From the IMG/VR virus record IMGVR_UViG_3300021962_000021, positions 124,001 to 188,000 of that record: DNA of 64,000 nt. One strand, written 5' to 3'. Positions within the stretch are counted from its first letter, which is position 1. Each line of letters starts with the position of its first letter. A program made the translations under genes and the position numbers. The notes below the pieces were generated by a model. It did not search any database and was not told where the DNA came from. It worked only from the letters and a program-made list of their open reading frames with translations. Below, one piece after another: positions 1 through 64,000 of this stretch.

Positions 1-150
1 AAACTTACAGATGGTATGTATGATGAAGATAACCAAAAGTATTTAGCCGGTCACGATATTAAAAAACAATTGAAAGGTAAATTACAATTTATTATGCATT
101 GGGCAGACCACATGTCTACTGTGATTGAAAGACAAGATGTCAAAATTTAA
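1..150 (+). CDS. C-terminal fragment of a probable HD-domain phosphohydrolase (5'-truncated by window)
   Basis: Frame 1 reads KLTDGMYDEDNQKYL...FIMHWADHMSTVIERQDVKI*, resembling the C-terminal H-x-A-D segment of phage HD proteins. Not in ORF track. Confidence 0.55.
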   Translation, partial: KLTDGMYDEDNQKYLAGHDIKKQLKGKLQFIMHWADHMSTVIERQDVKI

Positions 151-227
151 TGACATTATTTCCTAAAAAAAGTTTGGTATGATAGTTGAATAATAATAGT
201 ATATTGTTTAACAAAAAAATTAAAACT

Positions 228-623
228 ATGTATTACACAAATTTTGACAAAGTATTAGAATCTATTTTTGAAAGTAACTCTCCAGTTTGGGAAAACAAAT
301 CAACAACATTTGTTCCTTCTAAATTTGCAGTTGATGTAAAAGATGATAAAGCACACATTGCTTTAGCAGTGATAGGACATGACCCTAAAAACATTGAAAT
401 CAATTGTTATGAAGATAAAATTGAAGTTACTGCAACAAAAGAGAAAAAAGATTCACAAAACGCAGTTGACCAGTTGATTGGAAACATTAAAGAAACAATC
501 ACATTGGGTAAAGACTTAGATGGTAGAAATGCAAAAGCGGAAATTAAAAATGGTATCTTATCAATCTTAGTAGAAAGAAAAGAAGAATCCAAACCAAAAA
601 AATTAACCTTAAAAGTTGGTTAA
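228..623 (+). CDS. Small heat-shock protein (Hsp20/alpha-crystallin domain)
   Basis: ...AEIKNGILSILVERKEESKPKKLTLKVG is the typical sHSP C-terminal strand and tail. ATG at 228 (taaaactATG) preferred over the track start at 186. Confidence 0.85.
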   Translation: MYYTNFDKVLESIFESNSPVWENKSTTFVPSKFAVDVKDDKAHIALAVIGHDPKNIEINCYEDKIEVTATKEKKDSQNAVDQLIGNIKETITLGKDLDGRNAKAEIKNGILSILVERKEESKPKKLTLKVG

Positions 624-646
624 TTCAGTTATTTTTTGTATATTAC
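616..646 (+). promoter_or_regulatory. Putative host-type promoter TTGGT-N18-TATATT
   Basis: TTGGT 616-620 and TATATT from 639; identical spacing at 2007 and 25589. Confidence 0.45.
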
Positions 647-647
647 G

Positions 648-680
648 AAGGTAGGAGTTTTATAACTTCTACCTTTTTTT
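648..680 (+). terminator. Rho-independent terminator after hsp20
   Basis: AAGGTAGGAGTT-ttat-AACTTCTACCTT stem (one G-U pair) followed by a T run. Confidence 0.8.
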
Positions 681-690
681 ATTTAATAAA

Positions 691-698
691 ATATTTAT
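691..698 (+). promoter_or_regulatory. Putative late promoter ATATTTAT
   Basis: Intergenic, 4 nt before the ATG at 703; same motif recurs before 10 genes. Confidence 0.55.
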
Positions 699-702
699 TA
701 GT

Positions 703-879
703 ATGATATATAACGAAAAAATACAAAACTTATTAGAAGCGTTGAATGGTAAGTTGAGAATTATCCAGAATGTTGCAAATGGTGCACAACAACTTTCACC
801 ATCAGAAATTAATACGGTAATTGAAGATGCTAGGAAAATAGTAGAGCGTGCTTCTGAATTAGTATCAATCAATAGATAA
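703..879 (+). CDS. Small hypothetical protein (58 aa), missed by ORF track
   Basis: MIYNEKIQNLLEALNGKLRIIQNVANGAQQLSPSEINTVIEDARKIVERASELVSINR*; TAATG overlap with the next gene; motif upstream. Confidence 0.8.
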   Translation: MIYNEKIQNLLEALNGKLRIIQNVANGAQQLSPSEINTVIEDARKIVERASELVSINR

Positions 880-2006
880 TGAATTGGCTTAAATATTTAG
901 TGGGATTTTCCGCACTAATTATTGCAGGATGTGCGGCTTATTTTTCTGTTACCGGATTAGGTGTTTTATTTGCAGGTGCTTCTTTATCGGTAATGATAAT
1001 GGCATCTTCGTTGGAACTTGCTAAATTGGTAGCGGCAACTTATTTAAAACAAAAATGGGATGAAATAAGTGGTTTTAACAAATGGTATCTAACTATTTCG
1101 GTTGGAGTTCTTATGTTAATTACTTCCGCCGGCATATTTGGATATCTTTCAAATGCATTTCAGGCACAATCACTTAAATTGCAAGTAGTTGATAGAGAAA
1201 TTTTAGTTTATCAAACAAAAATCGACCAAAATACCGCTCAAATTACTCAATTAAACGAACAATTGAACGGATTATCCCAAACGCAATCAACGATTTTAGA
1301 AAAAGGTAAAGTAAATTCTCGTTTACTGCGTAGTATTGACAGTAAAGACCGTCAGACTTCTCAAATTAACAAAAAAATTGAGGGTTTACAAACCGAAAAT
1401 GCAAAAAATACCGAAAAAATTAATGAAATTAAACTTGCTAACTTAGATTTAGAAAAAGAAGTTGGTGGATTTCGTTTTGTTGCAGAAGCATTTGGTATGG
1501 AATTGAAAAATGTTGTAAAATTCTTCATATTTTTGATTGTAATTGTGTTTGACCCTCTGGCAGTAGCACTTATCATCGCATTTAATGGATTAGTTGGTAA
1601 AAAAAATCGAAAAGAAGAAGAAAATTTAACAGAAAATGTAAAATTAAATCAATCAATTCTACAAAATTCCGAATTAGTGGAAAAAAATTACCAAATTTAC
1701 GGAGATAGTAGAAAAAATTCTACAAATGTAGAAGAAAATGAGGTTATAATGGAAAAAATTCCATCTGGACCAGTAAGAATACCAATTGATTTGGATGGTG
1801 ATGGAACGATTGATGGGTATGATACGGATGGAGATGGGATGATAGATGAGTGGGAAGAAAGTGGTGATGAAGAAAGACAAAGAGGTTTAAGAAACTCTAT
1901 ACCATACTACGCAAAAGAAGATTTTAATTGGGCAAATAAAGCCAGTTGGATAAATGACCAAAACGCAGTTAATTATTGGTTAGCATACAAAAAATCAAAG
2001 AAATAA
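879..2006 (+). CDS. Membrane protein with coiled coil and DxDGDG Ca-binding-like loops
   Basis: Three N-terminal hydrophobic helices, a coiled coil, a further TM helix, then DLDGDGTIDGYDTDGDGMIDEW. Confidence 0.7.
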   Translation: MNWLKYLVGFSALIIAGCAAYFSVTGLGVLFAGASLSVMIMASSLELAKLVAATYLKQKWDEISGFNKWYLTISVGVLMLITSAGIFGYLSNAFQAQSLKLQVVDREILVYQTKIDQNTAQITQLNEQLNGLSQTQSTILEKGKVNSRLLRSIDSKDRQTSQINKKIEGLQTENAKNTEKINEIKLANLDLEKEVGGFRFVAEAFGMELKNVVKFFIFLIVIVFDPLAVALIIAFNGLVGKKNRKEEENLTENVKLNQSILQNSELVEKNYQIYGDSRKNSTNVEENEVIMEKIPSGPVRIPIDLDGDGTIDGYDTDGDGMIDEWEESGDEERQRGLRNSIPYYAKEDFNWANKASWINDQNAVNYWLAYKKSKK

Positions 2007-2037
2007 TTGGTATTTTAATTTATTTTTCTTATATTAC
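2007..2037 (+). promoter_or_regulatory. Putative host-type promoter TTGGT-N18-TATATT upstream of uvsE
   Basis: TTGGT 2007-2011 and TATATTAC 2030-2037, in the gap before the ATG at 2043. Confidence 0.5.
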
Positions 2038-2042
2038 ATTCT

Positions 2043-2930
2043 ATGAATATAGGATATGCTTGTATAAACCTTTCATTAGGTAAAAAAATAACTACAAATC
2101 GAACAATGATTAAAAAAACCTTTACGGAAAAAGGTTTGGATTATGTTTCTGATTTGGTATTACAAAATGTTGCCGATTTAGAACGAATCATTGATTGGAA
2201 TGAAGAAATGGGTATTAAATTATACCGAATGAGTTCAGAAATGTTCCCATGGGCTACCGAATACGAATTTACACAACTAAAAGATTGGAAAGCAATATCA
2301 AACATACTAAAAAGATGTGGTGATAAAGCATGGTTGTATGGACAACGCCTAACATTCCATCCAGGTCCGTTTAATGTATTGACTTCCCCAAAAGAAAGTG
2401 TAGTTTTGAATACAATTAAGGATTTAGAGGTGCATGGTAGAATTATGGATGCTATGGGATTATCTCAAACTCAATATAACGCAATTAATATTCATTGTAA
2501 TGGTGTTTACGGAGATAAAAACTCTGCGATGGATAGATTTATCAAAAACTTCCAAAGATGTTCTAATTCGGTTAAAAATAGGCTTACAATTGAGAATGAT
2601 GATAAAGCATCAATGTATTCAGTTAAAGATTTGATGTATATTCACAAAAATACGGGTATTCCGATTGTATTTGATTATCACCACCACAAATTTTGCACAG
2701 GTGATTTATCCGAAGAACAGGCACTTCAATTAGCAGCTACAACATGGCCGGCAAATATCAAACAATTGACACATTATTCGGAATCAAAATCATTACACGA
2801 AAATAATACAAAATTAAAACCCCAAGCTCACTCCGATTATATCAATGAATTACCAAATTCATATGGTGTTGATATTGATGTTGAGATTGAGGCAAAAGCA
2901 AAAGATTTAGCAATTATAAACTTTATATAA
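2043..2930 (+). CDS. uvsE: UV-damage endonuclease (UvsE/UVDE)
   Basis: IGYACIN, YRMSSEMFPW, RLTFHPGPF, RLTIENDD, VFDYHHH, HYSES, QAHSDYI and EAKAKD are the canonical UVDE motifs. Confidence 0.93.
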   Translation: MNIGYACINLSLGKKITTNRTMIKKTFTEKGLDYVSDLVLQNVADLERIIDWNEEMGIKLYRMSSEMFPWATEYEFTQLKDWKAISNILKRCGDKAWLYGQRLTFHPGPFNVLTSPKESVVLNTIKDLEVHGRIMDAMGLSQTQYNAINIHCNGVYGDKNSAMDRFIKNFQRCSNSVKNRLTIENDDKASMYSVKDLMYIHKNTGIPIVFDYHHHKFCTGDLSEEQALQLAATTWPANIKQLTHYSESKSLHENNTKLKPQAHSDYINELPNSYGVDIDVEIEAKAKDLAIINFI

Positions 2931-3305
2931 ATGAAAAAATACGCATTATACATCGGAAGATGGCAAACGTGGCACGCAGGACATGAATGGTTGATTAGTC
3001 AGCAATTAGATAAAGGAAAAAATGTATGGGTAGCAATTAGAGATGTTCAAGTTGATGAAAACAATCCAAAATCAGCACAACAAGTTTTAATAGATTTATC
3101 TAAAGAAAAATTCTTTATTGATAATTCTGATAAAATTATGATTTCAATTATTCCAGATATTGAAAGTGTGAATTACGGTAGAGGTGTTGGATATGATGTT
3201 ATACATCATCACCCACCGGTTGATATAGAATTAATTAGTGGAACTAAAATTAGAAAAGGGTATATGGATACCGATGGAGATATTATAGAGTATGCCGTTG
3301 ATTAA
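2931..3305 (+). CDS. HIGH-motif nucleotidyltransferase (cytidylyltransferase-like)
   Basis: GRWQTWHAGH (HxGH) and C-terminal ISGTKIR. Confidence 0.8.
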   Translation: MKKYALYIGRWQTWHAGHEWLISQQLDKGKNVWVAIRDVQVDENNPKSAQQVLIDLSKEKFFIDNSDKIMISIIPDIESVNYGRGVGYDVIHHHPPVDIELISGTKIRKGYMDTDGDIIEYAVD

Positions 3306-3504
3306 AAGACATATAGTAAAAAGTGTTAGTTATCGTTTTATAGGAACTATAACTACTATAATTCTTACAGTTTCCGCAGGTCTACCTATAAAGTGGGCGG
3401 GTATGGTTGGTTTAGGAGAATTAATAATAAAACCAATAATTTACTTTCTACATGAAAGATTTTGGTATAAATTTATAAAATACGGATTAAAAAAAGAAAA
3501 ATGA
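3292..3504 (+). CDS. DUF2061-like small membrane protein
   Basis: RHIVKSVSYRFIGTITT ... IYFLHERFW matches the DUF2061 pattern. Confidence 0.75.
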   Translation: MPLIKRHIVKSVSYRFIGTITTIILTVSAGLPIKWAGMVGLGELIIKPIIYFLHERFWYKFIKYGLKKEK

Positions 3505-4136
3505 AATTGATTATTGACAAAGACAGTAGAGGATTTGAAACAAAGGAATTTAGAGAGTATCTAAAAACACCATGTCCGAAAACAGAAATTACGCAAAAAG
3601 AAGCTGATGAGTTAAGAACTCAATTAGAAGAAGGTATGAAACAATACCCGGGTTTAGGAATATCAGCTACTCAATTAGGTATTAAAAAAAGAGCATGTTT
3701 AATTAAATTTGGTGATGAAGAACTATTTTTAGTTAATCCTGTTATTAAAGAAAAATCTAAAGATGGATTTCTTTTTTATGAAGGTTGCCTATCAATACCC
3801 AGAACGGTTGAAAGGCCTATTAGAACAATTAGAGCTTGTAAAGTTGTAGTTGATACGGATAATTTGGGTGAATTAACATTTGAAATCAATCCAGAAGGAG
3901 ATAAGCAAAACGAACAGGTTTCAAAAGAAACAATGATGACCGTTATAGTTCAACACGAAATTGACCATTTAGATGGATTCACTATTAAGGATAGAGTTTA
4001 CACTACTACGGTTGTTAAACGACAAACTTATGGTAGAAACGATAAGATTGTAATGAAATCACCTGAAGGGGATTTAGTTGAAGTGAAATATAAAAAAGCA
4101 AACGATTATTTTTTAAAAGGATATGAAATAGTATAA
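3501..4136 (+). CDS. def: Peptide deformylase
   Basis: All three PDF motifs: GLGISATQLG, EGCLS, QHEIDHLDG. Confidence 0.93.
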   Translation: MKLIIDKDSRGFETKEFREYLKTPCPKTEITQKEADELRTQLEEGMKQYPGLGISATQLGIKKRACLIKFGDEELFLVNPVIKEKSKDGFLFYEGCLSIPRTVERPIRTIRACKVVVDTDNLGELTFEINPEGDKQNEQVSKETMMTVIVQHEIDHLDGFTIKDRVYTTTVVKRQTYGRNDKIVMKSPEGDLVEVKYKKANDYFLKGYEIV

Positions 4137-4137
4137 T

Positions 4138-4401
4138 ATGGAATTAGTAACATTTATAACATCAGTTTTATTTTTTATATCATTGTATATTAATTTTAAT
4201 TTATTTAGAAAATTAGAAAAATACGAAGATTTAATTGACGAAAATAATCAATTCATAGATAAAGAGATTCAAAGAAACGAAGCATTGCTGGAAGCATTAA
4301 GACAAATTGACCAACGTCAGATGTTTGAGAAGGATGATGAAGTAGGTTCTATATTTTACCAAATAAAAGAAACTATTGAAAAATTCAAACAAATAAAATA
4401 A
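4138..4401 (+). CDS. Hypothetical protein with N-terminal membrane anchor
   Basis: Hydrophobic residues 1-22, then a charged helical region; tight spacing with both neighbours. Confidence 0.7.
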   Translation: MELVTFITSVLFFISLYINFNLFRKLEKYEDLIDENNQFIDKEIQRNEALLEALRQIDQRQMFEKDDEVGSIFYQIKETIEKFKQIK

Positions 4402-4402
4402 T

Positions 4403-5095
4403 ATGCCCAGAAAAAGAGGTCCAAATAGACAATATTTTACCAAAGATACCGAAGATGCTATCATAGAATATAATTCAACTCAAGATCAATTTGTAAAAGA
4501 CAAATTATATAGAGAAAGAATTGATTCTGCATTTAAAAAATTAGCAGAGATAGTTTACAATAAATGGAAATTCACTTACTTTGATGATGACCCTCAGGAT
4601 GTAATGGCAGAAGTAGTTGCATTTATGATTGAGAAAATTCATATGTATAAAAATGGTAAAGGTAAAGCATTCTCATATTTTACGATTGTTGCAAGAAACT
4701 ATCTTATTTTAAATAACAATGCAAACTACAAACGATACAAAGATACGGATGTAATGTCATCAATGCCTGAAAATTGGGATACTGAAAATAATTTTAGACA
4801 AGAAGTTAGAAATGATGAACATAGAACATTTAATCAAAGAATGTTGGAATATTGGGATAAGCATTTAGAAAACTATTTTCCAAAGAAAAGAGATATGCAA
4901 ATTGCAGATGCTGTATTAGAATTATTTAGAAGAGCAGAGTATATAGAAAATTTCAATAAAAAATCACTTTATCTACTTATTAGAGAAATGACCGGTCACC
5001 CTACTCATTATATAACGAAAGTTGTCAATAAAATGAAAGAAAGACAAATGGAATTATATAATGAATTTGATAAAGAAGGTGATATAAAAATATAA
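4403..5095 (+). CDS. Phage RNA polymerase sigma-like factor (sigma70 region-2 / gp55-like)
   Basis: DVMAEVVAFMIEKIHMYKNGKGKAFSYFTIVARNYLI resembles sigma region 2.2-2.4; helical C-terminus. Confidence 0.6.
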   Translation: MPRKRGPNRQYFTKDTEDAIIEYNSTQDQFVKDKLYRERIDSAFKKLAEIVYNKWKFTYFDDDPQDVMAEVVAFMIEKIHMYKNGKGKAFSYFTIVARNYLILNNNANYKRYKDTDVMSSMPENWDTENNFRQEVRNDEHRTFNQRMLEYWDKHLENYFPKKRDMQIADAVLELFRRAEYIENFNKKSLYLLIREMTGHPTHYITKVVNKMKERQMELYNEFDKEGDIKI

Positions 5096-5098
5096 ACT

Positions 5099-6793
5099 AT
5101 GATACAATTAGGTTTATCAGGATTCTACCACGATTCAGCTGCAGCCTTAGTAATTGATGGTAAAGTAATAGCGGCAATTGAAGAAGAGAAACTATCTGGC
5201 ATTAAGCACGATAGTTCTTTTCCGTTTAAGGCAATACAATGGGTTTTACAATATGCACATATAACAATTGATGAAGTTGATATGGTTTGTTGGTATGAGG
5301 ACCCTCAATCAAAGTTTGATAGAGTTAAAAAGACAGTTGGTAAATTAAATGGATTTAGATATCCAAAGCAATGGAAGGCTTTCTTAAAAAGATGGAAAAT
5401 GGGTGAGGGTAATTTGAAAGGACTATTGGAATCAATTGGATATACGGGTATTATAGAATATACACCACATCATTTTTCACATTTAGCATTTTCATATTAT
5501 ACATCACCATTTGATAAAGCAATTGGGGTATCAATTGATGGTGTTGGTGAATTTAATACAATGCATGCTGTAATGTGTTATCCTGATAAATTTCATACAA
5601 TACAAACCCTACAATTTCCAAACTCATTAGGATTGGTTTATTCAGCGTTCACTGCATATTTAGGATTCAAACCAAACGAAGGTGAGTATAAAGTAATGGG
5701 ATTGGCACCATATGGTGATGCTTCAAAATATCAACAATTATTTGATAAAATAACTGGATGGGATAGATTGGGTGATATCGTTACAATTGACCAAAAATAC
5801 TTTACATATGTGACATCCGAAACTGATATGTTTAATCATAAATTAATTAATTTAATTGGATTTCCTCCTCGTTTTAGAGATGAACCAATAGAACAACATC
5901 ATAAAGATTTAGCTGCATCATTACAAAGATGGTATGAAAGTATGTTATATTATATTATCAATAATGTAACTAATAATTGGAATAGTGAAAATTTAGTATT
6001 AGGTGGTGGATGTGCATATAATGGAACTGCTAATGGTAAGATTAAAAAACATACATCAATAAAAAATATTTGGATTCCATTTGCACCATCAGATAGTGGT
6101 TCTGCTATTGGTGCATGTTTATATCATTGGCATCAAACATTGGGTCATCCTAAAGTAAAAGGTGGTGATAATCAATCACCATATTTAGGTCCTAAGTGGG
6201 AACTATCGGTTGGAGATATAGTTAAACAAAACAAAAAATTATGCGTTGAAGTTGCACAAGATGATGAAAGATTGTGTGAAATTGTTGCAAAATATATTAA
6301 GAAGGGAAAAATAGTAGGTTGGTTTCAAGGTAGGACTGAATTTGGTGCAAGAGCATTAGGTAATCGTTCCATATTGGGTAATCCACATCTATCTGATATT
6401 AGAGATAGAATTAATAAGGTTGTCAAAAAGAGAGAAATGTTTAGACCATTTGCTCCTTCGGTTACAATCGAAGATTATCAAAAGTATTTTAAATCAGAAG
6501 AAGATGTTCCGTATATGAATCAAGTTGTTCAAGTTATTTCCGAAACACCAATCCCTTCAGTAACACATGTGGATAATAGTGCAAGAATACAAACGGTAAC
6601 AAAGGAACAAAATCCACTTTATTACAAATTATTAAAGGAGTTTGAGAAACTAACAGGAACACCAATTCTATTAAACACATCATTCAATTTAAAAGACCAC
6701 ACAATGACAAATGACCCAAATAAAGCAATTTGGACATTTTTAAATTGTGATATGGATATATTAGTTATTAATAATTTTATAATTTATAAGTAA
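5099..6793 (+). CDS. O-carbamoyltransferase (NodU/CmcH/TobZ family)
   Basis: HDSAAAL, EEEKLSGIKH, HHFSH, IDGVGE, EYKVMGLAPYG, GGCAYN, DSGSAIGA, EFGARALGNRS, RPFAP, THVDNSARIQTV, LNTSFN. Confidence 0.95.
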   Translation: MIQLGLSGFYHDSAAALVIDGKVIAAIEEEKLSGIKHDSSFPFKAIQWVLQYAHITIDEVDMVCWYEDPQSKFDRVKKTVGKLNGFRYPKQWKAFLKRWKMGEGNLKGLLESIGYTGIIEYTPHHFSHLAFSYYTSPFDKAIGVSIDGVGEFNTMHAVMCYPDKFHTIQTLQFPNSLGLVYSAFTAYLGFKPNEGEYKVMGLAPYGDASKYQQLFDKITGWDRLGDIVTIDQKYFTYVTSETDMFNHKLINLIGFPPRFRDEPIEQHHKDLAASLQRWYESMLYYIINNVTNNWNSENLVLGGGCAYNGTANGKIKKHTSIKNIWIPFAPSDSGSAIGACLYHWHQTLGHPKVKGGDNQSPYLGPKWELSVGDIVKQNKKLCVEVAQDDERLCEIVAKYIKKGKIVGWFQGRTEFGARALGNRSILGNPHLSDIRDRINKVVKKREMFRPFAPSVTIEDYQKYFKSEEDVPYMNQVVQVISETPIPSVTHVDNSARIQTVTKEQNPLYYKLLKEFEKLTGTPILLNTSFNLKDHTMTNDPNKAIWTFLNCDMDILVINNFIIYK

Positions 6794-7554
6794 TGATATT
6801 ACATGCATATGGAGATAGTTGGACAGAGGGTGAAGGTTGTAATATTAAAAAAGAAAAAAGTTTAAAAAACCAAGATTTAATAATATACCGAAATAACCAT
6901 TCTTGGGTAAAAACATTGGCGGAATCGCTTAATGTTAATTGGATTAATAATGGTAAAAGTGGTAATCCAAATGCGGTAATATTCAACTCCATAATAGATG
7001 ATGTTGTTACAGGCAGAATAAAAAAGAATGATTTGGTTATTATAATGTGGAGTTCATCTTTAAGAGATTATGCCGCATTTTTACCAAGACAACAATGGGT
7101 TAGTTGGTCTGTAAAACACTTATTAAATAAGCCTGAAAAATTTATAGAATCTTATAAAAGTAATGATAATGTATATGATTCATTTTTAAAAGAATATAAA
7201 TCATTCTTTTTAGAAAATCTTTTTAATCAAAATTATTACAACATTGTTAATCAAAATTATATTATTTTTTTACAAAAATTATTAGAATTTTATGAAATTA
7301 AATACATCATGTCTGATGCTTTTGATAAAATGGTAGATGTTGAAAATTTAAATTTAGATGATAATTATTTAGATTTGATTAATAAAAATTTATATTGGAA
7401 ATTTAGTGAAAAAACATTTAGAGATTTTTTAGAAGAAACCAACACAGATTGTTTTGAAGATACTAATGAACCTGGTAAACATCCTAATGCATTGGGGTAT
7501 AATCTAATAAGTCAGGAATTTTATAATTATATAGTAAAGAACAAAGTAATATAA
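6793..7554 (+). CDS. SGNH/GDSL-like hydrolase or acyltransferase
   Basis: N-terminal YGDSWTEG, GKSG block and C-terminal HPNALGY. Confidence 0.65.
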   Translation: MILHAYGDSWTEGEGCNIKKEKSLKNQDLIIYRNNHSWVKTLAESLNVNWINNGKSGNPNAVIFNSIIDDVVTGRIKKNDLVIIMWSSSLRDYAAFLPRQQWVSWSVKHLLNKPEKFIESYKSNDNVYDSFLKEYKSFFLENLFNQNYYNIVNQNYIIFLQKLLEFYEIKYIMSDAFDKMVDVENLNLDDNYLDLINKNLYWKFSEKTFRDFLEETNTDCFEDTNEPGKHPNALGYNLISQEFYNYIVKNKVI

Positions 7555-7961
7555 TGGCAACAGAATTTCAATTATTTGATGGTAAAAACTTATCATCATT
7601 ATTTAAAGATATATACGAAAACCAACAAAACAAAAAGAAAAACATTTCGGAATTGATTGAATCATTAAGAAAATTAATTAAGAATGTTGGTGAAGCAACT
7701 GTTATTGCTCCAATCATAAAAGACCTTATTGAGGTATCCGTTAAGAACGATGACCACTTAATTAAACTTGCAACAATTGCACAAAGATTAGCAGCTGCAG
7801 AAGCAAAGGGTATTGGTGAAGATGGTTGGTTGAGTGAAAATGAAAAAGCTCAATTGTTAGCTGATATGGAGGATACTATAAATGCCGTAGAAGAAAAAAA
7901 TAAAGAAAAGTTACAAGATATTGAAATTGAAATCGAAGAAATAAAAACTAAAGTAAAATAA
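7554..7961 (+). CDS. Hypothetical helical protein
   Basis: Start and stop overlap both neighbours; no recognised motif. Confidence 0.7.
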   Translation: MATEFQLFDGKNLSSLFKDIYENQQNKKKNISELIESLRKLIKNVGEATVIAPIIKDLIEVSVKNDDHLIKLATIAQRLAAAEAKGIGEDGWLSENEKAQLLADMEDTINAVEEKNKEKLQDIEIEIEEIKTKVK

Positions 7962-9178
7962 TGAATTCATTTTTAGCAACTGTAACAAAAGTTTTTTATA
8001 AGGAAGATGATTTTTTTAATACGGATAAAAAAAATGATTTTCTTTTAAAATACAATGATAATAAAAATTTTGCAGATAAAGATTCGAGATTTTTAGGAGC
8101 ATTATCTTATGCTAGAGAAACTCCGATTTTAATAGAAGCGTATGCGTTTCCTTTTGATAAAAATAATTTCACCTATCCAATCGTTGGTGAAACTGTTATT
8201 ATTTTAGAAATCGAAAATGAACATTTTTGGTTACCATATTCAACTACATTATATCCAAATTATAGAGAAGATTATAAAACTTCAGAGACAGCAAAAGAAA
8301 GAAAGCCTGAAACATCCAATACAAAATCTACGGCAAAGGATTATAAAGAAACAAAACAAACAGGAACAACAAACACACCAGCACCGGTTAAGAAATCAGA
8401 AAGCAAAAAATATAAGGTAAACGAAAAAATCAAATTTTTAAAACCTAAAGAGGGCGATACTATTATACAAGGTAGAGTAGGAAATACAATTAGATTTTCT
8501 GAGTTTTTTCTTACAGAAGATGATAAAACTTCATCACCTGGTATTTTTATAAGAAATAAACAAAATCCGGAATTAGATGATAAAAAAATTGGTGAGTTAA
8601 TTGAAGAAGATATAAATAAAGATGGAACATCCATTTATATAACATCTAATAAAATTAAAGTTCCATTTAAAGAAACGGTTGAAAAAACAAAAGTTGGATT
8701 TAAAGAATATCCAACATCAGATGATTTGAAAGGAGACCAGTTGTGGGTAAACTCCGATAGAATAGTTTTATCTGCAAAATCAAAAGAATTTATTATCTTT
8801 GGTAAAGGTAATGCGGGTATAATTACGGATGGTAATTTTTCTATTGATGCTGAAAAGGAAATATATTTTCATAATAAGAAAAATATAACAATTCATTCCG
8901 AAGGTTCTAATAACATATTCTTAAATTCCGATAGTGGTAAAATATATTTAGGAAAAGATAAAGGAGAAGGAGATGCGGGAGCATCCGTTCAAAAAATGGT
9001 ATTAGGTGGTGAATTAGTAAAGATATTAGAAGAATTGATAGATGCAATAACTAAACAAGTTTATTTAACACCAGCTGGTCCATCTGCAACCGGACCGACT
9101 AATGTTGCGCAATTCAATTCTATAAAATCAAAACTAAAAACATTATTATCAGCTAAAAACTATTTAAGTAAGAACTAA
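7961..9178 (+). CDS. Putative baseplate hub/central spike protein (gp5/VgrG-like)
   Basis: YPIVGETV OB-fold-like segment, EGDTIIQGRVGNTIRFS, NSDRIVLSAK beta-repeat region, apex-like C-terminus; upstream of gp25/gp6-like genes. Confidence 0.6.
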   Translation: MNSFLATVTKVFYKEDDFFNTDKKNDFLLKYNDNKNFADKDSRFLGALSYARETPILIEAYAFPFDKNNFTYPIVGETVIILEIENEHFWLPYSTTLYPNYREDYKTSETAKERKPETSNTKSTAKDYKETKQTGTTNTPAPVKKSESKKYKVNEKIKFLKPKEGDTIIQGRVGNTIRFSEFFLTEDDKTSSPGIFIRNKQNPELDDKKIGELIEEDINKDGTSIYITSNKIKVPFKETVEKTKVGFKEYPTSDDLKGDQLWVNSDRIVLSAKSKEFIIFGKGNAGIITDGNFSIDAEKEIYFHNKKNITIHSEGSNNIFLNSDSGKIYLGKDKGEGDAGASVQKMVLGGELVKILEELIDAITKQVYLTPAGPSATGPTNVAQFNSIKSKLKTLLSAKNYLSKN

Positions 9179-9726
9179 TGTCTTGGAGTATATTTAAATC
9201 AACTTTATTACCTGCAATGCAATCCAATTCATTTGGCAACAATATGGCCGGATTTGCAAAAGCATTTACATTGGCATATGATACCGCAGTAAAAGCTGGT
9301 AGGGAAACAATTAGTCCAATTCCATTGATGCAAGGAAACCCAACGGCAATGGAAGCACAGATAGTTGCATTTTTATCTCAGACACAAATGTCAAATTCAT
9401 TAACGCTATTGGATGTTATAGGCCCCGCTGTGATAAGTTATTGGACGGGTGGTTTAATGATGCCAATCCCACCAATATTACCGCCGGCCGGAGCAATAAA
9501 AAGTATAGCATTAACACAGGGTATAGTTTTAAATCCAGGAGTATGGACACCAATACCTGTTCCACCAAATAATAACCCATCTACATTTTTAGATGCATTT
9601 GTTACATCTGCTAAGATACATTTAATGACAGTAAGTGGATTATATGTTGTTTTGGCACAATATCCACCACCTTCACCGCCTGCACCAGGAGTTTTACCTT
9701 GGAGTGGATATATTATACCAGATTAA
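9178..9726 (+). CDS. Hypothetical proline-rich virion-module protein
   Basis: Coupled to the spike-like gene; Pro-rich; no recognised motif. Confidence 0.65.
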   Translation: MSWSIFKSTLLPAMQSNSFGNNMAGFAKAFTLAYDTAVKAGRETISPIPLMQGNPTAMEAQIVAFLSQTQMSNSLTLLDVIGPAVISYWTGGLMMPIPPILPPAGAIKSIALTQGIVLNPGVWTPIPVPPNNNPSTFLDAFVTSAKIHLMTVSGLYVVLAQYPPPSPPAPGVLPWSGYIIPD

Positions 9727-9739
9727 ATTAAAACTTTCA

Positions 9740-9747
9740 ATATTTAT
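9740..9747 (+). promoter_or_regulatory. Putative late promoter ATATTTAT
   Basis: Intergenic, 14 nt before the ATG at 9762. Confidence 0.55.
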
Positions 9748-9761
9748 TAAAAACAATTATT

Positions 9762-10313
9762 ATGGATTCGAAATTATTAGTCGGATTAATCAAAGAAGTT
9801 GTAAAAAACGAAGTTAAACAGCAAGTTAAAGAAGAATTAGCTAAGTTGATTAAATCCGGTGCGGTTACATTGAACTCACAAAAGAAACAAACGGCTCCTA
9901 CATTAAAGGAAGCCATCAAATCGGTTGACCCGTTTACGGCAGCTACAGATGCTCTTAATAAAAGCAGACAGATTAATCAAAAACCCATTCAACAACCAAT
10001 GAAAGAATATACATCTAATGCGGCATTGAATGAGGTATTGAATATGACAACACCATTTACAGCTGCACAAAGAGCAGAAGGTGGTGCACCGGGAATGGTT
10101 GGTGGTAGTAGTGTATTAGACATGATGCAACCACAACAATATGAAGAAGATGGTTGGGATACGATGGATTACAGAGCACAACAAAGTATTCAGCAACAAA
10201 TACCATCAACTGGTAACGCTGGGTTGGATGCATTAACCAAAGCATTAAGTAGAGATTATAGTGATTTGGCAAAAGTGTTTTCAAAACAAGAAAAAGAAAA
10301 AGGATTAAGATAA
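9762..10313 (+). CDS. Hypothetical protein
   Basis: Helical N-terminus (LIKEVVKNEVKQQVKEEL); own promoter motif. Confidence 0.7.
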   Translation: MDSKLLVGLIKEVVKNEVKQQVKEELAKLIKSGAVTLNSQKKQTAPTLKEAIKSVDPFTAATDALNKSRQINQKPIQQPMKEYTSNAALNEVLNMTTPFTAAQRAEGGAPGMVGGSSVLDMMQPQQYEEDGWDTMDYRAQQSIQQQIPSTGNAGLDALTKALSRDYSDLAKVFSKQEKEKGLR

Positions 10314-10314
10314 A

Positions 10315-10752
10315 ATGGCTATAGAGCTTGGTAAAGTAAATGTAAATGACTTAAAAGTAAATGATTACAAAGTAATTGGTATTGGTATAGATAGAAGTTC
10401 CAACACCAATGGAATCTTTTCTGTCAATTTTTCAACAATTACACAAGCTAAAGATAATTTGAAAAATTTAATTATGACCAAAAAAGGAGAAAGAGTTATG
10501 TATCCTGATTTTGGTTGTGATGTATGGTCTCTACTATTTGAACCAATAATAACGGGTGAGATAGATGATAAAATAGAAGCATCTATAATTCGTGCGGTTA
10601 ATACTTGGATTCCATATATTAATATTGATGAAATCATATTTGATTATGATGATGAAGATATTGATAAACATCAAATTAATTTAGAAATTAAATTTTCATT
10701 GAAATCTAATGAAAATTTATCTGAAACAATAAATGTAAGTATAAAACAATAA
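10315..10752 (+). CDS. Baseplate wedge subunit, T4 gp25-like
   Basis: NLKNLIMTKKGERVMYPDFGC is the gp25/GPW signature. Confidence 0.88.
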   Translation: MAIELGKVNVNDLKVNDYKVIGIGIDRSSNTNGIFSVNFSTITQAKDNLKNLIMTKKGERVMYPDFGCDVWSLLFEPIITGEIDDKIEASIIRAVNTWIPYINIDEIIFDYDDEDIDKHQINLEIKFSLKSNENLSETINVSIKQ

Positions 10753-10755
10753 TAA

Positions 10756-12786
10756 ATGGCACTTAAACCAATAGATAAAAATTGGAAAAATAATAACAGA
10801 GATATAAACTATGTTGGAAAAGATTTTGCCTCATTTAGACAAAATTTAGTTGATTATTCTAAGACATATTTTCCAAATACATTTTCCGATTTTAGTGAAG
10901 CATCACCTGGTGGCGTATTCTTAGATATGGCTGCGTTTGTTGGAGATGTTTTATCTTTTTATCAAGATACTCAGTTAAAAGAATCTTTATTATTACACGC
11001 AACGGAGAGAAAGAATGTTATGGCATTGGCTCAATCAATGGGATATAAACCAAAATTGACTACACCTGCAGTAACAACATTGACCGTTTATCAAACCGTT
11101 CCATCAATGGGAGCACCTGGATACGGACCTAATTCTACTTATTATTTTAAAATAAAAGATGGATTACAGGTTCAATCAAGATCAAATCCAAACATTGTAT
11201 TTAGAACAATTGATAATATTGATTTTTCAAATCCAACGGATAGAGAAATAGATGTGGCTGGAAGAGATGAACAAACGGGTGAACCAAATTTATACTTAAT
11301 TACAAAAAAAGTAAAAGCAGTATCCGCAGAAGAACGTGAGATACAAATTGAAATAACCGATAATACGGAATATCCAACGATTACATTAAACGATACAAAT
11401 ATTATATCAATAAGTTCTATTGTGGATTCTCAAGGAAACAAATGGTATGAAGTTCCTTATTTAGCACAAGAAAGTATCTTCGTTGAACAACCAAACACAG
11501 GAGCAAATACCGAATTATCTCAATATGCCGATACTGTTCCTTATGTTTTAGAAGTGCAAAAAGTTCCAAGAAGATTTTCGGTTAGAGTTAATTCCGATAG
11601 CACTATTGATTTACAATTTGGTAGTGGTAATAATTCAGCCGGTTATGAGGATGAAATTCTTTTACCAAACACAAAAAATGTTGGTTTAGGTTTAGCAAAT
11701 TCTATAAAAAGAACAAATGAAGGTATTGACCCATCTAACTTTTTGAAAACAAATACATTTGGAATATCACCGTTTGGAAAAACACTTACTATAAAATATT
11801 TAGTTGGTGGTGGAGTTGAATCCAATGTTAATTCAGAAGATTTAACAACAATAAGTAGAATAGAATTTGAAGAAGATATTTTGAGTTTATCGACAGCAGA
11901 AGCTGCATTATATGAATCAAACAAAGATTCTATTGCAGTTGAAAATTTAGAACCAGCTGTTGGTGGTAGGGGTGCAGAATCCATTGAAGAAATTAGACAA
12001 AATGCAATAGCTATGTTTGGTTCTCAAAATAGAGCGGTAACCAAACAAGACTATATGGTTAGAGCATTATCAATGCCAGAAAGATATGGTAGCGTTGCTA
12101 AAGTTTATGTATCTGCAGATGGTGAAATTGATAATGGTTCACCTGCATCAATTCTTGCTAATCCAAAAAATTTACAAGAGTTTTCAAATTTAGTAGAAAC
12201 GCTTAAAGGATTGTCTAAAGAAGATACGCAAAAAGAATTGGTAAAATACTTATCTCAAAAAAAATCAAATGTAAATGAATTAAATAATCCATTTGCAATC
12301 AATATGTATGTTTTGGGTTATGATTCTGAAAAGAAATTAACAAATTTAAATGATGCCGTTAAGGAAAATCTTAAAACCTATTTAGGAGAATATAGAGTAT
12401 TAACGGATGGTGTTAATATAATAAATGGATTTGTTGTAAATATTGGAGTTGATTTTGAAATAATCGCATATTCAAATTATAATAAAAGAGAAGTTTTAGC
12501 TAATTGTTTAGCTGAGTTGCAGGATTATTTCAATATAGATAATTGGACATTTAATAAGCCAATTAATATTTCTGAAGTAGAACTATTACTTGCAAATGTA
12601 GAAGGGGTTATGAGTGTTCCATCTGTAAAAATTTATAACATATGTGGTGATGGTGGAGCAGGATATTCTCCAAATAAGTATAATATGGATGAGGCAACTA
12701 AAGGTAAAATAATTTATCCATCTTTAGACCCGTGTGTTTTCGAAGTAAAATTCCCTAACAAAGATATAAAAGGAAGAGCTTTATAA
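10756..12786 (+). CDS. Baseplate wedge subunit, T4 gp6/baseplate J-like
   Basis: KDFASFRQNL, DVLSFYQD, ALAQSMGYKP, AVGGRGAESIEEIR, QNRAVTKQDY. Confidence 0.88.
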   Translation: MALKPIDKNWKNNNRDINYVGKDFASFRQNLVDYSKTYFPNTFSDFSEASPGGVFLDMAAFVGDVLSFYQDTQLKESLLLHATERKNVMALAQSMGYKPKLTTPAVTTLTVYQTVPSMGAPGYGPNSTYYFKIKDGLQVQSRSNPNIVFRTIDNIDFSNPTDREIDVAGRDEQTGEPNLYLITKKVKAVSAEEREIQIEITDNTEYPTITLNDTNIISISSIVDSQGNKWYEVPYLAQESIFVEQPNTGANTELSQYADTVPYVLEVQKVPRRFSVRVNSDSTIDLQFGSGNNSAGYEDEILLPNTKNVGLGLANSIKRTNEGIDPSNFLKTNTFGISPFGKTLTIKYLVGGGVESNVNSEDLTTISRIEFEEDILSLSTAEAALYESNKDSIAVENLEPAVGGRGAESIEEIRQNAIAMFGSQNRAVTKQDYMVRALSMPERYGSVAKVYVSADGEIDNGSPASILANPKNLQEFSNLVETLKGLSKEDTQKELVKYLSQKKSNVNELNNPFAINMYVLGYDSEKKLTNLNDAVKENLKTYLGEYRVLTDGVNIINGFVVNIGVDFEIIAYSNYNKREVLANCLAELQDYFNIDNWTFNKPINISEVELLLANVEGVMSVPSVKIYNICGDGGAGYSPNKYNMDEATKGKIIYPSLDPCVFEVKFPNKDIKGRAL

Positions 12787-12787
12787 T

Positions 12788-13885
12788 ATGCATAAATTTT
12801 TCACATCATCATACGATGCCAGTATCTACCTACAACAACCTGACCAAAACGCAGGTAGAGATGAGATATTAGAGGTTGGTAAACTTTACTATGGTTCTAT
12901 TAAAGATATAGCCAGAGCATTAATAAAGTTTGATACAGGTTCCATAAAAACAGAAATAGAAACGATAGGAACGGGTAGTTGGAAAACATACTTAGTTCTT
13001 CGTTCTGCTAATTCTTCTGAAATACCTTTGGAATATACGATTTATGCAAACGCAGTTTCGCAAAGTTGGACTATGGGAACTGGAACAAAATTTGATAATA
13101 TAACAACCGATGGTATTAGTTGGAAATATAGAGATGGTGATAGAAAGTGGCAAGAAAATACAATAGCCGGAACTGCGAATTATATAGGAAGTGGTGCAAC
13201 CGGTTCAGCAAATGCAGAAGGTGGAACTTGGTATACCGCATCGGAAGCATCGCAATCATATAACTATCAACCCGATGATGTTAGAATGGATGTTACAAAT
13301 ATTATTCATTTGTGGATAAGTGGTTCATTACCAAATAATGGATTTATTTTACATCATAGTTTAACTAACGAATATGGTAATAGTTTGGATTATGGTGTTC
13401 TTAAATTCTTTTCAAAAGAAACAAATACAATATACGAACCAAAATTGGAATTAGTATGGAACGACCAAATATTTTCAACGGGTAGTTTGTCTCCTGTGAC
13501 TGGTTCAACTTCAACCGATGCATTAGAAAATTCAAAAGTAGTTGTAACAAATCTGCAAAAAGAATATTTCCAAAATACAAAAACAAAAGTAAGAGTTAAA
13601 GGTAGAGATTTATATCCGGCCAAAACATTTGGTTCAACATTTGAATATGACCAATCAAAATATTTACCTACTTCATCTTATTATCAAATCGAAGATTATA
13701 AAACAAGTGAAATTATTGTTCCATTTGGTGAATATTCAAAATTGAGTTGTGATTCTAAATCTAATTACTTTTATTTAGATACGGCATCATATCCTATAAA
13801 CAGAAGTTATAGATTAAAATTAAAAGTTGTAGTAGATGGTGTTTCAAAAATAATTGATGACAAATTAATATTTGATGTTATATAA
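12788..13885 (+). CDS. Virion structural protein (beta-sandwich, DNRLRE-like)
   Basis: DASIY...RALIKFD...FFSKETNTIYEPKLELVW pattern; inside the baseplate operon. Confidence 0.55.
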   Translation: MHKFFTSSYDASIYLQQPDQNAGRDEILEVGKLYYGSIKDIARALIKFDTGSIKTEIETIGTGSWKTYLVLRSANSSEIPLEYTIYANAVSQSWTMGTGTKFDNITTDGISWKYRDGDRKWQENTIAGTANYIGSGATGSANAEGGTWYTASEASQSYNYQPDDVRMDVTNIIHLWISGSLPNNGFILHHSLTNEYGNSLDYGVLKFFSKETNTIYEPKLELVWNDQIFSTGSLSPVTGSTSTDALENSKVVVTNLQKEYFQNTKTKVRVKGRDLYPAKTFGSTFEYDQSKYLPTSSYYQIEDYKTSEIIVPFGEYSKLSCDSKSNYFYLDTASYPINRSYRLKLKVVVDGVSKIIDDKLIFDVI

Positions 13886-15000
13886 TGACAAATTTAGAAG
13901 CTATAGCATTAAAATTGCAAGAAGAAAAGGATAAACGATTAGATGATATTCTAAAAGTATCAGGATCGGCTGCCATTTCTAAAACCGAATACAATGTTAA
14001 TATTGTAGATGATTCTAATCCCGCATCTTCATTGATATTTAAAAAATTGAACAAACCAAAATTAGATGAAGAAAGAATTGTAAAATCAATAGATGTAGAA
14101 TTAAAAGAATTAAAACCAAATATTCCAAAGCAAGTAAAAGATTTAGTTCCAAAACCATTATACGATGCCGTTGTTTTGGATAATGAAGATTTGAGATTAA
14201 AAGTTGAAAAACTTACTAATGATGTGGAAGAATTAAACGGAACTATAACTAATTTAAAATCACAAGTTCAAACTGAAATAAATAACAGATTAAATATTGA
14301 ACAAACCAATGATGCTTTGGCAAATCAATTAGATACGATTAATAAAACAATAGATGATTTTTCAAATCAGATTGCAACATCTTTACAAAAATCAGTTGAT
14401 GAATCTATATTGAGAGCAGCTTTACAATCACAAAATACAGGATTTAAAGCACAAATTAATGCATTAATAAAACAAATTGATTCATTAAACTCTATCATTG
14501 AAGGTTTACAATCTCAATTGGGTGCAGTTCAACAACAACAGGCAATTCAACAATCAACTGCAAATGTTGCATTGGCAAGTGGTGCAGATGTAGTTAATAG
14601 TGTAGTTGCCGTTAAAGTTACACCTAAAAAAGAAAAAGCCGAATATCCTGATTTTGATGCAAGAATAAATAATAAGGATAGTGCAACAAAGTGGATTTGT
14701 GGTAATACGATAGATATTACTAATAATGATACAAAAGAAGTTCAAATAGAAATAACAACCGAATTCGGAGAAGGACAAAAATGGATGAGTGTTCCAAAAA
14801 CCAATTTCAGTATTGCCGCAGGACAAAACGATAAATTAGCATTAACAATTACTCCTGGTGGTTGTAGATACGGAAAGAGAGATAAGAGTAAATATGTAGC
14901 TGGAACAATGAAAATTAAAGTAAAAAGAACATCCGATGGAAGTGAACAAACTAAAGAGTATAAAATGCAAATTGGTATAATGCACCCATCATCATATTAA
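13885..15000 (+). CDS. Coiled-coil plus Ig-like domain virion-module protein
   Basis: Long heptad region followed by a beta-rich C-terminal domain. Confidence 0.6.
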   Translation: MTNLEAIALKLQEEKDKRLDDILKVSGSAAISKTEYNVNIVDDSNPASSLIFKKLNKPKLDEERIVKSIDVELKELKPNIPKQVKDLVPKPLYDAVVLDNEDLRLKVEKLTNDVEELNGTITNLKSQVQTEINNRLNIEQTNDALANQLDTINKTIDDFSNQIATSLQKSVDESILRAALQSQNTGFKAQINALIKQIDSLNSIIEGLQSQLGAVQQQQAIQQSTANVALASGADVVNSVVAVKVTPKKEKAEYPDFDARINNKDSATKWICGNTIDITNNDTKEVQIEITTEFGEGQKWMSVPKTNFSIAAGQNDKLALTITPGGCRYGKRDKSKYVAGTMKIKVKRTSDGSEQTKEYKMQIGIMHPSSY

Positions 15001-15006
15001 TAAATT

Positions 15007-16386
15007 ATGAGTATAAAGAAATATACAAATTTTGAAGATGTAAATTTAAAAAACACAAACGAAGGACAGTTTTTACAGGCTGAAGATTTTTTTATTGTCA
15101 CAAAAAATGAAGTAGAAGAAAGTTATTTCAGCGAATGTAAATACGATGTTATGGAAGTTGCTGTTTATGATATCAATAACAATCTTTTACCACAAACATC
15201 TGGAAACAATGTTGCATATATAAAATCGCAAAATATTGCACAATATATGAACAATGTTACAAATAAACAAGGTCAAAAAGAATTGGTAATAAATGCAGAA
15301 AAATTATTAAATGATTTAGGATTTACAAATGGTATACTTAAATTAAACATAAATTTTGTTCGTAATAGAGTCGGAAGTGATAATGAATTGGAAAGAGTTT
15401 GGATACATGAAATTTCTCCTTCAAGAGAAGAAATTAGAATTTTACCTCTAAAAACAAAATTTGAGAATATAAACGAAAAAAATTATAAAGAATTTAATGA
15501 TATAAATAAATTAACAAAGGATTTCGTATTCTATAAAAAAGAAATATTAAATTCTTTGGATTTATATGAAACACAATATATCGAAAAGATAGATACAGCT
15601 TTAGAAACCAAATTTGGTAAAGATTTTTTTGCAATACTTAAAAAAGATTTTGGATTATCAAAATTTGCAGATTTGAGAACAAAAATATTTTCAGATTTTA
15701 AAACATCTGTAACATATTATTTAGAAAATAGATACTATACATTGGGAGATTCTACTTATGGTAAACCATCGGAAATTCGTTTTGAAAATTGTGAAAAGTA
15801 TGAATTTGAATTAATATTAAATGATATTGAAAGTATATTATCGCATTCTGTAAATTTCAACATGTCATTTCTTAAAAGAAGAACTGAAGTTAAAAAAACT
15901 GTTCAAAGAGAATTTGCAAAAGTTGATATAAATAAAAAAGTAACAGATACTGCAGATATATTCAACAATCCTGTTAAAAATATACAGGTAGTTTTTGATA
16001 GTGAAAAAATAATAGATATTCCACCACCAAAATTACCAATTATACCGAATGCGCCCGAAATGCCAATTAAAGAAATTCCTGTTAAGGAAGAACCAATTGA
16101 CTTAGGACCAAAAGAAATAATAGAACCCCCAATTAAAACACCGATTAAACCAATTGAACCAATAGAAATAATTGATATGCCACCACCTCAATTTGATATC
16201 ATACCAAAAGAGGATTTACCGCCGGCACCAAAAGAATATATAGAACCTATAAAAATTATAGAACAACCAAAAGAATATGGTGGTGGTGGATATAGTGGCG
16301 GGGGTGGAGCTGTGGAAGAATATGGTGATAAAATCGGAAGAAATATTATTGATTTTGATATGAATCAAAGAGAAAACTTAAGATAA
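15007..16386 (+). CDS. Hypothetical virion-module protein with Pro-rich C-terminal tail
   Basis: Globular N-terminus (IHEISPSREEIR), then P/I/E/K low-complexity tail and GGGG. Confidence 0.65.
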   Translation: MSIKKYTNFEDVNLKNTNEGQFLQAEDFFIVTKNEVEESYFSECKYDVMEVAVYDINNNLLPQTSGNNVAYIKSQNIAQYMNNVTNKQGQKELVINAEKLLNDLGFTNGILKLNINFVRNRVGSDNELERVWIHEISPSREEIRILPLKTKFENINEKNYKEFNDINKLTKDFVFYKKEILNSLDLYETQYIEKIDTALETKFGKDFFAILKKDFGLSKFADLRTKIFSDFKTSVTYYLENRYYTLGDSTYGKPSEIRFENCEKYEFELILNDIESILSHSVNFNMSFLKRRTEVKKTVQREFAKVDINKKVTDTADIFNNPVKNIQVVFDSEKIIDIPPPKLPIIPNAPEMPIKEIPVKEEPIDLGPKEIIEPPIKTPIKPIEPIEIIDMPPPQFDIIPKEDLPPAPKEYIEPIKIIEQPKEYGGGGYSGGGGAVEEYGDKIGRNIIDFDMNQRENLR

Positions 16387-16387
16387 A

Positions 16388-16396
16388 ATATTTATA
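16388..16396 (+). promoter_or_regulatory. Putative late promoter ATATTTATA
   Basis: Intergenic, 11 nt (from the 8-mer) before the ATG at 16407. Confidence 0.55.
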
Positions 16397-16406
16397 AAAA
16401 AAGTAG

Positions 16407-19400
16407 ATGGCAAGATATTATGACCCAAACGAATTAGGAGGAAACCAAATTGGTACACCATACGATGGTATTGGTGATTATAACCCGTTTGCCGGTCAAA
16501 ATTTGAGTGATTTAAATCAATTTGGCGGCGGCGGTGGTGGAACATATATCCCACCGGTTGAACCAAATCCAACATTCGTTCCACCCTCATATGTAGACCA
16601 AAATTCGGGTTCATTAAAAATAAATCTTACATCGGATGAACCAACTGAATTTTTGGAAAACGATATATTAGTTGGTCTGGGTTCATCGCAAACTGTAACA
16701 TACAATCCATCATTTACATTCACAGGCCCAAAGATATATAAAGCAAATATTGCAAACAAAATATCTAAAAATTATTATGAGATAAGTATTAAACGTGCTT
16801 TTCCTGGAATAAGAGATTTTAATAATCAAGATCAAAATATTATACCATTTGATGATATATCAAATACACCAAGAACATTGGTTGCAAATAACTTTGGATT
16901 TGATTCAAATATACCACAAATTGGAAGATTAAACTTCACAAACATACCACCGGATGATATATTAGGAGGAACACCAACAGCAAATGACTTATCATATAGA
17001 GAAGTTATAAAAATACAAGAATATATTTTAGATGAAACATCTAATCAATATACTTTAGGAAATTTATCCACACTACCAAGTCTAAATGGTGTTGTAAATT
17101 TAAACTTTTCTTTTAAACCAAAAACAACCGGCGGTGGTGGAACTGGAGATGGTGGTGGAGGAAACGGCGGTGGTGGAACTGGAGATGGTGGTGGAGATAA
17201 AACTATTGAATACAATGTAGAATTTATATCAAATTACACATCAGAATTAGGCGAATTTATAAAATTAAAATATGAAATAGTTTCTGCTGCAAATGATATT
17301 GTAGATTTTGGTGATTTAAAATTATCGGTTGGAAATATAGATACAAAAAGTGTAAAAGAATCTTTATTAACAAATGGAGAAGTAAATCTTAATATATTTG
17401 AATCATATGAAACTGCTAGATTAGTTTTAAATAATAATAATCTACCTGAAGGGTTTTCTTATTTAAAATTTTATTGGGCGCCAAAAGCAGTTGCTGCTGG
17501 TAATACCGATTATACGAAATGGAATGAAGTAAATAAATTCTTCAAAGTTACAGGAAAAGAATTTGCAAGTGGAATTGTAGTTGCTGCGTTATTTTCAAAA
17601 CAAGAAAGGGAGCAAATATTAAAACCAATAATTAATTTAGGTGATTTTACAAAAGAATATCAAGTAAAAGATTCCGATTCGGATAGAACAATACAAATTC
17701 CATTCTCATATACAAATATGGAATATGTAGATGTTTATATAACAGATACACCAATCAGAGTTCCGGCAATAAATCGTTTTGTAGAACTATCTTTTGCAAA
17801 AGATTTTTCAGGAGTTTATGGAAATAAAAAGATATATTTTGTACCAGTAAATAGATTTGGAATAGGTAATACGGTAGAAGAAGTTATTAGATTTACCGCT
17901 ATCAATGATTTTCCATCTATAACACAAATAACATTGGCAGAATCAATAGATGTACCTGTATTTTCTGATTTAAATGTTGAATTTGATGTTTCGTATAATA
18001 CCTTTGCGGCAACTTCCGTAGATATATTTGTTTTAAATAACGAAAAAAATAAAATTCCGTTATTATCATCTCAACCACCAAATGGAACTTTTACCGTAAA
18101 TTTAAAAACTATAATTGAAAAGTTTTTAGGTGGTAAAAAAATAGATTTGACTTTTGTATTTTTACCGATAAACAGAGGTGGTGAAAAAGAATTAATTGGT
18201 AATGAATATGAAATTACAACTTCTGTATTCTATCCTGAATTAGTTTTAGATGAATCAACAATAAAGACGGCAATTTTTAATATTATTTCCGATAGTCTTA
18301 AATTCAACGATTTAGGATTAGAAAGTAAATATTTAACCCATTTGGTTAATTTTGGAAATAACGAACAAATTATAGTTTCTTCTTGGGAAGAAGATGATTG
18401 GACATTATCGGAAAAAGTAGAAGATGAAATAGGTAATCTGGTTGTTAAAAATAAAGTAGATTCAATTCTTTTAAAATTATATTCACCACTACCTGCAAAC
18501 ATTGGAACAAATTCAACTCTTTGGATTACAAAATTAATGAGTAATCCGTTGATTGAAACGGTTGTATTGAATGAACAGGATGTTGTGAAATGTCCACCAA
18601 TAAAAGGACCTAATTTTAGTATAGAAGTAGATTTTGTTAGTGGAAAATCAACAGCATTTGAATCATTAGATAATTTAATACTAAGTGCATCGACATCATC
18701 ATCTGCCAATCTTATATCAACATATTTAAGTTCATCATTAATCAATACCGATGAATTAAATATAGAATATTATAGTGGTTCAAATTATTTAACAGGTTCA
18801 TTAGTTTGGGATAATTTTGTTCATTTTAGTTCTGCAAAAGAAAGAGTTGATAATTTTGTTTATAAAATTCAATTAATAGAAGCATACGAAACTTATATAG
18901 ACAATAGTTACAATGTAGGAAACTCAACAGCAGAACTTCAAGAAAGAGAAAGACAACTTTTAAAGAAAAATCAACTAATAAATAATTTTGATGGTTTTGA
19001 AAAATTCTTATATACATCATCATCGTTATATACAAATAGTGGAAGTAATTCTATAACATGGCCTTATGAAAATGGGGTTAGATTATTGAGTAACACCACA
19101 CAGGTTGCAACATGGTATGAAAATACGATAGAATTGGCAGATAATTATGATTCTGAAAACCAAAATTATTTAAAAAATAATATACCTGAATACATTTTGA
19201 ACAATACTGAGAATGATAATTTTTTATTATTCTTCTCAATGATTGGACATCACTTTGATAACATTTATTATTTTACCAAAGCTTTAGAAAAAAATAGAGG
19301 ACTTGGTTATAAATTAAAAGGTGGTATGCCTGATAAGTTGTTATTTGATACTTTGAAATCATTTGGTTGGGATGCTAAAAATCTTGCTGTTGATGAAAAT

Positions 19401-21767
19401 TTATGGAAGTATGTTTACGGACAAGATTCGAATGGTAATGTAAAAGAATCCAATCCTGCAAAAGCTAGAACAAATGAAATATGGAGAAGAATTATAAACA
19501 ACTTACCATATCTTTTAAAACACAAAGGAACAAGAAGAGGTATATATGCTATTATGGCATGTTATGGTGTTCCATCATCAAATCTTTCAATTTTAGAATT
19601 TGGTGGACCGGAAGCACCTAATAGATTTTCAGAAACGGAAGAAGTTGGAACTACAAAATTATTAATGGATAATACAACATATGCATTATCTATGATAAGT
19701 GGTTCAAAATTAGAAGTAGAATGGAAAACCACAAACACAGGTGAAAAACCGAAAACAATAGAAATGTTTTTAAAACCTGCGTATGCACAAAACACAACGA
19801 TAATATCTGGTTCTGCAGGTTGGAATGTGGAAATATCTGGATCAGTTGGTAGTGAATATGGTGTAGTAAAATATAATAGTGGTAGCACAAATTTAATTAC
19901 ATCGGATTCTATTCCAATTTTCAATGGTAGATTTTTTGGATTATGTATTTCATCAGGTTCATCAGGAATTAAAATGAATCTTAAACAAGTAGAAAAAGAT
20001 AGAAATATATTTGAAAATGCATATAGTTCTTCCTTATCTAATAATTTTGGTCCACAAACAAATAAAGTTTATTTTGGGTGGAATTATAGTGGTAGTGTGG
20101 ATGAAATAAGATTGTGGACAACACAATTATCAGCATCTGCTTTCCATAAACACGTTTATTTTCCTGAAGCCGTAAATGGTAACCACATTTCTTCTTCTAC
20201 TGAAGATTTGTATTTCCGTTTAGATTTTGAGTATCCAAAAAATCTAGCATTAACATCTTCTTTGATGAATGTTGATACCAATGTTTATTTTAGTGGAAGT
20301 TTGACAAGAAATGATTACGAAAATAGACCAATATTATCCGCATCTTTATATTCGGAAAATCCTTCACCATTGTTATATGCAACTGCAAGTAACTTTAGTT
20401 CTTCTACAATATATCCATATAATTTTGAAGTAGTAGAAAGAACAATTGCATTGGAAATTCCAAACATTGGTTCTAGTAGATACTCAACTAATAAAGTTCG
20501 TTTTGAAAACCAAACAGATGTATTTGGTAATGATGCATCACTTGGAATTAATCTTTCATCAAAAAGTAGAACAACTAAAAAAGCATTTGACCAATCACCT
20601 GTTGATAGTAATAGAATTGGATTATTCTTCTCTCCAACAAAAGAGATGAATATTGATATTGCAAAATCATTTGGTGGGGTTAATTTAGATAACTATATTG
20701 GTGACCCATCGGATGAATATCGTTCTAACTACAAATCATTAGAAAAATTAAGAAAATATTATTTTAATAGATTTGATGGTAGAGATATTTACCAATATGT
20801 TAATTTAATAAAATCATACGAAAAATCTTTATTTGAGGATATTAAAAAGATGTTGCCTGCAAGAGTTAGAGCAACAACTGGTTTATTGATTGAACCGCAC
20901 ATTTTAGAAAGAAGCAAGATTGAACAAAAGAAACCAACAGGAGCTGAATATCAAAATGAATCTTTAATATCTTATAAAGATGAGTTAGTAACATCGGCGG
21001 AAAACAATCAATTTGAAACTATTATTGAAAGTAATTTATCAAAAGATTTATTTGGTGAAAATAATCAATATGATGCAACAATCTATACGGCATCTTTAAA
21101 TAATACTTCTGCAGAAAATTATCAATATGATACTCCGATATATGTAAATGATGAGTTAAATACCAGTGGAGATTATTATCAAAAAGAAGTTATAATTGAA
21201 ACGGAATTAGATAAAGGTGGAATATTAACAGAAATAGATGTTTATGATATAAATACCATCGCAGGTCAATCTGAATTAGAAACAATTGGATTTGGTATTT
21301 ATGCACAAAGTGGTTCTGCTATTAGAACTTATTTTGATAAAGATGGTAGACGAGTTAAAGAAAGAATTAGAGTTAATTTAGTAACCGAACAAAAACAAAG
21401 AGATATTGTTAAATATAAAGTTGTAATAGGTGGAAAGGGAGACCCTAGAGGTGGGATGGAATTAACATCATCTTTATACACCGAAACCAAACTTAATATT
21501 CAACCATTTAGTGGTTCAGTTCAGCCTGTTGCAACGGGCAATATCATATCGGTAAAACCTGTTAGTGGTTATTTAGGAACACATTATAGAAATACATCCG
21601 ATTTGACAAGAGGATTACAAAATTCATTCTATAAGGGCAGTAAAAACACAGCTGCAACAACATTGGATGGAACTCCGCCTGTTGAAACATTTACAACTAA
21701 TCCTAACACATTGAGAGTAAACAAAGCGGGTAGAGATGCAAGTGAACCAATTTTGGAAATAGAATAA
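16407..21767 (+). CDS. Large baseplate/tail structural protein (1786 aa) with LamG-like segment
   Basis: IINNLPYLLKHKGTRRGI wedge-like motif, YSGSVDEIRLW LamG-like strand, GLLIEPHILERSK; position in the tail module. Confidence 0.65.
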   Translation: MARYYDPNELGGNQIGTPYDGIGDYNPFAGQNLSDLNQFGGGGGGTYIPPVEPNPTFVPPSYVDQNSGSLKINLTSDEPTEFLENDILVGLGSSQTVTYNPSFTFTGPKIYKANIANKISKNYYEISIKRAFPGIRDFNNQDQNIIPFDDISNTPRTLVANNFGFDSNIPQIGRLNFTNIPPDDILGGTPTANDLSYREVIKIQEYILDETSNQYTLGNLSTLPSLNGVVNLNFSFKPKTTGGGGTGDGGGGNGGGGTGDGGGDKTIEYNVEFISNYTSELGEFIKLKYEIVSAANDIVDFGDLKLSVGNIDTKSVKESLLTNGEVNLNIFESYETARLVLNNNNLPEGFSYLKFYWAPKAVAAGNTDYTKWNEVNKFFKVTGKEFASGIVVAALFSKQEREQILKPIINLGDFTKEYQVKDSDSDRTIQIPFSYTNMEYVDVYITDTPIRVPAINRFVELSFAKDFSGVYGNKKIYFVPVNRFGIGNTVEEVIRFTAINDFPSITQITLAESIDVPVFSDLNVEFDVSYNTFAATSVDIFVLNNEKNKIPLLSSQPPNGTFTVNLKTIIEKFLGGKKIDLTFVFLPINRGGEKELIGNEYEITTSVFYPELVLDESTIKTAIFNIISDSLKFNDLGLESKYLTHLVNFGNNEQIIVSSWEEDDWTLSEKVEDEIGNLVVKNKVDSILLKLYSPLPANIGTNSTLWITKLMSNPLIETVVLNEQDVVKCPPIKGPNFSIEVDFVSGKSTAFESLDNLILSASTSSSANLISTYLSSSLINTDELNIEYYSGSNYLTGSLVWDNFVHFSSAKERVDNFVYKIQLIEAYETYIDNSYNVGNSTAELQERERQLLKKNQLINNFDGFEKFLYTSSSLYTNSGSNSITWPYENGVRLLSNTTQVATWYENTIELADNYDSENQNYLKNNIPEYILNNTENDNFLLFFSMIGHHFDNIYYFTKALEKNRGLGYKLKGGMPDKLLFDTLKSFGWDAKNLAVDENLWKYVYGQDSNGNVKESNPAKARTNEIWRRIINNLPYLLKHKGTRRGIYAIMACYGVPSSNLSILEFGGPEAPNRFSETEEVGTTKLLMDNTTYALSMISGSKLEVEWKTTNTGEKPKTIEMFLKPAYAQNTTIISGSAGWNVEISGSVGSEYGVVKYNSGSTNLITSDSIPIFNGRFFGLCISSGSSGIKMNLKQVEKDRNIFENAYSSSLSNNFGPQTNKVYFGWNYSGSVDEIRLWTTQLSASAFHKHVYFPEAVNGNHISSSTEDLYFRLDFEYPKNLALTSSLMNVDTNVYFSGSLTRNDYENRPILSASLYSENPSPLLYATASNFSSSTIYPYNFEVVERTIALEIPNIGSSRYSTNKVRFENQTDVFGNDASLGINLSSKSRTTKKAFDQSPVDSNRIGLFFSPTKEMNIDIAKSFGGVNLDNYIGDPSDEYRSNYKSLEKLRKYYFNRFDGRDIYQYVNLIKSYEKSLFEDIKKMLPARVRATTGLLIEPHILERSKIEQKKPTGAEYQNESLISYKDELVTSAENNQFETIIESNLSKDLFGENNQYDATIYTASLNNTSAENYQYDTPIYVNDELNTSGDYYQKEVIIETELDKGGILTEIDVYDINTIAGQSELETIGFGIYAQSGSAIRTYFDKDGRRVKERIRVNLVTEQKQRDIVKYKVVIGGKGDPRGGMELTSSLYTETKLNIQPFSGSVQPVATGNIISVKPVSGYLGTHYRNTSDLTRGLQNSFYKGSKNTAATTLDGTPPVETFTTNPNTLRVNKAGRDASEPILEIE
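17129..17196 (+). repeat. 32-bp direct repeat (36-bp period) encoding a Gly-rich linker GGGGTGDGGG x2
   Basis: CGGCGGTGGTGGAACTGGAGATGGTGGTGGAG at 17129-17160 and 17165-17196. Confidence 0.9.
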
Positions 21768-21786
21768 ACGGATTTTAAAAATAATT

Positions 21787-21795
21787 ATATTTATA
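21787..21795 (+). promoter_or_regulatory. Putative late promoter ATATTTATA
   Basis: Intergenic, before the ATG at 21818. Confidence 0.55.
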
Positions 21796-21817
21796 AACAA
21801 AAGAATAATACAATACT

Positions 21818-22441
21818 ATGGGATATTTAAGTAATACCGAATTGACAGTTGATGCTATCCTTACTAAAAAAGGTAGAGAAAAATTAGCAGCTGGGCAAGG
21901 TTTAAACATTACACAATTTGCATTGGCAGATGATGAAATAGATTACTCACTTTATGAACCAGCACATCCATTGGGTTCTGCTTATTATGATGCGGCAATT
22001 AAAAATATGCCTGTATTGGAAGCAAATCCTGATGAAACTCAAGTAATGAAATATAAGTTAGTAACTTTACCAAAAAATACTACAAGAATCCCAGTTGTAG
22101 AATTTGGTGTTCCTAATATTTCAGTAAATCAAAGAAGTGGTGAAGTATCACTTTCTCCAACCACATCTCCAGCTGGTAATAGAAGTTTGGGATATACATT
22201 AGTATTAGCAAACAAAAATGCAGGTGATATTGTAGGTGAAGGTGTTTCCGCAGCAGTTGGTTCAGTACCAGTATTTATTGGTGATGATGTATCTGCAACA
22301 GCAGCAATCGCTAAAGGTTTAACTTTCAAATTTATTCCAAACCCATCATTAACTTCGAATATCAGAACAACTATAACTGTTTATGGTAACGAAACGGGTG
22401 GTTCACAAACTATTCCAGTAACAGTAACATACGTTCAATAA
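21818..22441 (+). CDS. Tail/baseplate structural protein (tail-collar-fibre-like N-terminus)
   Basis: LTKKGREKLAAGQGLNITQFALADDEIDY resembles the N-terminus of tail-collar/fibre attachment proteins. Confidence 0.5.
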   Translation: MGYLSNTELTVDAILTKKGREKLAAGQGLNITQFALADDEIDYSLYEPAHPLGSAYYDAAIKNMPVLEANPDETQVMKYKLVTLPKNTTRIPVVEFGVPNISVNQRSGEVSLSPTTSPAGNRSLGYTLVLANKNAGDIVGEGVSAAVGSVPVFIGDDVSATAAIAKGLTFKFIPNPSLTSNIRTTITVYGNETGGSQTIPVTVTYVQ

Positions 22442-22449
22442 TATAAACT

Positions 22450-23691
22450 ATGGCAGTAATAAGAGATAATAGAGGAGCCCTTTTAGCAAGTAATTTATCA
22501 CAATACTTAGCAGGTGCAGCTAACACCGCAGGAACTCCAATTGATTCAAACGAAGTCGTTAGAATCCTTAACCAATTTTTAGGAAGTGGTGAACAAATTA
22601 GCGGTGATATCACTACGATTAGTAATGGTATTTACAAAAAATTTGGTGCAATTGATAAAGTAACCAATAGAACGGAAATCGTAACTTCTGGAATATGGAG
22701 TGGTGATACTGGTTCTTTAGATGTTAAAGCAAACTTTACTTCATCTGCACAAGTTGTCGGTGTATCTGGTAAATATTATTTAGATGTTTATAATTCATTA
22801 ACATCTTCCGATGCAGCTGAAGTTCAATTTTCAATTGGATATGGTGATGTAAACGGATATGGTGCACCAACATTAACGCAAGATGATTCATCAACATTAC
22901 CTACTAAGGCTGTTTATAATCAATTTAAAAACGTATTGTTAGAAAGAACGGATGATTATTTTAGTGTTTACACAGGCTCAACTGCAGGTGGACACAACTT
23001 ACAAAATTTCTACGCAATTAATGTAAATAGAGCAAGATATAAAGAAAGACTTGATCCAGGTAATTTTTCTTTAGTTTTATCTGGTTCTATTAGAAGTATC
23101 ACTTTAATTGATGATAGTGGTGGAACCGATGAAAATGTAACAACTGCAGGAAGAGTTTACAACTTAGTTAGTGGTTCATTAAACATTGGTTCAGCATTAA
23201 CCGCATCAATCAATACATATACCGCATCAAACGGACAAGGTTGGGGATTATTCTATCCAGATATGGGTGTAATATTACTTAACCCATCAGCATTAGCTAC
23301 ATCTGTTGACCCATTCTTAGCACCTGCAAGTTCTTCAATCACATCTATTTATCACCAAAATAATGGTAATAAATCAGGATCGGTTGCATTACTTATGGCT
23401 ATAAGTGGTGGTGCAGATTTCCAAGCAAGAAGAACTGAAAATGTTTCTACATCTCACTACTTCGTAAGAGCAAACAATAGAGAATTTAATTTCTCAAATA
23501 ATCCAACATTCGTAACGGGTTCTATTGGTGAATTTTCGGTATCTAGTTTCGAAAGAGACCCTAAAGTTTACATAACTACGGTTGGACTTTATGATGATAC
23601 AAATGAATTATTGGCAGTTGCAAAAGTATCTAAACCAATTGAAAAATCATTTGATAAAGAAGTTGCAATTAAAGTTAAATTAGATTTCTAA
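22450..23691 (+). CDS. Virion structural protein, paralogous C-terminus with 23767 gene
   Basis: EFNFSNNPTF ... YITTVGLYDDTNELLAVAKVSKPI; Ser/Thr/Gly-rich. Confidence 0.6.
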   Translation: MAVIRDNRGALLASNLSQYLAGAANTAGTPIDSNEVVRILNQFLGSGEQISGDITTISNGIYKKFGAIDKVTNRTEIVTSGIWSGDTGSLDVKANFTSSAQVVGVSGKYYLDVYNSLTSSDAAEVQFSIGYGDVNGYGAPTLTQDDSSTLPTKAVYNQFKNVLLERTDDYFSVYTGSTAGGHNLQNFYAINVNRARYKERLDPGNFSLVLSGSIRSITLIDDSGGTDENVTTAGRVYNLVSGSLNIGSALTASINTYTASNGQGWGLFYPDMGVILLNPSALATSVDPFLAPASSSITSIYHQNNGNKSGSVALLMAISGGADFQARRTENVSTSHYFVRANNREFNFSNNPTFVTGSIGEFSVSSFERDPKVYITTVGLYDDTNELLAVAKVSKPIEKSFDKEVAIKVKLDF

Positions 23692-23716
23692 TCGGAGAAT
23701 AAATTAAAACCCTACT

Positions 23717-23745
23717 AACCCACCTTAATTTGGTGGGTTTTTAGT
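23717..23745 (+). terminator. Rho-independent terminator
   Basis: AACCCACC-ttaattt-GGTGGGTT followed by a T-rich tail. Confidence 0.8.
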
Positions 23746-23751
23746 TTTAGA

Positions 23752-23760
23752 ATATTTATA
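23752..23760 (+). promoter_or_regulatory. Putative late promoter ATATTTATA
   Basis: Directly after the terminator, 7 nt before the ATG at 23767. Confidence 0.6.
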
Positions 23761-23766
23761 TACGAT

Positions 23767-24921
23767 ATGTTAAAAAGAATACCAAAATCAGATATTAGTA
23801 TTAGACCATTCAAAGCTTATAAAGAATGGTCATTTGATAATACATCTGCAGATATTACATTATTAGAAGCTGATGCGGAATCGCAAGCATCATCATCATA
23901 TTTTCCAAAGAAATCTATTTTTGGACAATTAAAGGCACAGTTTTATAATGAGCATATTGATAATCCGTTTTTAAGATTTGGTGCAAAGAGTGTAGATTAT
24001 ACAACCGGATTGGGTTCGGAAAGATATATAAGTAGTTCTGCTAAAATATTATCAATTCCACAAATATATGTGGGTGAAGGAATTAAAAAAGGTTCTGTAA
24101 CTTTGATAGATAACGGTGTATCGTATATAGATGATGGTAACGGAAATTTAATTGGAGCTGCAGGTGACACTGTAAATTTTTCTATATTTAATAATGAAAC
24201 AGGAGATGCAACATTTACTGATTTTTTAAGTAATGTTTACAATATAGTAGTTACAACTATAAATTTTACAACTGGAGTAATTACAGGAACACATTTGGGA
24301 GACCCATTTTCCGCAAATATGGTATCTTTCGATATTCAAACCGGAGATATGTTGGTTGATAATTTTGATTTCTTAGAAGGTGCGGCCGGGTCGGATAAAG
24401 CTGGTAATATTTTTTACAATCAAGGATTAATTGTTTTAACGAGAACAATCAACGATAGATTAAATAGTAATTGGGATTTATCTTTTAAATCGACAAAAAC
24501 AATTTATGAACACGAATATCTGTTGATTGTAAATCCAGATGAATTTAATATATCACAAAACCCATCGGCTGTATCTGAGGTTGGGTTTGAATACCAATAC
24601 ATAACAGGTTCGGATAATAGAATATACAAAGTAAATACAAAAACAGGAGCTAGATACATTAGAAAACGATTGGAATTAGAAAACGGCGATGTATTGGACT
24701 ATAGATTTACATCATCTTATAACGGAACTACTAAAGGTGGATTTGATGATTGGGATTTAAATAGTTCGGTTGATTCAACGGGTTCATTCCTTGCACCATT
24801 TATAACAACAATCGGCTTATACGATGATGATATGGATTTAGTAGCAGTGGCAAAATTACCACAACCAATTAAATCAGAGCCAGATTTTCCTGTGAACTTT
24901 ATTATCCGATTTGATATTTAA
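23767..24921 (+). CDS. Virion structural protein, paralogous C-terminus with 22450 gene
   Basis: EFNISQNPSA ... FITTIGLYDDDMDLVAVAKLPQPI. Confidence 0.6.
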   Translation: MLKRIPKSDISIRPFKAYKEWSFDNTSADITLLEADAESQASSSYFPKKSIFGQLKAQFYNEHIDNPFLRFGAKSVDYTTGLGSERYISSSAKILSIPQIYVGEGIKKGSVTLIDNGVSYIDDGNGNLIGAAGDTVNFSIFNNETGDATFTDFLSNVYNIVVTTINFTTGVITGTHLGDPFSANMVSFDIQTGDMLVDNFDFLEGAAGSDKAGNIFYNQGLIVLTRTINDRLNSNWDLSFKSTKTIYEHEYLLIVNPDEFNISQNPSAVSEVGFEYQYITGSDNRIYKVNTKTGARYIRKRLELENGDVLDYRFTSSYNGTTKGGFDDWDLNSSVDSTGSFLAPFITTIGLYDDDMDLVAVAKLPQPIKSEPDFPVNFIIRFDI

Positions 24922-24924
24922 TTT

Positions 24925-24933
24925 ATATTTATA
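24925..24933 (+). promoter_or_regulatory. Putative late promoter ATATTTATA
   Basis: Intergenic, before the ATG at 24949. Confidence 0.55.
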
Positions 24934-24948
24934 GTAAAACAAAAAGAT

Positions 24949-25158
24949 ATGTCTAAAATTTTAGAATTATACGAAGCAAATAAATCAGCATTGGGTGTTG
25001 ATAAAATTTCATTTGAAGCAGGTGTTAATGCACAAACACCATATACTACCAATGATTTGAAAAAAGCAGATGACCAAGTATTAACTGCTGCAAAATTTAA
25101 AACAGGTAGAGGTGGAGAAGTAAATGAGAAAAAATACTCCGATTCTGTAAAGAAATAA
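24949..25158 (+). CDS. Small hypothetical protein (69 aa)
   Basis: Fills the gap on the coding strand and has its own promoter motif. Confidence 0.7.
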   Translation: MSKILELYEANKSALGVDKISFEAGVNAQTPYTTNDLKKADDQVLTAAKFKTGRGGEVNEKKYSDSVKK

Positions 25159-25164
25159 TTTTCA

Positions 25165-25584
25165 ATGGCTAGAAAAAAAGTTACAAAAAAGAACAATCCT
25201 AAATGGGTTGCAAAAAAGTATGGGTTTAAATCAGGTCTTGAAGAAAACATTTCCAAACAAATTGAAGATAGAGGGATTGAGGTTCAATATGAGTCAGAAA
25301 AAGTGGCTTACACTATACCTGCTTCTGAACATACTTACAATCCTGATTTTAAGTTACCAAATGGAATAAGAGTAGAAACAAAAGGTAGATTTGTTCTTGC
25401 AGACCGTAAGAAACACTTATTAGTAAAGGAACAAAACCCTAATTTAGATATACGATTCGTATTTTCCAATTCAAAGAATAAAATCAACAAAAAATCTAAA
25501 ACTACATACGGAGATTGGTGCGATAAGCACGGATTTAAGTATGCGGATAAAGTAATACCGGATGAGTGGTTTTTAGAACCATAA
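25165..25584 (+). CDS. Holliday-junction endonuclease, T7 endonuclease I (gp3)-like
   Basis: SGLEENISKQ...YTIPASEHTYNPDFKLPNGIRVETKGRF..DRKKHLLVKEQNPNLDIRFVFS..TTYGDWCDKHGFKYADKVIPDEW closely follows T7 gp3. Confidence 0.92.
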   Translation: MARKKVTKKNNPKWVAKKYGFKSGLEENISKQIEDRGIEVQYESEKVAYTIPASEHTYNPDFKLPNGIRVETKGRFVLADRKKHLLVKEQNPNLDIRFVFSNSKNKINKKSKTTYGDWCDKHGFKYADKVIPDEWFLEP

Positions 25585-25587
25585 AAA

Positions 25588-25619
25588 TTTGGTATTTTCA
25601 AATATTTGTTGTATATTTG
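25588..25619 (+). promoter_or_regulatory. Bacteroidota-type sigma70 promoter TTTG-N20-TATATTTG
   Basis: TTTG 25588-25591, 20-nt spacer, TATATTTG 25612-25619; matches the -33/-7 consensus TTTG-N19-21-TAnnTTTG. Confidence 0.65.
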
Positions 25620-26565
25620 GTTTGTGTTGAAGCAGACTGATAAAAATATCGTAATATCTACGCTGTCTAATGCGTTGGGTAGTTATTCCGCATTAAAGGG
25701 TAACGAATTAGCATTTTATTGTCCGTTTTGTAATCACCATAAACAAAAGTTACAAGTTAATACCGAAACTCAAAAATGGCATTGTTGGACTTGTAATAGT
25801 GGTGGTAAAAAATTGACATCCCTACTTCGTAAACTTGATGTGGACAGGAAAACTATATCCATAATCAGAGAAATATACGGAGATAGTAATTGGACACCAC
25901 AGCAAGAAGATGCCGATACAAAGGTATTTATTTCACTCCCAAAAGAATTTATTAGTTTAGCAGAAGAACCAAAAGGGTTTAATCCTGAATATAAGCACGC
26001 TATTCATTACCTTAACGAAAGAGGTATTACACAAAAAGATATAATCAAATATAACATAGGGTATTGTAAAGAAGGATTATATGCCCGTAGAGTAATAGTT
26101 CCATCATATAATTCCGATGGGTCATTGAATTACTTTGTTTCTCGTTCATATTATCCGGAAGAGAAGATGAAATACAAAAACCCACCAATCAGTAAGAATG
26201 TTATAGCATTTGAGTCACAGGTAAATTGGAATGAACCGATTATACTTTGTGAGGGTGTATTTGATGCAATCACAATTAAAAGAAACGCAATTCCACTATT
26301 AGGTAAGTTTCCTTCTAAACAATTAGTTGAGAAAATCTTTATGAGTGGTGTTAGTGATATCATCATCTCATTAGATAACGATGCGATGAGTGAAGCATTG
26401 AAAGCAGCAGAGTATTTTAGAAAGAATGGAATACAGGTTAAAATGATGTATTTAAAAGATAAAGATGCCGCCGATATGGGGTATGAAAAATTCTACGAAG
26501 AACTAAAGAAAACTAAAGAATTTACTTCGGAAGAATTATTGTTAAATAAAATAAAAAGTTTATGA
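25606..26565 (+). CDS. DNA primase (Zn-finger + TOPRIM)
   Basis: CPFC...WHCWTC zinc finger; ILCEGVFDA and LDNDA TOPRIM motifs. True start is probably the GTG near 25624, downstream of the promoter. Confidence 0.9.
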   Translation: MLYIWFVLKQTDKNIVISTLSNALGSYSALKGNELAFYCPFCNHHKQKLQVNTETQKWHCWTCNSGGKKLTSLLRKLDVDRKTISIIREIYGDSNWTPQQEDADTKVFISLPKEFISLAEEPKGFNPEYKHAIHYLNERGITQKDIIKYNIGYCKEGLYARRVIVPSYNSDGSLNYFVSRSYYPEEKMKYKNPPISKNVIAFESQVNWNEPIILCEGVFDAITIKRNAIPLLGKFPSKQLVEKIFMSGVSDIIISLDNDAMSEALKAAEYFRKNGIQVKMMYLKDKDAADMGYEKFYEELKKTKEFTSEELLLNKIKSL

Positions 26566-29500
26566 GTAAATTAAAAACGATTTACCATATTGCGGATGTT
26601 CATATCCGTAACGTGAAAAGACACAAAGAGTATAGACAAGTATTTGAAAAAATGTTTGAGGAAATCCGTAATAGAGGAACGGAAGATGCAATCATTTATT
26701 TAGCAGGTGATATTGCACATGCTAAATTGGAAATGTCTCCTGAATTAGTTAGAGAGATTAGTTGGTTATTTACGGAATGTGCTAAATTGGCACCTACAAT
26801 CCTTATCACAGGTAACCACGATTGTAATATGAACAATTTGGATAGAATTGATGTTCTTACTCCGATTGTTGAAGCATTGAATTTAGATAACTTTTATTAT
26901 TTAAGAGATACACAGGTTTGGAAACATGGTGATACCGCATTTGCTGTTTATTCTATTTTTGATAATAAGAATAATTGGCCAAAAGCAGAGGATATTGATG
27001 CAAAAACAAAGATTGCACTATTTCACGGACCTGTTGATAATTCTATAACGGATGTGGGTTATGTGGTTAGTAGTAGACACTTCACAACGGATATATTTGA
27101 TGGATATGATTTAGCTCTATTGGGTGATATTCATAAAAGACAAGAGATGATTTCTCCAAAAGGTTGTAAGGTAGTTTATGCCGGCTCATTGGTTCAACAA
27201 AACTTCGGTGAAACATTGGATAAGCACGGTTTCCTTATTTGGGATATAGATACCCTAACTTATGAAGCGATTGATATTCCAAATGAGTATGGTTATTATA
27301 CTTTGGATGTAGATAATGGTATAGTTCCGATTGTAAACAATATGCCAAAGCATGCAAGATTGAGAGTTCGTTTATCTAACACCGATACTGCCGATACAAA
27401 GAAAGTATTGACAGAAATTAAGATGAGATACGGACTTGAGGATTTTACAATCATTAGAACAGACTCACTTTCTAAATTAAAGACCGGAAATAGACAAAAC
27501 AAATTAGACTTTGAAGATATAACGGATGTAAACCATCAAAACTCTTTAATACATGATTATGTTAAGAGAATGATGCCATTTGTGACAGATGAAGATTTGT
27601 TCGAATTGGAAACAATTAATAGAGATGTAAATAGTAGAATTGTATTAGATGATGTTGCAAGAAATATCCAATGGAAACCTATCCGTTTTGAATTTTCTAA
27701 TATGTTCTCTTATGGTGAGGATAATGTTATTGATTTCAGTAAATTGAATGGTTTAATGGGATTATTTGCACCAAACGCAAGTGGTAAATCATCTCTATTT
27801 GACTCTATCTCATTTTGTTTATACGATAAGAGTAGTAGAGCATTCAAAGCAGCAAACATAATGAATAATCGTAAGACCGATTTCAAATGTAAATTGGAAT
27901 TCGATATAAATGGTGAAAGATACTTCATTGAGAGAAGTGCTAAAACAATCAACAAAGGAAAGAATGTAAAAGTGGATGTTGAGTTTTACAAAATGGAAGG
28001 AGATGAAAGAACATCACTAAACGGAACGGAACGTAGAGATACCAACGCAATCATTGAACAATATGTAGGAACGTATGAAGATTTCGTTCTAACTGCATTG
28101 AGTTTGCAAGGTAATAATGCCCTATTCATTGATAAATCCCAATCGGAAAGAAAAGATTTGTTAGCACAGTTTATGGGATTGAATATTTTTGATAAATTGT
28201 ATGATACTGCATTGGAAGATATTAGAGAAGTGAGTGTGCTTATCAAAAATTTTAAGAAAACCGACTTTACGACAGAATTGGCGAATAAGGGTATTGAGAT
28301 TAAAGATAGAAAAGGTGAATTAAAAGAATTACAACAACAATTAAATTCTGAAACAAAAATAAAAGAAGGAATTGAAGGTGAGGTATTGAATTTAACAAGA
28401 CAACTTGCACCAATCGACTCTAATTTGGATTTACCTACTTTGGAAGAGAAACGAAAATCAATTGGAAAACAAATTGAAAATTTAGAAACGGAGTATACAA
28501 ATACCGAAACCAAAATAGAAACACACAACGATACTCTTACAGAAATTTCTAAATCAATTGAAGAAAAGAAAACCTTTAATGGTTCGATTGATATAGAAAC
28601 TGCTTATTCAAATTATCAACGAGAGAAAACCAATTTAGTTGAAGCTACAAAAGTTTATGATACTGCAAAACTACATTTAAGTTTAGCAGAGGAAAAGATT
28701 TCACATTTGGATAAACACGAATATGACCCAAATTGTAAATTCTGTTGCAATAATGAATTCGTTAAAGATGCGATGAAAGCAAAAGAAGGATTACCTCAAT
28801 TTAAAGATGTAGTTAAACAGGCGATGATTGATTGTGTGGGTATTCAACAAACATTGGATACTATGGAAGGTGTGGAAGAACAATATAATCAATTGCAAGA
28901 ATTAAAAACAAGATATTCCAAATTGAAAGTGATATTAGAGAAAGCAGAAATGGAATATAAAGGATTGGAAACAAAAGAAGAATTATTACAAACTCAATTG
29001 GATAAAGTCGAAGAAGATATTGAGAAATATTACGAAAACGAAGATACGATTGAAACCAATAAAGAGTTAGAAAAACAAATCAAAGAAAAGGAAACTCTTA
29101 AATCGGAAGTTGATAAGGTAATAAGACAAATTAACAAAGATATAAACGATACAAATAGTGCTATAACGCAATTACAATCGTTTATAGACAACATCAAAGC
29201 AAAGATGGATGAAGTTAAGGATTTGGAAGAAAAGAACCGCCTATACACCTATTATTTAGATGCAGTGAAGCGTGATGGAGTTCCATATGAATTAATTTCC
29301 AAAGCATTACCAGTTATTCAAACGGAAGTAAATAATATATTAGGACAAGTTGTTGATTTCGGAGTTGTAATGGAAGTAGATGGTAAGAATATCAACGCAA
29401 AGATTGTTTATGAGGACCAGGAGTGGGCATTAGAAATGTGTAGTGGTATGGAGAAGTTTATTAGTGGACTAGCTATTAGAGTTGCTTTAATAAACATATG

Positions 29501-29711
29501 TGGATTACCTCGTCCAAACTTCTTAGTAATTGATGAGGGATTTGGAACATTGGATAGTGATAACCTTTCTTCTTTATTCGGAATGATGCAATATCTTAAA
29601 ACTCAATTTGATTTTATTTGGGTAATTTCTCACTTAGATGCTATGAGAGATATTGTAGATGGATTGATTGAGATTAAAAAGGAGAATGGATTTAGTAAGA
29701 TTGATTTTTAA
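26562..29711 (+). CDS. Fused SbcD(Mre11/gp47)-SbcC(Rad50/gp46) nuclease-ATPase
   Basis: ADVH, GDIAH, GNHD, GDIH metallophosphoesterase motifs; APNASGKS Walker A, CKFC hook, CSGME signature, VIDEGFGTLD Walker B/D-loop, ISH switch, all in one ORF. Confidence 0.92.
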   Translation: MSKLKTIYHIADVHIRNVKRHKEYRQVFEKMFEEIRNRGTEDAIIYLAGDIAHAKLEMSPELVREISWLFTECAKLAPTILITGNHDCNMNNLDRIDVLTPIVEALNLDNFYYLRDTQVWKHGDTAFAVYSIFDNKNNWPKAEDIDAKTKIALFHGPVDNSITDVGYVVSSRHFTTDIFDGYDLALLGDIHKRQEMISPKGCKVVYAGSLVQQNFGETLDKHGFLIWDIDTLTYEAIDIPNEYGYYTLDVDNGIVPIVNNMPKHARLRVRLSNTDTADTKKVLTEIKMRYGLEDFTIIRTDSLSKLKTGNRQNKLDFEDITDVNHQNSLIHDYVKRMMPFVTDEDLFELETINRDVNSRIVLDDVARNIQWKPIRFEFSNMFSYGEDNVIDFSKLNGLMGLFAPNASGKSSLFDSISFCLYDKSSRAFKAANIMNNRKTDFKCKLEFDINGERYFIERSAKTINKGKNVKVDVEFYKMEGDERTSLNGTERRDTNAIIEQYVGTYEDFVLTALSLQGNNALFIDKSQSERKDLLAQFMGLNIFDKLYDTALEDIREVSVLIKNFKKTDFTTELANKGIEIKDRKGELKELQQQLNSETKIKEGIEGEVLNLTRQLAPIDSNLDLPTLEEKRKSIGKQIENLETEYTNTETKIETHNDTLTEISKSIEEKKTFNGSIDIETAYSNYQREKTNLVEATKVYDTAKLHLSLAEEKISHLDKHEYDPNCKFCCNNEFVKDAMKAKEGLPQFKDVVKQAMIDCVGIQQTLDTMEGVEEQYNQLQELKTRYSKLKVILEKAEMEYKGLETKEELLQTQLDKVEEDIEKYYENEDTIETNKELEKQIKEKETLKSEVDKVIRQINKDINDTNSAITQLQSFIDNIKAKMDEVKDLEEKNRLYTYYLDAVKRDGVPYELISKALPVIQTEVNNILGQVVDFGVVMEVDGKNINAKIVYEDQEWALEMCSGMEKFISGLAIRVALINICGLPRPNFLVIDEGFGTLDSDNLSSLFGMMQYLKTQFDFIWVISHLDAMRDIVDGLIEIKKENGFSKIDF

Positions 29712-29718
29712 TATTTAT
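29711..29718 (+). promoter_or_regulatory. Putative late promoter ATATTTAT
   Basis: 4 nt before the ATG at 29723. Confidence 0.5.
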
Positions 29719-29722
29719 TATT

Positions 29723-30448
29723 ATGATAAGTGTAGAACAATTTAGAGAACAAGGATATGTTTGTGATTCAATTGAAAAATATTCTGATTTAATTGATTTT
29801 AATGATTTAAAATCTATAAAAAATTCAATAGATTCAATTAATATAAAAAGACATTCAAAATACGATTATTGGTTTAAATATAAAGAATTATCATATATGG
29901 AAGAAATTGTATATGATGAACTTTTAAGAAATGATAAAAATTTGGATGTTGCTGATGAGGTTTATGAAAAAGGTCACGAATATCAAATCAAAAAAATAGA
30001 AGATTGTGGGTTTTATCCAACTTGGGTATTTGGAACTTCAATGTCTCCAGATATAACGCATATTTTACATAATGGTATTATAAATAAATTCCAAGAGAAT
30101 TTTTGTAAAAAATATTATGCGGATAAAGTAAATGATACTACAACATACATGCCAATGAATCGTTTACAATTTTACGATAAGGGGTGTGAAATAAAATTAC
30201 ATGATGATGGTAGCCCTGTTGATAGAATTTGTGTTTTTCTTTATTTTTTAAATTCAGAATGGAATACGGATAATGGTGGGCAATTGATTCTTCATACAAA
30301 TGAAAATGAAATTATAAAAATAAATCCAACATTTCCAAACTTTGTTGTATTAGACTCTGAAAAAAACTTATTTCATGAAGTAGAAAAAGTTAAAAATGAT
30401 ATGAAATATAATATGGTATCATTTCTATCATATAAAAATAATGGTTAG
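29723..30448 (+). CDS. 2OG-Fe(II) oxygenase (prolyl-hydroxylase-like)
   Basis: LHDDG (HxD), FLYFLNSEW..NGGQL, FHEV (distal His). Confidence 0.8.
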   Translation: MISVEQFREQGYVCDSIEKYSDLIDFNDLKSIKNSIDSINIKRHSKYDYWFKYKELSYMEEIVYDELLRNDKNLDVADEVYEKGHEYQIKKIEDCGFYPTWVFGTSMSPDITHILHNGIINKFQENFCKKYYADKVNDTTTYMPMNRLQFYDKGCEIKLHDDGSPVDRICVFLYFLNSEWNTDNGGQLILHTNENEIIKINPTFPNFVVLDSEKNLFHEVEKVKNDMKYNMVSFLSYKNNG

Positions 30449-30630
30449 GAAGAGTGAGTTCTAATAGAAACTTTATCAGCCTTCAACACACCTGATTGTT
30501 GTTTCACAACACCGACGTGTTTTTTAATTAGATTCTCAACCAAACTACCCATCTTAAACCCGTGTTCTTCACAATATGTTTTGAGAAGTTCATGGGTTTC
30601 TTTTTTGATTTGCAACATAGCGTATTTCAT
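30445..30630 (-). CDS. Small ribbon-helix-helix-like DNA-binding protein
   Basis: MKYAMLQIKKETHELLKTYCEEHGFKMGSLVENLIKKH fits an RHH strand-helix-helix pattern; late-type motif upstream on its own strand. Confidence 0.65.
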   Translation of the reverse strand: MKYAMLQIKKETHELLKTYCEEHGFKMGSLVENLIKKHVGVVKQQSGVLKADKVSIRTHSS

Positions 30631-30690
30631 AACTTATTTATTTTTCTTTAGTTTTCTAAAATACAATATAGTATTTTTTATTTTTCTTTA

Positions 30691-30699
30691 TATAAATAT
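30691..30699 (-). promoter_or_regulatory. Putative late promoter ATATTTATA on minus strand
   Basis: Plus-strand TATAAATAT; upstream of the only minus-strand gene. Confidence 0.45.
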
Positions 30700-30720
30700 G
30701 AAGGAATAATTTTTTTGGAA

Positions 30721-30728
30721 ATATTTAT
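30721..30728 (+). promoter_or_regulatory. Putative late promoter ATATTTAT driving tail fibre and glycan operon
   Basis: 12 nt before the ATG at 30741. Confidence 0.55.
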
Positions 30729-30740
30729 TTAAAAAGATTA

Positions 30741-33700
30741 ATGGCGGTTCTAAAGAAAACATTATTTCCTGAAAATTTAGAAAAGTATTCCGTTCTCATT
30801 CAAGATACGGATACCAATAGTAAGTATTTTAAAATTACAGAGTTACCCGATACCTTTACAGGAGGTAAAAATGCATTCTTAATTCAAGGTTCTGAATTTT
30901 TAGTTGCTGATACTATTGTAAAAATAGAAATCAAAGATTCTCAAGGTAATATAATTTATCACGAACCAGGTGAGGGTATACCCGAATATTATGAGGGAAC
31001 TTCAAAAGTTATAGCGGTTTACATTTATCCAGATACGGCATTTGGTCCATGTACAATTACAATATTGGGTGAAGTTTCGGAATATGTTGATGCAAATGGT
31101 ATAAAGCAACCCGTTCCGTTACAATATAGAGATACTTACAATGTAAGATGGCAGAAAGAAATAAATGTAAATCCATTTTTACAAAATAATACAAAAATTC
31201 GTTTTTACAAAAGACCGCAGGTAGAGATAACCGAAATTTTAAAACCTGTATTTACTATCACCGAAACAAGAATAGCACAAGGTGGTAATACATCTTTATA
31301 TCCAACGGATTATTATGTAAATAATACTTTTGGTAAATTTGGTGACCAATATATTTTACCAGATGATTTGGAATATTTTGCTACATTACTAAATGGACAA
31401 ACTTTTCAAAATAATATGTTGGGCGAAACTATGAGTTTTTCATCCTATCCAACTTATACTCCAGAAATATTAGAAATTATATCAGCTGATACTGCTAAAA
31501 TTAATCCTCCCTTAATAGAATCCGATATTGTTCAGACGGTTATGACAACACCATATTCTGTTACATATTTATCCGGTTCAGATAGAACGCAATCCGAATT
31601 TACATCATCATATGCAAATATAAAATTATCTCAATTGGAAACATTTGCGGGTGATGTAAAAAGAGTAAAAGTATTTAGACGTTCTAAAGGTAGTATTTCT
31701 GATTATGAATTGGTGCAAGATATTTTATTAGAATCGACAGAGTTATTGATTACATTGGAAGGTAGTAGTAGAGCAGTTCAATCTACTGGTATTTTTGATT
31801 CTGAAATTTTATCAAAATATTGGAATACTACGGAAACTTTAACATCCACTTTATCAAATTCAAGATTAGTAAATGGAGTTAAATTAAATGGTGGTGGTAA
31901 GTTTTTATATACATCATCTTTAGATTTAACATCCAAAACCGTTTATGAATTACAATTTGATGCGTTTTATAGTTCATCAACTGCATCGGATTTAGATATA
32001 TACATAAGTGGTTCAACTACAACAAATAGTTCATCTATTGGTGAATTAAAAATAGGAACTTTAACCGGTATATCACCGACTAAAAAATTTGAAAATCAAA
32101 TAGTTCAATTTAAATTGGATGTAACGGAACCATCGGCATCACTATATTTTAGCGCATCACAAGGTGAATGGCATCTATCAGATTTAAGTTTAGTTGTATC
32201 AGCAGAAACAGCATTTTCACCCGACTCTGTTGCATTTTTGACATCTGTTCCAACGACCGTTCCAAATGAAATATTTGAATTTAAATTTGAATTTTATGAT
32301 GTAAATAATAATTTCGTTCCAATAACGATATTAAAAGAAAAACAATTTTCAGGTGGAACAAATACAGTTATTGTTTTAACTCAATTGGCTTCATCATCGG
32401 TTGAGTTAAGTTCTTCGATTGCATCGGCATCTTTAGATTTAACAAACACAATATCTTCCGTTTCACAATCTATTAGTGGAACAGTCACAGTAAATAGTGC
32501 ATCTGCGTATACAACAATTACAAATGTAAGTAGTTCGGTTAGTGGTTCGATATTTAGTTTGAGTGGAAGTGTTAGTGGAACAATAGGCAGTGTGAGTGCA
32601 TCTGTAAGTGGGACTATCGGACAAGTTAGTAGTTCGGTAAGTGGAACAATAGGTAGTGTGAGTGCATCAGTGAGTGGGACTATTGGTCAAGTAAGTGGTT
32701 CAATTAGTGGTTCAATATATACATTAAGTGGAAGTGTTAGTGGTTCGATAGCAAATGTTAGTTCATCTATAAGTTCATCATTATCTACGGCAAATTCGCA
32801 ATCATTATATACCGTTTATTCGGCATCTGCATATTTGGATAAATTTATTTTTACGGATGAAAATGGTAAGGTAAAAAGACCACCAACCGCATCTGTATCT
32901 GGTCTTTATACGGGAGATACTCATTTAGGATTTTATGGTGGTGGTGTTTGGAAAACTTATATGGATAATCAGGGTGATTTTTATTTAACATCATCTGCGG
33001 TTAATGGTGGGTTTTTAGCATGGAGTTCGACACAAGGTAGATTACAAATCGCCGGAGATATAAATATTCAAGGTGGTAATGCCGCAACAACTACTGCTTT
33101 ATCATCTTCATTAAATGCAGTAAGTGGTGCCATAAATTCCGCAACCGCTTCTTTATCTACATCCGTTGCATCTACAACATTTACAACAGCAACTGGTTTA
33201 ATTGCAAAACCACCAACCGTATTAGTTGGTTCTACTGCCGGTCTTTATTTGGGAAGTTCTTATTTAGGATATTATAATGGAAGTGATTGGAAAACCTATA
33301 TGGCCAATAATGGTAACTTCTATTTAAGTGGAACAGGAACCGATTCATTAACTTGGAATGGTAGCACTTTAACAATCAATGGTGCAATAACTGTTACGGG
33401 TGGTAATGCTGCAACATCGGCAGCTTTAACATCTTCGTTATCATCCACATTAAGTTCTGCAAATTCGACTGCAGCTGGGTATGCTGCAAATGCGGTGACA
33501 TCTGGTTCAGTATCTGCGGCAGCTGCACAAACGGCTGCACAATTATTTGCAACAAGTATAGGAACTAACGCTGTAGCATCAGGTTCAGCTGCAGCATCTG
33601 CTGCACAGACTGCGGCAATAAATCAGGCCAAAACGGATGCATCCGCCTCTATTAATTTATTAGCTAATGGTAACTGGACAGGTGGTAGTGGAACATTTAT

Positions 33701-35822
33701 AACTGCTACATCTATTTCATCGCCTGTAATCGCAGGTAATGGTGGATATATTTCAGGTTTATTTGTAGTTGGAAGTGGTGGAGCAATAACATTGGATGGT
33801 GTAAATAAAAAAATGTATATTGGAACGGGAACATATAATAATACCAATACATCTTTTTATGTAGATAATTCGGGTCAATTTTCTTTAAAAGATAAATTAA
33901 CTTGGGATGGAACAACATTGACAGTAAATGGTGCCGTTAATATTACAGGAGGTAGTGCTGCCAGTGCAATAACAAATTTAAATAGTGCAACATCTTCATT
34001 AGCAAGTTCGGTATCAACTGCACAATCAACTGCAAATACAGCGGTATCAAATGCTTCAACGGCACAATCTACCGCAAATACTGCAAATACAAAAGCAGAT
34101 ACTGCACAATCACAATTAACAGCAATAGGTTCGCAATCTGGTTCTTGGGTAAATCCATCAAACTACAATTTCGGTGGAAGTGGATTTGCATTGGCAAACG
34201 CAGCACCTGCGGGCTCTGGATTATATTTGGGTGCAAATTATTTGGGGTATTATAATGGTAGTTCTTGGAAATCTTATATGGATAATTCGGGTAACTTTGG
34301 TTTACAAGGTAGTGCGGGTTATTTAACATGGACCGCCGCATCCGATGCATTGGCTATAAAAGGAGATATTACTGCAACGAATATAACAGCAACAAACACA
34401 GGAAATATTGCAGGGTGGACACTAAGTTCCGATTCTTTATCAAAATCAACGGGTAGTTTTAGTTTAAGATTAACAACTTCAGGAAACAAACCAGCTATTG
34501 TTATTAGAGAAACAAATAGTGTGGATTATTTGGATAGATTGAGAATTAATGCCGATTTAACCATTCCTGCAATTAATATTAGTGATACGGGATCGTTGGG
34601 GTATTCTAATAGTTCACAAATACTTGCAACCGTATATGGGTCGGATAATCCGCCATATCAAGATGGTAATACGGGATACGATATGGCTGCATATGGGCAT
34701 ATCAACTATGGATATGGGTATGGTATAATTGGTTTACAATACGCATCTGAAGAGATATTTGTGGAAGCGGACCAGTTTCCAAGCATATCAAATATTATTT
34801 CAGGCCAATGTGATTATCAGGAATCTATTACAGGATATTGGGATTGTTATTTAAGAGTTAGACAATTCCCATCGGCAGTAGATGCACAAAATGAAACAAA
34901 TGTAAATACTTCTTTTGGATTTGGTGGAGAACAATTAATATTGTTAGCTTCAGCGCAATATTATGAATATAGTGGTCAAGTATATACCGATGTTCAAAAT
35001 AAATACGGTGGAACAATTAAAGCACCAGGAGGTGGGGGTATTAACACGGTGGGGACAGCCGTTTGGTATAGAGTTGAAATCATACAATATTATTATGGAT
35101 ATGTGGATGGAACCGCAAATAGTTTTATAAGAATTAGAAGGCCGGCAGGAGATATTATTGTAAAATTTGGTAGAGTTGGTAATGGTTATTCGATATTCTC
35201 TCCGGGCGGTATACAGGTTTATCAGGGTTTTAAAAACTATATGAATGCGGCTGATGTTTCTGCAAAAGCAGCGGGTCTTGATTCGGAGGCAGCTGCGAAC
35301 ATAAACTTTTTTGAAGTAAAAGGAAAATCGGGTATAATTGGTTCATTATCAATATCGGAAGGTTTAACTGGAAAATATAAAAACTTTAAAATACAACATC
35401 CAATACATGAAAACAAATGGTTATATCATACAGCAATAGAAGGACCTAGAGCAGATTTGATGTATAGAGGGACCGTTGAATTGTTAAACGGAGAAGCAAT
35501 GTGTTCAATAGATTCTGCCTCAAAAATGACGGAAGGAACTTTTTATAATCTATCAAGAAATGCACAATTATTTTTACAAAACGAATCAGGATTTGATAGA
35601 ATTAAAGGAAATATTATTAGTGGTTCTATAAATATACAATGTGAAAATACTCAATCAACCGATGTGGTTAGTTGGTTAGTTGTTGCCGAAAGAAATGATC
35701 CAGATATAATAGATTCACCACTATATGATAGAAATAAAAATTATAGAACGGAAAAATATAAAAACGATTTTTTATTACAGGCTAAAAATGAATTAATACA
35801 AAGAATAAGTGGTAGTATATGA
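30741..35822 (+). CDS. Long tail fibre / receptor-binding protein (1693 aa)
   Basis: Globular N-terminus, Ser/Ala coiled-coil stalks, repeated beta modules, C-terminal KNFKIQHP...LYHTAIEGPRADLMYRG chaperone-like segment typical of fibre ends. Confidence 0.75.
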   Translation: MAVLKKTLFPENLEKYSVLIQDTDTNSKYFKITELPDTFTGGKNAFLIQGSEFLVADTIVKIEIKDSQGNIIYHEPGEGIPEYYEGTSKVIAVYIYPDTAFGPCTITILGEVSEYVDANGIKQPVPLQYRDTYNVRWQKEINVNPFLQNNTKIRFYKRPQVEITEILKPVFTITETRIAQGGNTSLYPTDYYVNNTFGKFGDQYILPDDLEYFATLLNGQTFQNNMLGETMSFSSYPTYTPEILEIISADTAKINPPLIESDIVQTVMTTPYSVTYLSGSDRTQSEFTSSYANIKLSQLETFAGDVKRVKVFRRSKGSISDYELVQDILLESTELLITLEGSSRAVQSTGIFDSEILSKYWNTTETLTSTLSNSRLVNGVKLNGGGKFLYTSSLDLTSKTVYELQFDAFYSSSTASDLDIYISGSTTTNSSSIGELKIGTLTGISPTKKFENQIVQFKLDVTEPSASLYFSASQGEWHLSDLSLVVSAETAFSPDSVAFLTSVPTTVPNEIFEFKFEFYDVNNNFVPITILKEKQFSGGTNTVIVLTQLASSSVELSSSIASASLDLTNTISSVSQSISGTVTVNSASAYTTITNVSSSVSGSIFSLSGSVSGTIGSVSASVSGTIGQVSSSVSGTIGSVSASVSGTIGQVSGSISGSIYTLSGSVSGSIANVSSSISSSLSTANSQSLYTVYSASAYLDKFIFTDENGKVKRPPTASVSGLYTGDTHLGFYGGGVWKTYMDNQGDFYLTSSAVNGGFLAWSSTQGRLQIAGDINIQGGNAATTTALSSSLNAVSGAINSATASLSTSVASTTFTTATGLIAKPPTVLVGSTAGLYLGSSYLGYYNGSDWKTYMANNGNFYLSGTGTDSLTWNGSTLTINGAITVTGGNAATSAALTSSLSSTLSSANSTAAGYAANAVTSGSVSAAAAQTAAQLFATSIGTNAVASGSAAASAAQTAAINQAKTDASASINLLANGNWTGGSGTFITATSISSPVIAGNGGYISGLFVVGSGGAITLDGVNKKMYIGTGTYNNTNTSFYVDNSGQFSLKDKLTWDGTTLTVNGAVNITGGSAASAITNLNSATSSLASSVSTAQSTANTAVSNASTAQSTANTANTKADTAQSQLTAIGSQSGSWVNPSNYNFGGSGFALANAAPAGSGLYLGANYLGYYNGSSWKSYMDNSGNFGLQGSAGYLTWTAASDALAIKGDITATNITATNTGNIAGWTLSSDSLSKSTGSFSLRLTTSGNKPAIVIRETNSVDYLDRLRINADLTIPAINISDTGSLGYSNSSQILATVYGSDNPPYQDGNTGYDMAAYGHINYGYGYGIIGLQYASEEIFVEADQFPSISNIISGQCDYQESITGYWDCYLRVRQFPSAVDAQNETNVNTSFGFGGEQLILLASAQYYEYSGQVYTDVQNKYGGTIKAPGGGGINTVGTAVWYRVEIIQYYYGYVDGTANSFIRIRRPAGDIIVKFGRVGNGYSIFSPGGIQVYQGFKNYMNAADVSAKAAGLDSEAAANINFFEVKGKSGIIGSLSISEGLTGKYKNFKIQHPIHENKWLYHTAIEGPRADLMYRGTVELLNGEAMCSIDSASKMTEGTFYNLSRNAQLFLQNESGFDRIKGNIISGSINIQCENTQSTDVVSWLVVAERNDPDIIDSPLYDRNKNYRTEKYKNDFLLQAKNELIQRISGSI
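32529..32792 (+). repeat. Eight 33-bp (11-aa) Ser-rich repeats, e.g. SSSVSGTIGSV / SASVSGTIGQV
   Basis: Hendecad periodicity visible in protein and DNA, including a near-identical 66-bp duplication. Confidence 0.85.
32901..34335 (+). repeat. Three ~40-aa modules GLYxGxxxLG(F/Y)YxGxxWK(T/S)YMxNxG(D/N)F
   Basis: Copies begin at 32901, 33240 and 34218, separated by Ala/Ser/Thr stalks. Confidence 0.85.
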
Positions 35823-36793
35823 TAGTATTCATAACAACGGGTTACGGAAAAAATGTTATAGGGGGTTCTGATATTTGGTGCAATAACTTTGTAGAAAATA
35901 TACTCCCTTTAATAAAAGAAGATTACAAAATAATTGTGGTTGGTAGACCTTTAATAAAAGAAGAAGGTGCAATTTATACATACGAAAACGAAGAAGAAGT
36001 AAAAAAAATATTAGATGAATGTGAAAAAATTGTTATCCTTCATCATCCATATAAAAAGTGGGAATTACTTCAAAATTACTTTCATAAAATACACACAACA
36101 TTTGTTCATGCTTTCATACCAGATGTAGTTGGATTGAATGATGAATACGAAAACCTAATGACAAGATTAGATTGGCATTGGCAAAAAGACCTTTTAGATA
36201 ATTCTAAAAACATAGTTTGGATTGGTTATGAGAGTGATACAATTCATACTTATTTTCCAAATACAATCACAATAACAAACTATTATGAATGGAAACACAA
36301 TAAACCATTTGTTCCAATAGTTAGTAATAGAATTGGTTATGCTGCAAGATGTGAAACGAGAAAGAATGCACATTATTTAGATAAAATACCCGCTTTCATA
36401 TTTTCAAACAAATATGATTACAAACGATTATTGGATGTATCTAAAATAAATTCGGAAGTTCATCAATTTATAGAATTTGATTATAAATTTCACAACAAAT
36501 TTTTTGAAAAGAATTTTCAAATATTTCATGGAGCATATACTAAAGAACCATTTGGTTATGCAATCTTCGATGCAATTGATAATGGTAAACTACCAATATT
36601 AGATACGAATTGGATGAAGGGAATTAAGTATCGTTATAGAGCAATGAATAAAGAACAATTTCATTATCAATATCTTCGTATACTTGAAGATGATTTTGAA
36701 AAAAATAAAAAACAATTTGATAGATTAAAAAAAGGTCTTGAAAAATATACAAACAAAGAAAAATGGATTACTGAAATATTAAAGGTTATATGA
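35819..36793 (+). CDS. GT-B fold glycosyltransferase (GT4-like)
   Basis: N-terminal IGGSD and C-terminal EPFGYAIFDAIDNGKLPIL (E-x-F-G...E/D-A...G-x-P); ATGA overlap with the tail-fibre stop. Confidence 0.7.
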   Translation: MIVFITTGYGKNVIGGSDIWCNNFVENILPLIKEDYKIIVVGRPLIKEEGAIYTYENEEEVKKILDECEKIVILHHPYKKWELLQNYFHKIHTTFVHAFIPDVVGLNDEYENLMTRLDWHWQKDLLDNSKNIVWIGYESDTIHTYFPNTITITNYYEWKHNKPFVPIVSNRIGYAARCETRKNAHYLDKIPAFIFSNKYDYKRLLDVSKINSEVHQFIEFDYKFHNKFFEKNFQIFHGAYTKEPFGYAIFDAIDNGKLPILDTNWMKGIKYRYRAMNKEQFHYQYLRILEDDFEKNKKQFDRLKKGLEKYTNKEKWITEILKVI

Positions 36794-38124
36794 AATATAT
36801 AAATTTACTTTGCACCACAGCAGAATTACATTGTTTATTTCCAGATGCTAAACTTTTGGATTTGAATAAGGTAATGGATAATAAATTATCTGTATTAAAA
36901 ATAAAATCAAATGATAATACTATTACAATAAACCATCATTTGGATATGAATGTGTATTCCAAAATACAAAATACAAATGATTTGATAAATATGGATTCAT
37001 ATTATACAAATCCGATTGATGATTTAACAATAATATGTGATAGAAAACTTTGGTATGAATTATACTATCCATTATTAAAAAATAATAAAGAAGATTTTTT
37101 AAAATTAGAAAATCGTTATGTAGAAAAAAACATTACAGTTTTTTTTAATTTTGCATTTTTAGAAGCAGTAAATTATGAAGATGAATCCGATTTGTTTTTG
37201 TATAATTTTAAATTTAATCATATTAAATTAACAGATTATGAATTGTTTGCAAAGGAAAATAATTTTTATTATGATTCATTTTATTCTTTATTTCATATAT
37301 TAGGAGAAGGACAATTGATAACAACTTTATTTCCACATACAAAATATGGATGGAGTGAATATTTGGTTGATTTTAAAAAAATGTTTGAAAATTTTAACAT
37401 AAATAATAAATTATATAGAACTAATGTTTATTCACAAACTTGTCAAAAACCAAGATACCATAGAATAAAATTTTTATTAGAGGCATATAAAAATGATATA
37501 TTACAACATGGAAAAAATAATGTTAATATTAAATTTTTAGAAGAATATAAACAAGCCGTAAATGATAATTTTATTTATACGGATAACACCAAAAAACATA
37601 GTATTAATCATAAGAAATATTTTAATAAAGAATTTTTTAATGAATTTTTAAAAATTATTGACAAAATAAACATCACATCAGACAATGCTGATTTTTTATA
37701 TGACCATTTGAAATATTATTTTAAAGATGAAGAATATAATGATGCATGGATTGATGTAGTTGGTGAAACACATTGCATTTTTGATTTACAATACGGATTT
37801 TTTACAGAAAAATCAATAAAACCAATTATAGCTGAAAATTTTTGTATGATTTACGGTTCTAATAAAGTTTATGATTCTTTTAAAAAAATAGGAATAGACC
37901 TATTTTTAGATGAATTTGATTTAAATGGAATAGAATATAAAAATGAATTGGAGCAAATAGATATGATTGTAACTTCTTTAAAAAAATTAAATACTAAAGA
38001 ATTGCAAAAGTTATATATAAAAAATTATAATAGAATAAAAAATAATAAGGAAAATTTAATTAATCATTATTGTAATATAATGAATAATATTAATAAATTA
38101 CTTTTAAAAACAAATATAATATGA
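36790..38124 (+). CDS. Hypothetical protein, ET..TEK..KP family (possibly GT10-like glycosyltransferase)
   Basis: IDVVGET...FFTEKSIKPI...YGS..SFKKIGIDLF; paralogous to the 52212 gene. Confidence 0.45.
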   Translation: MKYINLLCTTAELHCLFPDAKLLDLNKVMDNKLSVLKIKSNDNTITINHHLDMNVYSKIQNTNDLINMDSYYTNPIDDLTIICDRKLWYELYYPLLKNNKEDFLKLENRYVEKNITVFFNFAFLEAVNYEDESDLFLYNFKFNHIKLTDYELFAKENNFYYDSFYSLFHILGEGQLITTLFPHTKYGWSEYLVDFKKMFENFNINNKLYRTNVYSQTCQKPRYHRIKFLLEAYKNDILQHGKNNVNIKFLEEYKQAVNDNFIYTDNTKKHSINHKKYFNKEFFNEFLKIIDKINITSDNADFLYDHLKYYFKDEEYNDAWIDVVGETHCIFDLQYGFFTEKSIKPIIAENFCMIYGSNKVYDSFKKIGIDLFLDEFDLNGIEYKNELEQIDMIVTSLKKLNTKELQKLYIKNYNRIKNNKENLINHYCNIMNNINKLLLKTNII

Positions 38125-39005
38125 TTTTAGTGAATGGGTGTTCTTTTTCTGCACCATCCGATGATAATGATAGTTGGGTATCGGGATTATATAATAAAGG
38201 ATTTGACCGTTATAATTATAAAATTCCAAGTAGTATAGAACAAAAATATGCAGTAAGAAATATTGCAGTTGGTGGTTCTTCTAATACTGTAATACGAAGA
38301 AAAACTTTTTGGTATTTAAATGATATATCGCATAAGCATATGCCTGATTATATGATTGTTCAATGGTCCACAATTGATAGATGGGATTATCCAATTTTTG
38401 TTTCAGAAGAAAAAGCAAATACATTTCCAAGAATAAAAGATATATCACCACATTGGGTAAATAAAATAAATTATATGTGTAATGGGACCGATACTATGGG
38501 ATATGCTAAAGATTTTTATGAAAAATATTATTCTTTTTATGGAGCAGTTTTGGATACATTAGAAAACATATATCACACACAACAATATTTGAATACAAAA
38601 GGTATACCATATAAAATGCTTACAATTGGTAATCTTTTCGATATGGATGTTAGTATTGAAAAATTAATAAAATTACAAACGGATAAAACGGGCCAAAGTG
38701 GTAATTATGCAACTTTAAAAACAAATAAAAGTATTTTTGATAAATTAGAACCGTTTGAGAATTCTTGGTATGAATTAGATACACTAAAAGCATTACTAAA
38801 TAAAATAGATTTTAGTAAATTTATATTTACAGATGATGTAAACATATCCGGATTTGGTGGTGGGATTATAGAATGGTTTTTAAATCAAAATGAAATGCTT
38901 AACGGAGGACAGTGGCATCCATCTGGAGAACAACACATTAGGTTTTTTAATGAATTTCTTTGGCCAAAAATAGAAAAAGAAGTAGAACAATATTCCAGAA
39001 AATGA
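38121..39005 (+). CDS. SGNH/GDSL-like protein
   Basis: NGCSFS, AVGGSSN, VQWS, C-terminal WHPSGEQH. Confidence 0.6.
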   Translation: MILVNGCSFSAPSDDNDSWVSGLYNKGFDRYNYKIPSSIEQKYAVRNIAVGGSSNTVIRRKTFWYLNDISHKHMPDYMIVQWSTIDRWDYPIFVSEEKANTFPRIKDISPHWVNKINYMCNGTDTMGYAKDFYEKYYSFYGAVLDTLENIYHTQQYLNTKGIPYKMLTIGNLFDMDVSIEKLIKLQTDKTGQSGNYATLKTNKSIFDKLEPFENSWYELDTLKALLNKIDFSKFIFTDDVNISGFGGGIIEWFLNQNEMLNGGQWHPSGEQHIRFFNEFLWPKIEKEVEQYSRK

Positions 39006-39760
39006 ACTTACTAAATCAAACACTAATTCAAAAATATTTAACAAATAATCATACTATTGATGAAAATGGTAATGTTAAATTGGAGCCTGTAAAGTATCGT
39101 TGGACACATGGTGCAACCGATTTACACTTAGGAGATGGGTTAATGATATATTCACTCATAATGTTTAATAGAGCAAAAATATGCGTTTGTATTGGAACAG
39201 GAGGAGGATTTATACCCCGTCTTATGACGCAAGCTAGAAAAGATTTATGGGAACAAAAAATATTCGAAGGGAATAATCAAACCGAATGGGGTGATATTGG
39301 AACAACTATAATTATAGATGCTTCAAATGGTATTGGAGGGTTTACTGATTGGACAGATGAAAATTCTTTTTTAAGACAACATTTTTCACCACAAGTTATT
39401 TTAGAAACATCAGAAAGGGCCTTTTATGATTATTTTGTAAGACAAGATATTAAGATTGATTATTTGCATATAGATGGCGACCATTCTTATGAAGGTGTTA
39501 AAAAAGATTTTGAATTGTATTCAACCATAATGTCAGAAAATGGAATTATAACAATACACGATACCGACCAAAATTATCATGATACTTTTATCGTTACTGA
39601 AGATGCTAAAAAGGATTTTGATAATTTTGATGGGCCGGCAAAATTTATTAAAGATTTAGAAAATAATTCTGATTGGAATTTGGTAAATTTAAAAAATTTT
39701 CGTATGTTTGATTCTTTAAAACCAACAACAACTGGATTGACAGTTCTGACAAGAAAATAA
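39002..39760 (+). CDS. Class I SAM-dependent methyltransferase (Methyltransf_24-like)
   Basis: CIGTGGG motif I; IDYLHIDGDHSYEGVKKDF..GIITIHD. Start moved from 38960 to the overlapping ATG at 39002. Confidence 0.8.
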   Translation: MNLLNQTLIQKYLTNNHTIDENGNVKLEPVKYRWTHGATDLHLGDGLMIYSLIMFNRAKICVCIGTGGGFIPRLMTQARKDLWEQKIFEGNNQTEWGDIGTTIIIDASNGIGGFTDWTDENSFLRQHFSPQVILETSERAFYDYFVRQDIKIDYLHIDGDHSYEGVKKDFELYSTIMSENGIITIHDTDQNYHDTFIVTEDAKKDFDNFDGPAKFIKDLENNSDWNLVNLKNFRMFDSLKPTTTGLTVLTRK

Positions 39761-39762
39761 AA

Positions 39763-40629
39763 ATGAATAAAAAAATAAGATTAGTTACAGTAACAGGTTC
39801 GAGAACAGATACACTCGAATATATGATTAATCATTACTATGATTTGGTTGACGAGATTTATATTGTTGTTTATGATACAGGAAATGGACAATACGATAAA
39901 GTTAAAGAGATAACTGATAATTACAAAGACAAAATATTTTTATATAGGCACGATGATACTCAAGAATACAATTGGGAGACAGTTACAGCATTATACAATG
40001 AAATAAAAAATTTATATCCAAATGATTGGTGGGTTATTTCAGATGATGATGAATTTCATTTATATTCAAAACCATTAAGAGAAATAATAAATGATTGTGA
40101 TGAAAATAATTGGGATATAGTTAGAGGTGGTTTTATAGATAGAATTGGAGAAGATGGTAAATTTAAAGAAATTGAAAAATTCTCTAAAAAACAAAATATA
40201 TTTAGTCAATTTCCATATGCTGGATTTTTCAGATATCAAATGAGCAAAGCATGTCCTAATAAAATTTGTATTGTAAAGGGTTATATAGAAATAACTCCTG
40301 GTCAACATTATGCAAAGATAGATGGGCATACAACTTGGAGATGGCAAGGTTGGCAACACCCTTTAATTGCACCTGTAGATATTTACAATGTTCAGGTACA
40401 TCATTTTAAATGGGATAAAACAGTTGTTGATAGAATAAAAAAAGTAGCAGATATTAGAAAAGATTATGCATACTCAGATGAATATTTTAAAATGCATCAA
40501 TCATTAAGAAATTCAAATTTTGAATTGAATTTATTATCAGAAGATTATATGTTTGAATATTGTCCAGTTGCATCCTTTGAAAGTTACAAAAAATGGAAAA
40601 AATTATTTAATAAAATTATATCTATATAA
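39763..40629 (+). CDS. GT-A fold glycosyltransferase (GT2/GT92-like)
   Basis: WWVISDDDEFH (DxDE), ACPNKI, VHHFKW. Confidence 0.65.
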   Translation: MNKKIRLVTVTGSRTDTLEYMINHYYDLVDEIYIVVYDTGNGQYDKVKEITDNYKDKIFLYRHDDTQEYNWETVTALYNEIKNLYPNDWWVISDDDEFHLYSKPLREIINDCDENNWDIVRGGFIDRIGEDGKFKEIEKFSKKQNIFSQFPYAGFFRYQMSKACPNKICIVKGYIEITPGQHYAKIDGHTTWRWQGWQHPLIAPVDIYNVQVHHFKWDKTVVDRIKKVADIRKDYAYSDEYFKMHQSLRNSNFELNLLSEDYMFEYCPVASFESYKKWKKLFNKIISI

Positions 40630-40637
40630 AAGGTTAT

Positions 40638-42086
40638 ATGCAAGATAAAAAGTTATCTATTATAGTTCCATATTCTGACCGTAAAGAACAAATGTATACA
40701 TTCATAGGTCATATGGAATATTTCCTTAAAGATAAGGTCAATTACGAAATACATTTCATAGAACAAAAAGATGCAGATGTTTATTTTAATTATGGTAAAC
40801 TATGTAATATTGGGTTTGATATAACCGCAGATACTTCTGATTATTATGTTTTTCAAGATATAGATTTATTACCAAAGCAAGATAATTGTGATTATACATA
40901 TACACATTATCCAACACATCTTGCTACAAATTTAAAACCATATGCAAATTGGATTGGTGGTAGTTTTAAAATAACAAAAGAAGATTTTATCAAAGTAAAT
41001 GGATTTAGTAATGATTATTGGGGTGGTATTTTTCATTGGGAAGATTTTCTATTTAGATTAAATAAACACAATCTATTGCCGGTTAAGAGATTCTTTACTA
41101 AAAATGTTTACAAACCACATAGATTAATTGATGTTGATGAGATAAATAAATTTAGTAAAAAAACAGTTTATCCATTTATTTCCGACCAAAATAATTGTGC
41201 TATTATAAAAGCAAATAAGAAAACTGATTATCTATTTGAAGATTCATTTACGATATCAATGGATATCTGGATAAACGATAATCAATCAACAAACGGGTGT
41301 ATAATTGGTAAGCAAGGATATGATATGGGTATTTTTGTTATGAAAAACCAGGCTATAGCTGTTCAAATCTGGGGAGATGATAATCAATTGTATAATATTT
41401 GGTTCGAACATAAAAACTATACAAATCAATGGATTAATTTAGCATTAAAAGTTGATATGGATTATAGAAAAGCATCTTTATTTGTAGATGGTAAATTGGT
41501 TGGTTGGAGTGAATTGCCAGATACATTAATGGATTTTAGAGGTAAAGATTTGTGGATAGGAAGTATGGCGTTTAGAGATTGTTTCGAAGGTAAAATATCA
41601 AATCTATTGTGCTTTGATTATGCATTAAACGATTCGGAAATAGAAAAAATATATGTTGATGGTTATAAAACAGATGATATTGTCAATACAAATTTTGAAT
41701 CTATAATAGACATAACATTTAGTAAAAAATTTGGAGATTTTTATGTAGATGAATCTAAATCAAAATCGCATGCAAGATTGATATCTACGGGATTACATAA
41801 CCAAATATATTCAGAAGAAATAACTCTTTCATACGAAACAAATATGCCAGAACAATCTTTGGGTAGATTTGAAGTTATGGAAGGAGAAGAAAAATTTTCT
41901 AAATTGGGTGTGTATAATTGGGTTGATAAGGATGGAAATTTTGTAGAAAATGAAAGTATATTTTTCTATGAAATAGCAAACAACACCCTAAACACAGACA
42001 ATTTTGGATTAAATACACTTTCATATGATTTATATGAAACAGAACAATTAAAAGATAATATATTTTTACACTCAATTAAAATTTAA
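40638..42086 (+). CDS. GT7 (beta-1,4-galactosyltransferase-like) with inserted LamG domain, degenerate motifs
   Basis: IVPYSDR, FNYGKLCNIG, FQDID, GFSNDYWG, LamG core, C-terminal FGLNTLSY. Confidence 0.8.
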   Translation: MQDKKLSIIVPYSDRKEQMYTFIGHMEYFLKDKVNYEIHFIEQKDADVYFNYGKLCNIGFDITADTSDYYVFQDIDLLPKQDNCDYTYTHYPTHLATNLKPYANWIGGSFKITKEDFIKVNGFSNDYWGGIFHWEDFLFRLNKHNLLPVKRFFTKNVYKPHRLIDVDEINKFSKKTVYPFISDQNNCAIIKANKKTDYLFEDSFTISMDIWINDNQSTNGCIIGKQGYDMGIFVMKNQAIAVQIWGDDNQLYNIWFEHKNYTNQWINLALKVDMDYRKASLFVDGKLVGWSELPDTLMDFRGKDLWIGSMAFRDCFEGKISNLLCFDYALNDSEIEKIYVDGYKTDDIVNTNFESIIDITFSKKFGDFYVDESKSKSHARLISTGLHNQIYSEEITLSYETNMPEQSLGRFEVMEGEEKFSKLGVYNWVDKDGNFVENESIFFYEIANNTLNTDNFGLNTLSYDLYETEQLKDNIFLHSIKI

Positions 42087-42088
42087 AA

Positions 42089-42388
42089 ATGGCAAAAATT
42101 AAGTTACAAGAAGTAGAAACTCCAGAACAAAATTTAGAATCAGTTGTATTGGAAACAAGAAAAGTTAAAGCATTGGAAAAGATAGCAAATTCTTTGGATG
42201 CACTTACTATTTGGTTCGAAGAAATTGATAAGAAAGAATGGGGTGAAAGATTGGCATGGTATTTGTATGAATGGCATACAATGGCTAAAGCAAATTTTAG
42301 TGGGGAAGTTCCAACAACACAGGAAGAACAACAAACTCCACCACCACCAAGAAAAGTTAGACCAAAAAAAGATATAGAAAAAGTTTAA
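42089..42388 (+). CDS. Small hypothetical protein between GT7 paralogues
   Basis: 99 aa, tight spacing, W-rich helix LTIWFEEIDKKEWGERLAWYLYEW. Confidence 0.7.
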   Translation: MAKIKLQEVETPEQNLESVVLETRKVKALEKIANSLDALTIWFEEIDKKEWGERLAWYLYEWHTMAKANFSGEVPTTQEEQQTPPPPRKVRPKKDIEKV

Positions 42389-42391
42389 TAA

Positions 42392-43822
42392 ATGAAATTA
42401 GGAATCATCGTTCCATATAGAAATAGAGAGACTCATTTAAATAGGTTTATATCAGAAACAAAAAGTTATTTAAAATCTAAAAAAATAGATTCCGAAGTAA
42501 TAATAGTCGAACAATCCGATGATAAACCTTTTAATAGAGGAAAACTATTAAATGTTGGATATATAAAAGCAAAAGAGTTAGGTTGTGATTATATTGTATT
42601 TCACGATGTGGATATGATACCAATTGATGTTGATTATTCTTATTCGGAAGTTCCACTCCATCTTGCAACAAAATTTGAATTGGAATATGAAAAAGCTAAA
42701 AATTTAGAATTCGATGATTATTTTGGCGGAGTAACAATGATGTCAAATAAAACATTTGAAAAAATAAATGGTTATTCGAATTTATATTGGGGATGGGGAT
42801 TTGAGGATGATGACCTTCTATTTAGATGTGCAGAAAAGGGAATTATTTTAGATAGAAAAGTAATAGGAAAAAAAGAAGTTAAAAAAATATATGGTTTATA
42901 CTTCAATGGTAAAGATTCTCATATAAAGATTCCAAAAAAAGATTTATTTGATTTTAATAGGGATGCATCAATATTGATATCTTTTAAACCCGATGAAGTC
43001 ATATCTAATCCTATGAAAGAGTATGATGAATATACCGTATTCTCTATACCAGGGTATGATACTAATATATCTTATAATTCATTTAGAAGATATAAATGTG
43101 ATTTTTGGAATTCAAAAAATGAAAATTTATCTATTAATTCGGAAATACTTACAAATCACTTTACGCAAATTTGTATTACAATAAGTGTAAAAAATAAAGA
43201 AATTTCATTTTATAAAGATGGTGAATTGGTTGAATCAAAAAAATTAATAGGCGATTTCAAAAACTATTCAGATGAAGAATATTTTTATTTGGGCGTTGGC
43301 TCTCCTGAAAGATTAGATAACAACAATTATTTTTATGGTATAATTTCTGAATTTGCTATTTTTGATAAAGTATTAGATGAAAGAGAAATTGAAATACTTT
43401 CGGAAAATACATTAGAAAATTCTCTATTAGAAAATTTTAGAGCTTATAAATCTTCCGATAATTTAAAATTATATTACGATTTTAAATTCTACAAAAATAA
43501 AAAATTGATAGATTTATCAGGTAACGGAAATGATGGAGAAATTATCAATTCACATTTTATTAAATCAAACCAGCAATTGGGTAAAGAAATGATGGTTCCT
43601 TATAGAAGAGATAGTCTTTTCAAATTATTATCACACAAACCAAATAGTTGGAATGGTAAGAGTTGGGTTCATAGAGAAACCAGAATAAATCAATTGAGGT
43701 TTTTGAATGAAGTTAAAAAAAGATTATATAATATAGAATTAGATGGTTTAAATAGTTGTATGTATCAAATAATCGGAGAAGCAAAAAAAGAAAATATACA
43801 TCATTTATCAGTATTGTTATAG
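42392..43822 (+). CDS. GT7 glycosyltransferase with inserted LamG domain
   Basis: IVPYRNR, PFNRGKLLNVG, FHDVD, GYSNLYWGWGFEDDD, LamG core, DGLNSCMY. Confidence 0.9.
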   Translation: MKLGIIVPYRNRETHLNRFISETKSYLKSKKIDSEVIIVEQSDDKPFNRGKLLNVGYIKAKELGCDYIVFHDVDMIPIDVDYSYSEVPLHLATKFELEYEKAKNLEFDDYFGGVTMMSNKTFEKINGYSNLYWGWGFEDDDLLFRCAEKGIILDRKVIGKKEVKKIYGLYFNGKDSHIKIPKKDLFDFNRDASILISFKPDEVISNPMKEYDEYTVFSIPGYDTNISYNSFRRYKCDFWNSKNENLSINSEILTNHFTQICITISVKNKEISFYKDGELVESKKLIGDFKNYSDEEYFYLGVGSPERLDNNNYFYGIISEFAIFDKVLDEREIEILSENTLENSLLENFRAYKSSDNLKLYYDFKFYKNKKLIDLSGNGNDGEIINSHFIKSNQQLGKEMMVPYRRDSLFKLLSHKPNSWNGKSWVHRETRINQLRFLNEVKKRLYNIELDGLNSCMYQIIGEAKKENIHHLSVLL

Positions 43823-43823
43823 T

Positions 43824-45281
43824 ATGAAATTAGGAGTTTGTGTTCCATATAGAAATCGACAAGAACATATGAATAAGTTTGTTCCTCATGTATCTAAATT
43901 TTTAGAAGATAGGGGAATTGAGCATACAATATATTTGGCACACCAATGTGATGAAAAATTATTTAACAGAGGTTTGATGAAAAACATTGCAGCCAAATAT
44001 GCATTTGATGATGGTTGTGATTATATAGTTTGGCATGATATTGATATGGTGCCAGAAGATGATAGTTGTGATTATTCATATAATCCAGATGCACCAAAGC
44101 ATTTGGCAGTTAGGATATCACAATCTGATTACGGATTAAAATATCAGGAATACTTTGGTGGTGCAGTGTTGTTTACAAAAGAACAAGTGATAAAAACCAA
44201 CGGATATTCTAATGGTTATTGGGATTGGGGTATGGAAGATGATGACTTATTTTGGAGATGTGTTTTAGAAGGATATGCCGATAAAAAAACATTAAATTAT
44301 AATAAAACAAAAACGGTTGGAGTATTTAATGGTAAATCATCATTTATAAAAATACCAAACCAACCTGATGATAAATTAAGACAATCTTTGAATTCTTGTC
44401 ATACCGTTTCTGTTTTAGTTAAAGCAGACCAGCAAATAGAAAAAGTTCCTATTTGGTTAATCGGTGATGATAAAAGAAAGTTTGTAGAATACCCTATAAT
44501 AAGAAAACCAGGATTTGATTGGGGATTATCTTTTAACAATAGTAGAGCATATACTGCAATGCTTTGGAATAATCATAGAGAACACATCTACCAATGGATA
44601 AAAAGATATGAAAATGAATGGAGTTGGGTTACTATGGTAGTGGATTCTAAAAGAAAAAGAATGCACTTATATATCAATGGTAGAGAAAGTGATGCAAGAA
44701 ATGGAATGGGAACACAATCACCAATCAGATATCAATATGATTTAAAAAGATATGGTAGTGAACCATTTTACATTGGACATACACCATCTGTTGCTGGATT
44801 TGAACCAAATGCATATTTTAAGGGCGAAATAGCGGATATAAAAATATGGAATAGAGCATTAGATGAAACCGAAGTTGAATTATTAAATAAACAATATTCA
44901 ACAAACGGATTAGTTTTACATTACAATTTTGATGATATAGAAAATGGATATCTAATAGACCAATCCGAATTAAATGATGGTTTTATAAATGATGTAAAAT
45001 TTGAAGAAAGAGATATTATAATACCTGATGTTGTATTACCACATAGACGAGATGGTAAATTCTTTTGTTTACCACATCAAACGGAAGGATTGATAAATGT
45101 TGGTGGAATAGAAAAGTGGGCAAAGGGTGAAACAACAGCAGCAAATGAAAGGAGATATGTATTAGAAATGCAACAAGGCAAAATAGATTATAAAAAAGAT
45201 GGTATAAATAGTATGAAATACACATACTTAAATACCCAAACAATATTTGAAAAACACAAAATGATTAACGTTCATTGTTAA
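43824..45281 (+). CDS. GT7 glycosyltransferase with inserted LamG domain
   Basis: VPYRNR, FNRGLMKN, WHDID, YWDWGMEDDD, FKGEIADIKIWNRAL (LamG), DGINSMKY. Confidence 0.9.
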   Translation: MKLGVCVPYRNRQEHMNKFVPHVSKFLEDRGIEHTIYLAHQCDEKLFNRGLMKNIAAKYAFDDGCDYIVWHDIDMVPEDDSCDYSYNPDAPKHLAVRISQSDYGLKYQEYFGGAVLFTKEQVIKTNGYSNGYWDWGMEDDDLFWRCVLEGYADKKTLNYNKTKTVGVFNGKSSFIKIPNQPDDKLRQSLNSCHTVSVLVKADQQIEKVPIWLIGDDKRKFVEYPIIRKPGFDWGLSFNNSRAYTAMLWNNHREHIYQWIKRYENEWSWVTMVVDSKRKRMHLYINGRESDARNGMGTQSPIRYQYDLKRYGSEPFYIGHTPSVAGFEPNAYFKGEIADIKIWNRALDETEVELLNKQYSTNGLVLHYNFDDIENGYLIDQSELNDGFINDVKFEERDIIIPDVVLPHRRDGKFFCLPHQTEGLINVGGIEKWAKGETTAANERRYVLEMQQGKIDYKKDGINSMKYTYLNTQTIFEKHKMINVHC

Positions 45282-45285
45282 AATT

Positions 45286-46701
45286 ATGGCAGAGCAAAAA
45301 ACATACAAAGAAAATCCAATTTATTTAAGAGTAAAAGATGAACTTAATTCAGTTGGTCCAGGAATGTGTTTAGCAAAGTGGACACAAGTAACACTACAAT
45401 TGCAAAATGGACATAATCATTCATGTCACCATCCAAGAACACATAAAATTTCGGAACAAGAGATTGCACGAAACCCATCGGCACTTCATAATACGAGATA
45501 TAAAAAACTTCGTAGAAAAGAAATGTTACAAGGTAGTAGACCTGTTGAGTGTGATTATTGTTGGGGAGTAGAAGATAATTCTGACCGTTTTTCTGATAGA
45601 ATTTTTAAATCAGGAGAAAGTTGGTCTTATCCATTTATGAAAGAAATTACAGAATCAGATTGGAGAGATGATTACAATCCAAAATATGTAGAAGTAGCAT
45701 TCTCAAATGCATGTAATTTTAAATGTTCATATTGTGGACCCGCTTTCAGTTCAAAATGGGTAGAAGAAATAGAACAATATGGACATTATCCAACTCTTGA
45801 TAATTTCAACTCAACTGAGTGGATGAAAGTAGAAGATAAATTTCCAATTCCTGCTAGAGAACATAATCCTTATGTAGAAGCATTTTGGAAATGGTGGCCT
45901 GATTTATATAGAGATTTACACACCTTTAGAATTACAGGTGGAGAACCCCTAATGGCAAAAGATACTTGGAAAGTATTAGATTACATCATTGAACAAGAAA
46001 ACCCAAATACGGAATTAAAATTAGCGTTTAATTCGAATTTAGGTGTTCCTACCGAATTGGTTAAAAAATTTATTGAGAAGATAAAAAGAATTGAAGATGA
46101 AGGTAGAGCAAAAGAAGTTGTAATATTTACATCAGTTGATACTTGGGGAGAACAGGCAGAATATATTAGAACGGGATTAGAATTTAATCGTTTTTGGGAC
46201 CATGTTAATATGATATTGACAGAATGTCCTAGAGTTATTATTACATTTATGTCTACATACAACGCATTGAGTGTATTTAACTATGAACAATTAATTCACA
46301 ATGTATATACCTTAAAAGACCAATACGCATCATCTGATAGATATTGGAACTCAGCAGTATTTTTAGATTCATCATATTTAAGATATCCTTTACACCAAAC
46401 TGTGCAAGTTCTTCCTTATGATTTTTCTAAATATATTTTAGACCAATCTAAATTAATTACATATTATGCGGCACCATCATTTAGTCCTGAACACATTGGA
46501 TATAGTGATGTTGAAGTTCAAAAAGTAAAACGTATTTACGATTGGATGTTGGCACCACAAGATGCAACACAGCAAATGAAAAATAGATATAGTTTTTATC
46601 AGTATTTTTCAAATCACGATAAACGTAGAGGAACTAATTTTGTAAAAACATTCCCAGAATTGGAAGAGTTTTATAACTTTTGTAAAACAATAAAAATATG
46701 A
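45286..46701 (+). CDS. Radical SAM protein with N-terminal Cys/His auxiliary-cluster domain
   Basis: CNFKCSYC (CxxxCxxC), ITGGEP; N-terminal CLAKW...HSCHH...CDYCW. Confidence 0.9.
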   Translation: MAEQKTYKENPIYLRVKDELNSVGPGMCLAKWTQVTLQLQNGHNHSCHHPRTHKISEQEIARNPSALHNTRYKKLRRKEMLQGSRPVECDYCWGVEDNSDRFSDRIFKSGESWSYPFMKEITESDWRDDYNPKYVEVAFSNACNFKCSYCGPAFSSKWVEEIEQYGHYPTLDNFNSTEWMKVEDKFPIPAREHNPYVEAFWKWWPDLYRDLHTFRITGGEPLMAKDTWKVLDYIIEQENPNTELKLAFNSNLGVPTELVKKFIEKIKRIEDEGRAKEVVIFTSVDTWGEQAEYIRTGLEFNRFWDHVNMILTECPRVIITFMSTYNALSVFNYEQLIHNVYTLKDQYASSDRYWNSAVFLDSSYLRYPLHQTVQVLPYDFSKYILDQSKLITYYAAPSFSPEHIGYSDVEVQKVKRIYDWMLAPQDATQQMKNRYSFYQYFSNHDKRRGTNFVKTFPELEEFYNFCKTIKI

Positions 46702-47447
46702 GTTTAAAAGTAGATAAGGATAATATATTTTTTATTTTACCTGAAAGTAGGTATTCTGTATCAAATAGAATTGATAAATGGATGGAAGAAGATTTTTCTT
46801 TACATCTATCCGCAAAAGTATTTTTAGAAGATTTGGATATTAATCAATCTTTTATGTTTGCAAGAAATGGAATGCATTCTGGGATATCGGCATTCAAAGA
46901 CCAATTTGATAATGTAAATGTTTCATTTAGTTATTGGTTTAGAACACCAAATGGAGAATCTGTTGTTAAGCAAGTATTTCATGGTTTACTTCCCGAAGAA
47001 GTTGGTGAATTTAATGAATACTCAATGATATGTGACCAGTTTGAAGATAGAAAGATAGATTGTTATTTTAATGGAAAATTGGTTGGAACCATACATTTTG
47101 GAGATGATGAAAAACAATCATATGAACATGCTTTTTATTGGTTTGGTTGTGGGAGTATGATAGGACCCGAAGAGCATAGGGGATATGGTAAGTTTGAATA
47201 CAAATTGTGTTTTCTATTAGATAAGAAATTAAAAATAGTTGAATTACAAGATATAGCAGATAACTACACAGATAAATACAGCCATACGGTTTTTAATGAT
47301 TTAAAGAAATTAAACTATGATTTTGCATTAAGACCGCATTTTGCATTTTTTTGTGATTTTAATCATCACAACCGATATAAAGTTTGGGATTTATCATTTA
47401 GCGGAAACTATCCACAATTTTATATAGAACACAATATATACTTTTAA
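46698..47447 (+). CDS. Stand-alone LamG/concanavalin-A-like domain protein
   Basis: IDCYFNGKLVG, WFGCG, terminal WDLSFSGN, like the LamG inserts of the GT7 genes. Confidence 0.45.
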   Translation: MSLKVDKDNIFFILPESRYSVSNRIDKWMEEDFSLHLSAKVFLEDLDINQSFMFARNGMHSGISAFKDQFDNVNVSFSYWFRTPNGESVVKQVFHGLLPEEVGEFNEYSMICDQFEDRKIDCYFNGKLVGTIHFGDDEKQSYEHAFYWFGCGSMIGPEEHRGYGKFEYKLCFLLDKKLKIVELQDIADNYTDKYSHTVFNDLKKLNYDFALRPHFAFFCDFNHHNRYKVWDLSFSGNYPQFYIEHNIYF

Positions 47448-47448
47448 T

Positions 47449-48420
47449 ATGAAGATTTTAATAACAGGTGGTGCCGGATATTTGGGTTCGGTTATTGTTG
47501 GTAAAATGTTAGAAGAAGGATATGATGTGGTTGTATTAGATAAATTATTATTTAATCAAACTTCGTTATTACAATATACTTCTAATTCAAAATTCAAATT
47601 TATTTACGGAGATGTTCGTAATGAGGTGTTATTGGAAAAACTATGTAATGAAGTTGATGTTATTATTCCATTAGCAGCAATTGTAGGATTTCCAGCATGT
47701 GCCGCAGACCCAAAATTAGCAAGAGAGATAAATTTTAATCAAATTGTAAATATAGTTAAATTTACAAATGGTAAAGATAAAAAAATTCTTTATCCAAATA
47801 CTAATAGTGGATATGGACTTGGGCAAGGACAAACGGAGTGTGATGAAGAATCGCCGTTGAATCCAATATCCGTTTACGGACAAACTAAATGTGAAGCTGA
47901 GAACTTTTTAAGAACATCTACGGATGCAATTATTTTCAGATTAGCAACTGTATTCGGAGTATCACCTAGAATGAGAACCGACCTATTGGTGAACGATTTT
48001 ACATATAAAGCAATTACAGACAAATACATTGTTGTGTTTGAAAAAAATTTTAAAAGAAACTATATACACATTGAAGATGTTGCAAATGTATTTCTTTTTA
48101 TGTTAAAAAATTATGATAAATATAAAAATGAAGTTTTTAATATAGGATTGAGTTCTGCAAATCTTTCAAAAAAAGAACTTTTGGAAAAAATACAATCTCA
48201 TGTAAAAGATTTTGCAATATCATATAATGATTATTACGAAGACCCGGATAAAAGAGATTATATAGTTTCCAATACAAAAGTAGAAGCTACGGGTTGGAAG
48301 CCAGAATGGGATTTGGATAGAGGAATAAAACAACTTATAATGGCATATCAAATGATTGTTCCAAAAATGGGAGCAGAATTTAGAAACGGATTTCCTTTAG
48401 GTTACGCAAATCAAACATAG
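47449..48420 (+). CDS. NAD-dependent NDP-sugar epimerase/dehydratase (extended SDR)
   Basis: TGGAGYLGS, LAAIVG, YGQTK (YxxxK), RLATVFG. Confidence 0.9.
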   Translation: MKILITGGAGYLGSVIVGKMLEEGYDVVVLDKLLFNQTSLLQYTSNSKFKFIYGDVRNEVLLEKLCNEVDVIIPLAAIVGFPACAADPKLAREINFNQIVNIVKFTNGKDKKILYPNTNSGYGLGQGQTECDEESPLNPISVYGQTKCEAENFLRTSTDAIIFRLATVFGVSPRMRTDLLVNDFTYKAITDKYIVVFEKNFKRNYIHIEDVANVFLFMLKNYDKYKNEVFNIGLSSANLSKKELLEKIQSHVKDFAISYNDYYEDPDKRDYIVSNTKVEATGWKPEWDLDRGIKQLIMAYQMIVPKMGAEFRNGFPLGYANQT

Positions 48421-48421
48421 T

Positions 48422-48967
48422 ATGAGTAATAAGTGGGATGAATTTATAGAAACACCATCTAAGAAATTTGGATATCAAGTTCCATCGTTTCAACCATCGG
48501 TGTTTAGAGAATATAGAGGTGAAATATTTACAACCTTTCATTCAGAAGAACATCCTGTAATGAGGCATATTCATTATGATAAAGAAGAAATTTCAATTCA
48601 CGGAAGATTTTCTCGTTCATACAAAGGTGTCCTAAGAGGATTACATTGGGATAAAAAGACATGGAAATTAGTTCAGGCAGTAGTAGGTGATATCTACTTA
48701 GTTGTTTTGGATATGAGAGAAACATCCGATACCTATGGTGAGTGGGAATCGTATATAATTTCAGAAAGATTGAGAAACCAGGTTTTAATTCCACCAGGAT
48801 TCGCAAACGGACACTACGCATTAACTGATTGTATGTTTCACTATAACTTATTTTACAAAGATGGTTATGTTGATGCAAACGAACAATATGTTGTGAAATG
48901 GAATGACCCGGAGTTTCAAATGGAATGGCCGACCGATAAACCTATATTACAAAAAAGAGATAGATAA
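48422..48967 (+). CDS. rmlC: dTDP-4-dehydrorhamnose 3,5-epimerase (RmlC-like cupin)
   Basis: FREYRG, SYKGVLRGLHW, KLVQAVVGDIYLVVLDMR, IPPGFANGH, KWNDP. Confidence 0.88.
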   Translation: MSNKWDEFIETPSKKFGYQVPSFQPSVFREYRGEIFTTFHSEEHPVMRHIHYDKEEISIHGRFSRSYKGVLRGLHWDKKTWKLVQAVVGDIYLVVLDMRETSDTYGEWESYIISERLRNQVLIPPGFANGHYALTDCMFHYNLFYKDGYVDANEQYVVKWNDPEFQMEWPTDKPILQKRDR

Positions 48968-49596
48968 TGATAAAAAATTTAGAACAATATTCAATAGTTA
49001 GACCTATTGAACAAACTGCAGAAACATTAATTGATTTTGAAAATCTAATAGTAAAACATTGGGAAGAAGGAAAAATTAGAGGACCTATCCATCTTTCAAA
49101 CGGAAACGAAGAACAACTAATAGAAATTTTCAGTAGAATAAAAACTACCGATTGGGTATTTTCAACTTGGCGTTCTCATTACCATGCACTATTAAAGGGA
49201 GTTTGTCCCGTTTGGATTGAAGAAGAAATTCTAAAAGGAAAATCTATTACTCTTTGTAATATTGATGAAAAGTTTTATTCATCTGCAATAGTTGGTGGGA
49301 CATTATCCATTGCATTAGGCGTCGCAATGGGAATTAAAGAAAGGGGTAGTGATGAAAAAGTATTTGTATTTATAGGTGACATGTCTTTCGAAAGTGGTAT
49401 CTTCTATGAAGTTCACAAATATTCTAGAAACTTTAATTTACCAATTGTATTTGTTGTGGAAGATAATGGCGTTTCAACATACACACCGACCGAAGCAACT
49501 TGGAATGTAAAAAGAGAAATTCCATCGGATGTTATTCATTACACTTATAAATCAAAATATCCACATTACGGAAGTGGTAAGTGGGTAGTATTTTAA
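48967..49596 (+). CDS. ThDP-dependent enzyme, short PDH E1-alpha-like subunit
   Basis: GPIHLSNGNE, STWRSHYHAL, ThDP motif GDMSFESG...VVEDN; only 209 aa. Confidence 0.85.
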   Translation: MIKNLEQYSIVRPIEQTAETLIDFENLIVKHWEEGKIRGPIHLSNGNEEQLIEIFSRIKTTDWVFSTWRSHYHALLKGVCPVWIEEEILKGKSITLCNIDEKFYSSAIVGGTLSIALGVAMGIKERGSDEKVFVFIGDMSFESGIFYEVHKYSRNFNLPIVFVVEDNGVSTYTPTEATWNVKREIPSDVIHYTYKSKYPHYGSGKWVVF

Positions 49597-49597
49597 T

Positions 49598-50803
49598 ATG
49601 CTATACCAAAACGATATACATAATTTTGATAAATTCACAAAAGATTGGGATTTAGAAACCGAATATGTTTTATTTGGTGCAAGTAAGGAATGTGTCCAAT
49701 TTATTCGTAGTATGGATATATTAATGGGAGAAGGTGTATTGAAAATAAAATACATAGTTGACCATTCTATAAAAGATAAAGATACTTTGGATAACATAAA
49801 AGAAATAAGTTCGGCATATCACGAATCAAAAGTAATTCAATCAAATAGAAATAATTTAAAGTTGGTTAATATGGATGAATATGATTTCAATCTAAATCAA
49901 CAAATTATTATTACAACCGATGTATTTAAAAACAAATACAAAAAGTTATTGGATGAAAAAAATATAAAGTGGACTTGGTATAAACACATTGCTTCCATTT
50001 GGCCTTTCAAACATAAAAACAAAACTCATATATTTCAAACGGATGTATTGGTGACTGAAAAATGCACATTAAATTGTTCTCATTGTAATATGTTCATGCC
50101 ACATTTTGAAACACCAATTCATAGAGAAGTTGATACAATAAAGAACGATATTGATTCATTTTTTAATAAAGTGGATTATGTTAGTGTGTTTCATTTGGTA
50201 GGTGGAGAGCCATTTTTATATCCAAATATTGAAGATGTAGTTAGATATGTTATTACAAACTACATTCATAAAATTGATAAATTAATAATTACAACCAACG
50301 GAACAATTTTACCAAAAGATAGCATGCTTAATTTATTAAAAGTAAATGATGTTATTTTGAGTGTAAGTGATTATACCGATAAGCTGGAAAATATAAAAAA
50401 GAAAGTCACAAAGGTATTAGAAAAATATAAAGAAGTTGGAATCAATCATTATGTTAGAAATGAAATTGAATGGTATGATTTCGGAGATTTAAGAATAAAG
50501 GGTGGTAGAACAACGGAACAATTGATAAATCATTTTGATTCATGTACAGCACCATTTAGAGGATTAAATGATGGTAAGTTTTACTATTGTCACCTAAACA
50601 CATCGGCAGTTAGAACAAACTTATTTCCATTAAACGATAATGATTATGTTGATATAAAAATAATTTCAAACGAAGAACTATTAAAGTTTGATTTGGGTTA
50701 TACTGACTTAGGATATATTACATTTTGTGATAATTGCAATGGTTGCAACACCGGAATTAAAATACCTGTAAGTTACGAAAAGCAAGGAGTTAGAGATTTA
50801 TGA
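49598..50803 (+). CDS. Radical SAM protein
   Basis: CTLNCSHC, LVGGEP, TTNGT, C-terminal C...YYC...CDNC. Confidence 0.88.
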   Translation: MLYQNDIHNFDKFTKDWDLETEYVLFGASKECVQFIRSMDILMGEGVLKIKYIVDHSIKDKDTLDNIKEISSAYHESKVIQSNRNNLKLVNMDEYDFNLNQQIIITTDVFKNKYKKLLDEKNIKWTWYKHIASIWPFKHKNKTHIFQTDVLVTEKCTLNCSHCNMFMPHFETPIHREVDTIKNDIDSFFNKVDYVSVFHLVGGEPFLYPNIEDVVRYVITNYIHKIDKLIITTNGTILPKDSMLNLLKVNDVILSVSDYTDKLENIKKKVTKVLEKYKEVGINHYVRNEIEWYDFGDLRIKGGRTTEQLINHFDSCTAPFRGLNDGKFYYCHLNTSAVRTNLFPLNDNDYVDIKIISNEELLKFDLGYTDLGYITFCDNCNGCNTGIKIPVSYEKQGVRDL

Positions 50804-51240
50804 AAGTAATAATTGATATAGATAATACACTTTGTATTAGTAATGAAAGATTTAGATTAGCAACAAAACCTGATGGAAAAATAGATTGGGATATTGCACA
50901 TAGAATAGACCTTATAGAAAAAGATAAACCAAACTGGCCAATGATTGATTTGGCAAAAAAATATAAGAAAGATGGATTCGAAGTTATTGTTTTAACAGGA
51001 AGACCAGAATCGGTTGAAAAGGTTACGGAAGAGTGGTTGGAAAAATATGGTGTAGAATATGACCAATTGATTATGAGAAATCGCAGTTCACATTTTTTAA
51101 AAGCTCCTGTTTATAAAGAGAAAGCATATAAAACTCTAATAAAATCAGATGTATTTTGTGCATATGATGATGAGGAAGAAATAATACAAATGTGGAATAG
51201 TTTGGGAATACCGGCATTTAAAGTTTATGGAATTGATTGA
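50800..51240 (+). CDS. HAD-family phosphatase (PseT phosphatase-domain-like)
   Basis: DIDNTL (motif I), LTGRP (II), K, AYDDE (IV). Confidence 0.85.
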   Translation: MKVIIDIDNTLCISNERFRLATKPDGKIDWDIAHRIDLIEKDKPNWPMIDLAKKYKKDGFEVIVLTGRPESVEKVTEEWLEKYGVEYDQLIMRNRSSHFLKAPVYKEKAYKTLIKSDVFCAYDDEEEIIQMWNSLGIPAFKVYGID

Positions 51241-52210
51241 TAAACATATAAAATTATTGTTACAACACAGAGATTTACAAAACCCAAACTCTTTTGAAGA
51301 TTTGGGTTATAATTTTTTTGGACCAATCGTTTTTAATTTTTTTGATTGGTTGCGAAAAGAATTAGATGGTTGTGATTTGGTTTTATTTAATTCCAGAGAA
51401 GGATATTTTTTTATAAAAATATATGAATTGTTTAAAGAAAAGTATAATTTACCAAAATACGAATATTTTAAAACATCAAGAAAATTATCAACTATTGCAT
51501 CTTTAAAAACGGAACAAGATATATACGATACATTTAAACTACACCGATATTCTGGCAATTTAAATGGTTTATTGAAGAATAGATTTGGAATAGATATTGA
51601 GGATAATTTTGATATTGATACATCTAAAGAAATTCCAAATTTAAGTAAATATGTTAATGATATTTTGAACAACGCGAAAAGAGTTAGAAGTGAGTATGGA
51701 AAGTATGTAAAGGATGTTATAGGTAATTCTAAAAATGTAATTATGGTTGATAGTGGATTTCAGGGAACAACACAATACAATATTCAAAACACATTTGCAG
51801 TAGAGCTTAAAGGTAGATATATAACATACAAAGGAAATTTACCATTAAAAGATACAAAAGGTTTTTGTGAATTTTATAAAGCGAATTTTAAAGATAACAT
51901 AATATTTTTTGAAAGCGTTTTTACTGATAAAATTGGCACATATATTGATATTACTGATAATAAATTTGTAAATGAAAATATCGAAGTTTTATTTTTTGAT
52001 GAAAAAGAAAAAATTGTAAATGGAGTATTACAATTTATAAAAGATGTATTTGATTTACAAATGGATTACGAAATATCTTATGAATACCCTGATTATATTT
52101 TTGATTTAATGTGTAAGACTGGTTATATAAAAAATGATATATTATTTGATATTTTTTTGCACGATAATTATTATGTAAGAGATAGTATTAAAAAAGTTAA
52201 TAGAATATAA
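51227..52210 (+). CDS. Putative glycan phosphoribosyltransferase (gPRT-like)
   Basis: LGYNFFGPIVFNFFDWL, LFNSREG, YFKTSRK, PRPP-loop-like MVDSGFQGTTQ, FESVF. Confidence 0.6.
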   Translation: MELIDKHIKLLLQHRDLQNPNSFEDLGYNFFGPIVFNFFDWLRKELDGCDLVLFNSREGYFFIKIYELFKEKYNLPKYEYFKTSRKLSTIASLKTEQDIYDTFKLHRYSGNLNGLLKNRFGIDIEDNFDIDTSKEIPNLSKYVNDILNNAKRVRSEYGKYVKDVIGNSKNVIMVDSGFQGTTQYNIQNTFAVELKGRYITYKGNLPLKDTKGFCEFYKANFKDNIIFFESVFTDKIGTYIDITDNKFVNENIEVLFFDEKEKIVNGVLQFIKDVFDLQMDYEISYEYPDYIFDLMCKTGYIKNDILFDIFLHDNYYVRDSIKKVNRI

Positions 52211-52211
52211 T

Positions 52212-53639
52212 ATGGAACATATGCATGGTTCTAAATTTAAATTAGTTTATACCGATTGGTATATACAGAGTGGTGAAAGAAAACCATTTGGTAATGGAAT
52301 TCATCCTGCAATAAGACAATTTATTCAATATGTTCATAGAAATAATTTGAATATAGATTATTATAGAATGTTACAATATGAACAAGAACAAAAAGGAATT
52401 CCATTTGACCATTCGGAATTATTAAATTATTTTGCAAGAAATTTTGAAAATAATATTATCAACATTACACAGATAGAAGATGATGAATATACATACATTT
52501 ATCCTTTAGAAATAAAAGCGACATTAAGTTATCTAACCGCAGAGAATAAATTTTTTTTAAATGATGTAAATTATGTTTGGAAACTAAAAGATATTATTCC
52601 AACGGAAATGATTGAATATTTTAAATCGGGAAAAGTAAAAATTTTAGTAAACATAATACACGACCCATTATATGATGATTACAATATAAGGGAGTTTGAA
52701 TTAGAAATGAACAAATTGGGTATAAATGGGTCTAATATTATTGTGTTAGGTGGTAGCGAATTTACAGAATATTATCAAAAACATCCACATAGTAAAGTAA
52801 AAATTTATAATGGCCATTTATTTATAAAGGGATATGCGGATATGATGAAAAAATTTCCAGAAAAGGGAGATTTAGGATATATTTGTGATTTGGCAAGAAT
52901 AGAAGATTTATCTGAAAATGCGATAAGACCTTACAAATTTTTGTGTAATAATAAAACAATGTCTAAACCACATAGAGTTGCAATGGCCTATTTTTCAATA
53001 AAATATGATTTACTATCGGAAGGGTTATTTTCTTTTATACAAAAATTATCAAAGGATGAATTATTGAGAAATGTTACATCTTTAATAGATAATCCAAATA
53101 AAGAATATATTGATACGATAGAATCAATGATACCATATGAATTGGATACACAAAATTTGGAAGAAAGACAAAAAGCACATTTCGGAGCAAAAAACAATAT
53201 GAAAGAATGGTATACGGATACATATATAAATTTAGTTACCGAAACTTTTTTTGGTAGAAATGTATTCTTATCGGAAAAAATATTTAAACCATTATCTAAT
53301 TTACAACCATTTATTGTATTAGGTGATTATGGAACATTGGCAGAATTAAAAAGATTAGGATTCAAAACATTTGAACCATTTATTGATGAGAGTTATGATT
53401 TAGAAATTGAAAGAAAAAAGAGAATTAAAAAAATTGAAATTGAAATTGAAAAATTAAAAAATAAATCAATAGAAGAAATACACAATTGGTATTATTCTAT
53501 AAAAGAAATACTTATACATAATCAGAATCATTTGTATACATTTGATAAATACGAATGTTTTGAAGAAATATTTCAAAAAATAAAATTAGATTACGAAAAA
53601 GAAAAGTTATGGAATTCTCAGGAAAAAAAGTTATTGTAA
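52212..53639 (+). CDS. Hypothetical protein, ET..SEK..KP family (possibly GT10-like glycosyltransferase)
   Basis: INLVTET..FLSEKIFKPLSNLQPFIVLG..LKRLGFKTF..IDESYD. Confidence 0.5.
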   Translation: MEHMHGSKFKLVYTDWYIQSGERKPFGNGIHPAIRQFIQYVHRNNLNIDYYRMLQYEQEQKGIPFDHSELLNYFARNFENNIINITQIEDDEYTYIYPLEIKATLSYLTAENKFFLNDVNYVWKLKDIIPTEMIEYFKSGKVKILVNIIHDPLYDDYNIREFELEMNKLGINGSNIIVLGGSEFTEYYQKHPHSKVKIYNGHLFIKGYADMMKKFPEKGDLGYICDLARIEDLSENAIRPYKFLCNNKTMSKPHRVAMAYFSIKYDLLSEGLFSFIQKLSKDELLRNVTSLIDNPNKEYIDTIESMIPYELDTQNLEERQKAHFGAKNNMKEWYTDTYINLVTETFFGRNVFLSEKIFKPLSNLQPFIVLGDYGTLAELKRLGFKTFEPFIDESYDLEIERKKRIKKIEIEIEKLKNKSIEEIHNWYYSIKEILIHNQNHLYTFDKYECFEEIFQKIKLDYEKEKLWNSQEKKLL

Positions 53640-54607
53640 CCGGAGCAAACGGATTGGTCGGATTACCAGCAGTTAAAAAATGTTTAGAAGAAGGTGCTGC
53701 AAAAGTATACGCAGTTGACCTTAGATTTAGTGAAAATTTAAACTTTCTAAAAGGACAGCATCCTGATAGATTGGTATTAATTAAAACGGATTTAACTTAT
53801 CTTTCTCATTGTGAAGATTTATTCACTATGGATAAGATTGATATTGTATTACATATCGCGGGTGTAAAAGGTTCACCGGCTCGTTCATCAACGCAACCAG
53901 CAGATTACCTATTCCCAATGTTGATGTTCAATACTAATATGATTAAAGCATCATTTGATGCAAAGGTAGATTGGTTTGTATATCTTTCATCGGTTGGTGT
54001 ATATAAGCCGGCAGAAGTAATGAATGAAGAAGATACTTGGAATCAGGAAGAAACTTGGGCATCAACTCCATCTCGTTTAGATTGGCATCCAGGTTGGACA
54101 AAAAGAATGGGTGAATTAACATTGGATTCTTTAAGAGTTCAATATGGTTGGAAAAATTGGACAGTAATTAGACCTTCAAACATATATGGTATTAATGATA
54201 ACTTTGCACAAGATGCAACGGTGATTAGTTCTAATATTTGGAAATTATTTAATGTAGAGGGTGAGGAAATGGTATGTTGGGGTAATGGTTCTTCTCGTAG
54301 AGATTTCGTATTTGGTGATGATGTTGCACAAGCTACAATTGATGTAGTTAAAAAGGAAGTTAGTGATATTATCAACTTTGGATGTGCAGAAGCAGTAACT
54401 ATTAAAGAAACAATTGAAACTATTGTAGAATGTTATAAAGAATTAACAGGAGAAACCAAAACTATTGTATGGGATGAAACCAAAACAAATGGTGACCCAA
54501 TTAGATGTTTAGGTTCTAAAAAACAAAAACAATATAGTATTCTTCCACAAACATCATTAAAGGAAGGTATTATGAAATCTATTAAAGAATATAAGAGTAG
54601 ATTATAA
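53609..54607 (+). CDS. GDP-fucose-synthase-like extended SDR with non-canonical active site
   Basis: TGANGLVG, RPSNIYG, WGNGSSRRDF; YxxxK is replaced by PGWTK. Confidence 0.8.
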   Translation: MEFSGKKVIVTGANGLVGLPAVKKCLEEGAAKVYAVDLRFSENLNFLKGQHPDRLVLIKTDLTYLSHCEDLFTMDKIDIVLHIAGVKGSPARSSTQPADYLFPMLMFNTNMIKASFDAKVDWFVYLSSVGVYKPAEVMNEEDTWNQEETWASTPSRLDWHPGWTKRMGELTLDSLRVQYGWKNWTVIRPSNIYGINDNFAQDATVISSNIWKLFNVEGEEMVCWGNGSSRRDFVFGDDVAQATIDVVKKEVSDIINFGCAEAVTIKETIETIVECYKELTGETKTIVWDETKTNGDPIRCLGSKKQKQYSILPQTSLKEGIMKSIKEYKSRL

Positions 54608-55290
54608 TGGAAATGTATGCATTTGGTTGCTCCTTTACGGATGGCGTTGGGTTGCAAAATAATAAAACAGAAGCATATCCCATATTATTGGGTAAAAAGT
54701 TGGGATTAAATGTTTATAATATGGGGTCTGCGGGACAATCTAATGATTATATTTTTAGAAATGTTTTTGCACATTTAAAAACTCATATAAAAAAAGATGA
54801 CATTATTTTAATTCAATGGACACATTATATAAGAAAAGAAATTCCAATACAATATAATAATAGAAATTTATATTTAGTTGCACCCAATTGTTTCAATGCA
54901 TTACAAACCGGAACAGCGGATAGTTTATCAAAAAATTGTGTAGGCCAGTATGTTAATCAAAATTTAGAAAGTGATAATGAAGAAATAAAAAAAGAGTATA
55001 AGGATTTTTATAATGAATATATTCTTAAAGCATTGCATGAGGAATATCAAATAACAACAACTGAAAATTATATAAATTCTTTATACACATATCTTGAACA
55101 TAATGGATATAAACACATTCATTTTTTTGGTTGGGATTCTTGTAAAGAACCTTTTAATTTTTATTTTAATAAAATATTAGAAGATACTTTTGGTGGATAC
55201 ACAAATACAAAAAATAATGACCATCCTGATAAAATTGGACATGAGAATTGGGCAAATTATTTAGAAGATAAAATAAAAAAAATGTTATGA
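54607..55290 (+). CDS. SGNH/GDSL-like protein
   Basis: FGCSFTDG, GSAGQSN, IQWT, DHPDKIGH. Confidence 0.65.
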   Translation: MEMYAFGCSFTDGVGLQNNKTEAYPILLGKKLGLNVYNMGSAGQSNDYIFRNVFAHLKTHIKKDDIILIQWTHYIRKEIPIQYNNRNLYLVAPNCFNALQTGTADSLSKNCVGQYVNQNLESDNEEIKKEYKDFYNEYILKALHEEYQITTTENYINSLYTYLEHNGYKHIHFFGWDSCKEPFNFYFNKILEDTFGGYTNTKNNDHPDKIGHENWANYLEDKIKKML

Positions 55291-56324
55291 AACATATAGT
55301 AGTATCGGGTTGTTCATTTACAAATAATTTTAGAATTAATATAGGAGATGAAAGGAGATGGGAAAATGACCCAATAGAAGATTGGACATGGGCAAATTGG
55401 TTACAATATAATTTACAAAAGACTCATGTTTTACACAACTATGGTGCACTAACACATGATAATAAAAGTATTGTTCGTTCTATAATTTATAAAGTTACGG
55501 ATTTATTAAAAGAAGGAATTAATCCGGAAGATATATCAGTAATTGCACAATGGACAACATTGACAAGAAATTCTTTTTTTATTACTCCCGAAAAATACGA
55601 TAGTGTAAATCCTGCATTAAGATATCAAAAGTATAATGAAAGTTGGGCTCACACCACAGATTATCTGATAAACGGTAAAGATAAAGTATCACCGTATCAG
55701 CAGGGGTATTTTCACCTAACAGGTGGATTTAATCCTACAAATAATCCAATTAATATAGACCCGGTTACATTTGAATGGTTAGATAAAGTAATGACATATA
55801 ACGAAAGATATTTTGAATGGTTTGAATATATGAACATGCTTTTAGATTTTCTTCACAATAAAGGAATTACAAAAATTAAGTTTTTTTGTATGAATAATAA
55901 TTTTAGTAAAAAATATTTAGGTGAAGGAAGAACACCACCATATTATCATACACCAAAGGAAAAATCCGTATACGAATGTATTATAGAAAATAAAGATATT
56001 TGTAATACTTGGGAACAAAAAGAATTACAATTTGAAAATGCATATGTAAAATCATATGCCGATAAAATAGATTTCAAAAAATATTTTTGGTTTTTTGAAG
56101 AAAATTCCTTACATTTGTTTGGTGGTCTAATTGAATGGTCAATTAGAAATTTTGATTACAATATGGATAGTGATTTACCAAAAGTATTGTGGAGAGAAAT
56201 GAATGGAATGGATTTAGACGAACAAAAAAAATATTTAGAAAGAAGTTGGTATGGGCACACATCATCTATACTAACTAAAAAATTTGTTAATGATGTGGTA
56301 TTAAATTGGGATATTTTAAAATAA
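55287..56324 (+). CDS. SGNH/GDSL-like protein
   Basis: SGCSFT, AQWT, C-terminal GHTS. Confidence 0.55.
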   Translation: MKHIVVSGCSFTNNFRINIGDERRWENDPIEDWTWANWLQYNLQKTHVLHNYGALTHDNKSIVRSIIYKVTDLLKEGINPEDISVIAQWTTLTRNSFFITPEKYDSVNPALRYQKYNESWAHTTDYLINGKDKVSPYQQGYFHLTGGFNPTNNPINIDPVTFEWLDKVMTYNERYFEWFEYMNMLLDFLHNKGITKIKFFCMNNNFSKKYLGEGRTPPYYHTPKEKSVYECIIENKDICNTWEQKELQFENAYVKSYADKIDFKKYFWFFEENSLHLFGGLIEWSIRNFDYNMDSDLPKVLWREMNGMDLDEQKKYLERSWYGHTSSILTKKFVNDVVLNWDILK

Positions 56325-56328
56325 ATTT

Positions 56329-57321
56329 ATGAATAAAACGGACAAGATTTTAGTTACAGGAGCAAGTGGTTTTATCGGCTCACACCTATTGAGATTATTA
56401 TGGGAAAAAGGATATAGAAACCTAAGAGCAACATCTTATAGTAGAGATTTAAAAAACGATTTCGAAGGAACATCGGAAGTTGAATTTTACAAAGGAAATT
56501 TACAAGATGCGGATTTTTGTAAAGAAGTTTCTAAAGATGTAAATGTAGTATTCCACTGCGCAGCAAACACATCAAACGCATTGGATACGAAAGAAAATCC
56601 ACTATTACATGTTACTCCAAATGTGGAAATGAATGTAAATTTAATGGAACAAAGTTGGAGAAATAGTGTAAGTAAATTCTTATTCATTTCATCTAATACT
56701 TCTTATCCTGATATGGGTAGTGATTGGTGCACAGAAGATATAAATGTTCATGCAACACCTACATTTCCAATTTATGGAGCAGTTGGTAATATGAAAAGAT
56801 ATGGTGAATTACTTTGTCATTTCTTCTCAAATCAAATTCATAACCCAATGCAATGTTTGATTGTTAGACCTTCAAATGCATTCGGACCAAACGACAAATT
56901 TGATTATGAAAAATGTCATGTTACTCCTGCAAACATCAGAAAAGTAGCAGATGGCTTAAATCCAATTCCAGTGTGGGGTGATGGAACGGAAGTTAGAGAT
57001 TTGTTGCATGTAGAAGATATGGCAGATGGTTTTATCTTTGTTGCAGAAAATAATGACAAGTATGATATATTTAATGTTTGTTATGGAGAAGGATTTAGTG
57101 TAAACGAAGTATTAAGTTGGATTAAAGAAGCAGATAACAACAATAATCCAGTTGAATATGTGAATAACAAAGCACCTATGATTCCGGTTAGATTAATGTC
57201 ATCTAAGAAAATAAACGCTGCAGGTTGGAAACCTAAGAGAGATTTAAAAACTGCTTTAAAAGAAACTATCGAATGGTATAAAGCAAATAAACATTTGTAT
57301 AATCCAAATTCAAAACCATAA
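56329..57321 (+). CDS. GDP-fucose-synthase-like extended SDR with non-canonical active site
   Basis: TGASGFIGS, RPSNAFGPNDKFD, CHVTPANIRK, WGDGTEVRD; YxxxK is replaced by VGNMK. Confidence 0.85.
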   Translation: MNKTDKILVTGASGFIGSHLLRLLWEKGYRNLRATSYSRDLKNDFEGTSEVEFYKGNLQDADFCKEVSKDVNVVFHCAANTSNALDTKENPLLHVTPNVEMNVNLMEQSWRNSVSKFLFISSNTSYPDMGSDWCTEDINVHATPTFPIYGAVGNMKRYGELLCHFFSNQIHNPMQCLIVRPSNAFGPNDKFDYEKCHVTPANIRKVADGLNPIPVWGDGTEVRDLLHVEDMADGFIFVAENNDKYDIFNVCYGEGFSVNEVLSWIKEADNNNNPVEYVNNKAPMIPVRLMSSKKINAAGWKPKRDLKTALKETIEWYKANKHLYNPNSKP

Positions 57322-57863
57322 TGAGTAAGCCAGAATTTTCACCATATAAGGATGAATTGACAAAAGCAATGAATTTTCTTTCTGAAAAAGAGGATACGGT
57401 TTTCATTGGACAGCAAATAGTTTATGCCGGAAATCCAATGTCAACTACATTGAATGATGTTCCAAAGGAAAAAATGATTGAAGTTCCTGTTATGGAAGAA
57501 ACACAAATGGGAATGAGTTTAGGACTTGCAATAACAGGTAAAACGGTAATATCATTTTATCCAAGATGGGATTTTTTAGTTTCCGCAGCAAATCAGTTAA
57601 TTAATCATGCTGATAAATTTGAACATATGACCGGTAAAAAGGTCAATGTTATTGTTAGAGTCGGTGTTGGTAGTAAAGACCCATTGGATCCAGGTATTCA
57701 GCATAGAAACGATTATACCGATGAATTCCAATCAATTCTTCAATTTACAAAAGTTCATAAATTAAAAAAAATAGAAGATATTTATAAAATATATACTGAA
57801 GCATATGAGCAAGGTGGTATTCATATAATAGTGGAATGGCCTGAATTATATTATAAAAACTAA
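57321..57863 (+). CDS. ThDP-dependent enzyme, short PDH E1-beta/transketolase pyrimidine-binding subunit
   Basis: EVPVMEETQMGMSLGLA, YPRWDFL..AANQLIN, PGIQH; only 180 aa. Confidence 0.85.
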   Translation: MSKPEFSPYKDELTKAMNFLSEKEDTVFIGQQIVYAGNPMSTTLNDVPKEKMIEVPVMEETQMGMSLGLAITGKTVISFYPRWDFLVSAANQLINHADKFEHMTGKKVNVIVRVGVGSKDPLDPGIQHRNDYTDEFQSILQFTKVHKLKKIEDIYKIYTEAYEQGGIHIIVEWPELYYKN

Positions 57864-57866
57864 ATT

Positions 57867-57995
57867 ATGTTTAAAAAATTACCTATCATCTCATTTTTCA
57901 TTAAAAAATATGAAAATTATAAGATGAAAAAGAAAATTCAGAAAAAATTAGAGGAACTCAAAAAGAGAGACCCATTCGTTTATAAGAATTTCTAA
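57867..57995 (+). CDS. Small basic hypothetical protein (42 aa), missed by ORF track
   Basis: MFKKLPIISFFIKKYENYKMKKKIQKKLEELKKRDPFVYKNF*; fills the gap on the coding strand. Confidence 0.65.
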   Translation: MFKKLPIISFFIKKYENYKMKKKIQKKLEELKKRDPFVYKNF

Positions 57996-58004
57996 TATTT
58001 TAGG

Positions 58005-58013
58005 ATATTTATA
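58005..58013 (+). promoter_or_regulatory. Putative late promoter ATATTTATA
   Basis: 4 nt (from the 8-mer) before the ATG at 58017. Confidence 0.55.
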
Positions 58014-58016
58014 TGT

Positions 58017-61000
58017 ATGAATTTAATAAACGAAGTAGATAAACCGGAAATTAAGAAAACTGTTGTAATATTTTCAGGCAGATTTCAACCCTTTCATAGA
58101 GGACATTATGCAACATATGAGCACTTAGTGTCAAAATTTGGTGCTGCAAATGTTTACATAGGAACATCAAATGACCAATCTGGTCCAAAATCTCCGTTTG
58201 GATTTAAAGAAAAAAAGGAAATTGCAACAAAGATGTTTGGTATTCCTTCAAATAGATTTATACAAATTCGTAATCCATATCAACCGATTGAAATACTTAA
58301 AAAATTCGATGGACAAACTACGCAATATATTGCAGCAGTAGGAGAGAAAGATGCAACAAGATTGCAAGGTAAATACTTTAAACCATATAAAGGCAAAGCT
58401 GGATATGGTTATGATGAAATTGGTTATGTTTATCCGGTACCAGCAGAACAAAATCCAATAAGCGGAACGGATGTTAGAAATGCATTAGGTAGTGGGAATG
58501 ATGAAAAAGCTAAAAAGTTTTTTCTAAAAGCATATCCAAAATTTGATAAAGAAATATATAAAATGATAACAGGAAAGTTAAATGAGAATTTTATAAAAGG
58601 TTATCCATCAAAAGAAGATGTTAAAAAAATCCAAAAGAAAAATGATGATATTCGTTCAGTAGCAACTACGGATGATTCATATGTATATGACCCAATTGCA
58701 GAATTAATTGGTAGAGTGGCAGCAGAAGAGATGTTTAATGAATTTATTTTAGAATATTTGGATGAAGCACCTAATAAAGCATTAGACCAAGACATCACTT
58801 ATACAAATAGTAAAGGCCAGCAAAAGAAAATTAAAGCCAGGGATGCATTAAGATTACCAAAAGACCATCCAGCTCACGTACAAGCAGCTAAAATAGCAGG
58901 ACCGGATGATGCACCTGTGAATGAACCAAAAGCAAAAAAAGAACCAGGAAAAGCAGCTCAAAAAGCAGCAGAACCATCTCAGCCTGGTCAACCAACCAAA
59001 AAAGACCAAACCCAACAAGGAAAAATAGATAAAGAAAAATCATCTACCAGTGCACAATCTGGAAAAGAACAAGGTCCACCACCTGAACAAAAATTAAGTG
59101 GAACTGAATTAAAATCTTCAGCAGAAACTACACCTAAAGACCAAAAAGCCGAAAAAGTAAAACAAGCATTGGATGGTGCAAGAAAAGAGTTATCAAAAGA
59201 AGATAACCAAACTATTGATAAAGTAAACAACCCACAATCTCCGGAAAGAAAAGGAATGATGGGTAACATTAAAAATGGTTTAAAAAAGATTGGTGATGGA
59301 TTAGGACATTGGGCAAAGCATAAGGCAGAAATGGTCGGTGGAACGGTTGATGCAGTAAAAGCATTAGCAAATGGACAGAAAATTGGTTCTACTAAAAATA
59401 AAGAAACAGGCGAATGGGAATACTCCGATGAAAAAAGAAAAGAACAGATAAAACATATAAAACACTTTGCATTGGATGCTGGATTGTTAATAGGTTCTAT
59501 GGCATTGGGTGGAGCTGGAGTTGCAGGAGTAAAAGCAGTGATGGCAGGTAAAGGAGCGGCCGCAGCGGGTTCTGCAGCATTACACGGCGCCGCTGGTGCA
59601 TTTACACATGGTGCCGTTGGATTTGGTGCACATTTGGGTAAAGATATTGCAAAACACGCCGCATTGGAAACATTAGGATTGGGAGGAGTTAGCGCAGCAG
59701 GTGGTGGAGCAGCGTTATCCATAGCAACGGGTGGGATATTGGAAATGATTAATGAAGAAATTGATGATAACAACAAATTTATATCAAACTTTATGAGAAA
59801 GGTTGTCGAAAAAATGGAAACATATCAACTTTCCGATGAACAACTACTCAAATCTATTGAAAATTATAAGAAAAATAAACCAAAACAAGATGCAGCCGAT
59901 TTGTTAAGAGAAAACCTTTCAGAAACAAAACAACAATCAATTCAACATTTTGTAGAGTTTGCAACTAAAAGATTAAAATTACAAGAAACACCAAAAGTTA
60001 ATTTAGTAGGTGGTGGAGAATTTGCAGAAATAAAAACCAGTTTAGGGGGATTTGACCCTGAAACAAAAGAAATATATGTTGCAACCGAAGGAAGATTAAC
60101 GGCGGATATTTTAAGAACTCTTGCACATGAAATGGTTCACAGAAAGCAAGATGAAATGGGATTGGTTAGAAATCCTATGAAAGATGGTGCAGATGGTTCT
60201 CCAATAGAAAACCAGGCGCATGCAGTTGCGGGTATTCTAATGAGGGAATATGGTAGAATTAACAAACAAATATATCAAGAAGGAAAAAACTCACCGGCAT
60301 ATAAAGGACCGGAAGGATACGATGATAGTTGCGATTGTTATCCAAATGAAGATATTAACTTAGATGTTGATAAGGGTGATACTTTATTGATGGGAAAGTT
60401 TAAAAACAAAAAAGTTACAGTAAAAGATATTGGTGTAGATGACCACGGAATGCCAACAATCAATGGTAAGCAAGCAACTACATTTCGTAAAGTAGATGAA
60501 ATGGGCAGTAAGGATATTCATTTTAAAAATATTTTAGATAAACTAAAAAACGGAAACTATACAACAAGAAAGAAGATAGCAATGGCAATTGTCGGTAAGT
60601 ATAATGCAAGTAGAGATACCATTGTAAGAGCTTTGCGTAATATGGGATATGATGATATTACAAATGTTGAAAAGCAAGCCGGAATAGAATTAAATGAAAA
60701 TTTATTATTAGAAGGTGGTGCATATGGACACATGTCGCATCCATTTGATGATATGGATTTAACATTTGGTGACCTTAAAAATATAATTACAGGAGCACTG
60801 AATGGTGATTTGGGTGTAGTAAGAGAGAAAACCGATGGACAAGCATTAGCTATCAGTTGGAAGAATGGTAGATTGATTGCAGCAAGAAACAAAGGACATT
60901 TAGCAAATGCTGGAGCAAATGCTATGGGTATTGAAGATGTTGCATCAAAGTTTGCCGGAAGAGGTGGATTAACCGATGCATACAATTTCGCAATGAGAGA

Positions 61001-61901
61001 TTTATCAGCTGCAATTAGTTCTCTATCAGAAGCACAAAGGAAAAAAATATTCAACGAAGGACAATGTTTTATGAATTTGGAAGTAATATGGCCAACTTCG
61101 GTAAATGTTATTCCTTATGGACAGGCTTTATTAGTATTCCACAATACAACATGTTATGATGAGAAAGGTGTTGCAATTGGAGCAGACCAAGGAGCATCAT
61201 CTACATTAGCAGGAATGATTAAGCAAGTAAATGCAGATGTTCAATCAAAATATACAATACAAGGCCCGCCTATTACTTCAATTCCAAAAGATGAAAACCT
61301 TTCTTCTAAACAAGGAAAGTATTTATCAAAATTAAGTAAACTACAATCTGAATTTAAATTATCCGATAGTGATACGGTTGCACTTTATCATCAGAGTTGG
61401 TGGGAAAATTTTATAGATAAAAAATCTCCAGTTAAAGTTGATAAATTAACAAAAGAAGCTTTAGTAAGAAGATGGGCATTTGGTGATAAATCGTTTAGAT
61501 TAAATACAATATCAAATCCTAAGTTACAAGAGTGGGCAATAGAGAACGATAAAGTAAATGTAGAAAAACAACAAAAAGAAAATATAAAACCATTTGAAGA
61601 AATATTTTTAAGTGTTGGAGCAGATGTATTAGATTTTGTAAGTTCAGTATTGACAGTTCATCCGGAAAAAGCAATAAGAGCAATAAAGAATAAATTTAAA
61701 TCAGTTGCATCTGAAGTTAGAGGGAGTGGAGATAAAACAAAAATACAAAAACTTAAATCGGAATTAAAAAGATTAAATGATTTAGGTGGAATTGATAGAA
61801 TAGTTGCATCTGAAGGTTTGGTATTTTTCTATAACGGAAAAACATATAAATTGACAGGAACATTCGCACCGTTAAATCAAATATTAGGATTATTTTATTA
61901 A
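58017..61901 (+). CDS. Multi-domain protein: HIGH nucleotidyltransferase + hydrophobic Gly/Ala segment + HExxH metallopeptidase + RNA-ligase-like nucleotidyltransferase
   Basis: GRFQPFHRGH...ISGTDVR; AHEMVH...E; EKTDG...EGLVF...YKL. Confidence 0.75.
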   Translation: MNLINEVDKPEIKKTVVIFSGRFQPFHRGHYATYEHLVSKFGAANVYIGTSNDQSGPKSPFGFKEKKEIATKMFGIPSNRFIQIRNPYQPIEILKKFDGQTTQYIAAVGEKDATRLQGKYFKPYKGKAGYGYDEIGYVYPVPAEQNPISGTDVRNALGSGNDEKAKKFFLKAYPKFDKEIYKMITGKLNENFIKGYPSKEDVKKIQKKNDDIRSVATTDDSYVYDPIAELIGRVAAEEMFNEFILEYLDEAPNKALDQDITYTNSKGQQKKIKARDALRLPKDHPAHVQAAKIAGPDDAPVNEPKAKKEPGKAAQKAAEPSQPGQPTKKDQTQQGKIDKEKSSTSAQSGKEQGPPPEQKLSGTELKSSAETTPKDQKAEKVKQALDGARKELSKEDNQTIDKVNNPQSPERKGMMGNIKNGLKKIGDGLGHWAKHKAEMVGGTVDAVKALANGQKIGSTKNKETGEWEYSDEKRKEQIKHIKHFALDAGLLIGSMALGGAGVAGVKAVMAGKGAAAAGSAALHGAAGAFTHGAVGFGAHLGKDIAKHAALETLGLGGVSAAGGGAALSIATGGILEMINEEIDDNNKFISNFMRKVVEKMETYQLSDEQLLKSIENYKKNKPKQDAADLLRENLSETKQQSIQHFVEFATKRLKLQETPKVNLVGGGEFAEIKTSLGGFDPETKEIYVATEGRLTADILRTLAHEMVHRKQDEMGLVRNPMKDGADGSPIENQAHAVAGILMREYGRINKQIYQEGKNSPAYKGPEGYDDSCDCYPNEDINLDVDKGDTLLMGKFKNKKVTVKDIGVDDHGMPTINGKQATTFRKVDEMGSKDIHFKNILDKLKNGNYTTRKKIAMAIVGKYNASRDTIVRALRNMGYDDITNVEKQAGIELNENLLLEGGAYGHMSHPFDDMDLTFGDLKNIITGALNGDLGVVREKTDGQALAISWKNGRLIAARNKGHLANAGANAMGIEDVASKFAGRGGLTDAYNFAMRDLSAAISSLSEAQRKKIFNEGQCFMNLEVIWPTSVNVIPYGQALLVFHNTTCYDEKGVAIGADQGASSTLAGMIKQVNADVQSKYTIQGPPITSIPKDENLSSKQGKYLSKLSKLQSEFKLSDSDTVALYHQSWWENFIDKKSPVKVDKLTKEALVRRWAFGDKSFRLNTISNPKLQEWAIENDKVNVEKQQKENIKPFEEIFLSVGADVLDFVSSVLTVHPEKAIRAIKNKFKSVASEVRGSGDKTKIQKLKSELKRLNDLGGIDRIVASEGLVFFYNGKTYKLTGTFAPLNQILGLFY

Positions 61902-61913
61902 AATTAAAAAGTT

Positions 61914-62585
61914 ATGCAAAAAAGAACCAGTTTTGACCAAAAAAACAAATACATTCACAAATCTCGTAAAAAGATTATTGATACCGTATTTGGTAGAGAA
62001 GATAATACACAAAGAGTCTTTGGTTATGAAAAAGTAGAAGATACTACAAAAAGAGAAGTTGGAGAAAAGTGGACTGATGCCGATGGTAAAGAGTGGGAGC
62101 AAAGAGAAGGATACAAAGTTGCCGTATCTCAAATGGATGATGTTAGAGATTATTTAAAAAAATTAACTACATGTAAAAATTCAGAATGTAAAACAACAAC
62201 TTATACCAAAGCCGATAAAAAACTTATAGTAAGAGCCGGTTATTGTATTAATTGTAATATTGAATTTGAAGCAAAATTGAAAAAAGAAGGTGTTTATCCA
62301 TTTTATGAAGATTACAAAATAACTTCTAATAAAATTGGATGGTTAAGAGATTATAAACAAAAAATGGAAGATAGTTTAAAATATATTACAAAAGATTATC
62401 AAATGGTTTATGAAAATGGACATGTTGAAAATTGGAATTGGGATATAGATATAGATAAGGTAAAAGCAGATTTAAAAAATGATATAGATAGTTCTTATGA
62501 AGCATTGGAATTATTAATACATAGAAAAAGGTTATTGGAAGATAAGTTACGAGAATTAAATTATGAAGAACTAATAAAAAATTAA
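61914..62585 (+). CDS. Hypothetical protein with putative Zn finger
   Basis: CKNSEC...CINC; REVGEKWTDADGKEWEQ. Confidence 0.7.
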   Translation: MQKRTSFDQKNKYIHKSRKKIIDTVFGREDNTQRVFGYEKVEDTTKREVGEKWTDADGKEWEQREGYKVAVSQMDDVRDYLKKLTTCKNSECKTTTYTKADKKLIVRAGYCINCNIEFEAKLKKEGVYPFYEDYKITSNKIGWLRDYKQKMEDSLKYITKDYQMVYENGHVENWNWDIDIDKVKADLKNDIDSSYEALELLIHRKRLLEDKLRELNYEELIKN

Positions 62586-62587
62586 TT

Positions 62588-63244
62588 ATGAAAAAATTAT
62601 TGAATTTTAAAAACATTGCTATCGCAGCATTGATTATTTACATTTTATTACAATGGTTTAACCCAGGTGGAGTTATGCCAGGTGGAAGAACTATCAGAAT
62701 TGATGGTAAAAAATATGAAGTATTAAAGCACACAATCGACACGGTTGAAGTAGAAAAATTAAAAGTAGTTACTAAAAAAGGAAAAGATATTGTACATGAA
62801 GTAATTGATGTGGATACTTTAGTTTTAAAAGAATTGGTAAATGTAGATTCTGCAGCAATTCTTAAAGATTATTTATCAAAAGTAATTTATAAAGATACAT
62901 TATTCCTTCCTGATTCATTAGGAACTGTTTCATTAGTTGATACTATTACTAAAAACAGAATATTAGGTAGAACATTTGACGCAAAAGTAAAACAAAGAGA
63001 AATAAAAGAAACTCTTATTGTTAAAGAACCGGCTAAACACCAACTTTATTATGGTTTAAATGGTGGATTCAACAAAGCAGATGTGGTATCTCATGTAGGA
63101 GCAGGTTTAATGTTAAAAACCAAAAAAGATAAATTATATCAATTTGGTGTAGGTGTTACAAATAGAACAGTTGATGGAACAAATGGTTCATTATCACCGT
63201 TTATAAATTTTGGAACATATTGGAAAATTAAATTGAAAAAATAA
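62588..63244 (+). CDS. Membrane-anchored protein (possibly spanin/Rz-like)
   Basis: N-terminal TM helix (IAIAALIIYILLQWF) and beta-rich C-terminus ending YWKIKLKK. Confidence 0.5.
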   Translation: MKKLLNFKNIAIAALIIYILLQWFNPGGVMPGGRTIRIDGKKYEVLKHTIDTVEVEKLKVVTKKGKDIVHEVIDVDTLVLKELVNVDSAAILKDYLSKVIYKDTLFLPDSLGTVSLVDTITKNRILGRTFDAKVKQREIKETLIVKEPAKHQLYYGLNGGFNKADVVSHVGAGLMLKTKKDKLYQFGVGVTNRTVDGTNGSLSPFINFGTYWKIKLKK

Positions 63245-64000
63245 TGAGTGTTCAAGGGCAACCAAAGAAAACACTTAAAGAGATAATTGCTGATGAATAT
63301 CGTAGATGTGCGGGAGACCCCATCTACTTTATGAAAAAATATTGTATGATTCAGCACCCGGTGAGAGGTAAAATACCCTTTCACCTTTATCCTTTCCAGG
63401 AATCTTGTTTGACAGATTTTAAAGATAATCGTTTTAACATAATTCTTAAAAGTAGACAATTGGGTTTATCTACACTTTCTGCCGGTTATATTCTTTGGAA
63501 AATGATATTCAATCAGGATTTTAACGCCTTAGTAATTGCAACCAAAGTGACCGTTGCAAAAAACTTAGTAGAGAAAGTAAGAGTTATGCATGACCTCCTT
63601 CCTGTTTGGTTGAGAGATGGTGGAACAGCGGCAGCTGAAGATAATAAACTTTCTCTTAAATTAAAAAATGGTTCACAAGTAAAAGCAATCGCATCTTCTC
63701 CAGATGCCGGACGTTCGGAAGCCTTATCACTACTTGTTGTGGATGAGGCAGCTTTCATTAGAGATATTGATGAAATTTGGTTATCAGCACAATCAACCTT
63801 ATCAACGGGTGGTTCTGCTATTGTATTATCTACACCAAATGGTGTTGGTAACTGGTTTCATAAAATGTGGGTTGAAGGTGAAAATGGAACGAATGGATTT
63901 AATACGATAAAACTTCATTGGACAGTTCACCCAGAAAGAAATCAGGCTTGGAGAGATGAACAAACTCGTATCTTAGGAGTTAAGGGTGCAGCACAAGAAT
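63244..64000 (+). CDS. terL: Terminase large subunit, T4 gp17-like (3'-truncated; absent from ORF track)
   Basis: Translated by hand: DPIYFMKKYCMIQHP..LYPFQ..ILKSRQLGLST (Walker A)..LLVVDEAAF (Walker B)..LSTPNG (motif III)..FHKMW. Confidence 0.95.
   Translation, partial: MSVQGQPKKTLKEIIADEYRRCAGDPIYFMKKYCMIQHPVRGKIPFHLYPFQESCLTDFKDNRFNIILKSRQLGLSTLSAGYILWKMIFNQDFNALVIATKVTVAKNLVEKVRVMHDLLPVWLRDGGTAAAEDNKLSLKLKNGSQVKAIASSPDAGRSEALSLLVVDEAAFIRDIDEIWLSAQSTLSTGGSAIVLSTPNGVGNWFHKMWVEGENGTNGFNTIKLHWTVHPERNQAWRDEQTRILGVKGAAQE

Follow-up and report, generated by a model that had tools for sequence, protein, structure and literature searches.

Among the described systems closest to the locus examined here, the virions of mycobacteriophages are O-glycosylated, with phage-encoded glycosyltransferases proposed to decorate structural proteins in the cytoplasm, glycans located at the C-termini of capsid and tail-tube subunits, and a glycosyltransferase repertoire that varies between relatives (Freeman et al. 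2023, Cell Host Microbe; as summarised in PMC12619734). Giant viruses, including chloroviruses and mimiviruses, likewise glycosylate capsids and fibrils with their own cytoplasmic glycosyltransferases (PMC9614988). In bacteria, general O-glycosylation of Bacteroidota recognises the sequon D-[S/T]-[A/I/L/V/M/T], while glycosylation of serine-rich-repeat adhesins by GtfA/GtfB and heptosylation of AIDA-I/TibA-type autotransporters involve dense cytoplasmic O-glycosylation of serines in structured or repetitive surface fibres. Finally, in proteoglycan linker synthesis, xylosylated Ser-Gly sites are extended by beta4GalT7, an enzyme of family GT7. Against this background, we examined a short serine motif in a large aquatic phage with a 238-kb genome, focusing on a window of 64,000 nucleotides (positions 124,001 to 188,000 of IMG/VR record IMGVR_UViG_3300021962_000021), in which a preliminary description had noted an abundance of [S/T]-[G/A/S]-S tripeptides in peripheral virion proteins and proposed a candidate O-glycosylation sequon. 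The features of the window relevant to this analysis are as follows:

10756..12786 (+), gp6-like baseplate wedge protein, serving as an internal control without the motif.
12788..13885 (+), 365-aa peripheral baseplate protein directly downstream of the gp6 wedge, with a predicted carbohydrate-binding-module-like beta-sandwich plus an Ig/MG-like domain.
16407..21767 (+), 1786-aa virion protein, the motif-rich part of which is the C-terminal 1036 residues (nt about 18660-21767).
21818..22441 (+), 207-aa conserved protein in the same operon, in which the motif is strongly depleted.
22450..23691 (+), 413-aa virion protein of a very large uncharacterised family.
23767..24921 (+), 384-aa virion protein sharing only its last 39 residues with the 413-aa protein.
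30741..35822 (+), 1693-aa fibre-like protein.
32556..32717 (+), 33/66-bp tandem repeat inside the fibre gene.
35819..57863 (+), variable glycan island.
40638..45281 (+), three paralogous GT7 (beta-1,4-galactosyltransferase-like) catalytic domains, each fused to a concanavalin-A-like LamG_3 domain (40638-42086, 42392-43822, 43824-45281).

The hand counts given in the preliminary description were found to be exact, and the enrichment is stronger than had been stated. We counted 10 copies of [ST][GAS]S in the 365-aa protein, 11 in the 413-aa protein, 5 in the 384-aa protein, 28 in the 1786-aa protein (27 of them after residue 760), and 41 in the 1693-aa protein, compared with 1.8, 2.7, 1.3, 5.6 and 16.7, respectively, expected from whole-protein shuffles (p<0.0005 for all except the 384-aa protein, p=0.0095). 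Conversely, no copies were found in SbcC (26562-29711), the primase (25606-26565), gp6 (PHROG baseplate wedge, E 5e-27; 0 vs 1.5) or gp25 (10315-10752). Local shuffles in 10- to 40-residue windows preserved a 4-5x excess for the proteins at 12788, 16407 and 22450, with the 384-aa protein also retaining its excess (5 vs 1.3-1.4, p about 0.01). For the 30741 fibre, however, the excess dropped from 2.4x to 1.5x (41 vs 26-27, p about 0.003), and part of its count derives from the tandem repeat identified by Tandem Repeats Finder, which encodes 11-residue units V-S-[GAS]-S-V-S-G-T-I-G-[SQ] and contributes about 10-17 non-independent motif copies. For this one protein, the earlier statement that the motif does not reflect simple DNA duplication is therefore only partly true. 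The fibre sequence also shows three repeated modules of about 100 aa, and gave no tail-fibre PHROG hit. Codon usage at the motif is varied, with 100 distinct 9-mers among 250 sites, of which AGT-GGT-TCA is the commonest, and the window proteins are not paralogues by BLAST or by profile-profile comparison.

Closer inspection revealed that the motif is a directional sequence unit, about 3.3x over composition and 2x over first-order Markov expectation, and specific for Ser at position 3 (SGS 5.2x and TAS 4.9x, against SGT 0.8x and TAT 1.1x); reversed orders are not enriched. At the middle position G is enriched 5.0x, A 4.1x and S 2.2x, with charged residues, aromatics and Pro nearly excluded. The hydrophobic flanks previously noted are real, and the full unit is a pentapeptide, hydrophobic-[ST]-[GAS]-S-hydrophobic, which is about 12x enriched (83 observed, 6.9 expected); in the four non-paralogous window proteins [VILFYMW][ST][GAS]S[VILFYMW] occurs 18 times vs 1.3 expected, a 14x enrichment. 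Together, these findings support the earlier view that the motif is a selected unit at the protein level, and not a by-product of Ser/Gly content.

Across the genome only 14 proteins carry the enrichment, including the peripheral baseplate proteins, the tail and S74-type fibres, the sheath (31 vs 11.4), the major capsid protein (15 vs 6.6) and a gp13-like neck protein (14 vs 4.1), whereas the other ~284 proteins are at expectation. One of the 14, a 471-aa, 21%-Ser protein at genome position 55247, is purely compositional, losing its excess under local shuffles, and the three large fibres outside the window are paralogues. Within individual proteins the motif is also confined to one part: the variable N-terminal two-thirds of the sheath has 29 vs 9.6 sites and its conserved C-terminal part 0 vs 1.1, and the C part of the 1786-aa protein has 27 vs 4.3 and its N part 1 vs 1.5. 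Portal, terminase, tube, a tape-measure-like protein, the gp6 wedge and all enzymes are at or below expectation. As was previously suggested, the enrichment is thus confined to peripheral or exposed virion proteins.

The same pattern was recovered in Microcystis phage Mel-JY01, Flavobacterium phage immuto, and many uncultured relatives. Ratios for the module were 3.75 in the phage itself, 3.17 in Mel-JY01 and 2.66 in immuto, and exceeded 1.8 in 78 of 80 IMG/VR baseplate loci; lower values were obtained for LR756508 (1.55) and RM378 (1.46), and no enrichment was found in T4 (0.75-1.12) or cyanophage S-SSM5 (1.16). Among IMG/VR orthologues, observed and expected counts were 246 vs 58.3 for the 365-aa protein (36 orthologues), 902 vs 274 for the 1786-aa protein (45 orthologues), and 252 vs 57.3 for the 384-aa protein (39 orthologues), compared with 9 vs 16.5 for gp6 (12 orthologues); orthologues of the 1786-aa protein in Mel-JY01 and immuto are also enriched. 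The 413-aa protein has more than 6148 homologues and 1998 representative clusters, and 150 diverse representatives gave 1026 vs 318.6. In contrast, the 207-aa operon neighbour (0 vs 0.6 in its own sequence) avoids the motif, with 6 vs 53.5 in 72 orthologues (SGS 0/6.4, TGS 0/12.0, TAS 1/12.5, while SAT 21/12.5 and TAT 20/23.5).

Our favoured, though tentative, explanation is that the pentapeptide is a recognition site for a phage-encoded post-translational modification of outward-facing virion proteins, most probably O-glycosylation of one of its hydroxyl residues, although no modification has been shown. In this reading, modification would take place in the cytoplasm, where phage particles assemble, before or during assembly. 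The motif does not depend on fold, being enriched in unrelated families (hhalign probability 0.1%), including the 365-aa protein, for which an AlphaFold model (pLDDT 86) matched a chondroitin-sulfate CBM (8wab, E 1e-7) and an alginate CBM (7vbo, E 6e-6) in Foldseek searches, the 413-aa protein, for which the model (pLDDT 86) gave no PDB fold match, and fibres with an S74 chaperone domain. In these two models the sites lie mostly in loops or at the ends of strands and helices, in support of the preliminary description, but their local contexts are heterogeneous (hairpin turns, helix N-caps, a helix C-cap, loops and one strand interior), such that a single conformational role is unlikely. Their loop/edge location does not, however, differ from that of other Ser/Thr/Gly residues (p=0.29).

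The evolutionary pattern also fits a recognised site. Among 120 close homologues position 1 toggles between S and T, while position 3 Ser is more conserved (0.90) than other Ser (0.73). Outside the conserved motif columns the motif remains 1.9x over local shuffles in two families, indicating that sites are being gained, and sheath sites differ between phages while their number is kept at 8, 11 and 10. Nevertheless, several sites are invariant and the middle Gly is fixed in 120/120 close homologues, as expected for a conformational requirement. Hydrophobic residues on both sides mean that the tripeptide is anchored between buried residues, which is more typical of a structural connection than of classical O-glycosylation, which favours disordered Ser/Thr/Pro/Ala-rich stretches. 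Furthermore, the density of sites is very high (58 in a 1304-aa fibre), and the rest of the proteome shows no general avoidance of the motif, whereas avoidance would be expected if a promiscuous cytoplasmic enzyme recognised a bare tripeptide.

Candidate initiating enzymes were identified outside the window, at genome positions 18.5-28 kb, in a clade-wide GT4 + GT4 + GT2 + beta-phosphoglucomutase/sugar-1-phosphate nucleotidyltransferase module comprising GT4 g19419, GT4 g20800 and GT2 g23864, which tracks the enrichment better than does the glycan island. Both GT4s keep the EX7E motif. The second GT4 is present in all five strongly enriched complete genomes and absent from the two weakly enriched ones, although this co-occurrence rests on 7 genomes and is confounded with phylogenetic distance. 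In immuto, LC-MS of digested DNA found only dA, dC, dT and formyl-preQ1 (PMC10516641), and the conserved glycosyltransferases therefore have no known DNA target there; they could instead act on lipids, polysaccharides or small molecules.

An only slightly less plausible alternative, itself tentative, is that the motif is a lineage-specific structural element with no modification, namely a compact, uncharged connector linking two buried hydrophobic anchor residues at strand ends, hairpin turns and helix caps, favoured for folding, stability or trimer packing in the variable, outward-facing beta-rich domains of this phage clade. In addition to the hydrophobic flanks and fixed middle Gly, 18 of 21 modelled sites lie at the edges of secondary-structure elements or in loops, five to ten motif columns are conserved across distant family members, and the motif forms part of the 11-residue tandem structural repeat in the fibre; Ser/Thr and Gly also tend to serve as capping and turn residues. 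Conversely, the pentapeptide is enriched in unrelated folds and heterogeneous local contexts, the enrichment of Ala as well as Gly in the middle argues for small size rather than a Gly-only backbone conformation, and Thr, the better beta-former, is excluded at position 3. S-[VIL]-S, which simple strand alternation predicts, is not enriched, homologous or analogous exposed proteins of T4 and S-SSM5 show no enrichment, and sites turn over while their number is maintained.

It appears unlikely that the motif is instead an unmodified functional surface feature, such as a repeated weak binding site (for example a main-chain NH ‘nest’ plus two hydroxyls binding anionic polysaccharide or phosphate groups), or one giving a non-sticky, uncharged surface to particles that persist for a long time in water. 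This would accord with its restriction to outward-facing virion proteins, the polysaccharide-binding-module fold predicted for the 365-aa protein, the exclusion of charged residues from the middle position, and an enrichment of Asn/Gln at +4 and -3. However, a general surface-chemistry benefit would act on composition and not on an ordered pentapeptide with buried flanks, no ligand is known, and avoidance in the 207-aa neighbour is not explained.

The more specific proposal of the preliminary description, that the motif is the acceptor sequon of the adjacent glycan island, a proteoglycan-like Ser-Gly site whose glycan is built by its GT7 enzymes, is not supported and appears very unlikely. The island lies directly after the fibre gene, and Pfam searches identified a methyltransferase, a GT2-like protein, the three GT7+LamG_3 fusions, two radical-SAM proteins, two NAD-dependent epimerases/dehydratases, a dTDP-sugar isomerase, a TPP enzyme, a HAD phosphatase and a GDSL-like protein. 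The GT7 domains are real (phmmer to beta4GalT1 E 2e-28 and beta4GalT7 E 1e-25), with 2714 metagenomic homologues, and homologous GT7-LamG genes lie near the baseplate module in three related IMG/VR records. However, Mel-JY01, immuto and a 100%-complete 274-kb IMG/VR genome (G002) have the same enrichment (module ratios 2.7-3.7) without any homologue of the GT7-LamG proteins, which were present in only 3-4 of 13 related IMG/VR records and in none of 50,697 phage records. Mel-JY01 and immuto also lack nearly all the other island genes, and apart from a weak HAD hit no island homologues were found in Mel-JY01, immuto or RM378. This is, at least in part, the outcome that the preliminary description had itself named as counting against its interpretation. 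The solved relatives, beta4GalT1 and beta4GalT7, moreover appear to transfer to sugar acceptors and not to protein. The island is not required for the motif enrichment and, in the favoured reading, would at most extend or diversify the glycan in some lineages. Lastly, an artefact of Ser/Gly/Thr-rich composition, low-complexity segments or recent DNA duplication, notwithstanding the 21%-Ser protein, the fibre repeat and the paralogous fibres, is refuted for the four non-repetitive window proteins (which keep their excess under 10-residue local shuffles), the sheath and the capsid protein, and the pattern is replicated in hundreds of diverged homologues.

Comparison with the systems introduced above revealed both parallels and departures. 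As in proteoglycan linker synthesis, Ser-Gly is part of the commonest form of the motif and the island enzymes possess GT7 catalytic domains, but acid-flanked Ser-Gly is not enriched (0.79x), no GT14 xylosyltransferase homologue is present, and the GT7 genes are absent from equally enriched relatives. As with serine-rich-repeat adhesins and AIDA-I/TibA-type autotransporters, targets are Ser-x-Ser-type sequences, and a GT4 enzyme has an adjacent GT4-like partner, followed by variable extension enzymes; however, there is no sequence match to GtfA/GtfB in the PDB or NCBIfam, and since both phage GT4s keep the EX7E motif there is no inactive partner. The Bacteroidota sequon similarly comprises three residues with a hydroxyl acceptor followed by an aliphatic residue, and Bacteroidota is the probable host phylum of part of this phage clade (immuto infects Flavobacterium). 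Here, though, Asp is not required, the Bacteroidota sequon is not enriched (1.04x), in agreement with the distinction drawn in the preliminary description, and the motif is equally enriched in a cyanophage, Mel-JY01; the Bacteroidota system is also expected to act in the periplasm, whereas virions assemble in the cytoplasm. In mycobacteriophages, too, the capsid and tail surface are the targets, but in place of C-terminal glycans we observe a dispersed pentapeptide in structured domains of many proteins, the tube is not enriched, and glycosylation, experimentally shown there, is here only inferred. With respect to giant viruses, which infect eukaryotes and the known linkages and sequons of which appear to be different, the best solved relative of the conserved GT4 g19419 is the putative glycosyltransferase B736L (PDB 3oy2, E 4e-9), which probably comes from a chlorovirus, although the similarity covers only the C-terminal GT-B domain. 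In the giant viruses the glycosylation machinery is virus-encoded and independent of the host, and glycan gene clusters are variable in both cases.

The 64-kb window corresponds to positions 124001-188000 of a 238,219-bp phage genome with about 30% G+C, in which almost all genes are on one strand. It encodes a gp6-like baseplate wedge, while the terminase, portal, major capsid protein and sheath lie outside it. The nearest isolates were identified as Microcystis phage Mel-JY01, Flavobacterium phage immuto, the 484-kb uncultured phage LR756508 and, distantly, Rhodothermus phage RM378. Given that RM378 is the reference genome of the 'Far-T4' group (PMC4360716), we infer that this phage belongs to that broad group. 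The 413-aa virion protein alone has more than 6148 metagenomic homologues, so the lineage is abundant. The following features of the window are relevant to the analysis of the [ST][GAS]S motif:

12788-13885, the 365-aa protein following the gp6 wedge
21818-22441, a conserved 207-aa protein of the baseplate operon
30741-35822, the 1693-aa fibre, holding three copies of a module of about 100 aa with the pattern GLY.G..YLGYYNGS.WK.YM.N.GNF.L.
32556-32717, a 33/66-bp tandem repeat within the fibre gene, encoding 11-residue V-S-x-S-V-S-G-T-I-G-x units

The preliminary description had reported, from hand counts, an abundance of this motif in peripheral virion proteins and its absence from SbcC, the primase, gp6 and gp25, and every one of these counts was found to be exact. 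Compared with whole-protein shuffles, we observed 10 vs 1.8 expected in the 365-aa protein, 11 vs 2.7 in the 413-aa protein, 5 vs 1.3 in the 384-aa protein, 28 vs 5.6 in the 1786-aa protein and 41 vs 16.7 in the 1693-aa fibre, against 0 in each of SbcC, the primase, gp6 and gp25. Shuffling within 10-, 20- and 40-residue windows left the 365-, 413- and 1786-aa proteins at 4-5x, whereas the fibre fell to 1.5x, part of its copies being supplied by the tandem repeat.

Closer examination revealed the motif to be an ordered unit. SGS was enriched 5.2x, TAS 4.9x, TGS 3.3x, SAS 2.5x and SSS 2.7x, while Thr-ending forms were close to or below expectation (SGT 0.8, TGT 0.9, SAT 0.9, TAT 1.1, TST 0.14) and permuted orders were depleted (SSG 0.44, GTS 0.45). 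The excess remained 2x even over a first-order Markov expectation. Among [ST]-x-S tripeptides the middle residue was G at 5.0x, A at 4.1x and S at 2.2x, with V/I/L at 1.0 and E, R, K, Y, P and W nearly absent. When hydrophobic flanks were included, the resulting pentapeptide was observed 83 times vs 6.9 expected in the enriched proteins and 11 vs 9.6 in the rest of the proteome, and 18 vs 1.3 in the four non-paralogous window proteins.

Genome-wide, 14 proteins were enriched at p<0.01, while the other ~284 together held 75 vs 86.9 expected. Besides the window proteins, the enriched set includes the major capsid protein and a 299-aa neighbour, a gp13-like neck protein, the sheath, and three large fibres. 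Outside the window, two loci of note contribute to this set:

Genome 204258-214864, three paralogous fibre proteins (677, 1304 and 1311 aa) between the neck and sheath genes, with DUF7310 coiled-coil regions and, in the two large ones, a C-terminal Peptidase_S74 intramolecular chaperone domain; they hold 26, 58 and 47 motif copies
Genome 55247-56662, a 471-aa protein with 21% serine, 31 motif copies and no Pfam match

The excess of the 471-aa protein disappeared under local shuffles, identifying it as a low-complexity Ser-rich protein. Summed over orthologues in this phage, Mel-JY01, immuto and RM378, we found 31 vs 11.4 in the sheath, 15 vs 6.6 in the capsid protein, 14 vs 4.1 in the neck protein, 23 vs 4.5 in the 365-aa family and 56 vs 15.7 in the 1786-aa family. 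Conversely, the portal (0 vs 1.9), terminase (0 vs 2.5), gp6 (2 vs 3.9) and a tape-measure-like protein (4 vs 11.6) showed no excess, and all enzymes were at expectation. The motif was also confined to particular parts of proteins. In the three sheaths all 29 sites lie in the N-terminal/variable two-thirds (expected 9.6) and none in the conserved C-terminal 243 residues (expected 1.1); the 1786-aa protein has 27 vs 4.3 in its C part and 1 vs 1.5 in its N part; and the capsid protein has all 6 sites in residues 111-270.

The same gene-by-gene split was recovered from 80 IMG/VR baseplate loci, 78 of which have a locus ratio above 1.8, while the Thr-ending control is about 1.0. By orthologue group, the motif was observed 246 times vs 58.3 expected in the 365-aa family, 902 vs 274 in the 1786-aa family, 614 vs 182 in the 413-aa family and 252 vs 57.3 in the 384-aa family, compared with 9 vs 16.5 in gp6, 6 vs 16.6 in the primase and 20 vs 33 in SbcC. 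A further 150 representatives of the 413-aa family (35-76% identity) gave 1026 vs 318.6. Mel-JY01 and immuto each possess 7-10 enriched proteins, with the rest of the proteome at expectation; in Mel-JY01 a motif-rich 508-aa protein (24 vs 7.5) lies next to a 1234-aa open frame containing a GT4 domain (record positions 3065-4591, and about 5293-5655). Ratios for the module around the 413-aa orthologue, or for the equivalent structural block, were 3.75 in this phage, 3.17 in Mel-JY01 and 2.66 in immuto, falling to 1.55 in LR756508 and 1.46 in RM378, and to 0.75-1.12 in T4 and 1.16 in cyanophage S-SSM5.

Alignment of the sites across homologues revealed both conservation and turnover. In the 413-aa family, five columns hold 43% of all motif instances and the remainder are scattered; after removal of the conserved columns, the motif is still 1.9x over local shuffles in both families tested. 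Among 120 close homologues, position 1 alternates between Ser and Thr, the middle Gly is fixed, and position 3 Ser is conserved at 0.90, against 0.73 for other serines. Sheath sites differ between phages while their number is kept. The 207-aa protein, which has homologues in Mel-JY01, immuto and RM378, shows the opposite pattern, with 6 observed vs 53.5 expected in 72 orthologues; SGS, TGS and SAS are absent while SAT and TAT are at normal frequency. No general avoidance was seen elsewhere in the proteome, with 20-kb bins scattering around 1.

AlphaFold models of the 413-aa and 365-aa proteins are confident (pLDDT 86 each). The former has no PDB fold match, while the latter is predicted to contain a carbohydrate-binding-module-like beta-sandwich, resembling chondroitin-sulfate- and alginate-binding modules (E 1e-7 and 6e-6), together with an Ig/MG-like domain, and may be a polysaccharide-recognising baseplate protein. 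Judged from secondary-structure position alone, 18 of 21 sites lie in loops or at the ends of strands and helices; the contexts of the 21 sites include hairpin turns, three helix N-caps, one helix C-cap and a strand interior. This distribution does not differ from that of other Ser/Thr/Gly residues (p=0.29).

The preliminary description had inferred that the motif is a modification site, and had suggested testing whether its enrichment co-occurs with the glycan island. The island itself is real, and comprises the following:

35819-57863, the island as a whole: a methyltransferase, a GT2-like protein, three GT7 domains fused to LamG_3 domains, two radical-SAM proteins, two NAD-dependent epimerases/dehydratases, a dTDP-sugar isomerase, a TPP enzyme, a HAD phosphatase and a GDSL-like protein
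40638-45281, three tandem paralogues fusing a GT7 galactosyltransferase-like domain to a concanavalin-A-like LamG_3 domain
45286-46701 and 49598-50803, the two radical-SAM proteins, one with a 4Fe-4S Fer4_12 domain, next to a TPP-dependent E1-like enzyme and the dTDP-sugar isomerase

The last of these suggests synthesis of an unusual, possibly branched or C-methylated, sugar. Pfam Glyco_transf_7N and 7C scored above their cut-offs for the GT7 enzymes, and phmmer searches matched beta4GalT1 (E 2e-28) and beta4GalT7 (E 1e-25) over residues 2-160. The fusion family has at least 2714 metagenomic members, but no hit in 50,697 isolate phage records. Apart from a weak HAD hit, none of the island genes has a homologue in Mel-JY01, immuto or RM378, and GT7-LamG is also missing from the 100%-complete 274-kb IMG/VR genome G002, whose baseplate locus is 3.65x enriched. 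The enrichment is therefore independent of the island, an outcome that the preliminary description had itself named as a ground for refutation, and which applies here to the link with the island.

A better enzyme candidate was identified outside the window, as a gene set conserved across the clade:

Genome 18512-28103, a PD-(D/E)XK nuclease, GT4 g19419, a second GT4, g20800, the 207-aa GT2 g23864, and a beta-phosphoglucomutase/sugar-1-phosphate nucleotidyltransferase fusion

Both GT4s belong to virus-only families, and the best solved relative of g19419 is the putative glycosyltransferase B736L (PDB 3oy2). The first GT4 is present in every relative examined, while the second is present in this phage, Mel-JY01, immuto, G002 and G004 (another of the complete genomes compared), and absent from the weakly enriched LR756508 and RM378; this co-occurrence, however, rests on seven genomes and is confounded with phylogenetic distance. 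In immuto, LC-MS of digested DNA found dA, dC, dT and formyl-preQ1 only (PMC10516641). DNA glycosylation, the usual alternative role for phage glycosyltransferases, therefore has no support in that relative.

Taken together, these findings confirm the initial observation and extend it to a clade-wide, fold-independent signature of outward-facing virion proteins. We tentatively consider a modification sequon, most likely for O-glycosylation started by the conserved core glycosyltransferases, to be the single most likely explanation, although the modification is only inferred and this reading falls short of being probable in absolute terms. It is favoured by fold independence, mixed structural contexts, the equivalence of Ala to Gly in the middle position, exclusion of Thr at position 3, site turnover, local avoidance in one operon neighbour and the orphan glycosyltransferases. 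A lineage-specific structural connector follows closely, and is favoured by the hydrophobic flanks, the fixed glycines and the very high site density. Simple beta-strand alternation was rejected, since S-[VIL]-S is not enriched and Thr is excluded at position 3, as was a universal property of phage fibres and baseplates, since T4 baseplate, fibre, sheath and capsid proteins (pentapeptide 0 vs 2.4) and the structural block of the T4-like cyanophage S-SSM5 are not enriched. A composition artefact was rejected by the whole-protein, local and Markov controls, and is accepted only for the 21%-Ser protein and partly for the 1693-aa fibre; a DNA-level motif or duplication was rejected given 100 distinct 9-mers among the sites, no relationship between the window proteins by BLAST or profile comparison, and only one tandem repeat, in the fibre.

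In its broadest form, the sequon reading would describe a phage-encoded, host-independent general O-glycosylation system with its own pentapeptide sequon (hydrophobic-[S/T]-[G/A/S]-S-hydrophobic), coating the whole outer surface of the virion, namely capsid, sheath, neck, neck fibres, baseplate periphery and tail fibres, throughout a globally abundant, mostly uncultured aquatic clade of T4-related ('Far-T4'-like) phages. A conserved GT4/GT4/GT2 core would start the glycan, and variable islands such as the GT7-LamG one would diversify it. This remains a possibility that we consider less likely than not. Our literature searches found no report of this motif or of virion glycosylation in this clade. 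Such a system would bear on receptor recognition, particle stability, grazing and decay in water, and evasion of host surface defences, and would give a function to glycosyltransferase genes that are routinely annotated as DNA-modifying or auxiliary metabolic genes. If the motif is structural instead, it is still a sharp sequence signature marking which proteins, and which parts of them, face outward in uncharacterised virions, which helps in annotating structural genes of unknown function.

We also compared the motif and its candidate enzymes with known glycosylation systems. As the preliminary description had held, the motif is distinct from the general O-glycosylation sequon of Bacteroidota: D[ST][AILVMT] was observed 46 times vs 44.1 expected in the enriched proteins (1.04x), and position -1 of the motif is Y/V/F/I/L, not D. 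The analogy that it drew with proteoglycan Ser-Gly acceptor sites was not supported, as acid-flanked Ser-Gly ([DE].{0,2}SG.{0,2}[DE]) was observed 5 times vs 6.3 expected (0.79x), Asn/Gln rather than Asp/Glu are enriched nearby, and PF02485, representing the initiating GT14 xylosyltransferase, has no match in the 238-kb genome at E<=0.01. With respect to serine-rich-repeat glycosylation by GtfA/GtfB, no GtfA/GtfB chain appeared among PDB matches to the GT4 pair at E<=1 and no TIGR02918/TIGR02919 hit was found, and both GT4s keep a conserved E-x7-E motif in this phage, Mel-JY01 and immuto, in contrast to a system of one active GT4 plus one catalytically degenerate partner. In common with virion glycosylation of the mycobacteriophage type (Freeman et al.), phage-encoded glycosyltransferases are present, comprising g19419, g20800 and g23864, conserved in the clade, to which the window adds a GT2-like protein and three GT7 enzymes. 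If the motif is a glycosylation sequon, it would be the first defined for virion glycosylation in tailed phages, and glycan coats would be a general property of an abundant aquatic phage lineage, not a peculiarity of mycobacteriophages.

What the first reader, a model, noticed from the sequence alone, without database searches (positions are those of the whole stretch)
30721..57995. Tail-fibre-coupled ~22-kb glycan operon: candidate autonomous virion glycosylation system
Seen: after the tail fibre, 23 consecutive + strand genes run with overlaps or gaps of at most 8 nt. The first (GT4-like) starts in an ATGA overlap with the fibre stop codon, and I see no terminator or promoter motif in any gap. 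The nearest promoter is the late-type ATATTTAT at 30721. The content spans nucleotide-sugar synthesis (RmlC, 3 SDRs, E1 alpha/beta), transfer (GT4-like, GT-A, 3 GT7, gPRT-like, 2 possible GT10-like) and tailoring (methyltransferase, 3 SGNH, 2 radical SAM). Known: giant viruses (chlorovirus, Mimiviridae) and some mycobacteriophages glycosylate their own virion proteins. Inference: late co-expression with the fibre favours building an elaborate glycan on the virion over modifying DNA or the host surface.
Basis: partly seen in the sequence, partly recalled or inferred. Interest (0 to 1): 0.9.

Follow-up and report, generated by a model that had tools for sequence, protein, structure and literature searches.

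The report
Jumbo-phage fibre-linked glycosylation gene island
A large uncultured freshwater phage carries, fused to the end of its tail-fibre gene, 23 tightly packed genes for making unusual sugars and attaching them to something inside the cell. The target is most likely one of its own virion proteins, but that has not been shown.

Summary
After the 1693-aa fibre-like gene (30741-35822), 23 + strand genes plus a 42-codon ORF run to 57995 with gaps of -46 to +8 nt. The first gene overlaps the fibre stop codon (ATGA).

- a GT-B/GT4-like transferase, by fold
- a GT-A, borderline
- three GT7 enzymes (beta-1,4-galactosyltransferase-like) with an inserted LamG lectin domain
- two divergent GT-B-like proteins
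- a methyltransferase
- three SGNH-like proteins
- two radical SAM enzymes
- RmlC
- three SDRs
- a split E1 alpha/beta pair

No protein has a membrane helix.

ATATTTAT is a real promoter-like motif, but "late" is unproven.

Hundreds of metagenomic relatives keep the order fibre, then island, then a conserved downstream gene. The left half is a conserved cassette and the right half is mosaic. A few relatives have no island, and one distant relative has the cassette without a fibre beside it.

Sister islands carry true prolyl-4-hydroxylase homologues next to hydroxyproline-type glycosyltransferase families. The window has a prolyl-hydroxylase-like oxygenase just upstream of the fibre.

Best reading: cytoplasmic protein glycosylation, probably of the fibre or another virion protein (about 0.5). 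DNA glycosylation and host-glycan remodelling are not excluded.

The parts
29711..29718 (+). ATATTTAT promoter-like motif, 12 nt before the oxygenase gene
   Evidence: One of 8 + strand copies that sit 12-31 nt before a gene start.
29723..30448 (+). 2OG-Fe(II) oxygenase of prolyl-hydroxylase type (241 aa). A candidate member of the system.
   Evidence: Pfam 2OG-FeII_Oxy_3, E 1e-10. Best PDB sequence matches are a HIF prolyl hydroxylase (E 1e-7) and a P4H alpha-domain protein (E 2e-3). Paralogues lie inside the islands of L041, L042, L061 and L071.
30445..30630 (-). Small conserved minus-strand ORF (61 aa) of unknown role, possibly a regulator. It is the only minus-strand gene here.
   Evidence: ORFs of 54-60 aa are called at the same place in L019, L020 and L022.
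30721..30728 (+). ATATTTAT promoter-like motif, 20 nt before the fibre gene
   Evidence: A copy sits 20-31 nt before the fibre gene in every relative examined.
30741..35822 (+). Tail-fibre-like protein (1693 aa). It has a conserved N-terminal part, a Ser/Thr/Ala-rich middle with repeats, and a C-terminal domain shared with cyanophage fibre-like proteins.
   Evidence: No Pfam fibre domain. Residues 1547-1675 match P-SSM2 'tail fiber' and S-TIM66 'virion structural protein' annotations. Homologues in L020 and L022 carry Peptidase_S74. 438 residues lie in windows with at least 40% Ser+Thr.
35819..36793 (+). GT-B fold, GT4-like glycosyltransferase (324 aa). Its start overlaps the fibre stop codon. 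It is the first gene of the conserved cassette.
   Evidence: Model pLDDT 91.6. Foldseek matches GlgM, PimA, BshA, WaaG and Gtf3, and also T4 BGT and AGT. It has 124 metagenomic homologues and no Pfam domain. The alignment shows an EPFGY...D.GK.PI motif.
36790..38124 (+). Divergent GT-B-like protein (444 aa), a distant paralogue of 52212-53639
   Evidence: Weak BLAST links. It aligns within family A2. No Pfam, NCBIfam or PDB sequence hit.
38121..39005 (+). SGNH-like hydrolase or acyltransferase (294 aa)
   Evidence: N-terminal NGCSFS motif, and BLAST E 5e-6 to 55287-56324.
39002..39760 (+). SAM-dependent methyltransferase (Methyltransf_24). The ATG at 39002 is preferred over the TTG at 38960.
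   Evidence: Pfam E 1.4e-10. Relatives are 252 aa and 80-87% identical.
39763..40629 (+). GT-A type glycosyltransferase (288 aa), borderline
   Evidence: Glyco_tranf_2_4 at 27.0 bits against a cut-off of 27.5. Conserved within the cassette at 47-81% identity.
40638..42086 (+). GT7 (beta4GalT-like) enzyme with an inserted LamG lectin domain. Its acidic motif is degenerate.
   Evidence: Pfam GT7N, GT7C and Laminin_G_3. In alignment A4 the EDDD motif is replaced.
42089..42388 (+). Small helical protein (99 aa) conserved within the cassette; role unknown
   Evidence: Homologues of 60-106 aa share a conserved core in many relatives.
42392..43822 (+). GT7 enzyme with an inserted LamG domain. The DVD and WGWGFEDDD motifs are intact.
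   Evidence: Pfam E 9e-21, 3e-18 and 9e-13; alignment A4.
43824..45281 (+). GT7 enzyme with an inserted LamG domain. The DID and WDWGMEDDD motifs are intact.
   Evidence: Pfam; alignment A4. It has 1816 metagenomic homologues and no match in cultured phage records.
45286..46701 (+). Twitch-domain radical SAM enzyme (471 aa)
   Evidence: NCBIfam N_Twi_rSAM at 353.5 bits against a cut-off of 170. Conserved at 52-96% identity in relatives.
46698..47447 (+). Unknown protein (249 aa), faintly similar to the LamG part of 42392-43822
   Evidence: BLAST E 0.04 only. No family hit.
47449..48420 (+). Extended SDR acting on nucleotide sugars (epimerase, dehydratase or reductase)
   Evidence: Pfam Epimerase E 5e-35. 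Below every NCBIfam equivalog cut-off.
48422..48967 (+). RmlC-type 3,5-epimerase
   Evidence: Pfam dTDP_sugar_isom E 4e-32. NCBIfam rmlC scores 106 bits, below its cut-off of 156.
48967..49596 (+). TPP-binding protein like the E1 alpha subunit (209 aa, short)
   Evidence: Pfam E1_dh E 9e-17. NCBIfam PDH E1 alpha E 3e-24, below its cut-off.
49598..50803 (+). Radical SAM enzyme (401 aa)
   Evidence: Pfam Radical_SAM at 51.6 bits, plus Fer4_12.
50800..51240 (+). HAD-family phosphatase (146 aa)
   Evidence: Pfam HAD_PNKP E 3.5e-17 and Acid_phosphat_B E 8e-11.
51227..52210 (+). Unknown protein (327 aa).
   Evidence: No hit in Pfam, PHROGs, NCBIfam or PDB.
52212..53639 (+). Divergent GT-B-like glycosyltransferase (475 aa). 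Its family recurs 2-3 times per island in relatives.
   Evidence: Model pLDDT 86.6. Foldseek finds only GT-B enzymes at E 1e-4 to 1e-3, with TM about 0.3: trehalose-6-phosphate synthase, SdgB, GtfA, TarM and the GT10 enzyme FUT13. Paralogues are listed.
53609..54607 (+). Extended SDR, closest to GDP-L-fucose synthase
   Evidence: Pfam Epimerase E 9e-33. NCBIfam Fcl E 4e-34, below its cut-off.
54607..55290 (+). SGNH/GDSL-like protein (227 aa)
   Evidence: Pfam Lipase_GDSL E 6e-4. N-terminal FGCSFTDG motif.
55287..56324 (+). SGNH-like protein (345 aa). Its family has up to 2-3 copies per island in relatives.
   Evidence: Alignment A3 shows an SGCSF motif and a conserved His near the C-terminus. 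DUF6071 hit is weak.
56329..57321 (+). Extended SDR, similar to GDP-fucose synthase, GalE and 4,6-dehydratases
   Evidence: Pfam Epimerase E 1e-45. Below NCBIfam cut-offs.
57321..57863 (+). Protein like the pyrimidine-binding domain of the E1 beta subunit (180 aa). Partner of 48967-49596.
   Evidence: Pfam Transket_pyr at 22 bits, below its cut-off. NCBIfam PDH E1 beta E 5e-9. It co-occurs with the alpha-like gene in L028, L036, L054 and L075.
57867..57995 (+). 42-codon ORF. Whether it codes for protein is not established.
58005..58012 (+). ATATTTAT promoter-like motif that starts the next transcription unit. It marks the right-hand boundary of the island.
   Evidence: The same motif lies at -12 in most relatives.
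58017..61901 (+). Conserved boundary gene (1294 aa) with an NMNAT-like nucleotidyltransferase N-terminus. Not counted as part of the glycan system.
   Evidence: It follows the island in all relatives, including those with no island.

Best explanation
The island is a phage-encoded toolkit of soluble proteins for glycosylation in the cytoplasm.

Shown by sequence and fold:
- Seven glycosyltransferase-like proteins: one GT4-like GT-B, one GT-A, three GT7 enzymes with an inserted LamG lectin domain, and two divergent GT-B-like proteins.
- Sugar-nucleotide tailoring enzymes: RmlC, three SDRs, a split TPP-dependent pair like E1 alpha/beta, two radical SAM enzymes and a HAD phosphatase.
- Glycan-decorating enzymes: an O-methyltransferase-type protein and three SGNH-like proteins.

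Inferred:
1. The enzymes take host NDP-4-keto-6-deoxyhexoses and make rare sugars. One is probably a 6-deoxyhexose carrying a two-carbon branch, made by the E1-like pair as in paulomycose and eurekanate synthesis.
2. The transferases build an oligosaccharide on a protein acceptor during virion assembly. The genes are transcribed with the fibre gene from the ATATTTAT motif at 30721. The first transferase is translationally coupled to the fibre.
3. The most likely acceptor is the fibre itself, at its Ser/Thr-rich middle or at hydroxylated prolines made by the adjacent prolyl-hydroxylase-like oxygenase. Another virion protein is also possible.
4. The inserted lectin domains would hold the enzymes on an already glycosylated, multivalent substrate.
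5. The mosaic right half of the island would give each phage lineage a different glycan.
For: - Packing and junction. Junctions run from -46 to +8 nt, and the ATGA overlap with the fibre stop is conserved across fibres with different C-terminal domains.
- Promoter-like motif. It is placed non-randomly before genes. It precedes the fibre in every relative and has no copy inside the window's island. Where relatives have internal or detached modules, these carry the same motif (L018, L022, L034, L054, L075). The island therefore shares a regulatory class with the fibre, baseplate and other virion-region genes.
- Soluble machinery. No island protein has a membrane helix, so there is no Wzx, Wzy, WecA or ABC-transporter type component.
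- Protein-directed chemistry at this locus. The window has a prolyl-hydroxylase-like oxygenase. L010 has, directly after its fibre, a PF11397 'GlcNAc' transferase (E 1e-37), a GT2 and a P4H homologue (E 2e-26 to solved P4Hs). L022 and L019 have an SGNH-HPAT fusion (26.2 bits, above its cut-off) plus a 2OG oxygenase. L120, L128 and L135 have a P4H-type gene between the fibre and the cassette.
- Linkage. About 30 of roughly 55 informative relatives have the cassette directly after the fibre or within 1-4 genes of it. Even the 484-kb phage LR756508 keeps a homologue of the first transferase and a GT32-like gene next to the fibre-N-terminus homologue.
- Ser/Thr-rich tracts. Fibres from 30 loci with a cassette have 51-438 residues in such tracts, against 0, 0 and 55 for the 3 loci without. 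One-sided Mann-Whitney p = 0.003, not corrected for phylogeny.
- GT7 signatures are intact in two of the three paralogues.
- The role of E1-like pairs in adding two-carbon branches to deoxysugars comes from PMC4802897.
- Precedent for phage virion glycosylation is cited in PMC12619734.
Against: - No acceptor is demonstrated. Everything about the target is inferred from context.
- In L018/L084 the cassette is not next to a fibre.
- In L020 the fibre differs strongly while the island is kept.
- Fold matches for the first transferase include the T4 DNA glucosyltransferases and other phage DNA glycosyltransferases.
- In L041 a 2OG oxygenase domain is fused to a sugar SDR. That suggests some of these oxygenases act on sugars rather than on prolines.
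- No conserved proline motif was found in the fibres.
- The motif also heads a unit of replication and recombination genes, so late timing is unproven.
- The Ser/Thr correlation rests on three island-free fibres, which are also shorter.
- Ser/Thr-rich tracts are common in fibres generally.
- S74-type fibres usually shed their C-terminal chaperone. The conserved SGSI tail is therefore unlikely to be a glycan site on the mature fibre in those phages.
Confidence: 0.5

Rival explanations
1. The island remodels host envelope glycans. Its soluble transferases and sugar-nucleotide enzymes would feed into or hijack the host's own lipid-linked LPS, capsule or general O-glycosylation pathways during infection. 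This could block superinfection or stop progeny phage from sticking to cell debris, as has been proposed for the LPS gene clusters of cyanophages.
For: - The enzyme families (RmlC, SDRs, GT-A, GT-B, O-methyl and O-acyl tailoring) are typical of O-antigen and capsule loci.
- The GT7 catalytic domain alone has homologues in bacterial genomes, including Pelagibacteraceae single-cell genomes.
- Content varies between lineages as in serotype loci.
- That cyanophage P-SSM2 carries LPS gene clusters is from my own knowledge and was not tested here.
Against: - None of the 23 proteins has a membrane helix. There is no initiating phosphoglycosyl transferase, flippase, polymerase, ligase or transporter.
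- The island shares its promoter-like motif, and a translationally coupled junction, with the fibre gene.
- Prolyl-hydroxylase and hydroxyproline-type transferase families in sister islands point to protein acceptors.
- The GT7+LamG fusion occurs only on phage-like contigs.
Confidence: 0.18
2. The island hypermodifies DNA. Its transferases would add a mono- to oligosaccharide to a hydroxylated base in phage DNA to evade restriction and CRISPR defences, using sugars made by the island.
For: - The first transferase matches T4 beta- and alpha-glucosyltransferases, the SP-15 glycosyltransferase and annotated phage DNA alpha-glycosyltransferases by fold.
- The island lies next to replication and recombination genes: endonuclease I, primase and Mre11-Rad50.
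- Multi-sugar DNA glycans and variable glycosyltransferase sets are known in phages (PMC13326640; bioRxiv 10.1101/2023.12.21.572611).
- All the proteins are soluble.
Against: - The same fold search ranks GT4 enzymes for small-molecule, lipid and protein acceptors higher, so the fold does not indicate the acceptor.
- No thymidylate-synthase-like hydroxylase or hydroxymethylase, and no TET/JBP-type oxygenase, was found among the window genes scanned. The oxygenases here are of P4H/PHD type.
- Lectin-domain insertions, seven transferase-like proteins, hydroxyproline-type transferases, and O-methyl and O-acyl tailoring are not features of known DNA glycosylation systems.
- Only 64 kb of the 238-kb genome could be inspected.
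Confidence: 0.12
3. The island glycosylates a host protein, or makes a free glycosylated small molecule, as part of host take-over. It would not decorate the virion.
For: - The enzyme set resembles that of oligosaccharide antibiotic pathways: an E1-like pair, radical SAM enzymes, 2OG oxygenases, methyltransferases and GT-B enzymes. AviGT4 appears among the fold matches, and the paulomycin and avilamycin precedents are in PMC4802897.
- The cassette can exist away from the fibre.
- Cytoplasmic hydroxyproline glycosylation of a regulatory protein is known for Skp1 (PMC3515798).
Against: - There is no scaffold-forming enzyme such as a PKS or NRPS, and no exporter.
- Lectin-domain fusions and several paralogous transferases suggest a polymeric, repetitive acceptor.
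- Linkage to the fibre is conserved in most relatives, along with the shared promoter-like motif.
Confidence: 0.1

Closest known systems
Virion glycosylation in mycobacteriophages (Freeman et al. 2023, as summarised in PMC12619734)
   Same: Phage-encoded soluble glycosyltransferases act in the cytoplasm on the phage's own structural proteins.
   Different: Those phages are described with a couple of glycosyltransferase genes (two in Maravista, PMC11256854) and glycans on the C-termini of the capsid and tail-tube subunits. Here there are 23 genes, including sugar-nucleotide tailoring, GT7+LamG fusions and radical SAM enzymes. The genes are linked to a fibre gene. No modification has been observed.
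Autonomous glycosylation machinery of giant viruses (chloroviruses, Mimiviridae; review PMC9614988)
   Same: The virus encodes its own rare-sugar synthesis and glycosyltransferases, independent of the membrane glycosylation route. The review covers virus-encoded glycan machinery. Clade-specific gene sets are from my own knowledge.
   Different: The host here is a bacterium and the virus is a tailed phage. The gene set is one operon-like block, not scattered genes. The enzyme families differ. The fold matches to tupanvirus glycosyltransferases are generic GT-B similarity.
Skp1 prolyl-hydroxylation and glycosylation pathway of Dictyostelium and Toxoplasma (PMC3515798)
   Same: It couples a cytoplasmic PHD/P4H-type 2OG oxygenase with soluble transferases that build an oligosaccharide on hydroxyproline. 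Sister island L010 has a PF11397-family transferase next to a P4H homologue. That PF11397 is the Gnt1 family is from my memory of the Pfam entry.
   Different: The window itself lacks a PF11397 or HPAT homologue. It has only the PHD-like oxygenase. No target proline has been identified. That pathway is eukaryotic and regulatory, not structural.
Glycosylation of serine-rich repeat adhesins in Gram-positive bacteria (GtfA/GtfB, Gtf3, SdgB)
   Same: A GT4-type GT-B enzyme starts O-glycosylation of a Ser-rich fibrillar surface protein in the cytoplasm, and further transferases encoded beside the adhesin gene extend the glycan. Gtf3, GtfA and SdgB appear among the fold matches.
   Different: The fold similarity is generic to GT-B. 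There is no accessory Sec system. The acceptor here is unproven.
Two-carbon branched deoxysugar pathways (paulomycose Plm8/Plm9, eurekanate AviB1/AviB2; PMC4802897)
   Same: A pair resembling E1 alpha and beta sits beside a 3,5-epimerase and SDR reductases or dehydratases.
   Different: Both phage subunits are truncated (209 and 180 aa). The product sugar is unknown. The context is a phage, not an antibiotic gene cluster.
Phage DNA glycosylation systems (T4 alpha- and beta-glucosyltransferases; arabinosyl-5-hydroxycytosine in RB69 and DLP3, PMC13326640)
   Same: Soluble phage GT-B enzymes, sometimes with phage-encoded sugar-nucleotide synthesis, and content that varies between lineages.
   Different: No enzyme that hydroxylates or hydroxymethylates a base was seen. 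The oxygenases are of P4H type. Lectin-domain fusions and tailoring enzymes are present.
'Moraphages', freshwater jumbo phages of 200-307 kb with four core glycosyltransferase orthogroups (PMC12619734)
   Same: Freshwater origin, genome size class (this contig is 238 kb), predicted Bacteroidota hosts, and several conserved glycosyltransferases.
   Different: I could not test whether this phage belongs to that lineage, because no moraphage sequences were available. That paper does not describe the island, its link to the fibre or its enzymes.

Membership tests
GT-B fold glycosyltransferase, GT4-like (35819-36793) | Two Rossmann-like domains with a GT-B topology | tested here: met
   Model pLDDT 91.6. 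There are 128 PDB matches at E <= 1e-3, and all 50 listed top hits are GT-B enzymes.
GT-B fold glycosyltransferase, GT4-like (35819-36793) | Sequence membership in Pfam Glycos_transf_1 / CAZy GT4 | tested here: not met
   No hit in Pfam, NCBIfam or the PDB sequence profile search. Only an EPFGY...D.GK.PI motif resembles the GT4 C-terminal motif.
GT7 (beta-1,4-galactosyltransferase family) | Pfam Glyco_transf_7N and 7C domains above their gathering scores | tested here: met
   All three paralogues pass.
GT7 (beta-1,4-galactosyltransferase family) | DxD metal site and the WGWG.EDDD acidic motif | tested here: met
   Both motifs are present in 42392-43822 and 43824-45281. The acidic motif is degenerate in 40638-42086.
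GT10-type fucosyltransferase (36790-38124 and 52212-53639) | Sequence or fold match specific to GT10 | tested here: inconclusive
   No Pfam hit in 29 family members. The fold is GT-B-like. The GT10 structure 7yro ranks only 12th, at E 1e-3 and TM about 0.3.
dTDP-4-dehydrorhamnose 3,5-epimerase (RmlC) | Pfam domain, and the NCBIfam equivalog cut-off | tested here: inconclusive
   The Pfam domain is met (111.6 bits against 27). The NCBIfam rmlC score of 106 bits is below its cut-off of 156. It is an RmlC-fold epimerase whose substrate is unassigned.
E1-like pair for two-carbon branched sugars (Plm8/Plm9 type) | Separate alpha-like (TPP-binding) and beta-like (pyrimidine-binding) subunits in a deoxysugar gene context | tested here: met
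   The alpha-like gene scores E 9e-17. The beta-like gene is weak (22 bits in Pfam, E 5e-9 in NCBIfam). The two co-occur with RmlC and SDR genes in four relatives.
E1-like pair for two-carbon branched sugars (Plm8/Plm9 type) | Transfer of a C2 unit from pyruvate to an NDP-ketosugar | not testable with these tools
   Needs an enzyme assay.
Twitch-domain radical SAM (NCBIfam N_Twi_rSAM) | Score above the curated cut-off | tested here: met
   353.5 bits against a cut-off of 170.
Phage virion glycosylation system | A glycan covalently attached to a virion protein | not testable with these tools
   Needs glycoproteomics of virions.
Phage virion glycosylation system | Soluble phage-encoded glycosyltransferases co-regulated with structural genes | tested here: met
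   No membrane helices. The promoter-like motif is shared with the fibre and baseplate units, and the junction with the fibre gene is coupled. The timing class itself has not been measured.
Wzx/Wzy- or ABC-dependent surface polysaccharide locus | An initiating phosphoglycosyl transferase, a flippase or transporter, and a polymerase or ligase (all membrane proteins) | tested here: not met
   None of the 23 proteins has a predicted membrane helix or a matching family.
Phage DNA glycosylation system | An enzyme that makes a hydroxylated or hydroxymethylated base (a thymidylate synthase homologue or a TET/JBP oxygenase) | tested here: inconclusive
   None was found among the window genes scanned. 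Only 64 kb of the 238-kb genome was available.
Hydroxyproline-linked protein glycosylation (P4H plus a hydroxyproline-specific transferase) | A prolyl-4-hydroxylase homologue | tested here: met
   Window 29723-30448 is of PHD/P4H type at E 1e-7. The L010 homologue reaches E 2e-26 against solved P4Hs.
Hydroxyproline-linked protein glycosylation (P4H plus a hydroxyproline-specific transferase) | A transferase of a hydroxyproline-specific family (PF11397 or HPAT) | tested here: not met
   Absent from the window's island. Present only in the sister islands L010, L019 and L022.

The most novel reading that the evidence does not exclude
An abundant lineage of freshwater jumbo phages builds a variable, lineage-specific glycan coat on its tail fibres by a eukaryote-like cytoplasmic O-glycosylation route. 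The route would use prolyl hydroxylation and/or Ser/Thr sites, beta4GalT-family enzymes guided by lectin domains, and phage-made rare sugars, including one with a two-carbon branch. The coat would act as a serotype-like trait that shapes adsorption or protects the virion.
Probability: 0.3. Interest if true: 0.85.

Novelty: new variant of a known kind. Interest (0 to 1): 0.7.

Why it matters
Glycosylation of a phage's own virion has been shown experimentally only in a few phages, notably mycobacteriophages with a couple of transferase genes. Large virus-encoded glycan machineries are known from giant viruses of eukaryotes.

This island would be by far the largest and most elaborate glycosylation module linked to a phage structural gene. 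It belongs to a lineage with hundreds of relatives in lake and other aquatic metagenomes.

It also contains enzyme types that have not been described in phages:
- GT7 enzymes with an inserted lectin domain (more than 1800 uncharacterised homologues, none in cultured phage records)
- an unannotated GT-B family
- a twitch radical SAM enzyme
- a truncated E1-like pair

If the target is the fibre, glycan diversity would become a second axis of host-range or defence evolution, alongside swapping of receptor-binding domains. If the target is DNA or the host envelope, the island would still be an unusually complex example of either.

Tried and rejected
- Nucleotide search of 20 kb of the region against cultured phage records found nothing.
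- The sigma-70 promoter and intrinsic terminator scans gave no more hits than shuffled sequence. I treat them as uninformative, not as proof of a single transcript.
- PDB sequence searches with single proteins and with profiles found nothing for 35819, 36790, 52212 or 51227.
- Pfam scans of all 29 members of the 52212 family found nothing.
- The BFVD fold search for the first transferase gave only generic GT-B matches and did not separate DNA from protein acceptors.
- I looked for a conserved Pro-Pro or other proline motif in the fibres as a hydroxylation site. None is shared.
- I considered the conserved C-terminal SGSI tail as a glycosylation tag. It also occurs in fibres not followed by the transferase, and in S74-type chaperone ends that are normally cleaved off. 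I therefore record it only as an observation.
- I considered the small protein 42089-42388 with its PPPP tail as a carrier peptide. Only its helical core is conserved, not the tail.
- I considered counting the downstream nucleotidyltransferase gene (58017-61901) as the missing sugar activator. It resembles NMN adenylyltransferases. Its homologue in L084 carries CCA-adding and 2H-phosphoesterase domains. It is also present in relatives without an island.
- Membership in the published 'moraphage' lineage could not be tested.
- No paper mentioning Microcystis phage Mel-JY01 was found.

Full report
**What the window is**

All long ORFs lie on the + strand and GC is about 30%. The genes found are:
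- gp25-like and gp6-like baseplate proteins
- T7-type endonuclease I
- a primase
- a fused Mre11-Rad50
- peptide deformylase
- UvdE
- a carbamoyltransferase

The window is part of IMG/VR contig IMGVR_UViG_3300021962_000021, which is 238,219 bp. This makes it a jumbo tailed phage.

The nearest annotated relatives share about 40% identity in the baseplate wedge protein. They are Microcystis phage Mel-JY01, the Flavobacterium phage 'immuto' group and the 484-kb uncultured phage LR756508. Shine-Dalgarno sequences are mostly absent upstream of the genes. That fits a Bacteroidota or cyanobacterial host, but the host is unknown.

**The observation**

After the 1693-aa gene at 30741-35822 there are 23 + strand ORFs up to 57863, then a 42-codon ORF ending at 57995. 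Junctions run from -46 to +8 nt, and the first ORF overlaps the fibre stop codon in ATGA.

The sigma-70 and terminator scans are at or below shuffled expectation and say nothing either way.

The octamer ATATTTAT is not enriched overall: 16 copies on both strands against 25.5 expected. Its placement, however, is striking. Eight of the 11 + strand copies lie 12-31 nt before a start codon, in the few intergenic gaps. A simple binomial gives about 3e-11.

The motif precedes these units:
- the baseplate unit
- several genes of unknown function after the baseplate genes
- the oxygenase at 29723
- the fibre
- the gene at 58017
- a small ORF that heads the unit with endonuclease I, primase and Mre11-Rad50

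It is therefore a phage promoter-like element. Calling it 'late' goes beyond the evidence.

No + strand copy lies between 31565 and 57778. In relatives the motif sits before the fibre gene in every case. Where a relative has a detached or internal island module, that module tends to carry its own copy. The island thus belongs to the same regulatory class as the fibre.

**Is the 1693-aa protein a fibre?**

Pfam and PHROGs give no fibre domain. Three lines of evidence support the call:
- Its last 130 residues or so match proteins annotated as tail fibre or virion structural protein in cyanophages P-SSM2 and S-TIM66.
- Its N-terminal 330 residues or more are conserved across the lineage while the rest is swapped.
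- Homologues in L020 and L022 end in a Peptidase_S74 intramolecular chaperone domain, which is typical of fibres and spikes.

I accept 'fibre-like' as well supported. No virion proteome exists for this phage.

**Gene content**

*Glycosyltransferases*
- 35819-36793 has no sequence-family hit. It belongs to a large, conserved, unnamed metagenomic family. It folds with high confidence into a GT-B enzyme closest to GT4 members.
- 39763-40629 is a borderline GT-A.
- Three paralogues carry both GT7 domains with a LamG lectin domain inserted within the catalytic domain. Two of them keep the DxD and WGWG.EDDD signatures of beta-1,4-galactosyltransferases.
- The GT7+LamG family has more than 1800 metagenomic homologues, all unnamed, and no match in cultured phage records. 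Bacterial genomes contain only the GT7 catalytic part. Full-length GT7+LamG matches there come from a few contigs in metagenome-assembled genome bins, most of them short.
- 52212-53639 and its distant paralogue 36790-38124 form a divergent GT-B-like family.

*Tailoring enzymes*
- a Methyltransf_24 methyltransferase
- three SGNH-like proteins (38121, 54607, 55287)
- a twitch radical SAM enzyme (353 bits)
- a second radical SAM enzyme
- a HAD phosphatase

*Sugar-nucleotide enzymes*
- an RmlC-fold epimerase
- three extended SDRs, two of them closest to GDP-fucose synthase but below the curated cut-offs
- a truncated pair resembling E1 alpha and beta

Such E1-like pairs attach a two-carbon branch from pyruvate to 4-keto deoxysugars in paulomycose and eurekanate synthesis (PMC4802897).

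*Unassigned or missing*
- 46698, 51227 and the small helical protein 42089 remain unassigned.
- There is no sugar-1-phosphate nucleotidyltransferase and no clear 4,6-dehydratase, so host nucleotide sugars must feed the pathway.
- No protein has a membrane helix.

**Comparative genomics**

The fibre's N-terminal domain has about 400 relatives in IMG/VR. The gene order is conserved, including in LR756508 and Mel-JY01 for the flanking genes:
1. Mre11-Rad50
2. an optional oxygenase
3. a small minus-strand ORF
4. the fibre
5. the island
6. the homologue of 58017-61901

The left part of the island is a conserved cassette, kept down to about 35% identity:
1. the GT-B gene
2. the methyltransferase
3. 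the GT-A gene
4. the small helical protein
5. two or three GT7+LamG genes
6. the twitch radical SAM gene

The right part is mosaic. It shows different numbers of SDR, SGNH-like and GT-B-like paralogues, extra radical SAM enzymes, oxygenase paralogues, a fused cupin, nucleotidyltransferase and kinase protein, UDP-glucose dehydrogenase and NifU.

Island size ranges from none (L055, L059, L100) through one or two genes (L063, L072) to about 28 kb. About 30 of roughly 55 informative loci have the cassette directly after the fibre or within four genes of it.

Two facts limit the 'fibre-coupled' reading:
- In the distant relative L018/L084 the cassette follows PhoH, has its own copy of the motif, and still ends at the 58017-type gene.
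- In L020 Mre11-Rad50 is 99% identical to the window's, yet the fibre is a different 2457-aa S74-type protein while the island genes stay 62-96% identical.

**What is the acceptor?**

This is inference. Four points favour a protein:
1. The machinery is entirely soluble.
2. The window's oxygenase, just upstream of the fibre, is of the prolyl-hydroxylase type.
3. Sister islands at the same position encode hydroxyproline-directed chemistry.
   - L010 has a PF11397 'GlcNAc' transferase (E 1e-37), a GT2 and a P4H homologue that matches solved bacterial, algal, human and chlorovirus P4Hs (E 2e-26 to 2e-13).
   - L019 and L022 have an SGNH-HPAT fusion above the Pfam cut-off, next to a 2OG oxygenase.
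   - L120, L128 and L135 place a P4H-type gene between the fibre and the cassette.
   - That PF11397 is the family of the Skp1 hydroxyproline GlcNAc-transferase is from my memory of the Pfam entry. The Skp1 pathway itself is described in PMC3515798.
4. Lectin domains inserted into the GT7 enzymes suggest a repetitive substrate that is already glycosylated.

For the fibre as the specific acceptor, the evidence is adjacency, the conserved ATGA junction, and longer Ser/Thr-rich tracts in fibres of island-bearing phages. Those tracts span 51-438 residues in 30 such loci, against 0, 0 and 55 in 3 loci without an island (p = 0.003, uncorrected for phylogeny or fibre length).

Evidence against:
- A 2OG oxygenase domain is fused to an SDR in L041, which hints that some of these oxygenases act on sugars.
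- No shared proline motif was found in the fibres.
- The fold of the first transferase also matches phage DNA glucosyltransferases.

**Verdict**

The best explanation is a cytoplasmic protein-glycosylation island co-expressed with a virion protein, probably the fibre, and acting on it (confidence about 0.5).

The rivals are:
- host glycan remodelling (0.18)
- DNA glycosylation (0.12)
- a host protein or small-molecule target (0.1)

Virus-encoded glycosylation is a known kind of system. It is seen in mycobacteriophages (as cited in PMC12619734) and in giant viruses (PMC9614988). This one is a new variant in its scale, its enzyme families, its operon-like fusion to a fibre gene and its serotype-like mosaicism. 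A 2025 paper on freshwater 'moraphages' notes four core glycosyltransferase orthogroups without analysing them (PMC12619734). Whether this phage belongs to that lineage could not be tested.

Noticed in passing
window 30445-30630 (- strand); motif copy at 30692-30699 (- strand): This is the only minus-strand gene in the region. It is a 61-aa ORF between the oxygenase and the fibre, and ORFs of 54-60 aa are called at the same place in L019, L020 and L022. An ATATTTAT copy on the minus strand lies about 60 nt upstream of it, so the 30631-30740 gap may hold divergent promoters. It could be a small regulator.
   Followed up: partly
window 35805-35822; L005, L007, L012, L016, L020, L088, L115, L136: Fibres whose stop codon is overlapped by the GT-B gene end in (I/T)SGS(I/V), even when their C-terminal domains are unrelated (window type versus Peptidase_S74 type). 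One Ser codon switches between AGT and TCT, which indicates conservation at the protein level. A similar ISGSL tail occurs in some fibres not followed by the transferase.
   Followed up: partly
window 58017-61901; L084 20297-21581 (gene runs past the locus end): The conserved gene on the island's right border has an NMN-adenylyltransferase-like N-terminus. In L084 its 1822-aa homologue also shows CCA-adding (PolyA_pol) hits, a weak 2',5' RNA ligase hit and a faint Acb1 hit. It may be a large enzyme of nucleotide or RNA metabolism. Its function is unknown.
   Followed up: partly
window 5099-7554: A NodU/CmcH-type carbamoyltransferase (E about 1e-60) is followed by a GDSL-like protein, just upstream of the baseplate genes. 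These are further candidate glycan-tailoring enzymes outside the island.
   Followed up: no
window 26562-29711: Mre11-like phosphoesterase and Rad50-like ATPase are fused in one 1049-aa protein. The fusion is conserved across the lineage. In LR756508 the two parts appear as separate ORFs.
   Followed up: no
window 42089-42388 and homologues (e.g. L018 5807-5989, L022 12812-13006): A small helical protein with a strongly conserved core and variable tails sits inside the transferase cassette in nearly all relatives. The window copy has a PPPP-containing tail. Its role is unknown.
   Followed up: partly
L041 4995-6602: A 2OG-FeII_Oxy_3 domain is fused to a nucleotide-sugar SDR in one 535-aa protein. 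This suggests that some oxygenases in these islands modify sugars rather than proteins.
   Followed up: no
L018 7416-7961 (same gene as L084 6008-6553): A NifU/Nfu iron-sulfur scaffold gene is embedded between the GT7 genes and the radical SAM genes of a distant island. It presumably supports the radical SAM enzymes.
   Followed up: no
L013 16080-20933; L002 13773-15071: Weak, below-cut-off HINT or intein-like hits occur at the C-terminal ends of two proteins. One is a 1617-aa protein that replaces the cassette directly after the fibre in about eight relatives. The other is a 432-aa protein in LR756508.
   Followed up: no
whole window: ATATTTAT is less frequent than expected overall (16 against 25.5) yet concentrated before gene starts. 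This fits selection against stray copies of a functional promoter element inside genes.
   Followed up: partly

What the first reader, a model, noticed from the sequence alone, without database searches (positions are those of the whole stretch)
40638..45281. Three tandem GT7 galactosyltransferase-like genes, each with a LamG lectin-like domain inserted inside the catalytic domain
Seen: in all three the GT7 sequence stops shortly after the WG.GxEDDD helix, roughly 200 aa of LamG-like sequence follow (FYKDGEL, FKGEIADIKIWNRAL, DLSGNGN), then GT7 resumes and ends with (D/F)G(L/I)N(S/T)xxY. Known: in beta4GalT1 this position precedes the flexible His-bearing loop that forms the acceptor site. Inference: the insert could select the acceptor (protein or growing chain) or drive processive or hetero-oligomeric polymerisation. 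GT7 is mostly eukaryotic and this architecture is unfamiliar to me.
Basis: partly seen in the sequence, partly recalled or inferred. Interest (0 to 1): 0.72.

Follow-up and report, generated by a model that had tools for sequence, protein, structure and literature searches.

The report
Phage GT7 glycosyltransferases with inserted LamG domain
A large uncultivated aquatic phage carries three neighbouring sugar-transferring enzymes of the galactosyltransferase (GT7) type, each split by a lectin-like domain next to the acceptor-binding loop; the design is real, common in uncultivated phages and unstudied, and one of the three copies has lost its catalytic residues.

Summary
ORFs 40638-42086 (A), 42392-43822 (B) and 43824-45281 (C) each score above Pfam thresholds for Glyco_transf_7N, Glyco_transf_7C and Laminin_G_3. 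AlphaFold models of B (pLDDT 91.5) and A (88.5) superpose on beta4GalT1/beta4GalT7 at Z about 25 across the whole chain. The middle ~240 residues match LamG/pentraxin sandwiches at Z 18-22.

A compact 223-aa homologue maps the insert: its residue 153 aligns to B 156 and its residue 152 to B 405. That places the insert about ten residues before the metal-binding His that starts the lid loop.

B and C keep DxD, the E-D catalytic pair and the His in every orthologue examined. A has lost the E-D pair and the His but evolves under purifying selection (dN/dS about 0.1), so it is probably a non-catalytic partner.

The window belongs to a 238-kb myovirus record. The genes sit in a conserved cassette (methyltransferase, GT2-like, [A], B, C, twitch radical-SAM) inside a sugar-nucleotide island that follows a Ser/Thr-rich fibre gene. 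None of the island's transferases has a membrane segment.

The architecture occurs in more than 2,700 metagenomic proteins, nearly all viral, but in no cultured phage, PHROG or paper that I found. I read it as a new variant of a known kind. The acceptor is unknown.

The parts
40638..42086 (+). Copy A (482 aa): GT7 fold with a LamG insert, catalytically degenerate. Approximate parts: GT-N aa 1-155, LamG aa 176-399 (nt 41163-41834), GT-C aa 404-482 (nt 41847-42083).
   Evidence: Pfam. AF2 pLDDT 88.5. VIA Z 25.3 to beta4GalT7 over model 1..482, and Z 22.6 to the PAPP-A LamG domain over 176..399. Relative to residues invariant in B and C, A has R10S, R49Y, E138H, D139W and no His415 equivalent. 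dN/dS 0.09-0.12.
42089..42388 (+). 99-aa ORF between A and B, no family match.
   Evidence: No Pfam, NCBIfam or PHROG hit. A homologue is present in 29 of 80 related viral loci, median identity 65%.
42392..43822 (+). Copy B (476 aa): GT-N aa 1-156 (nt 42392-42859), LamG insert aa 157-404 (nt 42860-43603), GT-C aa 405-476 (nt 43604-43819). Full catalytic set: D72-V-D74, W135, E138, D139, H415.
   Evidence: The catalytic residues are invariant in 62 B-type sequences.
43824..45281 (+). Copy C (485 aa): same layout, with the insert at about aa 155-407 (nt 44286-45044). Full catalytic set: D72-I-D74, E138, D139, H418.
   Evidence: Pfam. Alignments A1 and A5. Residues invariant or nearly so in 63 C-type sequences. 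dN/dS 0.05-0.11.
39002..39760 (+). Methyltransf_24-type SAM methyltransferase, a conserved cassette member. An alternative TTG start lies at 38960.
   Evidence: Pfam E 1.4e-10. Homologue in 76 of 80 related loci.
39763..40629 (+). GT2-like protein (Glyco_tranf_2_4, just under the Pfam cut-off), a conserved cassette member.
   Evidence: Pfam 27.0 bits against a cut-off of 27.5. Homologue in 78 of 80 loci.
45286..46701 (+). Radical-SAM protein with an N-terminal twitch domain and a CxxxCxxC motif, a conserved cassette member directly after C.
   Evidence: NCBIfam NF033640, E 1.5e-105, 353 bits against a cut-off of 170. Homologue in 75 of 80 loci.
46698..47447 (+). Stand-alone 249-aa LamG-like protein homologous to the inserts.
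   Evidence: hhalign against the B profile: probability 91.7%, E 8e-7, aligned to B columns 257-384. Weak hits of equivalent ~240-aa ORFs to the family HMM in other loci. Homologue in 31 of 80 loci.
47449..49596 (+). Sugar-nucleotide tailoring genes: an SDR epimerase/dehydratase, an RmlC-like 3,5-epimerase and a TPP-dependent E1-like protein.
   Evidence: Pfam. Homologues in 32-47 of 80 loci at 79-84% median identity.
30741..35822 (+). 1,693-aa Ser/Thr/Gly/Ala-rich fibre-like protein upstream of the island. It is a candidate acceptor by inference only.
   Evidence: The translation shows long Ser-rich 11-residue-type repeats and repeated GLYLG..YLGYYNGS.WK.YM motifs. Homologue in 17 of 80 loci within the 8-kb flank.

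Best explanation
**What it is.** A, B and C are soluble cytoplasmic paralogues of the CAZy GT7 (beta4Gal-T-like) family of inverting, metal-dependent GT-A glycosyltransferases. They are encoded by a large aquatic myovirus. Each carries a ~240-aa LamG/pentraxin-type beta-sandwich spliced into the strand that leads to the Met/His hinge of the mobile lid loop. This is the loop that in beta4GalT1 closes over the donor and creates the acceptor site.

**How it most likely works.**
- B and C are active enzymes that add successive sugars.
- The donor-binding N-terminal half is conserved. The LamG insert and the C-terminal acceptor-side segment diverge faster.
- The insert most likely acts as a built-in acceptor-recognition module. 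It would play in cis the role that alpha-lactalbumin plays in trans for beta4GalT1, or that the ricin-type lectin domain plays for ppGalNAc-transferases.
- A has lost the catalytic acid pair and the His but is still under purifying selection. It most likely serves as a non-catalytic binding or scaffolding partner.

**Likely pathway role.** The trio works within a conserved cassette (methyltransferase, GT2-like, [A], B, C, twitch radical-SAM, often a free LamG protein) fed by adjacent NDP-sugar tailoring genes. It would assemble a modified glycan in the cytoplasm. My preferred acceptor is a virion fibre or surface protein. A lipid-linked host glycan is the main alternative.

**Shown versus inferred.** Shown: fold, insertion point, residue conservation, cassette conservation, selection. 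Inferred: enzymatic activity, donor, the role of the insert, the acceptor.
For: **Architecture and fold.**
- Pfam hits for all three domains.
- AF2 models of B and A.
- VIA Z 25.6 and 25.3 to beta4GalT1/T7 across the whole chain, and Z 18-22 to LamG/pentraxin domains for the insert.

**Insertion point.**
- Compact homologues lack the insert.
- P0177 residues 153 and 152 flank it.
- B 154-161 aligns to bovine 333-342.

**Active site.**
- DxD, E138, D139 and H415 are invariant in 62 B-type and 63 C-type sequences; A-type copies are degenerate.
- The catalytic Asp corresponds to the D211N position of the Drosophila beta4GalT7 entries among the hits.
- Tyr110 of B aligns to the donor-selecting Tyr289.

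**Evolution.**
- Mean orthologue identity for GT-N / LamG / GT-C is 0.60 / 0.40 / 0.42 in B and 0.73 / 0.46 / 0.60 in C.
- dN/dS is 0.05-0.13 for all three copies.

**Context.**
- The B-C pair is present in nearly all of the 80 IMG/VR loci (one B-only locus, two cut by the contig end); a third, upstream copy is present in roughly half to two thirds.
- Cassette conservation is 75-78 of 80 loci.
- No hydrophobic segment occurs in any of the island's transferases.
- NDP-sugar genes lie adjacent, and a Ser-rich fibre gene lies upstream.
- Virion glycosylation by phage-encoded transferases is documented in mycobacteriophages (Freeman et al. 2023, as cited in PMC12619734).
Against: - There are no biochemical data for any member.
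- I could not read model coordinates, so the position of the LamG ligand face relative to the catalytic Asp is unknown.
- The B+C complex prediction gave no interface (uninformative).
- The link to the fibre protein rests on proximity alone. Only 17 of 80 loci show that fibre within 8 kb.
- A distant homologue (28% identity) sits in what looks like a bacterial ABC-transporter polysaccharide locus. This favours a glycan-chain acceptor over a protein acceptor.
- The post-insert segment alone has no significant sequence match to beta4GalT1. Its assignment rests on structure prediction and on the compact homologues.
Confidence: 0.5

Rival explanations
1. Host-surface remodelling. The cassette extends or alters a host undecaprenyl-linked O-antigen or capsule chain in the cytoplasm, and the LamG inserts bind the growing polysaccharide. 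The effect would be to change the cell surface during infection, for example to exclude competing phages.
For: - A single GT7-LamG gene lies between an ABC-2 permease plus ABC ATPase and GT4, GT2, FkbM and radical-SAM genes in a Spirochaetaceae MAG of 3.4 Mb.
- Compact homologues are auto-named 'glycosyltransferase involved in capsule biosynthesis'.
- The pelagimyophage literature interprets transferases in the tail-fibre hypervariable region this way (PMC7029224).
- LamG_3 domains are common in carbohydrate-active proteins.
Against: - The phage island encodes no initiating phosphoglycosyl transferase, flippase, polymerase or ABC exporter, and no membrane segment in its transferases.
- The MAG contig was not shown to be chromosomal (inconclusive).
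- Surface conversion is best documented for temperate phages.
Confidence: 0.3
2. Oligomerisation or processivity module. The LamG inserts mainly hold A, B and C together as a hetero-oligomeric polymerase that alternates sugars, rather than recognising the acceptor.
For: - B and C are adjacent in nearly all of the 80 loci, often with overlapping stop and start codons.
- A is a conserved pseudo-enzyme under purifying selection, as seen for non-catalytic partners in other transferase complexes.
Against: - The complex prediction for B+C gave ipSAE 0.00 in both runs (the tool says this is not evidence against).
- The inserts are the fastest-evolving part, which fits better with changing ligands than with a fixed interface.
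- A stand-alone LamG paralogue also exists.
Confidence: 0.12
3. DNA glycosylation. The enzymes decorate hydroxymethylated bases of phage DNA, as in T-even phages.
For: Phage transferases often do this, with diverse glycans (Pyle et al. 2024, as cited in PMC12619734). The genome has myovirus (T4-type) baseplate and SbcCD-type genes.
Against: - No thymidylate-synthase or dCMP-hydroxymethylase family gene occurs anywhere in the 238-kb genome.
- Known DNA glucosyltransferases of T-even phages are GT-B enzymes (my knowledge).
- A lectin-type insert and a location among fibre genes do not fit.
Confidence: 0.03

Closest known systems
Animal beta-1,4-galactosyltransferases 1 and 7 (CAZy GT7; PDB 1tvy, 1o0r, 4irq, 4m4k)
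   Same: GT-A fold (Z 25, rmsd 2.1-2.5 over 203-212 residues). 31-36% identity over the first ~155 residues. DxD, WGxGxEDDD with the catalytic Asp, the donor-pocket Arg228 and Tyr289 equivalents, and the hinge His. A C-terminal DGLNS..Y strand.
   Different: - No membrane anchor or stem.
- Lacks the first ~50 residues of the animal catalytic domain (the alignment starts at residue 180).
- A 248-aa LamG domain is inserted about 10 residues before the hinge His.
- Encoded by a phage, in 2-3 tandem paralogues, one of them degenerate.
Compact 200-250-aa GT7-like proteins of bacteria and phages (e.g. P0176, P0177, P0180; the genome-scan matches in Azospirillum and others cover only the N-terminal ~155 residues)
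   Same: 45-52% identical to B over the N-terminal 155 residues, with the same C-terminal RR.G.F.SL.H ... DGL..L.Y segment. These are the likely ancestral form.
   Different: They have no insert. Residues 152 and 153 are contiguous where B carries 248 extra residues. They are uncharacterised, with automatic names only.
Polypeptide GalNAc-transferases (GT27) with a C-terminal ricin-type lectin domain, and the alpha-lactalbumin/beta4GalT1 lactose synthase complex
   Same: Functional analogy only, from my own knowledge: a carbohydrate- or protein-binding module next to a GT-A lid loop redirects acceptor choice. Alpha-lactalbumin complexes are among the structural hits (1nf5, 1yro, 4l41).
   Different: A different lectin fold (beta-trefoil versus LamG), appended or supplied in trans rather than inserted. 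No homology of the specifier part.
Tail-fibre hypervariable 'host recognition cluster' of marine T4-like myophages, and virion glycosylation in mycobacteriophages
   Same: Transferases, radical-SAM cassettes and sugar genes embedded among tail-fibre genes (PMC7029224). Phage-encoded transferases that glycosylate capsid and tail proteins (cited).
   Different: Those reports do not describe GT7-LamG proteins (GT8 is named as the commonest family). The nearest cultured relatives by baseplate protein, Microcystis phage Mel-JY01 and Flavobacterium phage immuto, have no homologue.

Membership tests
CAZy GT7 / Pfam Glyco_transf_7N + 7C (beta4Gal-T-like inverting GT-A) | Sequence match to both Pfam halves above the gathering score | tested here: met
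   All three proteins: 7N at 55.7-74.3 bits (cut-off 27) and 7C at 29.8-68.3 bits (cut-off 23). phmmer to beta4GalT1, E 2e-28.
CAZy GT7 / Pfam Glyco_transf_7N + 7C (beta4Gal-T-like inverting GT-A) | Complete GT-A fold including the C-terminal strands after the lid loop | tested here: met
   Predicted models of B and A align to beta4GalT1/T7 from model residue 1 to the last residue, Z 25.6 and 25.3. C was not modelled; its alignment shows the same segments.
CAZy GT7 / Pfam Glyco_transf_7N + 7C (beta4Gal-T-like inverting GT-A) | DxD metal/donor motif | tested here: met
   A has DID, B has DVD and C has DID. Invariant in B-type and C-type sequences, and present in 24-26 of 28 A-type sequences.
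CAZy GT7 / Pfam Glyco_transf_7N + 7C (beta4Gal-T-like inverting GT-A) | Catalytic Glu-Asp pair in WGxGxEDDD and the hinge His (bovine E317, D318, H347) | tested here: met
   Met for B and C: E138, D139 and H415/H418 are invariant or nearly so. NOT met for copy A of this window, which has H, W and no His. A has the GT7 fold but not its catalytic signature.
CAZy GT7 / Pfam Glyco_transf_7N + 7C (beta4Gal-T-like inverting GT-A) | Inverting transfer from a UDP-sugar forming a beta-1,4 linkage | not testable with these tools
   Requires an enzyme assay. Retention of the Tyr289 equivalent (Y110) hints at a non-N-acetylated donor by analogy only (plus my own knowledge).
LamG / concanavalin A-like lectin-glucanase superfamily (Pfam Laminin_G_3) | Profile match above the gathering score | tested here: met
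   49.0-51.5 bits against a cut-off of 27.6 in all three proteins.
LamG / concanavalin A-like lectin-glucanase superfamily (Pfam Laminin_G_3) | Two-sheet jelly-roll sandwich fold | tested here: met
   Predicted. Z 22 to the PAPP-A LamG module, Z 22 to BACOVA_03559 (4dqa) and Z 18-20 to pentraxins, with about 200 residues aligned in sequential order.
LamG / concanavalin A-like lectin-glucanase superfamily (Pfam Laminin_G_3) | Ligand (carbohydrate, Ca2+ or protein) binding on the sandwich rim | not tested
   Invariant Asp212 and Asp374 and near-invariant Asp363 lie in the insert, but no coordinates or ligand modelling were available.

The most novel reading that the evidence does not exclude
A, B and C, together with the free LamG protein and the methyltransferase, GT2-like and radical-SAM partners, form a phage-specific cytoplasmic protein-glycosylation machine. 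It coats the Ser/Thr-rich tail fibre or another virion surface protein with an unusual methylated or branched glycan. The LamG inserts would read the protein or the nascent chain, and the pseudo-enzyme A would act as the substrate adaptor. This would make virion glycosylation a widespread trait of large aquatic phages.
Probability: 0.15. Interest if true: 0.8.

Novelty: new variant of a known kind. Interest (0 to 1): 0.55.

Why it matters
**For glycobiology.** GT7 enzymes are textbook models for how a mobile lid loop and an external specifier protein (alpha-lactalbumin) set acceptor specificity. Here nature has spliced a lectin-type domain directly at the hinge of that loop. It has also kept the design in thousands of phage genes, in active/active/inactive paralogue sets. 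This offers a compact, soluble, prokaryote-expressible system to test how an inserted binding domain reprograms a GT-A enzyme.

**For phage biology.** The cassette points to a conserved but unstudied glycan-building pathway in the host-recognition region of abundant uncultivated aquatic phages.

Tried and rejected
- **Circular permutation of the LamG domain.** I suspected this because the DLSGNGN-type motif lies at the end of the insert. I rejected it: about 200 residues align in sequential order to PAPP-A and pentraxin domains, and the tail pieces alone hit no Pfam model.
- **B+C heterodimer prediction.** ipSAE 0.00, controls not run, so no conclusion.
- **Single origin of the insert.** A tree of the 155-aa N-domain from 151 sequences was unresolved. 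Supports were low, and some long proteins were not recognised by my B-derived LamG HMM.
- **Sequence proof that the post-insert piece matches beta4GalT1.** The single sequence found nothing. A profile gave only E 0.46 to residues 244-279 of the chain. The case therefore rests on structure prediction and on compact homologues.
- **Cultured phages.** blastn and tblastn with B and C found nothing among 50,697 records. PHROGs has no family for these proteins.
- **Literature.** Five searches found no description of the architecture. A sixth was rejected as malformed.
- **Cyanophage and DNA-modification leads.** The genome has no psbA and no ThyA or hydroxymethylase family gene.
- **Whether the Spirochaetaceae contig is chromosomal.** The EF-Tu-family search found no marker on that contig, so this is inconclusive.
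Full report
**Setting.** The window is bases 124001-188000 of a 238,219-bp IMG/VR virus record that CheckV rates complete. It is AT-rich (27-35% G+C), and every sizeable gene is on the + strand. It encodes myovirus (T4-type) baseplate wedge proteins and a fused SbcD-SbcC nuclease. The nearest cultured relatives by baseplate protein are Microcystis phage Mel-JY01 (43% identity) and Flavobacterium phage vB_FspM_immuto (40%). The genome has no psbA gene and no thymidylate-synthase or hydroxymethylase family gene.

**The observation.** A conserved 99-aa ORF separates A from B. All three score above Pfam gathering thresholds for Glyco_transf_7N, Glyco_transf_7C and Laminin_G_3. The 7C match stops at profile position 43-65 of 78, and the LamG match follows it. 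The paralogues are 26-34% identical to one another.

**Is it truly an insertion into the catalytic domain?** Yes, on three lines of evidence.
- *Compact homologues.* A search of 1.84 billion cluster representatives with B residues 1-165 found 6,356 relatives. Many are compact 200-250-aa proteins that are 45-52% identical over that region. Aligned with B, they run straight from '...G...DRR' into 'G.F.SL.H ... DGL..L.Y'.
- *Exact junction.* BLASTP of the 223-aa P0177 against B gives residues 3-153 = B 2-156 (E 2e-49) and residues 152-211 = B 405-465. About 248 residues (B 157-404) are therefore inserted at a single peptide bond.
- *Structure prediction.* The AlphaFold2 model of B (pLDDT 91.5, pTM 0.84) aligns to bovine beta4GalT1 at Z 25.6 and rmsd 2.5 A over 212 residues. 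The alignment runs from model residue 1 to 476 against chain residues 180-398. Model residues ~164-402 match the LamG module of PAPP-A (Z 22), the Bacteroides carbohydrate-binding protein 4dqa (Z 22) and pentraxins (Z 18-20). The model of A (pLDDT 88.5) behaves identically.

In the phmmer alignment to beta4GalT1, B 154-161 pairs with bovine 333-342. The invariant His after the insert (B H415) then corresponds by position to His347. The post-insert piece alone is too diverged for a significant sequence match to beta4GalT1.

**Catalytic residues.** I collected 198 family members (153 of them distinct) from 80 related IMG/VR loci.
- B-type and C-type sequences keep the following invariant or nearly so: the DxD motif (D72, D74), Trp135, Glu138, Asp139 (the equivalent of the catalytic base, D318 in beta4GalT1 and D211 in Drosophila beta4GalT7) and the hinge His.
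- The equivalents of the donor-pocket residues Arg228 (B R49) and Tyr289 (B Y110) are also kept.
- A-type copies always replace the Arg by Tyr and have lost one or more catalytic motifs. In this window's subclade, Glu-Asp has become His-Trp and the His is gone. Other subclades lose the DxD or only the Glu.
- A is nevertheless not decaying. dN/dS against two orthologues is 0.09-0.12, comparable to B (0.12-0.13) and C (0.05-0.11), although dS is near 1.

I conclude that B and C are probably active enzymes and that A is a conserved pseudo-enzyme or an enzyme with different chemistry.

**Evolutionary pattern.** Among orthologues, the donor-binding N-terminal half is the most conserved. The LamG insert and the C-terminal acceptor-side segment diverge faster. 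Mean identities are 0.60 / 0.40 / 0.42 in B and 0.73 / 0.46 / 0.60 in C. This fits a fixed donor chemistry with changing acceptors or ligands.

**Context.**
- The B-C pair is present, usually abutting, in nearly all of the 80 loci (one locus has B alone and two are cut by the contig end). An upstream third copy is present in roughly half to two thirds.
- Homologues of the Methyltransf_24 gene (39002-39760) occur in 76 of 80 loci. The figures are 78 of 80 for the GT2-like gene (39763-40629) and 75 of 80 for the radical-SAM gene (45286-46701). The radical-SAM protein belongs to NCBIfam NF033640 (N-terminal twitch domain), E 1.5e-105.
- The next ORF (46698-47447) is a free-standing LamG-like protein homologous to the inserts (hhalign probability 91.7%).
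- Downstream lie three SDR epimerase/dehydratases, an RmlC-like epimerase, TPP-dependent E1-like pieces, a second radical-SAM gene, a HAD phosphatase, a GDSL-like protein and a 1,294-aa protein with a cytidylyltransferase domain.
- Upstream lies a 1,693-aa Ser/Thr/Gly/Ala-rich fibre-like protein, preceded by a prolyl-hydroxylase-type 2OG oxygenase.
- No transferase in the island has a hydrophobic segment.
- The layout resembles the tail-fibre 'host recognition cluster' rich in transferases and radical-SAM cassettes described for marine myophages (PMC7029224).

**Distribution and prior knowledge.**
- The word-indexed search returned 2,714 proteins at E <= 0.001, a capped count. The best 120 nearly all carry the same three Pfam domains, and their only names are 'hypothetical protein' or an automatic 'beta-1,4-galactosyltransferase 1'.
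- ESM Atlas holds at least 20 clusters with this architecture, all assigned to viruses (Uroviricota).
- AlphaFold DB clusters hold a single full-length match, A0A2E0BNI5, at TM 0.72. The viral structure library BFVD has none.
- None of 50,697 deposited phage genomes has a match. PHROGs has no family for it.
- In 185,579 species genomes, full-length matches are confined to a handful of MAG contigs. Most look like binned phage. One example is a 93-kb 'Anaeromicropila' contig carrying the same cassette.
- One distant homologue (28% identity) in a Spirochaetaceae MAG lies between ABC-2 permease and ATPase genes and GT4, GT2, FkbM and radical-SAM genes. This suggests a bacterial ABC-transporter-type polysaccharide locus, although chromosomal origin was not proven.
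- Five literature searches found no description of the architecture.

**Mechanism.** I favour a built-in acceptor-recognition role for the insert. The reasons are its position at the lid-loop hinge, its faster divergence, the presence of a free paralogue, and analogy with alpha-lactalbumin/beta4GalT1 and with the lectin domains of ppGalNAc-transferases (analogies from my own knowledge).

The acceptor is open. A soluble cytoplasmic pathway with no export genes, next to fibre genes, suggests virion protein glycosylation. This has precedent in mycobacteriophages (cited). The Spirochaetaceae locus and the published reading of such islands instead suggest a lipid-linked surface glycan.

Oligomerisation could not be assessed. 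DNA glycosylation is unlikely, because the genome lacks a hydroxymethylase.

**Verdict.** The structural interpretation is right. The functional proposals remain hypotheses. This is a new, abundant, uncharacterised variant of a well-known enzyme family, of moderate to good interest.

Noticed in passing
window 46698-47447 (+): A free-standing 249-aa LamG-like protein homologous to the inserts of A, B and C (hhalign probability 91.7%). Its start overlaps the stop of the radical-SAM gene, and equivalent ~240-aa ORFs recur in related loci.
   Followed up: partly
window 45286-46701 (+): A radical-SAM protein with an N-terminal twitch domain (NF033640, E 1.5e-105) is conserved directly after copy C in 75 of 80 loci. 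Its substrate is unknown. A second, different radical-SAM gene lies at 49598-50803.
   Followed up: partly
window 42089-42388 (+): A 99-aa ORF with a Pro-rich basic tail lies between A and B. It has no family match and is conserved in 29 of 80 loci at 65% median identity.
   Followed up: no
window 29723-30448 and 30741-35822 (+): A prolyl-hydroxylase-type 2OG-Fe(II) oxygenase lies immediately upstream of a 1,693-aa fibre-like protein with long Ser-rich repeats. Hydroxylation followed by glycosylation of the fibre would be a testable idea.
   Followed up: no
window 48967-49596 and 57321-57863 (+): Separate E1-alpha-like (TPP-binding) and transketolase-pyrimidine-like ORFs lie 8 kb apart among SDR, RmlC-like, HAD and GDSL genes. 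This may be a branched-chain or unusual deoxysugar pathway.
   Followed up: no
window 58017-61901 (+): A 1,294-aa protein has an N-terminal cytidylyltransferase-like domain. The remaining ~1,100 residues have no family match.
   Followed up: no
window 26562-29711 (+): A single 1,049-aa ORF combines SbcD-like (aa 5-323) and SbcC-like (aa 321-1048) parts, which are usually two genes (gp47 and gp46 in T4).
   Followed up: no
L091 5971-7473 (Spirochaetaceae MAG, genome G001 contig C1): A single 500-aa GT7-LamG protein (28% identical to B) lies inside an ABC-2 permease / ABC ATPase / GT4 / GT2 / FkbM / radical-SAM cluster. It is possibly the only clearly cellular example of the architecture.
   Followed up: partly
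proteins P0121, P0123, P0124, P0153: Other GT7 domain arrangements exist in metagenomes. Examples are a tandem of two complete compact GT7 units in 450 aa, and proteins with two or three GT7 N-domains, one of them 1,686 aa long.
   Followed up: no
window 5099-6793 (+): A NodU/CmcH-type carbamoyltransferase (PHROG 1601, E 5e-120) lies upstream of the baseplate genes.
   Followed up: no
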